From Catajapyx aquilonaris (taxonomy: Eukaryota), in the NCBI GenBank assembly GCA_000934665.2, contig JYFJ02003684.1, forward strand, positions 1 through 38,990: 38,990 nt of DNA, written 5' to 3'. The notes below the pieces were generated by a model. That model saw nothing but the letters and a program-made list of their open reading frames with translations, searched no databases and was not told the origin of the DNA. Positions 1 to 38,990 of the stretch are shown piece by piece. The stretch's first letter is position 1. The number at the start of each line of letters is the position of its first letter. The translations under genes were made by a program, and so were the position numbers.

Positions 1-525
1 AGTTTCTCAGTACACAGTTTGCCCAGTTAAAATTTCAAGAAAATCTGAGATGGTGGGTGACATGGCTGGATGTACTGACATGGAATGACCCTGTGAGCAT
101 CCTTGACTAGTAGTCAACTTAAGCTCTCTAACTAATTACAACTATTACTATTACAGATGGCCCAGAATGACACAAAAATGGGGAGGAAAAAGCATCAATA
201 CCACAATGACTGAATTGTACAGATGTCCCATTGCCAGTTGCATTGTTAATATTACGAACACTGTTGCCTATTGCAACTAATGCCGAATGAGCCTGCATTT
301 CCTATCACAATATGAGATCAAATATTCAGCACCCCTTGCGCCAACTAGCAGCATTTCCACCCTGAACATTTCTTACCATTTTCTACACCCCATATGCATC
401 TATTTCATACTATCCTACTCCCCACCAACTTGCACCTTTAATATTCCTACTTATCTAATGAAAGAACCATCATGAAACTGGCCCTGGACTAAGTGTACCA
501 CTACCGACCACTACCGTACCCTTTG

Positions 526-602
526 ATCTTAGAGAAAGCCAAGCGATAACAGTGTACGATACCCGTTAATCTTAGATAAAGACAAGCGATAACAGTGCAC
601 GA
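526..602. repeat. Tandem duplication, 43-bp period (ATCTTAGA.AAAG.CAAGCGATAACAGTG.ACGA x2)
   Basis: Copies at 526-559 and 569-602 differ at only a few positions. Confidence 0.8.
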
Positions 603-2256
603 CTGTAACCCTGATTTTTAAAGGCATGTGCAGCTTCCCTTTGATCAACATGCATCTCTCTCATTACGCTTACAGCCTAAATTTTTAGTAACAAGCGATG
701 TACCAAATCATGTGCATACACTCAATTGTTCTGTACCGGTACTTGAACTGCAGCTCCCATGCTTCTTACCCACCAGACAGACCTACACAACATAACAAGT
801 GGACACTACCAGGTGGAAGAGAGACGACTACCAATTCAATGAATGACACAATGTTCTAACTCCTCACCATACAAACCCCCTTCCTCCCACAGCTGCTCCT
901 GACCATCCCACCAGTCCTCCCCGTGTTACCCCAATCGCCCCGGGGCCGCCCCTAGGCCGCCCCAGTACGTGAGACCCCTCCAAATCCACCCAGAAGCCAC
1001 CCAACCGACCTTCCCTTCGCTCCAAAGTGAGGCGAGCGGAACACACAAGATGGCCGGCCTGTATCGATATATTGGCAAAGATATTCACGATACATCGGCC
1101 TAGTATCGATACATCGGATGTGACGACACCATGTGACGTCAGAGTGCGTAGGGTGGGAAATAGGTTAGCCAGCATCCTGCTAGTGTTGGGGAGTGGCATG
1201 TCCAGTGTTTCCAACCCTGGCAGCCTTTTTCTCCCTCTCCCTCTTATTCGGCAGGATGGAACGGAATGGGGAGGAAGTCGCTCTGGGTTCGGCCCCGGGG
1301 TCGGCCCCTGGTGTTGGCCCAGGGGCGGTCTGATTGGTTTCATTGCAATGTTCAGGTTGTCTTTGTGTAGGTACAAGTACAGGTTAAGACTTTTGATCGA
1401 GAGTTTGTCTTGCTGTGATGTACACCATGGTCACTCGCCACTTGTTGGTAATGAGGAATTGAACTTCATTTGTGGTTCATGTCAATGATTGAAATTACAT
1501 GTGACTCGTGCACATTTCATGCGCACTTTGCATCTCGATTGCGGTCATGCAGAAAATTTGCTGCATCGCATGTGGATTCAGGCATTGAGAGTACGGCATG
1601 GAGTTGGTACAGGTTACATGAAGTACTGCGGTAACTGTTGTGTTGAACTAGGAAAGTTGTGTGAGGCACCGGAACAGTTTCGCTTTATGCGCATTTGTAA
1701 CTTATCCAGTACACATGATTGCCACTATTTTAGTTGCATCTAGTCTTGTCTTACGCTGCCGATATATGGCTGCAATCAGTGCATACTATGAGACAAGCTC
1801 GCTCGCCATTGGCCAAACCCTGGCGAAGACGGTGTGTACATCAATTAATTACATCAGGCGATCAGGGGCACCATCCTGACAATGATGCAAATGCATGGGT
1901 AGTTGATGGCAGGATGGACCATCATAATCATGGTTGGATGTGTCTGATTTGTGCGTTATTGCCATACAGTTTATGCAAGAGCTGAATCCGCACTGGTGTT
2001 CGTTATCTTTCAATTGTGTGCTAGGTGAAGCACAACTGTCGCTCTGATTTCACTTGGTCTGTGTCACTTGGTTTATTGGTTGGTAAATTTCTATGGCAAG
2101 TTTTGCTTTCATGTTGGTCAGTGGGATTGTTGTGAGTCTCCTCTTCCCAAATTCATGGAGATGAGCAGCTCTTTCGGCAGGTCACGTTTCCCTTTCAATT
2201 TTGTCGCCCTTCCATTTGTTGCGGTCACCTTGAGATTGACCACTTAGTAATATTAA

Positions 2257-2499
2257 GGGGTCGGTGCAATACTGCCCTAACTCACCAAATATCACAAATT
2301 GAGTTAAGCGTACTTCCATATACTACACTCATGTATCTAATAAAATACATTGAAATTGTGCAGTTTCTGCCATCAGTCACTGAGAAATCAAATGAAATAA
2401 GTCACATGGTATATGGGATGTATATAGCCTCTCAAACTTTCAACTGCAGGTTTCTCAAAATCCGGTTTGGGAGGGTTAGGGCAGTATTGCACCGACTCC
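2257..2499. mobile_element. MITE (243 bp) with ~30-bp terminal inverted repeats at a TTAA-type site (Kolobok-like ends)
   Basis: Left end GGGGTCGGTGCAATACTGCCCTAAC; reverse complement of the right end GGAGTCGGTGCAATACTGCCCTAAC. Flanks are TTAA (2253-2256) and TTAT (2500-2503). Confidence 0.75.
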
Positions 2500-3550
2500 T
2501 TATTGCAAAGTCAACTTTCCTTGTACAGAAGGCTTGTAACTTGTACTTGTCTCCAAGACTTGGTGCTTTGGAACTAGGCGTTCTTTGATGTATTTGGCTA
2601 AGACTGCACTGCTTTGTAACTAGTCTTTCTCGGGTCATTTGTGCTTTGCTGCCATGCATTACTGTACATGTGAAATTTGTTTACAATGTCTCGAGCTGAA
2701 ATGATAATCTGTCATTGTTTTGGGCTTTAAAGCATGGTGGTAATTTTACTGAAGGAGTAATTTCACTATGTTCTTACAAAAGAAAGGTTACATGACCTTG
2801 CCATAAAATATGCATTGTACATGTACATGATTTTTAGTGATTTTGACAATACTGTGCTAATGTGTTCCAGTACAATCATTCAAACCTTGGGTGTTTGTCT
2901 TAACTGGCAGTGAAACATCATCAGATTTGGTCTACTCATTCAGTCATTCTTGGGCATTTTGTTTTGTTGTTACTGTTGAATTGGTATTCCTATTGCTGAT
3001 ATAAGAGAATGGTATATTACCAGTCCCTACAAATGCAAAATATTCACTTCTGCCCTACTTCAGTGAAATATATTTTAGAGGAGATGGGATGAGAGGACGA
3101 AAAGGGTGGGGTACCTGACAAATGGTTTGTACCCTGTGCATTTAAAATTCTAAATGAGCTCATAAGGTAACTTTCTGAATTGGACTGTGTTTTGAGCAAA
3201 GGATAATTTGTGAAATGCATATCTGAAACATTAATTGATGTTTCCTTAGGTTATGCTAAGAGGAAGGAAAGCAGGATTTGCTCAGTAATTTACAAGCGCT
3301 ATGATGAGTTATTCTGGTATGGTTATTCTGCTCATAACGAAACAACATGCTGTGCCATTATTATATGTATCATTCTAACCCATAATCCCATGTAATACTA
3401 CATAATGTTGTGGGTTTATATGACTATTGTGATTAAAGTGCTCACAAGTCACAGATTGGTTCTCTGGCCTTCCTCCTGGTTCAAAGTTAAACTGGTCCAA
3501 ACCAAACCTTCCCCCTGCATTCTCTCCGATGGGTCCGGTTGCCCCATGAA

Positions 3551-3710
3551 TATGAAGTATGATCGAAAAGTTCCCGGATTTTGTTCATAAAAACATTAAT
3601 ATTTACTCTTTTAAGTCCTAATTTCCGCTGCCCCTTCAAAGTAGTCACCTTGGGCACTTATACAACGATCCTAGCGAATTTCCCATTTTTGGAAGCACCC
3701 CAAAAAATTG
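3551..3710 (-). mobile_element. Mariner transposon 3' end (transposase C-terminus plus TIR remnant)
   Basis: Minus strand translates FLGCFQKWEIR*DRCISAQGDYFEG, matching the mariner C-terminal CFQxWxxRWxxCIxxQGDYFEG pattern. TIR-like TATGAAGTATGATCGAAAAGTTCCCGG at 3551. Confidence 0.8.
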
Positions 3711-4859
3711 GCTCGCACAGTGTTACCCTAATATGGTCTATTTCCCGGCAACTTGTGAGCGACAATGTGAACATTTTCTCATGTGCAGTTAGCTGGGGCC
3801 AGTTTTACATGTGTTAATTTATTTTGTTGGTTTTAATTACTTCATGTTGTGGTCTTCGATGCTCTTACGAACTGCTGATATGCGAGCATAGAGAGGAAAG
3901 GTCTGCAGCCTGCTGAGGTTGGGAGCAAAGTAACCTGATGTGTATCAGTAGTCAATAATTGTAACCATCACTTAAAAATAGGAAGCAATGAGAAAAAATA
4001 GCAACAAATGGTAGCGAAAGTAACCAAGTGGCAGCCCTTTCTGAAGTGGAAGTCTACGGAAGGGACAATAACAGGCCTGCCATAGTTTCATCTGCGGCGT
4101 GTTTCTCTAAAATATACATCCCAATATGAATCAATGTCTCTTACAAGCCATATGGTGCAAGTTCTGGCACAACCGCCACTAATGGTTGTGTACAGGTGGA
4201 TTTTATTTGAAGTTCAACTGCATATGTGTGCTAGCTACAACTTATGTCTGTAAAGGTATAATATCATTGAAATGTAAACCTACTCTGCAGGTGCTTGAAA
4301 TTTTCTTATTGTCACCGCTGCTTGATTTACTGAATATAATGGGAAATAGGCATGTGGTTGGCTTAATTTGTTTTCAAGTCATGCCTGTTGCCATTCATAT
4401 TGATGTACTTGTACTTGTTGGCCCTGAATAGGAACAGTGTTTGTGAATGAAGTTAAGAGGGGGCAAAGCCAGGCCAGTAATCCGGTAATTTTGATCGAAG
4501 TAAGGAAGTCTAAATAGCAAAGCCCTGGTGTGGTAAGTGCGCAGGTCACAATAATGAGATTAGCGAAATTTGATGGATGGAGCATGCTTACTCGTAGCTT
4601 CTAAAAGATCAGAGAAATTTTGAACCACTATAGGGATGGAAAGTTATAAAGTATCCCAGTCATTTACTTCAGTCGTTGACAGCATATTATGGCCATGAAC
4701 TCTATATTGTTGGCTTCCCTTTATCTCTGAGCGGAAAGCAATTTTTATTAATGTCTCTTCAGGTAAATTCAGATATCTAATATGAATTTACTGTGGAGGC
4801 GGAAGAATCTGTGAAAGACACCCCTGCCTCCAAGTCCATGTCAGTGATCACTATGTAGG

Positions 4860-5025
4860 ATCTCCTGCTGTGCTTTTCGTATGTGTCTTTTCCAGAGTCT
4901 GGTAATATCCATGGTGAGGAAAACATGCAAAGAGAGTAGTAAGGATTTTAATCACTCTGAGGTCAACCTGCGTTCACTTATTATTTCAAATGGATTCCAA
5001 CTAGTTGAGCGTATGCTCTTCCTCT
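4860..5025 (-). pseudogene. Fragment of unidentified repeated coding family (copy E1; coding-like sequence may extend to ~4100)
   Basis: Homologous to 5790-5930 and ~26530-26640 (TCTTTTCCAGA.TCTGGT.AT.TCCA.GGTGA ... TTATTTCA....TTCCAACT). Confidence 0.6.
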
Positions 5026-5199
5026 GCTGCCTTTTCTTGTGCTATGAACATGTGATTCATGTACGGTTACCAAGATGGCCATTGAAGCACATTGAAATTA
5101 TTGGCCCGAGACGCCATTCTTGTACTGGTATTGATGCTTAAGTCCTGGTTATTTATCTTGCAGTCTACTTAGGACAGTTACAACAATGATTGGCCAAGT

Positions 5200-6040
5200 A
5201 AGAAAATAATCTTGGCCTAGATTGTCTGATCAGCACATTTGCTCCCTTAACTTCCATAGCTTATAACTGATTTTGTATAAAGGTACCATATTCATTGGTA
5301 TTAGTTATCCTGCATCTTATTGCAAATCAATTATCTCAATGGGCTGGATCCAAATTAATTCTCCTGAGTACATTGGTATGTTGCTGGAGAGGCATTAAAA
5401 GAGATAAATCTATGATCTGGTAGCATATGACTCTTGATGCATACCTTGTAGCGTGGCATCATAGATCACATATTGTCTGTATTTTTTGCCGGATTTGCCG
5501 GATAAAAATGAAGTAAGAATTGTCGTGGGCATTTGGAACGAAATCTTGGTCTGCTGCGGCCAGGTGCAGTGTCAATAACGTATCCCATCCTGGCAATTGA
5601 TATGGGTGCATAGCCTCATTGCATTTTGAGGCATTTTAACTGGTAATTTTCAACCGAGCGCCTTTATATAGTATCGATGATAGAGAACTAAGAAGCTTAA
5701 TGTTTTTGCACTCTTCCATACCGTACCTTTGGATATAAAATGCCAATAGAGGAAGATGAACTGTTCCTTATACTGAGTACGACTGGGTTTGCTTTGCGTT
5801 TCGTTTGTCTCTTTTCCAGAATCTGGTCATGTCCACGGTGATGAAACCACAACATGCAAAGACAGTAAGGACTGACCTGTGTTCTCTCATTATTTCATGT
5901 AGCTTCCAACTAATGGGGCATATTATGCTATCCTTATACATGATGGCCTTCACATGTGGATTAACACATCATGGCGTGGGGCAAAAGTATGTTTGTGGAG
6001 ACAAGATACCAAATATTCCGGCATCTCATGTATCCAATGC
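5200..6040 (-). pseudogene. Fragment of unidentified repeated coding family (copy E2)
   Basis: 5240-5500 aligns with 24240-24510 and 5525-6030 aligns with 26250-26735. Minus-strand peptides include ISWKLHEIMREH, KSAKTLSFLVLYHRYYIK and KISYKLWK. Confidence 0.7.
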
Positions 6041-7535
6041 GACGCCACCTATTACCAGTATTATTAATATTACCATCTTGCGACCTTGTCTGCACAGTCT
6101 ATCTTTATTACTAAATTTTTAGGCCTAATGTTACATGATTTAAAATATCGATATTTGGTCCAGTTAACACATCTTACGAGCCTACTCCCGCATGTGGTTG
6201 TTGTGTTTTTGTAACTAGTCTTCAAGTCACCTAAGGTTGCCCCTGGCTGTAAATGGCCTCCAGCATCCGGCGCCGGTAGGCCACTCGCTTTGGTAGGGAC
6301 ATCTGGTCTGGGCTGTTGTGAGTGACCTCTGCAACCTCTGCGGGAGGTGCTATCCCACGTTGCCCAGGTTGGCCATCGACGATGCCTTACGTACAGACGT
6401 ACAGTACTTTGTCCGTGATTGGATGTCCCATCCTGCTTGGCTGAGACTGTGTAAAAGGGCAAGAGAAAAGTCAATGCTTTCTGACCTTATTGCCTACTGT
6501 TGTAGAATCAATCGGGTTTTTATTCTGCCTGCAAGTGATTTCGGTCCTAGCTGAGATGAGCAGCTAACAGGGCAGCAGTGAGACTGAGACGGAGACGACT
6601 GATTAAATGTTATCATTGTAATATTTTGGTTCATAAACCGGGAGTGAGAGGCTGCAGAGCCGCATTGGCTGGCCAGTCCTTAACCCCCTTTTAAAGTAGG
6701 ATCCTCTGAAAAACCAGTTGAAAGTAATGCAGTACATAATGGGATAGCATGTAATGATATGGATAGCTAATTCTCCTCCCTCTAGGACAGTTTTTGGGTA
6801 CCAATTTCAGTGTATGAGCAGATAGATCACATGACTGGTTCGAACTGTTTATGCAACTGCCCAAGCATGTCTCCTCCGCTTTAGTGAGTCAGTTTGTGAA
6901 TAAGAAAAACATGCAGAACAGATGTCAAGTAAGAAATGTACAGACAGTTGGAAATGAAAAACACTATGCATATGGGGGAAATTAATTATTTGAAGCAAAA
7001 CTCAATCAACAATTCCTCAACGCATACGGACATAAAAGCAAATCACACAAATATATAAAGCTTACACGCAAGCTCAAGCACATTCAAACTATTCTAATAC
7101 AGGCGGTATGTGATTGAAAGTTGCACATGTGTCATGACTTTGGCACGGAAGTATGCTCCTCAAGTTGATATGCCCTACTACAATTCATTAGTCTCTAGCG
7201 ATGATGTTCCAGCAGATGACACTGATAGTGAATGACAATTATGTAGTTTTTCCAAATAGCGTTAGTGAAACATGTGATATTTGGCTTTACTTTCATGCCT
7301 TGGTGCAAGAACAAGGTAAGTCCAAGGTAAACAATTGCCAATATTCTAAAATCAATTAACAATATCTTGTGCTTCACATTTTTATGTGAAGTGGACAGGT
7401 CCAGGGATGGGCAAAAGGGCTGCATGTTCCTAGTGATTTTATGGAGCGTTATTTGTTCCTCCTGTACTTCACTTTATGGACTCCTTCTTGCACCGAGGTC
7501 TTCAATTACGAACCCCCCCCCCCCGGGAAATGTAT

Positions 7536-8180
7536 TTAGCTACCACAGGATGCCGCAGCATCACGCAGAGACACCGTAAGGTCCCTAGTGACAGGCACAG
7601 AGGGTAGATGGCGAGCATAACACATGTACCAAATGATGGACGCAACGTGTGCACAGCAGCCAACAGTCCGTGCACCTGACTTGCACGTGCAGTACCACCC
7701 CGAGATTTCCCCGGGCTGGTAGCTGACCCAAGTGCTATAGGTGGTAGCAGACCTATGTCGAGAGTGCACTTGTACTCGGATGAGATCAGGCGCTGCCTGA
7801 TGACAGAGCAGCTCATAATCTCAATCTTCGTTCAAGTGCTCACTCACATAGCTCCTAGCTTTCCGCACTTGGTAGACTCCCAATGTGAGTCCTCTGACCT
7901 CCTCCTCCGTTAGGCGGGGGAAGTCAGGAACAGCAGCTGGGTCACTAACGACTCAACTCCGCCCGCAGCTGCTCAACGCCCCTGTCGACACACGCCCTTG
8001 GAGAGGGTTCATGTTCCGCACTTGCTCTAACATCTTCCGAGCAAGAGCTTCATGCTCATCTCCTTACCAGATGAGATGAATTCCGGACGGAAGGCATTAC
8101 ACAAGGCGCAAACAATCCTTACCAACCTTCCAATTTGGTCCACCATGGCAATGGGTACTGTATCACGCAGAAGATCGACA
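7536..8180 (-). mobile_element. Degenerate ISL2EU/IS4EU-type (PIF-Harbinger-related) transposase C-terminal half with SWIM zinc finger
   Basis: Minus-strand translation with one frameshift and two stops: VRIVCALCNAFRP...[31 protein letters not shown]...IRVQVHSRH...WYCTCKSGARTVGCCAHVASIIWY (SWIM CxC...CxH). Confidence 0.8.
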
Positions 8181-8449
8181 TTAAATGAATGCATGCCTAC
8201 CGTCTCCGGAGCCCTCCGTGTGCTAGTTTATGGATCGTCTGCTACTCGAGCCAGAATGTCCTTCAGGGATGCCTCCTCCTTACACTTACATAAATATTCA
8301 TATAATGGTAGTGAATACGTATCCGTAATTCTCATAGTGGCACCGAAGGTATTTCTGGGTTTATAAGTAACTAATGGTAATCTGTGTTCGTCAATTACAG
8401 TTCGTACCGATTCACCTCTTACTAGCATATACTACTGGTCACACAATCA

Positions 8450-8570
8450 TCTCTTTTGACCGTGGGTCAATGGGTTCCTAAGTATTAATCGAGGAATTGC
8501 AAGGGTCACCAGCTGTGATTTGTATGGGATGACATCTCTCTCCGTGACTTGTAAAGCTGAGGTCGTGGGA
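8450..8570 (-). pseudogene. Fragment of unidentified repeated coding family (copy G)
   Basis: TGACCGTGGGTCA.TGGGTTCC...TAATCGAG...CTCC.TGA.TTGTAAAGC is shared with 12785-12900. Peptides ALQVTERDVIPYKSQL vs ALQIMENDDFVYKSRL. Confidence 0.6.
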
Positions 8571-9067
8571 TGACATGGTTAGACAGCCCCTATGGGAAGC
8601 TGCAGAAGGTCACATTGCACTGATGTGATTACTGAATCCATAATTTGGGAAGCATCAGTAGTAGCATCAGATGCAGAAGCGACAAATATAACTAATTATT
8701 ATTGTGACATTCGCATTTTTATGCTACATGTCGATGAAAATACACAACTCACAGTTGGTAATTAAAAGCTTCTAGTTTTGCTTTAAGATGTTATAAGCTG
8801 CTCCATTTTTCTCCAGTCGTCAACATAGATGGTCATTTGATGAAGCCATTTCATTTTGCACATAGTCAATGACACGGCACGCTTCAGCTATTGCCTTGCG
8901 ATGTCTCTAGAAGTCTATTATACGAGCGTTGTTTGTTAGTGTTTTCCTGCCCTGGCAATATACTTAATAGATATTTCTCTTCTACTGGGTGTTTTCAGAC
9001 AGAATGATAATTAATTAATTAATTATCTCATTTTTTAAAAATAATAAAAAAACACATTTTGTTCAGT

Positions 9068-9115
9068 TGGCGTTGGGGTTGGGGTGGCATTGCCTGCCCT
9101 CCCCTACAACGTCAC
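9068..9115 (+). repeat. Short dispersed repeat resembling a hAT-MITE terminus; inverted homologue at 33010-33060
   Basis: CGTTGGGGTTGGGGTGGCATTGCCTGCCCTCCCCTACAACG vs reverse complement of 33017-33057, CGTTGGGGTTAGGGTGGCATCGCCCACCCTGCCCTACAACG. Confidence 0.55.
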
Positions 9116-10269
9116 AGGTGCTTAAACCATTAATCAATCAATCAGAACTACAGGGAAAAAGTAAGGAGTCGTGTATCTATTTTCATTCACACTCTACATT
9201 GGCTGCAGGAGTTTCTCGATACTTCTGTATGGCCTGCACCAAGTCCGACATGGCGCGACTGTTCTCCGTCGATAGGCGCTGTCGAGATAATTTCTCAATA
9301 CTCGCATGGTTAAGCGACTAGGTAGAGGTCGCCAGTTGTCCTGCGATGTATTGAAATAAACTAGGAGTTTGTAAAAGAAATTACATGTCAAGTCAATTTA
9401 ATAATTAGGTGTAGTGCCATACCTCTACAGAGGTTTGGAAATGGACCTTTATTTTTGCCAAGATGGTATAACTTACATTAGTTTTGGACAACTAAGAAAG
9501 GCCCTTGGTCCAAGGGCAGGGTGACTGGGAGGGGATGCAATGTCATTTGCTGTGGACGTTTTGTGAGCTCCCTCGGGTGGTTCGTCTATCAGAAATCCCA
9601 TCCTAGACGTAGCCGGAGATGCCACAAAACTCCGCAAGAGATGAAAGGGGGGAATATCCGGGCTTGGTATCGAACCGTAGACCCTTCCATCCTTGGGCGC
9701 GTGCGTTATCGCAGCGCCACTTCGCCTTCCCGATTGTCAGGTCAATTATTGGCATAATGGCATTCGGAGAATTAATATTCAAGATATGACATACAGTTTG
9801 TTTTTGCTGTTGAGCGCCATTCTCCGGGCATAGTTGTGACCAGTGATTTATCCTAATAATGTTTGTTTGGAACATGCGGCACCTTCGGTGTCTTTGAGAC
9901 GATGGGGTATTTCCGAGTTTTCGTGTATGGCGTTGTCTTATTTCGATGGCTGGGAGGTGGAGAGTCGAATAGCTCGCGAAATCTCTTTTTTTAGGGATGC
10001 TTTTCTTAGTCGTGATTTTTTTTTCACGAACAGCTGCAAAGGCGCACCTTTGGTGAATTTGTGTCCTGTCATTGTGTGGTTTCAATGACATTTAATCTGT
10101 CAATTCTGTGAAATGAGGAGGTCATATGCAAAACCATACATCCAAAAAGCAATCAGTTCAGGAAACTGGGGCTGAAAAACCATTAATGTGAGTCAGTGAT
10201 TTCCGTGTCACATGTTACCTTTCATTTCTTTAAATTCTTTTTTATCAGTGTCCAATTGCGTATAGGTTG

Positions 10270-12910
10270 TTACATGGAAGGAAAGTAAGTTAGCATGGGA
10301 TGAATAAACAGTGCGGAAGGAATGTGTCTCTTGCTCTCGAGGTAGTGCAGATTGAACCTTTTCCTTCAGGAACAAACATGCCCTCCTGATGAAAGTAATA
10401 TCAATTGGGATGTTTTCAGGGTCTGGATGCGCCCTTCTTCCCAGTGTCTTTCATTGCTAGATGTACACCTACATAGAGCCACCGTTTTCTTCCAGACCAT
10501 CTCATATTGGGACACATGTGCCAGTGCACCAAACATGATTTTGGTCGGATGCTTGAAGCTGCTTCAGTTGGTACTGTCAAGGGCTGTGTTTATAATCATA
10601 TGCCTCTTCGGGGAAAGCTTCTTCCTACATACGTTGATTAACAATTAGTACTGTGTAAGCGAAAATAAATCGTCCTGCAAATAACAGCGTTGGTGGTGAA
10701 AGATGTTGCAAAAAGTAATCTTGCCATCTGGAAGTCCTGCAATCTCATACATGTTGCTTCCTCTACTAGTTGCTGCAAAAATAGGACAGTCAGATAATTT
10801 GGTTCTTTGAGATGAGTGTGACCCTATTTGAAGTTCAATCTATTCCCTTAAAGTATTGTTCAGACATTGACTCATTTTTCAAGTACAGAGTAGTTATGAG
10901 GAATGCAAAAGGGTGGTACTGTTCCTTGAAATGTTCCGCTACCAACAATTCGAGCCAATTGCAAGAATTGCCCAATGAAGTAGAATTGGACCCGTTGGGT
11001 AGCAATGCAATTGTTGGACGTCGTCTTTCCTGGCCTTTTTGTTGCCATGTTGCTTCAGAACTCTCCGAACATGCGTCTCATCGCTTTGGCACTGTAGGTA
11101 GTTGTTGGAAAAGATTGTTCTCTTGTTCTCAGTGAGTGACCATGACGACCATAATAATAGTTCGATAGTTGAATAAAGGCTTGCCCACCGGAGCCTGTGG
11201 AGACGAGAGATGAGACAAGGACAGACTTGTGAGGGAGGTCCATTGCTGGACATCCTTGGGTCTAAAACATACTCTTAAGATCATCAGGGCAAAATAAGCG
11301 AAATATTAATTTAGACATAAGAGGTCGTAATAAATACGGGCCTATCCATCTGAACTAAACCAGCGGATTTATCTGCCAGCTGAACTATCATATTAGCTTT
11401 TAACCACTTCATGGCTTCTTGATCCATATCACTTTTCCTATGTAGGGTTGGGTCTACGAGTAGTTAGATAAGATAAGAATGTGTCCAAAAGTATACGACT
11501 GATCATATAGCTTCCGGAAAGAAAGTAGGAAATTTACCTGTAGGTCTAGCCTGCTCTAACCAGGTAGTGCATGCATGCTGCTTTATGCCTTGTCCTAGCA
11601 GGGCATGAGTAGGGAATGTTACAGCCATTTTTATATTCTTTACCATAATAATAATTGTGACGGTAGATTTAAAATGCGTTCTGATATTGATCGTCACAGA
11701 TGATGTTATTCGTATTTTGGATTCCAATCATGGGGTATTTCTTCAGCAGACACACCTGAAAATGGCAGAAGGAATTGTATTCACATCTGGACAATTTTCG
11801 AGACCAGTTGAGTCCACGTGTCCTGTACGTACTACTGGGGATATAACTTATGGAAAAAGCAATAAGGTGGAAGACTTTCTCGAGCTGATCATGGCCAGTG
11901 TTGGGAGAAGGAGGCTGTAAGAACACGTGAAAAATTCTGGAGTTGGTGTAACATTTCAAGCATGTCCTTAGAACTACGTTATTTGGGAATTCTCCATTAC
12001 AAACAGTTTTTTAAACACTATTGTGACCTGAGAGTTTTGGTGCTCTCCCGTCTTGTAATGTTGTTACCTACCCCGTTCGACTGTAGTATCACTGATTTTC
12101 TTTTGTAGTTAGGAACGGGGTTGCATTCTGAGTTTGGTATCACTATGTCTGGTATCTATAGAGATTGTACAAACCGAACGTCTTACCCATCATGCCTTCT
12201 GGCATGATGGCGTCATTCCGTGCAAACCAAATACCTCGCCCATCATGCTCTGTTCACCCCATGCTTTTAAATACCTTGCTACCACTGCTGTTGAGGCCTT
12301 TCGTCAGTGATCCAAGCTGGCGACTGGTCGTCCACTTATCGTTCCTCTCCACATTCTTACCTTTCATACTGTTCCCTTTGTACGTGATGTGTCCGAATGC
12401 GAATAAACCTAGTCACAGTGAGATCCCGTATTTCATGTTTATTGACCCTTGCGGGTCACACTATTATGAATGGTTGCATTCCGCCCTGGTCTGCTGTTCA
12501 TTTCTGATCTGATTGTGAGCCGCAAAGCCAAGTTTTTTATGTTCTTTAAAATGGAAGAAAGAGGGATTTGTATGAGAGTAGGTCGCTTTCCAACCATCAT
12601 CGTGCGAGTTTTGCGAGTAACTAAGTGTAGCTCAAGTGTAGTTTTGTGGAAGAAAAAGGCTTTCAGACCAGTCCCTTTCCTGGGTAAGGGAAATATAATT
12701 TGTCTCTCTGTAGAGCTCTTTTATCGCCATTGCAACATTCGGATTAAAAACAGGAAAATACTCTTGAACTGGCCAGACTTCACTTGTGACCGTGGGTCAG
12801 TGGGTTCCAGGGTAGTAATCGAGCAGTTCTGGGAAGAGAAAGGAATCCGCCAATCGTGACTTGTAAACGAAGTCATCATTCTCCATGATTTGTAAAGCAA
12901 AGTGAGATCG
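10270..12910 (-). pseudogene. Longest copy (A) of unidentified repeated coding family, interrupted by a solo LTR
   Basis: Sub-segments align with 30690-31400, 21570-21700, 26745-27280, 24745-25005 and 8450-8570. Reconstructed peptides: ESLPPYCFFHKLYPQ*YVQDTWTQLVSKIVQ, CDDQYQNAF, QAPVGKPLFNYRT, CPIFAATSRGSNMYEIAGLPDGKITFCNIFTTNAVICRTIYFRLH. Confidence 0.8.
12022..12460 (+). mobile_element. Solo LTR (439 bp, gypsy-type 4-bp TSD)
   Basis: Termini TGTGACC...GGTCACA, CTAT direct repeat at 12018-12021 and 12461-12464, AATAAA at 12402. Paralogous copies near 24955 and 27158 lack the insertion. Confidence 0.9.
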
Positions 12911-13195
12911 CGGCCCATTGAGCTAAGTGAAACATGACCGAAATATTAGCTCAGTGGTTAGGTCGAGTTGTTGAAAGGAAGATGTGCCCTCCATCACATT
13001 TACCTTATTGCGACTTTATATACGAAACTGCTGTGGTCGCAGTGTCTCTTCCAAAATTCGGCTGTATACTTTCTTACAGTTGTCAATGTATGTTAATTGT
13101 ACAGGGGTCCTCAAATAACCTGTGCACACGAACTGTATTGCAGATAATAACACCGCGTGGATTTTGAGCTATACGTGTTGTGCATAATGTTTATC

Positions 13196-13495
13196 TGTCC
13201 AACGCCAGCCTATCGTCGTCCTGGTTGGCTGAAAGGACCCCTGCTCCGCTGCCTCCACTAGGGCTTCGTCCTCCTCTGTGGTACCGACAAGAGGGGACCA
13301 CAGGGAATGTCCCGCGTTTTCACTGCCCCTTCACTGCCTCCTATTCATATCGCTTGGCCCATCTTTGAATGGACCGAACCGATAGAGATATCTCTAGTTG
13401 CTGTGATATCTCTCCAGGGCTCAATTCCTGTTCATGGCATCGGGTCTGGTACGTAATACCGAAAGACATAATACAGACAGAATAAATTTCCGACA
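13196..13495 (+). mobile_element. Possible solo LTR
   Basis: TGTC...GACA termini with AATAAA at 13481 near the 3' end; no TSD found. Confidence 0.3.
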
Positions 13496-13886
13496 GCTTT
13501 ATTACCGAAAACATACATCCCCGACACCTCCTTAATAACTACAGACACTAACGTCTACTACCCCTTTACACCTTCGAACCTTTATTACAACATCGCATAT
13601 ATACAACTTGGTCTTATTCATAATACATCTGCAATACCTACTATCTCTCTTGTTCGACCCCACTATAATCCCTATTTGTACTTTTCCCCTTCGCCTCACT
13701 ACTTCCTCCTATAACACATTTCCTTTACATCTTTCCATTGCTTTATTTTCTTTCACTCCCTCTTTTTCTTATTCACATCTTCGTGTTATATGCCATGGCC
13801 GTCAAAAATTCTTCTACAGTCATTTCATCTTGATTATCAATTACATGGTTTATACGCCTCTCCCTCTTTACATCCCTTAGCTTAGT

Positions 13887-14151
13887 TTTAGGGTTTTATT
13901 GAGAAGAAGCCAAAGCAACTATGGCTATCTGGCTATAAGAAGCAAAGGTGGGACAGATGGAGAGAGAAACGAAGAGGAAAAAGAAGAGAGGAAAGACTGG
14001 CATCTCTCTTAGTCTGTCTCCTATCCCAAAGACCTGTCCGGCTTGGGTGGCCCTACCAGTAGACGAAGCTACCGCCGGCATAGCTCTTGGGGTCACGGGA
14101 GAAACGCAAACCCCCCCACCACCACGATAAGGTGGAGATACCATCGGGGGG
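13887..14151 (-). mobile_element. 265-bp non-autonomous retroelement: RTE/BovB-type conserved 5'-UTR motif joined directly to a LINE-type 3' tail
   Basis: Perfect 12-bp TSD CCTTAGCTTAGT at 13875-13886 and 14152-14163. Head CCACCTTATCGTGGTGG...GAGCTATGCC...GGTAGGGCCACCCAAGCCGGACAGGTC; tail ending GGCTTCTTCTCAATAAAACCC. A second tail copy lies at ~28330-28456. Confidence 0.85.
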
Positions 14152-16059
14152 CCTTAGCTTAGTAATTTCGCCTTCTTCCTATATATATTTCATCTACTAA
14201 CAGTCATTTTTTCCTACCGCCACAATACCTATTTTCTTCCCGGAATCTGTTTCATCCGGTTGTACTACTTTGTCTTTAAATTTTTATTTCGTAATTCCAT
14301 AAATTTCGATATTACTTTCATTAGTTATTTTTCCCTTGTCGGTATATATTTTTTTCAATATTTCTGCTTCATAGGTCATATTTTTATTAGGTCTTTCCCT
14401 CCTGTCAGTATTTTCAATTTCGGCATCCCAAACATCCTTGCAAATGAGTATGTGGCGGAAGTTCGGAGGGTGTGTTCACGGTTGGCTACAGGTTTCAACA
14501 TTACCAGTGCATTTCATCACAAGTGCAGAATACTTATTAAGCCCTGATTCATTCCCTGAACTGAGCAAGCTGCGCACAAGTGAAATTTCCACTCGGATTT
14601 TCCAACGTCTCTTGACGTCCAAAGCTCTCCACATATGGAGGAGATTGTAATGAGCTCCATCACACTACCACAGGACACTGTGGTAAAATTCAAACACCTG
14701 ACGAGAAAAATCATAGCCGGTCTATACGTCGGACCGAGAGATGCAGATTACCTACTTGAGTACCTTCCCATATTAGAGGTGTTGGAAATGAGTGATGTGA
14801 AGCGTGTTCTACTGTCACTATGCCAACACCCTTATCCTTGTTCGAAAGACTTTGTTGGATGCATCGATGGTGCTTTTTTCTAAGCAATTACACTTAAAAT
14901 AGTCGCCATGAGAACATGACTTTAGAGTTTGGGTGAGAGAACAGTCTCATAATTATGTTGCTTCTTGTGGGTATGTACGACTGATGACTTACACTTAGCC
15001 CAAAAATTAGTAAGTGCCAAAGCGCCATACGCATTTTGTACAGCTCTTTCACCCCCAGTGAAATATTGTCATGGATATCGACATGATTTCCATGTGACTA
15101 ATACATTATTTTCAAATGGCCTATTAACGAGTTCCTTCAGGTGCCTTCCACATGCAGAAGAGCAACAGTATCTACGAAGTCGTGCTGTGCAATAATTGTT
15201 ATGTATTGTTACCTGAACAGGTTAATTGGCAATGACAACACAGTCAGCCTCGGTACACCTTGCCTTAAATGTCTTCACAAATGTTGGCAACAACATCCTT
15301 TAGTGAGGGGAGAGTCACACAAAGGCGTCCTACCTCTCCGCCAGCCGTGTGTGAAGCTCAAACGCCGAAAACGCTTGTTGAGCGAAAAATGTAGACCAGA
15401 ACGCTTTCAGATGTTTTAAAACAGTCATCAATCATGAACAAGGTGTCAGGCCGGGGCAGAGGTCAAAAGCGAAGGATATTTTGCACCAAATTGCTATGTC
15501 TCATGCATCGCAGAATAATTTGATTAAAACTATTGGTTTCAGAAGAGCTCATGGAGTATGCATTAATTTGATGAGAAACACATCAAGCTCATTTTCAGAT
15601 ATGCAATAATAATTGTTACTCTATGATGTACATTGCGGAGGATTTTGGTAACGCATGCTTTGCAATGTTAATTTTTTCTGATCACTCTTCCTCCTGGGCA
15701 AGTATAGTTTTTCATTCGTTTGCTGCTCCTTGCTAGAAATCGGGCGGCTTGCACCTATCGTTATTACTGAATTTTTAATATTACATTACTTAAAATAAAT
15801 AAATAAGTACCGGTAAAGTTTTGTTTTTTTGATTAGCTATTGTATAATATTGTGGATGATGAGACTGCATTGGCGCAGGACCTTTGTGGTGCGGTCGCCG
15901 TAGCTCTGGCACAGTACTCGAGACCTATTCGAATGCTTACATCTGACAACAAGTAGTGTACAGTTAAGAGTGCATTAGAAACATGGTATAGATGGTCCTT
16001 GGCCAAACTAACAAGGGAAAAGAGAACAATTTTGTAACCACGAGGCAGGTGGTACAGTA

Positions 16060-16390
16060 CAGTATACCTTTCTCCGTAGCACAGAGGATACCACCAGATA
16101 TTCCTGAAGTCCTCGGCCACTTTCTCACAGTCATCAGTATTAGCCGTCAGGGTTCTGTAATTATAAATTTGAGAACCGTTTTGTGATTCACTTTCACTTT
16201 ATCACTTTATAACGATCCCCACACCTTTCAAGTCGTGTAACCTACTTACATTCATAAAGTGGACTTCTATACCTGCCAAAGAACATCGTATGTCTCTTTG
16301 ATAATTACATTCGACTGCAGCTATCCAAATGCAGAAGGCAGCTGAAACAGCGAAGTAACTGTCACCAGTAGCTAAATATGCTAGTAAGAG
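16060..16390 (-). mobile_element. Harbinger (HARBI1-like) transposase fragment, two exons
   Basis: Minus strand YLATGDSYFAVSAAF...IIKETYDVLWQV followed by a GTAAGT donor, then TDDCEKVAEDFRNIWWYPLCYG. A pyrimidine-rich ...TACTAG acceptor precedes YLATGD. Confidence 0.75.
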
Positions 16391-18081
16391 AAGAAACATG
16401 TACAATCTATCACAAAAAGTTGTGGCCACTTTTGCCCGAGCTTTAAAATGTTTTTTAGACTGTTAATTTGGGGTCACTTAAAAACGTTGTTTTGCCAAAT
16501 TGTTTCAGAATTTCTTGGTATCAGTGGTGCTACAAATGATCAATTTATTGTTCGGACATTATTTACAGAGATGTAGTTCATATGCAACATGCATAATTTC
16601 AGTCAAGTAGGCCTATACAATTCATATCGGACTTCCGTCATCGTCTGAAAACACAATACATCATGACCTTGAGGGTTTTATTTACAACCATATGCGTTTC
16701 CTCCGCTAGTTTCAGGACACCTGGATCATAGGTAGTTAGCAGCTTGATTACCGTATCGACTGCCATGAGAACCGCATCATCACCCGCCACATGCAGTCCT
16801 ATCCCTCCAGTTTTTCTGATGACATATGTTTGAGGAACGGATTGGCAGGTCCAGGGTCTTCTTAACCAGTGGGCGGAAGTGTTTGTCGATCTTGGTCTAC
16901 TCGGCTTTCGGCAGCTGTCCCGTCATGGGAACACCATGTCATCAGGAGTGCTGGTCCTAATGCGAGGCTGCGGCGGCCATTGTGCTTCATCATGTTCTTG
17001 TTTTGATTGGTGGATTGAGTGGTGGCTGCCGGTGTCTCCCGGCCCGTTGGCCAAAGGATCAAGTGTAGAAGCGCGAAAATTAAGCTGATAAGAACTGATT
17101 TCGTTTATTAATAACACGTCTGGTACAACAATAAAATGCGCTGTGACAATCATATTGTTTTCGGTCAGTGAAACATCAAAAGAGAGAAAGTCTCGTTTAG
17201 TCACTATAGCAAAATGGTGGGTGTATGGAGGAGGATGAGAAACGGGAGAGAAACTATAGTTCTGCGTTGCTGGTTTGTTTTCGGCGGATCTTCCATGTTT
17301 CATCTCAATGGGTGTCCCGAGTATTAATTATTAAACGAAATCATCCTAGGTCAAATAGGGCTTTCTCCGTCACACTCTCTTCAACATCCTCCCACATAGG
17401 CCGGCCAGCATGCGTCTGTGTTGTAGTACCTCTTTCACCAAGATCAGTCCTTCCTCCAATTGAAGGAAAGATAGAAGTCATGATGTCATAATTAGAAGTT
17501 CGTCTCTCGGTTCATAAACACTAGCTATCAGGATTTATAATATTAGTTCTGCAACGATGTTTTTAGGAGGACCCCTCACGCCTGGATAGAGGCTGATGTA
17601 ATCGCTGGAAATGAAACATTTTCACAGTGAGTTGGTGCTAGTGCTTGCCGAAAGCGAGATAATCATAATTATGTTACGAATATAATTATACCAATTATAC
17701 ATATGTTATTCGTTGTTGGTGTAAGTGTTGTAATTTTAAAATCAATATAAACTTTTGGTTTATTCTCGCTTCAGTCCCACTCCTACAGGCATCCTCAACC
17801 AGTTCACCAATCCCACTTCTACAACCCCACTCCTCCCCACTTGACTCTCTCCACAACAATCAACGTCTCTCTACGAGTAGTAACACCGCACCATGCGATC
17901 AAGTTTCTTTGTGAAACAGAGTTTACTTGCAGATGCGGATATATTGTCAAGCACAGTAAGTTGAATTGGTTGAATAGATTGTGACCTGCACATCATGTGG
18001 TCATGTTCGTTTTATTATATGGTTTATGCGTTGTTTCATCTGCAGGGTGTCATACTAGCATTGCGTGGTAGGAGATGCCTT

Positions 18082-18539
18082 TGTGACCGCAATTACGCGG
18101 TGACAAAAACAATCATCGTACATCGTTTATTGTTACGTCAACAAGAGAATAGTTATGGATGGATTACATCTGAGGAGGTTTTGTGTCGGAATGGAGCAAG
18201 GGACACACCGAAAGACCTCGAGAAAGTCCCCGCTTCTCCTTATATAGTCCTGGAACCCCAGGGGATGATGGGAAGCCGGAGATAGACAGTACAACCCAAG
18301 GTTCCAAGGATAATACAACGGGAAAAAACCCTGGATGGGGTTACATAGTTCGATGGGGGTAGTACTGTCACACCTTCATCTCATGCTGGAGTTGTCTTTT
18401 GCATCACACTGTGGTCGTCATATTTCATCCTATGGTCTTCTGTCATCACTTCAGACGTATTCTTTATGAATCATATACTGTGTACATATTCTTCCGTGGT
18501 TAATTTGTACTTGTAGTCATTCGACTGTGACAGGTTACA
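18082..18539 (-). mobile_element. Probable solo LTR (~458 bp)
   Basis: Minus strand begins TGTAACC and ends TTGCGGTCACA, resembling the end of the 12022-12460 LTR. TATATAA (~18240) and AATAAA (~18126) occur in the expected order. No TSD. Confidence 0.55.
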
Positions 18540-18609
18540 TTATGGGGGGGGGGGGGGGATTTAACGTGTAATTGCAATGTGTAGTTTTAAATCGTCATCG
18601 TCCAATTAG

Positions 18610-18940
18610 TCCAATATTTTGGCCTGGCAGAGGGCAAGTAGGGCAGTTACCCAACATGCAGGCTGGACTCTCGCTGTGGCTGACTGTGCTGTCGACAAGT
18701 TCTGTTATTGTTCTTGTTGTTGTTGTTGTTGGCGGGAATATCTCGGGAAAATCGGAGCTGAGGCACTGAAGCACCAACTGCGTGTTTTCATGCTGTTTAC
18801 ACAATCAGCCAGTAACCGGGATATCCGAACTAAGGCAAACGTGAGCTGGATGCAACTGACAAAACTTTGGCAAGCCAAGTACGATAATTATCGGGATGAT
18901 CCTTCTTAAAGCAGTGATACGGATCTTTAATTGTTAGATC
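18610..18940 (-). mobile_element. Sola2-like transposase fragment
   Basis: Minus strand LTIKDPYHCFKKDHPD / GLPKFCQLHPAHVCLSSDIPVTG*LCKQHEN...ESPACMLGNCPTCP resembles the KFCxLRP...CxCxxHxN...CMLGxCxxCP pattern. Confidence 0.55.
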
Positions 18941-19337
18941 ATTCCTCGCTTGTGTTCTTCGTTTTTTAGCATTTGATTGGTTTTGCCTCTATGACTTGAG
19001 CACTCGTTGCAAAAAGTGGCCCCTTAATTTCTCTCGGCGTTCTATTATTCCCCTTTTGAACCACTTACCGCTCTTCGTTGGGAAATGACGTCCAGGTTTG
19101 CACACATTCAAGTGCAGCCAGTTGTCAACTGTATTATTGTACTAATCCCATAATTCACTCTTGGTGAAGGTGGTTTTGTTGGAAACATTAGGCGACACAA
19201 GTGAATTTACTTGATGTAATAAATGCCAACTGTTCCTATTAAATACACTTAAATATATTTTAATACAACTTTAGGTGCTTGTTTCCGAACCTGACGTCGC
19301 TCTCCATCTCCGCCGGGATGACCGCCGGGATGGCCGA

Positions 19338-19430
19338 CAACTCGGGCAGTCTGTGTTGCAGGAGGGTCAGGTAAATCAAGCGACGTCCGATTATGCCTGC
19401 CCACATGTTGACGCTAGTCGTCATCTGAGG
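19338..19430 (-). mobile_element. Internally deleted Tc1/mariner transposase fragment
   Basis: Minus strand SVNMWAGIIGRRLI/YLTLLQHRLPEL matches SVNVWAGIIGxxLIGP...YLxFLQxxLPEL. Confidence 0.6.
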
Positions 19431-19451
19431 ATCTGAGGGGGGTACACAAGC

Positions 19452-20900
19452 CTAGTTTCTGCTTTTCTGGACTACGGCTTTTGTGACTCAAGGAGTGCGC
19501 AAAGCATCATCTTCTGTATATGCTGTATGCTTGTTGGCCAAGCGGTGTTTGTCCAAAGTCTAGGCTGGCGTTCATGTTCGCCACCCAGGTTGGAGGCACT
19601 TCGGCGTAGTCGCCCCAGTCATAGCAGGCCCAACTTTGCAAATTATTGATGGGTCCTTTGCGCAAATCATGGAGGCGATCGTTATTCGTACGTCGAACTG
19701 GAAATTGATGCCGGCACGTATGCCCCAGTTCGCGTAATGCTTTGAACGTGTGAACACCTCTGTGGTGTTCTCTTCTCGCTCAATTGTCAAGATCTGGGCT
19801 AATGACCCAGGCTCGTATTCGTGTACGCTGGCTCCCAGCTTGTACTTATCAACAGTCGAACGCATGCGGGTGGCGACTGCCTCGAACAATGAATTGTTAA
19901 GGGCGAATTGAGCAGATGTTATCCCTAGCTCATTCTGCGTGACAGGCCCCAGCGTCTGGCACGGCCTGGTACGGATCAGGTCTAGTGCTGATGGTAGATC
20001 CCAGTTTGCTACGGCGCCTTGCACCTGCGCGTAGGTGAGATCTGCCTGCACGCGTAGTAGTGCGACACCTGGAGCTGGCAGGGTCTCATACAGCCAGTGA
20101 TTGTCATGGGTGACCTTCCCAAAGGTTCCGGTAACTCCGCCATACGCAGTGGGCGTTGGCATTGTGGGTAAACGGAATTGGGACTCCGTCTCCTCTGGCG
20201 TTGTCGCATTCCCGATACCGCGTAGGTACGCTTCGATAGGTTCAGGAATGGGGGTACTCTCCTGACTTCACATAGTCAAGGAGCTGTACCTCTGTGTATT
20301 CACTCAGTCCTCTGTGACTGCGGATCGCTGAAAGCCGAGTCCACAGATGGACGATGATGTAGTAAGCAAATGCAGATTCCGGTACTGCACGGCCGAACTG
20401 CGTATCGGCAGCGGCCATTGTCTGGTAGACACGGGTGATCAGGGGCATGATGCCTTCACATGTCACCGTATGCGTGTCTACTCCTACGTCCGGGACGAGC
20501 CTCCGAGCACGAAAGCTTCTTGCCAGATTGGGTCGTTCTGCAGTGGAGAGCTTGTCTTAGACAGATGTTGTGGCTTTGGTACCACAGGTGGAATCGGGGC
20601 TGATGGGCCCGCGACTCCAGGTCGTGCATTTTTGCCGCGGCGCTACCAGTGGTGGATGACTGTGGCGTTGAGTCTACTGCAGACTCAGGCGATTCTGCTT
20701 TTTCATCGTGGGTGTGAGAATTTGAGAAGGGCTTCTTTCCATTCTTCCCACGTGGGATCTGTCTTGGGTTTGGTGGTCTCTGACCAATGTCCCTCCTAAA
20801 TCCTGGTTTCCCTAGGCCTCTTCTCCGACCACAGGGTGCCTCGTAACCCCCTCATTCATGAGCTGCCCTATGTCCATTATCATGGTTGCTTAGAAAATCC
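19452..20900 (-). pseudogene. Endogenous viral element: partitivirus-like capsid protein pseudogene
   Basis: Joining frames gives a basic N-terminus (GRRRGLGKPGFRRDIGQRPPNPRQIPRGK), then SPLQNDPIWQEAF, VPESAFAYYIIVHLWTRL, YPIPEPIEAYLRGIGN (after removing one base from the G5 run at 20250-20254), GTFGKVTHDNHWLYETLPAPGVALLRVQADL and WACYDWGDYAEVPPTWVANMN, with a stop at 19452-19454. No introns. Confidence 0.75.
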
Positions 20901-21569
20901 GAAACATCTGCTCATATTTCAAAAGAAATTCCCAAGGTTGGATATATACGATGGTTGTCTCATCGAAGTTTCTCTGGTGACATTCCGGTAATAGTTTTAA
21001 TGTTTGAGCCTCGATGAGGAATGTTGACTGATTACTTGTTACGAAGGATCACATGTATGACCTGTCTGTCCTGTCACTGACATATCAATTCAATTTATTT
21101 TACCTCAGAGAGAGGATTCACAGAATCATATGAATGAGTGACAATTATAATCAAAATATCGGTGTCGTAATTGTGACAATGAATACAATGGAAATAGGAA
21201 AATTGGAGGGATTATTGGAAAAAGTGTAATAGAAAAGTTTTAAAAATGGTTGCAACTATTGTTTGGAGTGTATGGCTCTTGGATTCCGGATCTTGCATTA
21301 GAGTAATACAATGGTGATAGGAGTACACACCATTGCATTGGTGTGAAATATTGGAGGCCAGTCAAAGGACCTCCTCGGCACTTGCAAGCTTTGATGTGAG
21401 GTAATATGAATTCTTGTTGTGACATATGCTCCTGTAGGTGCGAGTTTTGATTTATATGAATAATTATGTAAATAATATTGATGCATGATGATAAATGTGA
21501 TGGGAACATCCGTGAATGGCTATATTCTGGCTGGCTCCGACTCCTGATTGCTATTCGGCCATGTCCTGA

Positions 21570-21700
21570 TTAAGTGAGTGACCATCGTTCGATAGTTGAA
21601 TGAAGTTTTGCTTGCCCACTGGAGCTTGTTATGCTGAGACATGGGACAAGGACATATACTTGTGAGTGGGGAGGACCGTTCCTGGACATCCCTGGGGTCA
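21570..21700 (-). pseudogene. Fragment of unidentified repeated coding family (copy F)
   Basis: Aligns with 11130-11265. Peptides PRDVQE...QAPVGK..FNYRTMVTHL vs PKDVQQ...QAPVGKPLFNYRT...MVTH, with synonymous CAG/CAA, CCG/CCA and ACT/ACG changes. Confidence 0.7.
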
Positions 21701-23184
21701 GAAGAGAATAAGCGTTATATACGTGACAAATCATTTGTAAGCGCGTATTATGTTTGTTCACTCGCCGTACTTGTGCGAATGTTTCCGTATATTATTTCAA
21801 GAAATCGTCCTGCCGTCGTCTGGAAAATGTACAGTGTACTTCTTGTTGATTGAGGTTTTGTCGCCAGATGACTTTTGTCCCTCCATGCTGTGAGGCCTAC
21901 AATGGTATTATCTTTTTAAAAATCCCAGGTCGAAACAACGGAACAACGCGTTGCTCAGTTGCAACGGTATGAACTACACTCCTGAAGGTTTTGTGCGGTT
22001 TCCCTCTCTCTTGGCGAGGGCCTACATCCAGATAGGCCGTCATTTTCTTCATGTTTATGACAGTCAGTCTTGCAATCCTACTCTGCCAGATTTCATAACG
22101 AGGATATGAATTTTTATTACTATTAGATGCGAAAACTATAGACTAACGGTCGATCAAGATATTGTAACAAGCCGTTTGGACCGTGGTTTTTCAGAAACCC
22201 AAGTATGTGTTTAAATGAGCCCATATTGTGTCAGTAATCCTGGAAGGGAAATATATTCAAAACGTGCCAGTAGCCTACTATTGCTAGTTTATATGCCATG
22301 AAAGTGCAAGTCGCGTTGTGCTCATCCTGCAGGACGGTATTCCCAGCAGGCTACCCGTCGTGTCAGTTACAATTAAATATTTCTGAAACTGCCATTGATT
22401 AATTGGCCAGCATGTTTGTCCAGAATAGATGCGAACTTGCTGGACATCACGTGTTCCCCAGGGATTCAGGTAATGATTCTGGTAATACTTTCCTAAAGTG
22501 ACACTTGCTATAACACAAACTGACAAGCAGTCCAAAGTGGAAATAAAAATAAAATAAATAAACAACACTAAAACATATCCACATCACTTAATTATTTAAA
22601 ATATACGACGGGCTTTGTTCTCTTCACTGCAAAAGTGCGCTTGCCCCTGCTGCTCCAGCTCTGCAGCTGTGTTACCGCTTCTGCCGCCTTCACATGGCGT
22701 ATAAACAAAATACGGTACGATACGTTTATTCCCGTCATACAAACTATATGGGGAAGCCCTCTCTCCAAAATTTTACAAAATAATGCCACAAAGTTGCAGT
22801 TTTTAAACTACTAACACACACACAATTTATACAGTGAGTAGACCTTAATGGTTGGTATATTAATGAACAGTGTATTTTGTCCGGCGGAACCCTCTGGAAG
22901 TCCTTTATCCATTCTCTTGCTTCCTTATAAACGTCACACTGAAACAAAGGAATTTCTACCACCATATTACAAAGCGAACAAACTCATGCTTCTTCAAATT
23001 TGATACAATAACCCTGGATGTATCAAACTTTGGATTTATTTCCTATATTTATTAACATACGTACTCATTTTAATGGCATCATGTTATGGAGATAGATTTC
23101 TGGCATGTAACCATTGGAGATTGCCTGATAATGATTATAATAATGTGTGTCTTCCAGTGTCATTCTATCCAGATTTGGAGGCGC

Positions 23185-23515
23185 CCATGCGGCCGATGCT
23201 TCTGGCGACTACTAGGACATATCGTACAACATCCAATGCGCTGCTGAATGTCCTGGCTGGCTGTCCGCCTCCAGACTTGCAGGCTCAAGCTAGATATCAC
23301 CAATACCTTCTGCCTAGCGGCAGACAGGGTATTATCAGTACTAAACGCTTAGATCTTGTGGACTTATGATGGACTGATGACTGGTGGTCTGGATGATTGG
23401 TGTTTAATGACTGGGTGGCAGCCAAGTTGACGTTTTGTTTTGTATTAGTTTTGTTGTCAATGTTGAGTGAATGGGCTGTTGGGCCTTAATGGCATGGTTG
23501 GTCCAATAAATTCCG
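23185..23515 (+). mobile_element. R1-clade non-LTR retrotransposon 3' fragment
   Basis: RPMLLATTRTYRTTSNALLNVLAGCPPPDL matches the post-RT motif AYRTxSxxALxVLAGxPPxDL; followed by a 3'-UTR-like tract with AATAAA at ~23505. Confidence 0.7.
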
Positions 23516-23636
23516 AATAAGTGTCATCCTATCTGCTTCAATAATTGTTTTCTCCACGTACACTAATAAATTTTTTTTTTTATTACGTTTTACCCATGGA
23601 TGAATCTTACAAATCCTACGTGCGTGAAGCATTATC

Positions 23637-23996
23637 TTACTCAAACAAGACGTCTGTGTGGCCCCTCAGTGGTAGGACCTCCTCTTCTTTAGGCCACGAG
23701 TCTGGAGAGGTAATTACTCTTCGTGGACCAATAGGGCATTCATTTTTGGGCCATCCTCTTGGATACTTAACGGTGCTTTGCCTTTGTTGTGAAAAATTGT
23801 CTTGAAATAAATATCCTGTCATAATATTAAGACCCTGAAGAAATTCATGGGTTTTTGGGTAAACATAATTAAATGCATCCGTTAGTTCAATGAAGGCTGT
23901 AAAGAGTTTCCCTTTACAGCTACGGTCACGCGGCGGTACTTCTTCCTGAGGCGGTCTGTGTAAGGGTTGCATACGTGTATTCCTGAATTGATTCAC
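23637..23996 (-). other. Orphan open reading frame, 119 aa, possibly a viral-derived remnant
   Basis: Protein-like composition (FTAFIELTDAFNYVYPKTHEFLQGLNIMTGY...RVITSPDSWPKEEEVLPLRGH), adjacent to and co-oriented with copy B; no recognised motif. Confidence 0.3.
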
Positions 23997-24159
23997 GTCT
24001 TCTACCCTTTTCGAGGGAAATTAACATTTAAGTGGTATTACATATAATACATCCTCCAAATTGCTGCCAAGTCTTAAAGTATTACATCACAATGGTTTAG
24101 AATTTTTAGATAGTCCACTACTGACGTATTAATTTACAATTATGACATTGTATAGTCTC

Positions 24160-25005
24160 ATTGAATAGGACAATTACGACTTCAAGTGCGAAAGTAATCT
24201 TGACCTAAATGGCCAGTGTGCTTATGTACATCACCTTTGTTCCAGTACCTTCCATAGCTTATAACTGATTTTGGATATAAGTACCGGATTCAATAATATT
24301 TATTAACCTCACATTAATGCAAGTAAATTTTCTCAATGGACCCAAAGTATGTTCCTGCATGGAGAGGAATTAAACGAGATTGCGACATTGCATGCATACA
24401 AATCTGGTACCGGTAGTGGATGACTTTTGATGTATGCCTTTTCTTAACGTGGCATGCTCTTTCATTACCGTACACGTTTTCTGTATTCTTTGCCGGATTT
24501 TAAAAGTGTCCTGATATTGTTCACGTGCAGGATTATTGCAGCCATGCACTTTTAGCTGGGACACACAACATGATGTCGTATAAGGGCCGTTTTCTCGAAC
24601 AGTGGTTCAAATGTAAACCGGGTTCAAAGCCAGTTTAATCCCTGATTTGATTGTTGTTAGGCTGTTGTCAAGGGTTTAAACCGGCGTTGAACCGGGTTTA
24701 CATTTGAACCACTGTTCGAGAAAACGGCCCTAAGTAAAATTTTCTCACACTTGAACTATTTTCGAGGCAAGTTGAGTCCACGTGTCCCGTACTATACTGT
24801 GTACATAACTGGTGGAAAAGCAATAAGGTGGAAGGCTCTCTCCCGAGTTCATCATGGCCAGTGGGGAGGAGGAGGCCTTAAGAACAAGTAAATAAGCATG
24901 TCCTTCGAACTACGTTAATTAGGGAATTCTCCAAGTTACAATAAGTTTTTAAAACACTAATATGAATGGTTGCATCCGTAAACCGCTTCCCGCCCTGGTG
25001 TGCTG
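24160..25005 (-). pseudogene. Fragment of unidentified repeated coding family (copy B), with a MITE inserted
   Basis: 24160-24510 aligns with 5200-5500; 24745-25005 aligns with 11790-12021 plus 12465-12495. Confidence 0.75.
24584..24730. mobile_element. PIF/Harbinger (Tourist-like) MITE, 147 bp
   Basis: 36-bp perfect TIR GGGCCGTTTTCTCGAACAGTGGTTCAAATGTAAACC, extending to ~60 bp with few mismatches. TAA TSD at 24581-24583 and 24731-24733. Confidence 0.92.
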
Positions 25006-25329
25006 TGGGATACTTACGTTGTCACATGTAATTTAAAAGGGAAGAACGTGTGATTTGAATGAATGTAATTTATTTTCCAATCATCGTTGTCGCATATCAT
25101 AAAGGACACACATAATAGGAAAGAATTAGGTTTATTGACCTCACCTTCACAGGCTAGGTACAAAACCCAGGAGAAACCGGAGCATTTATTCCTCGGACCA
25201 GATGGAAACATTGAGCATGACGTCACAATTCCAGTTGGCCGCCACCCGCGAATAGGGATTGGGTATGGTTCTGGGCGGCAAGGCGCTCGCTGGGCGAGGG
25301 GCTGAAAAGTTGGAAAAACCCACCTAATC

Positions 25330-25560
25330 CCGGTAGTCTCTTCTTGGTTCCCGTTTAACAACTTTCAAAGTACAGGTATCTCTCCCACACGTACGTACAA
25401 TTTGGTCCAGGTGTGTTTTTTTTTGCTTGTCTGTCTCCTCCTTCTACCAAGGGTATTGGCACCGATTATAGCACTGCAAAAATTGTTGACGTCAGCTATA
25501 ATTTCGTACAACATATTGGTTGTGAACACGTACGTCCGTTGACTTGAAAATGAATCCAAG
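25330..25560 (-). mobile_element. Possible piggyBac transposase N-terminal fragment
   Basis: VFTTNMLYEIIADVNNFCSAII...WTKLYVRVGEI resembles FTxxMLxxIVxxTNxYA...WxxVTxxE. Confidence 0.35.
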
Positions 25561-26249
25561 TGTTTTCGCCATCTCGGCCGCCAGAGCGTTAGAGTTGTGT
25601 GTATGTAATATTATAGCCATGATATTGCCTCGAAATTTTTCTCTTCAATTGATATGATTTCATTGATGAAATTAGGCACGAGAAAGTGTGATATTTTACA
25701 AGTCATGCTTGTTGTACATTGCAGTGAAATTGCGAACTGCGGCCAACTGATGATAATTGTCGTGCCTTTGTGACCGTCACACCTTCATTTGCAATTAACT
25801 CGCAATGACCTGTGCAAGTGTTCCCGTATATGTAGTGTTTCTTCATCTCCTGGCAATGTTGCAAAGGTCATCTTGTGTCGCACTATAAGTTCCTGGATGC
25901 TGTTCTGGCTGTTGTAAGCTCTCCGACCATGGGGTAAAATTTTCCTCTCCTTTCTATAGATTAGCTGTCAACTATGTAAACGTCTTTCCTGCATGTCAGT
26001 GTTCTCATTATTTATTAGGATGACGATCTGGTCTTGTAACGAAATGAGCTAGTGCTGCCTCAGTCATTTTGGATCGTCAATGTCATTGTCTGAGGCGTCG
26101 TCAACAGGCAAATTTATAACTGCTGTGTCTCGCTCAGATTGCAATGATGGAAGTAGGGATTGGTGTAATGGTTACAGACATCAAGCGACTGACATTTTAA
26201 TTCCACACAATGAAGCAAGGTACTGTTTAGACACAAACTAAAATATTGA

Positions 26250-27280
26250 CTTGGACATTTGGAACGAAATCTTGGCCTGCTGCGGCCAGATGCAGAGTGC
26301 CTGGCGATGTGAGTAATCTGCAGGGGTCACACAACTTGTACCCTGCTGGTGCTATGATATCGGTGCAAACCCTAATTGCAATTTGAGGCCTTTATGTAGT
26401 ATTTATGATAGAGAACAAAGAGACTTTAATGTTTTTGCACTCTTCAATACCTTTGGGTAAATGGCAAGGGAGGAAGATTAAGTGTTCCTTGCCTGTATCT
26501 CTTGCTGGGCTTGGTGTGCGTTAGATAGCATTTTTTCCATGGTGACCATAGTAAGGATTGAACGGCCTAGAGTCTGTTACTCTGATGTGGACGTATGTTC
26601 TCTTATTATTTCAGGTAGTTTCCAACTGATGAGCCTATGCTACCTTTTCAAGTGGATTAACACACCGTTGCATTTGCATTTGCCAAAAGTACGTATATTG
26701 CTAGAGAGAAGTTACAAAATATTTCGGCATGGCTTGTATTCATAGCCAGGTAGTGTATGCCTGTTGCTTTATGCATTGTCCAAGCAGAACAGGAGCAAGG
26801 CTGTGCTTCCATAACTTTCCTATACACTTTGTCACATTTGTTGCTGTAGATTTAAAAGCATCCTAATATTGATCGTCACAGATCAAGTCATTGTTCATAT
26901 GCTGGATGCCAATCATACGTTCTCAGCAGATGCACCTGAACCTGGCAGATACACCTGGACTATTTTCGAGGCCAGTTGACATGTCCCGTAGTATAGGGAA
27001 TATAACTTGTGGAAAAGCCGTATTCCTGGCCAGTGCAGTGGGGAGAAGGAGACTGTAAAACCAGTGAACACTGTAGTTGGTGTCGTAACATTTCGAGCAT
27101 GTCCTTCGAACTACGTTTTGGAATTTCGGGATTCTCCTTTACAATCAGTTTTTAAAACAGTAATATGAATGGTTGAAACCGCTTCCCGCCGCGCCGTGGT
27201 CTGCTGTTGATTATCCTGAATCGCAAAGCCACTGCTTCATATTCTTTAAAAATGAGTCGCTTTCCAATCATCTTCCATCA
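26250..27280 (-). pseudogene. Fragment of unidentified repeated coding family (copy C, mosaic)
   Basis: 26250-26735 aligns with 5525-6030; 26745-27280 aligns with 11560-12021 plus 12465-12600. Confidence 0.8.
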
Positions 27281-28329
27281 ACTTAACGCTTCCTTCTTCC
27301 GTTGGGAGTATTGCACCATACGCTTTAGCTCATCAGCGTCTTCTTCTTCTGTATCTTGCTATAACATAATTATGTCAAAGACAGAGTAGACTGGATAACA
27401 ATATTGTGTGGGTGTGCAATCTCTTCTGATTAGGACATGTCAAGGACACATTTCTTTGTATATAACTTATTGCCCATTACAATTGCCAACTTATTGTTGT
27501 CTTGCCTTCATTTGCGATCACGATTCTTGTTGGATCTTTTCACACCTTTGAATAGGTCAGCTTGTGTCGCACTATTTTCACTTTGTAGGCTATATACACT
27601 ATTTTGCACTATAGTGTTTTGCAACGTACTAAACCCTCTTCCCACCTTTATCATCGTTAGTTTACTACTGACACTGAGATGTCATTAATTCCACCTAATG
27701 AAGTGATCCTGCATTATTTTACACAAATTGGAGGTGGTCTGGTGCCGTACTTGCTTTTTTATTGACTGCGATCATGTGCGGTGTACTCGGTTTGATATTT
27801 TGGTTCTCATATGACCCCTGAATTGAAAGCTGAATCTTCTCAACACACCATCCAAGAAAATGGAAAAATTTGGTCACCCAGGACTAAGCCTCCACCGGCG
27901 ACCTGAGGGGGGGATTTAAAGAAGTCCACCTATATGACCGACGAGAAGGAGCAGGACTCGGACCTATTACGTCCGACGACCACAACTTGGACAACGCCAT
28001 CTGTTGACAATTGATTGATGTAAAGATATAGTTCTGCAGCGATTTCCATATTATGTGAACTTACCCGGCGAGCCAGGGTTTGATGTCATATTTCTTCTCT
28101 TTTTCGGAGCGACCTGCTCACCTGAAAGTAATGGCTGATCCTCAATACCTGGAACATGTATGGATACTGAGAAAAGAATACGAACTTTATCACTTGTACT
28201 GCAATTATATTTTATTAATATCAGCTGTGTGCATTTATGTTAGCAATAAGTAGCAGGGGCGAACTGGCCATGGTGGAGTTGTGGAGTTTTCCACAGGGAC
28301 CGGTCAGTTAGGGTCTGTAGGGGGGTAAG

Positions 28330-28456
28330 CGAGATACCAGTCTTTCCTCTCTTCTTTTTCCTCTTCGTTTCTCTCTCCATCTGTCCCACCTTTGCTGCTT
28401 CTTACAGTCAGATAGCCATAGTTGCTCTGGCTTCTTCTCAATAAACCAAACCAAAC
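28330..28456 (+). mobile_element. 5'-truncated copy of the 13887-14151 retroelement (3' tail with (CCAAA)n end)
   Basis: Near-identical inverted match to ~13893-14005; ends CTTCTCAATAAACCAAACCAAAC. Confidence 0.85.
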
Positions 28457-29659
28457 ACTTTCTACCTGCTGCGTCCCTTAACAACAATGGTTCCGAGGAC
28501 ACTTCCTTCAGGATCAAGTTCTGATCCTCGCTGGCGAGAGCTCCTTCCACTGGGCAGGAAAGGAGAGGGAGAGCATTACGTCATGATCGGTCGGGCGGAA
28601 TGTCAAGCCGCCTGCATCCCAATGTGACAGGAAACTGACAGAATTCTGGAAGATATTCTGCTTGTACGTATTTGAGAGGTCATGGAATGCAACAATTTTC
28701 TTCAAGTCATACATCGTGAAAATGGGACTGCCAAGGGCAGCTCGTTGTAATACTTATACTATCCTGTTTCTCACATTTTTGGTCCACCTTATGGCGACAA
28801 CATCAAGTATTACGGATTTTGGATTGCTCTCTGCAACAGTGGTGGCATTCCTGGCAGAGAAGCAGCCATACATTTCCTTCCAATTCTGACCCGCTGAAAA
28901 CAAGTGCAATGGTGTCGGAATGCACTGCATATACGCTTGTCCTTAAGTTTATGCTGTAATTCCTGTCAGTAATTAGCCTGTTATTTCGTTAGTAGTACTG
29001 TGCCTTTCGCTGTACTGCACGTGTCGTTGACAGACGTGAAAATTTTATGAATATTTGTTGCGGTGTATAAACTATGGTCTATGACAAACTGTAAAACCGA
29101 GTTTGAAAATATGAAGCAAGATGCTCAGTCATAACCATGCGTTTTTTTCCGTTGTGAATTTTTTGACATGGTATGTCTCTGCACTCCTTTCTGTTTGGCA
29201 TTTGCATCTGATGCTCACTTGTGGTATTTTTCATCACAAGCAAGCTTGATCTAATGGAGAGTCGTGGGATTGCGTCTTTCGGTACTTATCGCAGTTTTGC
29301 CTCCAAATGTAAAATGACTGCATTCGTAGCTAGATGTTTTCCTTTTGGACTACATGATGTGGATTGCTTTTGTTCAGGCTTCATTTTCTTCCTTCTGACG
29401 CATAAGGCATAACTGATGTTGAGAAGATGCAATATTACATTGTCAATAGTCGTGATTAAAGCAAAAATGTGAGATAGCTGGCCAGGAAATATTTTATTCC
29501 TCTATGACTATGTAAACTAGTCCGTCCAGGTATTGACGCCGCAAGGCGCGTTACCACTTTCATTTCAGTACCGACCCATAATACGGTCATCTTTCTCTGT
29601 TGCTCTCATTTCTTGATTCTGCTCAGGAAAAGAGCCTCGTTAATGCGAGAAATGGCCAT

Positions 29660-30095
29660 CAAACATGACATGTGACTTCATATATTAATTGGTCACTCTC
29701 ATAAGAAGGTCATGAAAGTATTGATGGAAGTGACCTTTTGTACCCCATGCGAGGGATGTAACAGAAAATGGGGTGTGTCGATTTATGATTCTAATTTTAT
29801 TTACACCTTCGATCTTCGACAAGGTGACAAGTGCTGTGACACGCATACTCACATGATTAACTCTTCGTGCAGTGTAAAAGAAAAGATGACATTCTGCAAG
29901 TACGATCATAGTTGGTCAAAGGTGATAAAGAGGTTGCTTTATCAGGTGGCACGCGTGCAAGTGTAGATCCATCGACATGAAATGAAGGCATGTCTACCGT
30001 CGATAAATTACATTATTCTCTGCCTGGTTTGTAATTTGTTGGTTGCATTCCGTCTGCAGAGAGACTGTTTTAATGCACGTTATGACAGGCACTAG
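29660..30095 (+). mobile_element. Possible piggyBac transposase C-terminal remnant
   Basis: RRS*KY*WK-like segment and a terminal cysteine-rich CLVCNLLVAFRLQRDCFNARY similar to CxxCxVxLC...CFxxYH. Confidence 0.3.
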
Positions 30096-30689
30096 GAATG
30101 ATTAACATCTGTTAGTATTCCTCGTGTGTTTGTTGGTATTATCTCCACAAGTTTAGTTAGTAAAATGGTTGTGTCGGTATGCAGTAAATTAATATAGCAC
30201 TGGGTATCATTTATTTATTTTTTACCGATTCGCACTGTAATACATGTTTGTTACCTTATGCTCGCTCGCTCGACCCTAACAGTTCGCAGGGCATAAGAAC
30301 ATTTTCATTCTTAACGCTTCCTTATTTATAAAATGACTGGCGTCTAAAATAAATCTCGCCATCCCTGATAGAAAAAGTGTCGATAAGTATTTGTGGATCG
30401 TAATATTGATGTGTAGGACTGAGTATGTAATGGGCACACTTTATGCCATTTTATGCTCATTTGCGGACAATACTGTGTGGCAATCCAGTATTATAATAGT
30501 ATGTATTTGGCCTCAATTCGTTACATGGTCCGGAGCAGTCTTCCTACGCGTTTTTCCTGTTCAGTTCGGCGAGTGGCCTGGTCTATTTTCTCGACGTCCG
30601 CTTCCGAAGGCAGGGCGCCCTTCCTTGGAGTATACGTCATTCATAGACATATGATATTGGGATGATATAGTATATCTTCCATGAGAATT

Positions 30690-31400
30690 TACGAAAAGGG
30701 AAGTGCGTTAGCATGTTATGAATAAAGACTGACCTTTTCCCTGATGCCCTCTTTATGAAATTCATGTCATCAATTGGAGCGCATTCAGAGTCTGGACCAC
30801 CCTTTTTACATTCTCTGGTATTGCTCTTCCTAGAAAACCATGCCTACTTAGAGCCACTCTCTTATGGTGGGACACAACTCTCTGTCAGTGCACCACACAC
30901 GTTTTTGGTAGGATGCTTGAAGCTGATTCTGTTGACATTACCAAAGGCTGTGTTTATGGTCACCTGTCCTCTTTGGGGAACGCTTCCTCCGTAAATGTTG
31001 GCGTACAATTAGCTATTGGTACAATGTAATCGAAAAAAAAAATCTTCTGCGAATAACATCATTGGTGGTGGAAGATGTTGCAAAAGTAATCTTGTCATCT
31101 GGAAGTGCAGCAAGGTCACACAGGTTGGTTCCTCTACTAGTTGTTATAGAAAAATAGGACACTCTTAGAGATTAATTTGGTCCATCGAGTTGAGTGTGCC
31201 CCATTTGCACCAACAACACTTTTTGTATGGGTTCAAGTTCAATAATTCCCTTTAACCGTTGTCGATACATTGACTGATTTTTCAAGTATACCTGTACACA
31301 GTCGTTCTGAGGAACTCAAAAGGATGAGGTACTATTGCTCTAAATGTTCCGCTCCCAACAATTTGCGCCAATTTCAATAGCTGTTCGATGAAGTAGAATT
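30690..31400 (-). pseudogene. Fragment of unidentified repeated coding family (copy D)
   Basis: Aligns with 10270-10990. Peptides HPFEFLRTT/YLKNQSMY and TSRGTNLCDLAALPDDKITF...TTNDVIRRRFFFRLH, with many synonymous differences from copy A. Confidence 0.8.
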
Positions 31401-31652
31401 GGTAAACCTGAAAAACAAAACAAAAATGTCGTCATTAATGTGAAGACACTCGCGGCACCTGCACATGCTCATCCTTTCCTTCTTCACCGTACCGGGTTCA
31501 GTCTCTGCTGTATAAGTACACAGAAGGTACTTAAATTAAATTAGTATGCATTGCGGGCACAGGTCCGAATGATGAGAAACCATTGTTCTCAACAATGGTT
31601 TCTACGGCCATTTCTTGTTAGCGGTAGCTAATATAGACGAAAATTCGACCTA

Positions 31653-31820
31653 CCCACGCAACACAAATGTCCCCGGGACCGCCCACGTCCCTTAAATCCC
31701 ACAATGATCCCGGATCATCGGGACGTCCACAGGACGTCCCATGGATGAAAGAGTATGACGTCCTGGGGACGTCCCCCACACGCCGTAACTATGGGAACCA
31801 CAGGTAGGGACATTTCCTAG
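31653..31820. mobile_element. End of a CMC/EnSpm-like non-autonomous element with GGACGTCC subterminal repeats
   Basis: TA|CCCACGCAACACAAATGTCCCC start and several palindromic (G)GACGTCC motifs at ~31720-31775. Confidence 0.45.
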
Positions 31821-33412
31821 AGAATGTGAGATTTTAAAGTGTATTAATTAGTTCCAGTCTCCAACCACACCTTCGTCATACTGACTGCCAAGGGTGAAAT
31901 ATCCTGGGGAACCTGCAGGGTTAATAACCGTTCAAAATATGAGGTGGATTATTATTGCTGCAAATGAACGGTAAATAATGTCAACAACCAAACCTGCTGT
32001 ACAGCCAGCATGAAAATGCTGGGTAAGTTCATCTTCTGTCACCAGACATTTTTCCATTTTCCTTCTTCTTTAATAGGATGATGATAATCCCGAAGTGAGT
32101 CGTAATAACTTGGAATTTCATACTTGTAGTTTTTCAGTTCGGAGCTATGGCATCTTAAAAATTGGTTATGTTGCTCGAGTAGCATTCTCCTACACATGCA
32201 TTCACGTCTCTCGCTACAATGCATAAGGTGTAATATTGATAATCTTCGCAGTTACGTAGACATATGGCAATTCTTTTGGGCTTTCATTCTCTTGGCTGAA
32301 CACCGAAGCTGAGCACTTCAGGTGTTTTCGTATCTTCCGTGTTGACCTGCCTTATGCAAGATTATCCTGATGCAGTATTGATATAGTATATTCTACATCT
32401 GTATATGACTAATTGACAATACGTAGCTTACGTCAGCAAACTGCTGCATGACGGATGGTAGTTCATTGTCATTTTGAGTAGTGCTGGGAAAGTCACTGTG
32501 AACGTGAAGGTGTTGTAATACCATGTGTAATCTAAATAACAACACCCGTTATTTATAACATTATAATAATAATTGTTCTAAGCACATTCTGCCATGGCAG
32601 GTGAAAGCAGGCATAACAGAAGGCACAAGTTTTGCCACACAGAGAAACTCCCCCTCAGGCTCAAGAAGAGGATCAGTGTACTCGCTGAGACTGTGAAGGA
32701 GATGAGTTGATTCAGTCCAGCGGGGTCATCAGTGAGGTTGGATAATGAAAATGATGAATGCATGGTTGCAGCCTAGATAATTGATTCGTAAGTTTCTCCC
32801 CTCAATAATCGCATTACTTTTGTTAATAAATTATTTGTGATTATATTTTGGCCACATGGGCAAAGCAATACAATCACAGGTAGAAGATTCCTGTAACAAG
32901 CAAAACTGGAAATGGCAAGTTTTGTTTGAAATCAAAGTGTAGGGTTTCGGTTGATTTGATTAGTGTACTTTTAATGGCGCAAAAGCAACAGTGGCTATAC
33001 TTCGCCAATCATGGTGCGTTGTAGGGCAGGGTGGGCGATGCCACCCTAACCCCAACGTAAGTATACAAACTTGTTTTAAAAAGATAATGAATAATAAATA
33101 TGCCCCTCCGAAGAACAAACCCACCAAAACAGAACTCACAACCACAAAAAAGGAACAAAGAAAAGCAAAGGGTGGCAGTCCAACCCAAAACTGAAGCTCA
33201 TAATACGAGATTACCTTATGTCAGCATCTGTATATCATACAGATGCCGACATAAGGTAATCTCTTGTCAGCCTTGTTGTACTCCGGCCTGTTTGGTGGCG
33301 CTAGTCTTCTCCTGCTATTAGCTAGCCATCTCGTCAAATGAATTGCGACGACTGATAGGCCGTACATGGGTCCACCACGTCTTGGGCTGTATTATTATTC
33401 TTGGAGGATGGG

Positions 33413-33470
33413 AGTCGGTAGAGCATGGGGCTCTTAATCTCGGGGTCGTGTGGGTTCGGGCCCCACGTTG
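33413..33470 (+). pseudogene. tRNA-Lys(CTT) pseudogene or tRNA-derived fragment, acceptor stem missing
   Basis: AGTCGGTAGAGCATGGGGCTCTTAATCTCGGGGTCGTGTGGGTTCGGGCCCCACGTTG follows the eukaryotic tRNA-Lys(CTT) sequence; anticodon CTT at 33433-33435; both ends truncated and a 2-nt insertion present. Confidence 0.85.
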
Positions 33471-33497
33471 ATTAATTAGAAATAATCTGATCTGGAC

Positions 33498-33750
33498 TGT
33501 ATTCCCTGTTACTAACTGGACTTACGGTGTGGCTCATTGACCACGCGCCGGGCCGCCAAAGACGTCCCCAGTCGGCCTTGTATATATGCCCGGCGCATTG
33601 ATAAGGAGAGACGAGCAGAGCATCTAGCTGTAGGGAGGTCTTTCCTCACTGACATCCACCTCAATTTACGTTTTGGGAGCTCTCCCCCTCCTTTATTCTT
33701 GTGTTGTACTTTACCCACTTTGTATTTACGTTGCCAAGAACGTTAATACA
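33498..33750 (+). mobile_element. Probable solo LTR (253 bp)
   Basis: Inverted termini TGTATT...AATACA and TATATAT at ~33581; flanks TGGAC/TGGTA only partly duplicated. Confidence 0.45.
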
Positions 33751-34302
33751 TGGTATATGTGAAATCAACATTTATTTTGCAACCTGAACTGTTACGTGAC
33801 ATGTTTGTTACAGAAAGTACTTTGGCACGGGCTCAATAAAGACTGAGGAAGATGTAATGGTGTCTTCCTCCGCTCGACATGGTCGCTGTTGGTGGTCTAC
33901 GAATTTTTTATCTGATTAGCACTATAATGCATAATTATTCAGTATCCTAAGTGTTGAGTAACACATCATTATTTTATACGTACAGTGTTTACTTATTTAT
34001 AAAAATAACTGAAGGCTCAAATAAGTTTCGCCAAATCCACCCTAGGAAAATATCTTGAAAAAAATGTGGATCCTACCATTTGGGATTGAGTAGGGTCATA
34101 GAAGCACTTTTGGACTACGATGGCCAATTACTAGTGTCAAAGGCGATTTCCTGCTCATTGGGCCAACTAAATATACCCGGTCATCTGAAGGGACGGTAAA
34201 GTATTTCTGAGAATTGACCTGTCGATGCTCTTCGGTTTTAGTAATTCCTCTTTCGGCGCTGCCAGCTGGCCGCGCCGCCACGTGTTTGGATTTAATCATA
34301 GG

Positions 34303-34402
34303 AAGCCTTTCACACGAGACGCGACTTTTCTTGCGGCCAGCAGTGCCGCCTAATTTACGCGGCAGCGCTGCCTTGGTGGCCCCGTTACGTGTGAAAATAG
34401 CC
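34303..34402. mobile_element. Small degenerate Harbinger-type MITE
   Basis: Inverted ends ...TTTCACACG and CGTGTGAAAATAGCC followed by TTA. Confidence 0.45.
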
Positions 34403-35871
34403 TTAGTCCTGTTTCATTTGGTTACCATCTTTATCTGCTTTGCCGTTATCTTTACCTGGGTCATCTCCGTACTGTCCTTTATCTGTCTGGTAGGCCCAGT
34501 TGCCATAGGGGACGATCTCTCTAAAACAGTTGGCTTCATGCGGCTGGTGAGGGCGATCTGTACTGTCGGGCTGGGTTGAATTTCATCAGGTTTCATGGTG
34601 CATATTGCAATATGGTAAGTTGGACAAGTTCATCATGGCAATATTGGAATTCGCTCCTCGTCTTTGGTTTGATGTCATCTCCTTTCCAAATGTCGCACCA
34701 GACACCGCAGGACCGCCTGCCAGGTGCCGCAGCGATAGGCGTTCTCGCAACCCGTTCAGTGCATTTGATGACCGGGGGTAGTGGGAATTAGCCAGTAAGT
34801 GTGTCGCCTACCAGTTTGGGTTCCTAGAGCACCTTCTTGTGGGTGGTTTTGGCAGACAGCCCCTTTGGTGATGGGGGCCGGCAGAGCGCATGGGTTAAAA
34901 TGCCTATAGAAGTTGTCTGCGGATTACAAGGCTGCATATCACATTTCAATTCAATGTGAAAAGAGAGACTGAGTCCCAACTGCTCTTTACATCCATGACA
35001 ACTTTTTCCATGCCTATTCAAGAAATTTTACAGTAATTTCTATACAAGTCTCCTAAGCTTCAGCATAAGCTTTATGTCGATTAGTGTGCTACATATTGCT
35101 ACCACTGCCCAAGAAAATAAAGTGCAGTTCAAGCCAAGGCGACCCACAGATGGAGTGATTGATGGGGTACCTCGGGTATAACACACCCTCGGTGGGAAAA
35201 TATAGTTTTCTAGGTACAAAATTTGCACGAAGGAGACGGCAGAAGAAGATTTAGGATATTTTGGTCCCACATCATATTCGGGTGAGCTAATATGACCTTT
35301 TTGACACATTTCATTAATCGGTGTGTAGTCTAGTTGGACATGTTATTCCACTCCTTGCTGCACCTCTTGGCCAACTCAGGCTCCTGAAATGTACAAAAGG
35401 AATAATAATCATTGTCGCGGCTCATCCTGGCGTACGTGCAACCAGTTGCACAGGTGTGTACGTCCGTGCTTATCTGCTGTTTTTTTCTTCCCTCCTCCCT
35501 TATCTACCCCACTTGCGGGCCACCTTATCTGTCTTTGGAACCTATATCAAAAGTGCAAGGCAATGTGTGTCCAGAAATTAAAGTATGATGCAGAAAAATG
35601 GTATTTATTTTGCTGCTACTGGTAGATAACTATACTGATTTATTCCGATCACATGCCCGTGTTAAGTTCAGAGCAGATAAGTATGTGCCTGTGGATCAGA
35701 GCAAACTGACTGTCAGTATTCATAAACATCTAAAGCGAAGAAAATTATATTATTTTAAAGCCAATCATATTCAGGGTGTTCCAAATGTGCAGGATGCCTT
35801 ATAATAGGGAATGTCACTGGAAACTATTCTTTGTAGCTTGCGCCCTGATCCAGACGGGTTTAAGCGGAATT

Positions 35872-35898
35872 TAATAATAATTATTATTATTAATAATA

Positions 35899-35931
<33 letters not shown>

Positions 35932-35957
35932 CATAATAATCATAATAATAATAATAA
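35872..35957. repeat. (AAT)n microsatellite
   Basis: Directly visible AAT/ATT run. Confidence 0.95.
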
Positions 35958-36372
35958 ACGAAAGTGGAAATTCAAAGCCACACATATTTACATTTGTCAA
36001 ATATGCATACGGCAGGGGCCGAAATATTCGAATGCAAATTAGTTGCTGCAATTTGCACTCCAGAATATTGTTTTCTGCACTCCAATTTTCGCATTGCAGT
36101 TGGTTCTTCTTTTTAACACTGACTAAACTCAGTAGTTAAAAATGAAGGACTCCGAGTAAGTCATTAGAGCTCCAGATAAAAGTCTGGACAAAAAAAATAC
36201 AATATTCGACACCTGAAATGATACTGAACCATGTGGCATAAACTAAATAACAAGTCAATGCAGAGTTATGGCCAACACAAAATAACAGCTGTTTCAGTTC
36301 AGATGAAACTACACAGACTACTCTTGTAAGATAAGTCAATACATGTTTGGATTGAAATCATAATCAATCGCA

Positions 36373-36575
36373 TCAGCAAAATATAAAACTTCAGTGACCA
36401 GTGTGACTTTCTGATGCCACAAGGAATTAACACAAATCAACTTAATATGCAATTACAATCATTATTGCCTCAGCAAAAAAATAAAACTTACAGTAAATGA
36501 CCAGTGGGACTTTCTGATGCCACAAGGAATTACCACAAATCAGCAACTTACAAGGCAATAACAAAAAAATGAAAC
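36373..36575. repeat. Two imperfect tandem copies of a ~96-bp unit
   Basis: TGACCAGTG.GACTTTCTGATGCCACAAGGAATTA.CACAAATCA at ~36395 and ~36498. Confidence 0.85.
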
Positions 36576-36640
36576 TTAATAGCTAGTGTGGCCTCCGCCT
36601 TGCTCGATCACTTCAGCTAGTCTCTTGGGCATGCTGGAGG

Positions 36641-37495
36641 TCATCTTGCCCAGGATCCAAGGTCGGTTGGATATCGACTCTCCCAGACCTCTCTACAGTA
36701 TTCCTTTAGCAAATCATCTCTGCGTTCGTTTCTGTTATCCCATTCTCGAACCATCATAGCCCACACGTTCTCTATGGGGTATAGGTCTGGGGAGCATGCC
36801 GGCCACTGGATCCTTGAAATCTTGGGCTGGTCATTGAGGAAGTCAATAGCAACCCTCGCGGTGTGAATACCTGCGTTGTCTTGAACAAATTTGATGGACT
36901 GCTCCTCCGGATAGCGGGCCTCCAATTCTGGCAGAAGCTCCTCCTCCAGTAACTCCACATACCCCTCGGCGTCCATGCGCCGAGGGGTAGAGGTGAATAC
37001 CACCGCATCGTGCCCCCTTATCACCCCCCAGAAACCTGCCGTTATATGCCCACTTCTTTTGGCCTCAAGGATGTGCCTTTGATCATAGCTGCAACAATAA
37101 GAAGACCGTAAGTTGTTACGCCCCAACGTGAGCACGACATTGAGGACGATCCATGAGCTTGACGCCTTGGTTGGGGCGCCGCGCCGTGCCATTGGAGCGG
37201 TCATGTCATGTGAAAATCGTTTCATGCTATTAATGCCATCTCAATCAGGGGTTTCGGAACAGGGCAGACTGGCGCAGAGGCCACAATGTTCACGGGTCAT
37301 CCGATCAAAAAACCAACTCCTCACTTAGCCTACCTTGATCTCGCAGTTTGAAAGTTGCCCGGAAACCCCGGGACATCCCTCCTGACTGTTGTAGTTGTAG
37401 GCTGAAATGGTCTCTCCGTCGCAGCCGCCACCAGGGCTTCGTCTTGATCTTCCGTGCTTACACGGGGTCGCACAGTAGGCCAGGCGGATGGGTTA
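36641..37495 (-). mobile_element. Degenerate Tc1-family transposase (D35E spacing)
   Basis: HTH region RPRVSTEDQDEALVAAATERPF. Catalytic region FVQDNAGIHTAR...WPACSPDLYPIENVW has 35 residues between D and E. The first catalytic D reads HETIF in a shifted frame. Confidence 0.9.
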
Positions 37496-38568
37496 CTGGT
37501 CCATAATGTAAAAAATGCGACTTTTTGAAATCGGATAGAAATATATGCCTTTCAAATCTACAAAACCTGAGGACCTTACCCTTCAGTTCTGTAAGTGGCC
37601 TGATATGCATGGGCGCAGAAAAATTAAAACTCTGTGAAGATTTTGAGAGTGTCTGAAATTGCTAATGAAATTCTTCATGCTTGAGATTTTAATGGGGATA
37701 AATATATTATTGAACAAATATTGGCTGAATACGACATATTTGTTGCTTTTACTTAATGGTAAATTGAATATGACTTCAATGTTGGTTTTTGACGTGAATA
37801 CATCAGTATTGGGGGGCATGCACGAAAAGTCGACAGTTGTGGAGTGTATGAAGTTGACATGGTAAGTTTGAATGATTGTTTATTTTCAGTATTGAAGGAT
37901 AATTTTATTGATTAAAATCCTGTGATAGCTAAAGTTTGATTTAAAGGGCACGCAAAAGAGTCCTCCAGGATCTGCGAGGATGAGTTCCTCAATGAAGCGG
38001 AAGACATCAGATTTGTTGTCAGCATTTCGCAGGTAGTCCTCCCAGTCTCTCGGCAAGGAGCCTATATCAGAAAAAAATGAACAAATTGTATGAGCAGACG
38101 CAGTTAGAGAATGCTCTTAATTAACTCAGATATGCCTGCAAGATTTTTAGTTTAAATTTTGTTTTTGTTTGTTTTTATTAGTTCATAATAGTCCCCAAAA
38201 TACAACAAAAATGACAAAAAATTATTGAATGCTAGATTGCAAGAAAAGGGCCGTCCCCTATAGGCATAAATGAAACCTCTAGTATGGCTATACTGTACAA
38301 TACAAGGAGAACGTAAGATACAGGCTGCTGTATTGAAATATCTATAAGTGTTTTTTTTTCATTGAAAAATATAGAGAAGGAATGTTATAGCTGTGATGCC
38401 ATGTTTAGCACATGCACAGGTAAGAGTTAAGGTGACCAAGGAGTGTTGTGTTGTTGGTACACCTGCCCCGATTCGGGCTTCCGCTAACCTGCTGTATGGT
38501 CAGTGTGAGGGAAGCTCTTACTAAATTGTTGCCAGGATCAGGGTACGGCTCAGGACTGCCAGGTTCAG

Positions 38569-38662
38569 ATATCCGAGCGACGCAGTTGCCTGCTGGCCCT
38601 GATATAACGAATGCTTGGTTGGTGTATATCTGAGCGACGCAGATACCTGCTGGCCCAGATAT
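38569..38662. repeat. 37-bp direct repeat, 57-bp spacing
   Basis: ATATC.GAGCGACGCAG.T.CCTGCTGGCCC.GATAT at 38569-38605 and 38626-38662. Confidence 0.8.
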
Positions 38663-38990
38663 GACACCTGTCCCTAATTACTGAGTAATCCTGAAAGTAT
38701 GAATGAATAATACAACAAGGGTCTTTGGTATGATCGGGTCCTGAACACGGCAACGCCGGTCAGTGCCTTCTCTGGAGGTGTTACCTCCTCAGAGGCTGGC
38801 GACCACAGATTACGACTACCCTCTAGATGGGAAACTCAATACTAAAAATTCGTCCCCGCTTTGCTGGTGGCGCCGCTAACGGTTTGCTCTCCGAACTAAA
38901 TCGTGATACGGTACCGTATCCTAGGCTACAGAAAGGGGGGTCGGGGGTGGGGGCTGCTGGGGGTTTGGAATACCTTGGCCACGGCCTTAC

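Follow-up and report, generated by a model that had tools for sequence, protein, structure and literature searches.

The 39-kb window (the whole stretch of DNA analyzed here) is best explained as an old, nested pile of decayed transposon pieces together with one partiti-like capsid gene. On its minus strand, at 7539–8278, lies the C-terminal third of a DDE plus SWIM transposase, which we take to be of the ISL2EU family. Of 61 candidate proteins from a search with the ORF at 7539–7820(−), 27 reached E ≤ 0.001 (best 7e-24), and these relatives are typically 600–700 aa long and carry PF01609/PF13359 and a SWIM-type C-terminus. By tblastn, 7539–8278(−) corresponds to approximately residues 437–687 of ~690; no DDE part was detected there, only the SWIM-like C-terminal part survives in the window, and its SWIM zinc finger was sub-threshold in Pfam (E 0.0064). 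At the other end of the window, 36579–37470(−) is a Tc1/mariner-type transposase remnant, as judged from a DDE_3 domain that scored 48.4 bits against a Pfam cut-off of 28.6 and was recovered again in read-through. Here tblastn aligned 36579–37129(−), plus a short N-terminal piece at 37381–37470(−) (E 0.007). A second Tc1-like N-terminal piece probably lies at 13172–13330(−), an assignment made by DNA similarity only: self-blastn gave a direct match between 13215–13303 and 37388–37475, and tblastn gave 57% over 28 aa (E 2e-6), the similarity being to 37384–37475, with no direct match to the fetched Tc1-like proteins at E < 1.

Also on the minus strand, at 19461–20633, is a near full-length partiti-like virus capsid EVE, which is broken into three frame blocks by frameshifts near 20252 and 19665. 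A protein search with its ORF at 19575–20267(−) returned 153 representatives at E ≤ 0.001, 45 of these at ≤ 1e-10, and tblastn aligned the three blocks to approximately residues 26–460 of proteins of 440–496 aa, a homology that spans most of the capsid length. The predicted structure of one homologue, P0056 (pLDDT 85.2), matched the capsids of Verdadero, Netjeret, Galbut and many fungal partitiviruses, and a BFVD search with this model gave 59 matches at E ≤ 0.001, the named ones being partiti-like or partitivirus capsids; the EVE’s protein family is thus predicted to have the partitivirus capsid fold. The GC content of the EVE is 54% and its CpG observed/expected ratio 0.89, compared with 43% and 0.69 for the whole window, and the gene may be a fairly young copy from a partiti-like RNA virus.

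Several further elements had been named in an earlier, sequence-only reading of this DNA. For a minus-strand mariner, what we could identify was a set of candidate C-terminal motifs at 3632–3802(−), which presumably resemble those of mariner; the surrounding read-through frame (3602–4699, minus) gave 0 PDB phmmer matches at E ≤ 1 and no match in the Pfam read-through, leaving that claim on motif positions only. The Harbinger element had been assigned to four long ORFs in two frame blocks at 15836–17327(−), and this assignment gained no support: a protein search turned up no relatives, the hhalign probability against proteins carrying DDE_Tnp_4 was 0.1, and there was no Pfam match. An ORF on the plus strand, at 23004–23366, contains a motif that we take to resemble a LINE ORF2 tail, and is probably what had been set apart as an “R1 tail” exception to the minus-strand pattern; it had no Atlas family and no Pfam match.

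The Pfam scan was strand-neutral and covered 519 stop-to-stop ORFs of at least 40 aa (246 plus, 273 minus). Nine families were obtained at E ≤ 0.01, among which DDE_3 alone, on the minus strand, exceeded its cut-off. Read-through of 18 six-frame pieces returned DDE_3 and the sub-threshold zinc finger on the minus strand and 0 families on the plus strand. Reverse transcriptase, gag, integrase and env domains were absent from both the 519 ORFs and the 18 read-through frames, within the reach of Pfam, which a very decayed LTR element could escape; the lack of an LTR/Gypsy domain in these scans means that the composition of the window differs from that of flamenco-type clusters. The tblastn library was seeded from minus-strand ORFs, and those searches are therefore blind to unrelated plus-strand families.

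Self-blastn of the window returned 24 pairs, 17 direct and 7 inverted, and since 5 of the 7 inverted pairs were self-palindromes, 2 interspersed inverted pairs were left. Repeat family U accounts for four of the intervals involved, all strand-neutral. Its part A, at 4866–6036, matches 24166–24500 and 26236–26742 directly at 64–67% identity, and its part B, at 11517–12603, has direct matches at 26704–27251 and 24720–25090. The two parts may be one element split by later insertions; copies are found at 24166–25090, with an internal 149-bp palindrome at 24583–24731, and at 26236–27251, where self-blastn placed both part A and part B. What had been read as copies of an unknown gene proved to be a non-coding repeat family in which no frame or strand is favored; because all frames and both strands score alike, only the mutual orientation of the copies is known. 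Family V, also strand-neutral, consists of direct copies at 10378–10989 and 30744–31402 (71% identity over 673 columns, E 4.5e-95). A 120-bp repeat at 13895–14011 recurs at 28326–28445 in inverted orientation with 93% identity, and makes up one of the two interspersed inverted pairs.

A strong minus-strand bias of TE and viral relics had been proposed for this locus. This held for the ISL2EU-type remnant, the capsid EVE and the two Tc1-like pieces (the second by DNA similarity only), while the mariner, Harbinger, Sola2, piggyBac, R1 and LTR identities that made up the rest of the list were not confirmed by searches; of these, the Sola2, piggyBac and LTR pieces could not be found in the window, nor could the 265-bp retroelement. 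All four remnants of known strand are on the minus strand (two-sided p 0.125; 3 are independent, 4 with the putative second Tc1-like piece). Orientation within repeat families, in our own grouping of the self-blastn pairs, agreed in 6 of 8 cases (p 0.145), or in 9 of 11 once weak matches were included (p 0.033). These counts were made within the window and compared against an even split rather than the genome background, and the strand statistics of remnants and repeat pairs are suggestive, not strong. Because the verified independent remnants are too few (3 to 4), chance has to be reckoned with: the window would then be untranscribed, repeat-rich intergenic DNA, its co-orientation due to chance plus local duplication of family U and its base skew due to repeat composition. 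We consider this explanation unlikely, but it would fit the weak statistics (4/4, and 6–9 of 8–11), the large share of the earlier list that lacks confirmation, the even split of ORFs of at least 120 aa (9 minus and 8 plus by our own count from the ORF list), and the spacing of the family U copies, which lie within ~22 kb and may have arisen by local duplication instead of by independent insertion; one U copy, compared with the other DNA stretches noted in the same scan, had no look-alike there. Against it, the copies of family U are broken up and intermingled with other repeats, a pattern that points to nested insertion more than to duplication of a single block.

A GC-rich island at 751–1350, assigned to neither strand, is a candidate, possibly bidirectional, promoter. 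GC content reaches 52–56% at 751–1250, and both skews change sign across the island (GC skew −0.45 to +0.28, AT skew +0.25 to −0.22). The island contains two TATCGATA (DRE) motifs 42 bp apart, at 1062–1069 and 1104–1111, with TGACGTCA at ~1134, and short inverted repeats (938–958 / 1283–1328) are found on either side of the DRE motifs. The window holds 3 occurrences of TATCGATA against 0.42 expected, a count reached in 1 of 100 shuffles. The ORF at 867–1430(−), at the island, had low Atlas recognition (1450) and no family. The island lies upstream of the transposon pile. We regard the segment at ~750–1350 as a candidate start of a plus-strand transcript, its motifs and skew suggesting promoter function. 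In Drosophila, however, such motifs are a mark of the promoters of ordinary genes, to which DREF binds (PMC2475616), and for this reason the island would suit a host gene no less well than a cluster that makes piRNAs.

On the plus strand of the window we counted 10411 A and 11895 T; T outnumbered A in 32 of the 38 bins of 1 kb (z −9.9), and G outnumbered C in 25 of the 37 non-tied bins. This T excess runs over ~34 kb and across many unrelated sequences, which speaks against chance co-orientation. The excess does not merely track the verified remnants but is a regional property, because A exceeds T in the bins that cover the ISL2EU-type and Tc1-like remnants, and a transcript strand read from this skew alone would be a putative one. 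Fly introns show T > A on the coding strand with a skew of 0.8–1.8%; the 6.7% skew of the window is far larger, so repeat composition may contribute. Immediately past the island the CpG observed/expected ratio was lower, at 0.53 [0.42–0.61] for 1501–8500, compared with 0.74 [0.70–0.78] for 12001–38990. Arthropod gene-body methylation is strongest near the 5′ end. AATAAA occurred 30 times on the plus strand and 44 times on the minus strand (observed/expected ~1.9 and ~1.6 by our own arithmetic), so that, once base composition is allowed for, the plus strand shows no depletion. GTRAGT donor-like motifs numbered 27 on the plus strand and 15 on the minus strand, an excess for which the high G+T content of the plus strand may account.

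These features could also belong to the long first intron, or the non-coding transcript body, of an ordinary plus-strand gene starting at the DRE island and giving rise to no piRNAs, in which selection would have removed sense insertions carrying splice or poly(A) signals and transcription-linked mutation would have produced the T > A skew. We hold this to be rather unlikely, but the DRE motifs, the skew flip with the GC-rich island at ~1.1 kb, the stronger CpG decay in the first 7 kb and the direction of the T > A skew are all as it would predict. It would also accord with the antisense bias of intronic TEs in mammals (PMC3517506, PMC3088655), which is a one-way orientation relative to a long transcript without small-RNA function; in contrast to those systems, no flanking exon was seen in the window. 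Nor was any exon-like ORF or conserved protein recognized there, although the window ends may fall inside an intron. The plus strand is without a Pfam family, the remnants of verified identity come from DNA transposons and an EVE, and GTRAGT is commoner on the plus strand, not rarer, all of which count against an intron.

The layout, with minus-strand remnants and a candidate promoter upstream at ~1.06–1.14 kb, is compatible with a plus-strand transcript, and it also fits a long intron or non-coding transcript. The window may be a one-strand source of piRNAs, may belong to a long first intron or to a non-coding transcript, or may owe its orientation to chance. The reading we favor, tentatively and as something short of probable, is that the window is a one-strand piRNA source locus whose long plus-strand transcription unit starts near the GC-rich, DRE-bearing island at ~1.1 kb. 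In this transcript the minus-strand remnants would be antisense, and its processing would yield piRNAs directed at those transposons and at the partiti-like virus. By definition such a cluster would give abundant 24–32-nt, 1U-biased small RNAs from one strand and a long precursor transcript with a defined promoter. In favor of this reading are the minus-strand position of every remnant with homology support, the mostly direct repeat copies, the regional T excess, the DRE pair at the skew flip and the lower CpG ratio beyond the island; against it are the small number of remnants of known strand, the modest agreement among repeat pairs, the even split of long ORFs, the undepleted AATAAA, the lack of LTR/Gypsy domains in the Pfam scans, the association of DRE motifs with ordinary genes and the size of the T > A skew. 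Transcription, the transcribed strand, the role of the island as promoter and every step of piRNA production are what we infer here from the arrangement of features. A broader proposal, which we put forward as distinctly improbable, is that the host has several one-strand piRNA loci, composed mostly of pieces of DNA transposons instead of Gypsy elements and transcribed from housekeeping-type DRE promoters, and that the near-complete partiti-like capsid held in antisense at this one would provide a heritable small-RNA memory against the virus.

Known one-strand piRNA sources offer partial parallels. Aedes aegypti EVE cluster 38 is described by Aguiar et al. (2020, PMC7161354) as a “flamenco-like” unidirectional piRNA cluster; like the window it is repeat-rich, and its non-retroviral EVEs and TE fragments, Tc1 among them, lie with few exceptions on one strand, antisense to the transcript, an arrangement that the window may share. 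That cluster is ~143 kb long and holds 17 EVEs and 73 TEs, of which 59% are gypsy; its transcript has been demonstrated and its piRNAs are phased. The window is 39 kb long and has one EVE and no detected gypsy domain. Strand-biased TE fragments downstream of a candidate promoter would also recall Drosophila flamenco and the flam-like loci of van Lopik et al. (2023, PMC10643416), where sense insertions are, in the model of that paper, rare near the 5′ end and the loci are defined by antisense enrichment of LTR/Gypsy (ERV) elements. No such enrichment was found here among the 519 ORFs and 18 read-through frames searched with Pfam, the verified remnants being DNA transposons and a partiti-like EVE. 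For mosquito core piRNA clusters, a preprint (bioRxiv 10.1101/2022.08.22.504762) reports enrichment of antisense non-retroviral EVEs and read-through from an upstream genic promoter, a model that would suit a DRE-type promoter at ~1.1 kb, which is in our case a candidate drawn from the DNA sequence only.

Should small RNAs indeed arise from the plus strand here, the locus would be an example of a one-strand piRNA cluster in an animal other than a fly or mosquito. Its DNA transposons and partiti-like capsid would then set it apart from the Gypsy-rich clusters of the fly model, and an ordinary DRE-type promoter might be where it starts. Such a locus would bear on how these clusters arise and on EVEs of persistent insect viruses as antiviral memory. 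Partiti-like viruses are persistent and vertically transmitted in insects. If the window is instead part of an intron, or its orientation a matter of chance, it is ordinary, and the only lasting item is the well-preserved partiti-like capsid EVE. This EVE resembles arthropod partiti-like capsids (Verdadero, Galbut) and endogenous insect copies in its near whole-capsid alignment and matching fold, and differs from viral capsid genes in carrying two frameshifts and being embedded among TE fragments. Its relatives are present in the wasp genome records of Microctonus aethiopoides and Diprion similis.

All four of the remnants with known strand in the window lie on the minus strand (two-sided p = 0.125), and orientation within repeat families agreed in 6/8 cases (one-sided p = 0.145), or in 9/11 when weak matches were included (p = 0.033), all by our own groupings and arithmetic. 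Most repeat pairs are likewise direct, and the minus-strand bias of transposon and viral relics claimed by the sequence-only reading is partly confirmed and real as far as it is visible, but with numbers this small it is far less secure than the word “strong”, which that reading had used, would imply. Such small numbers would also fit the explanation that the pieces share an orientation by chance, which we consider rather unlikely. The tblastn searches that contributed to these placements used a library seeded from minus-strand ORFs and were therefore blind to unrelated plus-strand families.

A strand-neutral protein scan compared all stop-to-stop ORFs of at least 40 aa on both strands (n = 519; 246 plus, 273 minus) with Pfam and returned nine families at E ≤ 0.01. 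One of the nine exceeded its curated cut-off, namely DDE_3 on the minus strand at 36644–37240 (48.4 bits vs. a cut-off of 28.6), while a SWIM finger (7539–7820) and a C2HC finger (24373–24606), both also on the minus strand, were sub-threshold, and the remaining six (three plus, three minus) were unrelated and without evident meaning. When the six frames were read through with X for each stop and compared with Pfam as 18 pieces, the minus frames yielded DDE_3 once more and the C2HC finger, and the plus frames yielded no family. Since DDE_3 is the sole family above its cut-off, a single transposon remnant, located on the minus strand, can be claimed from Pfam alone. By our own count, 9 minus-strand and 8 plus-strand ORFs reach at least 120 aa. 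The window as a whole is eukaryotic and rich in repeats, with a GC content of 42.8% and a CpG observed/expected ratio (o/e) of 0.69, and Rfam and tRNA scans across it returned no matches.

Homology searches extended the set of remnants. The ORF bearing the SWIM finger, 7539–7820(−), matched 27/61 candidate proteins at E ≤ 0.001 (best 7e-24), with typical relatives, from Mytilus and Rotaria among other sources, of 600–700 aa that combine PF01609 and PF13359 with a SWIM-type C-terminus. Using these relatives in tblastn, we found that 7539–8278(−) corresponds to approximately residues 437–687 of ~690, such that only the C-terminal third of the transposase is preserved; we take this transposase type to be the one named ISL2EU, and its placement on the minus strand is upheld by both searches. 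The DDE_3 ORF matched 12 distant Tc1-like proteins, and tblastn located this remnant at 36579–37129(−) together with a short N-terminal piece at 37381–37470(−) (E = 0.007). Of two Tc1-like fragments previously placed on the minus strand, the one at 36579–37470 is thus borne out by DDE_3 and tblastn, whereas the second was assigned to that strand solely through a direct DNA pair from the self-comparison of the window (13215–13303 with 37388–37475).

Other proposed elements fared less well. The mariner candidate consists of short mariner-like motifs at 3632–3802(−), and its frame had no match at E ≤ 1 in a phmmer search of PDB chains. The Harbinger candidate at 15836–17327(−), with four long ORFs in two frame blocks, two in-frame stops and one frameshift, looks like a fairly well preserved gene remnant; a search of longer proteins found no relative among 902 candidates, and when 12 proteins bearing DDE_Tnp_4 were aligned and compared with it by hhalign, the match probability was 0.1. 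On the plus strand, the ORF at 23004–23366 is probably what had been called an R1 tail, carrying a motif like those of LINE ORF2 tails, and an Atlas search assigned it no family. The Sola2, piggyBac, LTR and 265-bp elements reported previously were not located in the window.

One relic is viral. With a 231-aa ORF at 19575–20267(−) as query, E ≤ 0.001 was reached by 153 cluster representatives and ≤ 1e-10 by 45 of them (best 4e-30), and of ten relatives that we looked up, five were 430–496-aa proteins on Logan contigs of 1.4–1.7 kb and two were proteins in wasp genome records. None of nine scanned members of typical length (430–496 aa) contained a Pfam family. An AlphaFold model of one homologue, P0056, built from a 46-row alignment (pLDDT 85.2, pTM 0.77), gave 59 Foldseek matches at E ≤ 0.001 in BFVD, and the named matches were capsids, those from Verdadero, Netjeret and Galbut viruses together with others from partiti-like viruses and a large number of fungal partitiviruses. 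From these fold matches, together with tblastn, which placed the nearly full-length element at 19461–20633(−) (approximately residues 26–460 of 440–496, in three frame blocks), we conclude that the minus-strand capsid EVE proposed earlier is real and partiti-like. Its composition is distinct from its surroundings (GC 54%, CpG o/e 0.89), and because it carries few disruptions, with two frameshifts near 20252 and 19665, we infer that it is younger than the surrounding transposon debris. Pfam searches with three ORFs at 18598–18988 and with four long capsid-family proteins gave no explanation for the stretch beside the EVE, and one of those four proteins, P0116, showed a weak tblastn match at 18631–18954.

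Sensitive self-comparison of the window identified 24 repeat pairs, 17 direct and 7 inverted, with self-palindromes accounting for 5/7 of the latter; the two interspersed inverted pairs are 13895–14011 with 28445–28326 (93% identity) and 9049–9111 with 33077–33017. The four pieces of one interspersed family, U (4866–6036, 11517–12603, 24166–25090 and 26236–27251), are all direct, as are the two copies of family V (10378–10989 and 30744–31402) and the pairs 11157–11260 with 21584–21696 and 8450–8568 with 12780–12913. Family U is probably the “unknown gene” whose copies had all been assigned to the minus strand. The copies do agree with one another, but translated self-comparison of families U and V favored no frame or strand; both families therefore behave as non-coding, and the mutual orientation of their copies is all that is known. 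Two of the family U pieces, 4866–6036 and 11517–12603, match adjoining halves of 26236–27251 and may represent one element split by ~5.5 kb of nested later insertions, the ISL2EU-type remnant included. Three repeat pairs have a common offset of ~20.4–20.7 kb; a segmental duplication from 5.5–11 kb to 26–31 kb was rejected as the main cause of the pairs because the intervening sequence did not align and collinearity was broken by other copies. One family U copy contains a 149-bp palindrome (24583–24731; 81% between arms), and smaller palindromes occur at 33207–33263 and 2254–2502.

We regard the window as a reasonable candidate for a piRNA source locus of a known kind, at somewhat short of even probability. 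Its layout is like that of unidirectional clusters such as Aedes cluster 38 (PMC7161354), and resembles that of flam-like clusters, whose defining feature is an enrichment of antisense Gypsy elements (PMC10643416); no such enrichment was found when we tested the window. Antisense EVEs are enriched in mosquito core clusters, whose origin is attributed in the title of that study to transcriptional read-through (bioRxiv 10.1101/2022.08.22.504762). The chief rival, a long intron or non-coding transcript, would account for the orientation since intronic transposons in mammals are antisense-biased, LTR elements and LINEs especially, and the analysis concerned excluded DNA transposons (PMC3088655, PMC3517506); we judge this rival rather doubtful.

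Base composition differs between the strands. The plus strand contains 10411 A and 11895 T (AT skew −0.067, z = −9.9), with T exceeding A in 32/38 1-kb bins and G exceeding C in 25/37 non-tied bins. The sign is opposite, with A exceeding T, in bins that cover the ISL2EU-type and Tc1-like remnants, so the skew is regional and no by-product of the verified coding remnants. Drosophila introns show T > A on the coding strand, at a reported 0.8–1.8% (PMC5786239), and, given the 6.7% skew of the window, repeat composition may contribute. AATAAA occurs 30 times on the plus strand vs. 44 on the minus, the plus count being no rarer than base composition predicts, and GTRAGT occurs 27 vs. 15 times. Tandem repeats comprise only 517–602 and a (TAA)28 array at 35872–35957, which sits where the AT skew becomes positive (35–37 kb) and may represent a non-LTR element's tail, on the plus strand.

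A possible start for a plus-strand transcript lies outside the span of the original claim, where GC rises to 52–56% at 751–1250 and GC and AT skew both change sign across ~1.0–1.25 kb. Within this island (751–1350), a pair of TATCGATA motifs spaced 42 bp apart has short GC-rich inverted repeats on either side, and one TGACGTCA is also present. In the window, TATCGATA occurs 3 times vs. 0.42 expected, a count reached in 1/100 shuffles; this motif is the DRE, to which DREF binds in promoters of Drosophila (PMC2475616). We read the island as a possible promoter, perhaps bidirectional, that could drive a plus-strand transcript into the decayed transposon pieces that fill the window. No exon-like protein was recognized beside it. 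At 864–1488 it is spanned by a long ORF on each strand (188 aa minus, 171 aa plus); the two overlap and are probably a by-product of composition, since neither matched any family, including in an Atlas search with 867–1430(−). Directly downstream of the island, CpG o/e is 0.53 (0.42–0.61) at 1501–8500 vs. 0.74 (0.70–0.78) at 12001–38990, and TpG/CpA is elevated at 1501–8500, which together suggest heavier germline methylation there.
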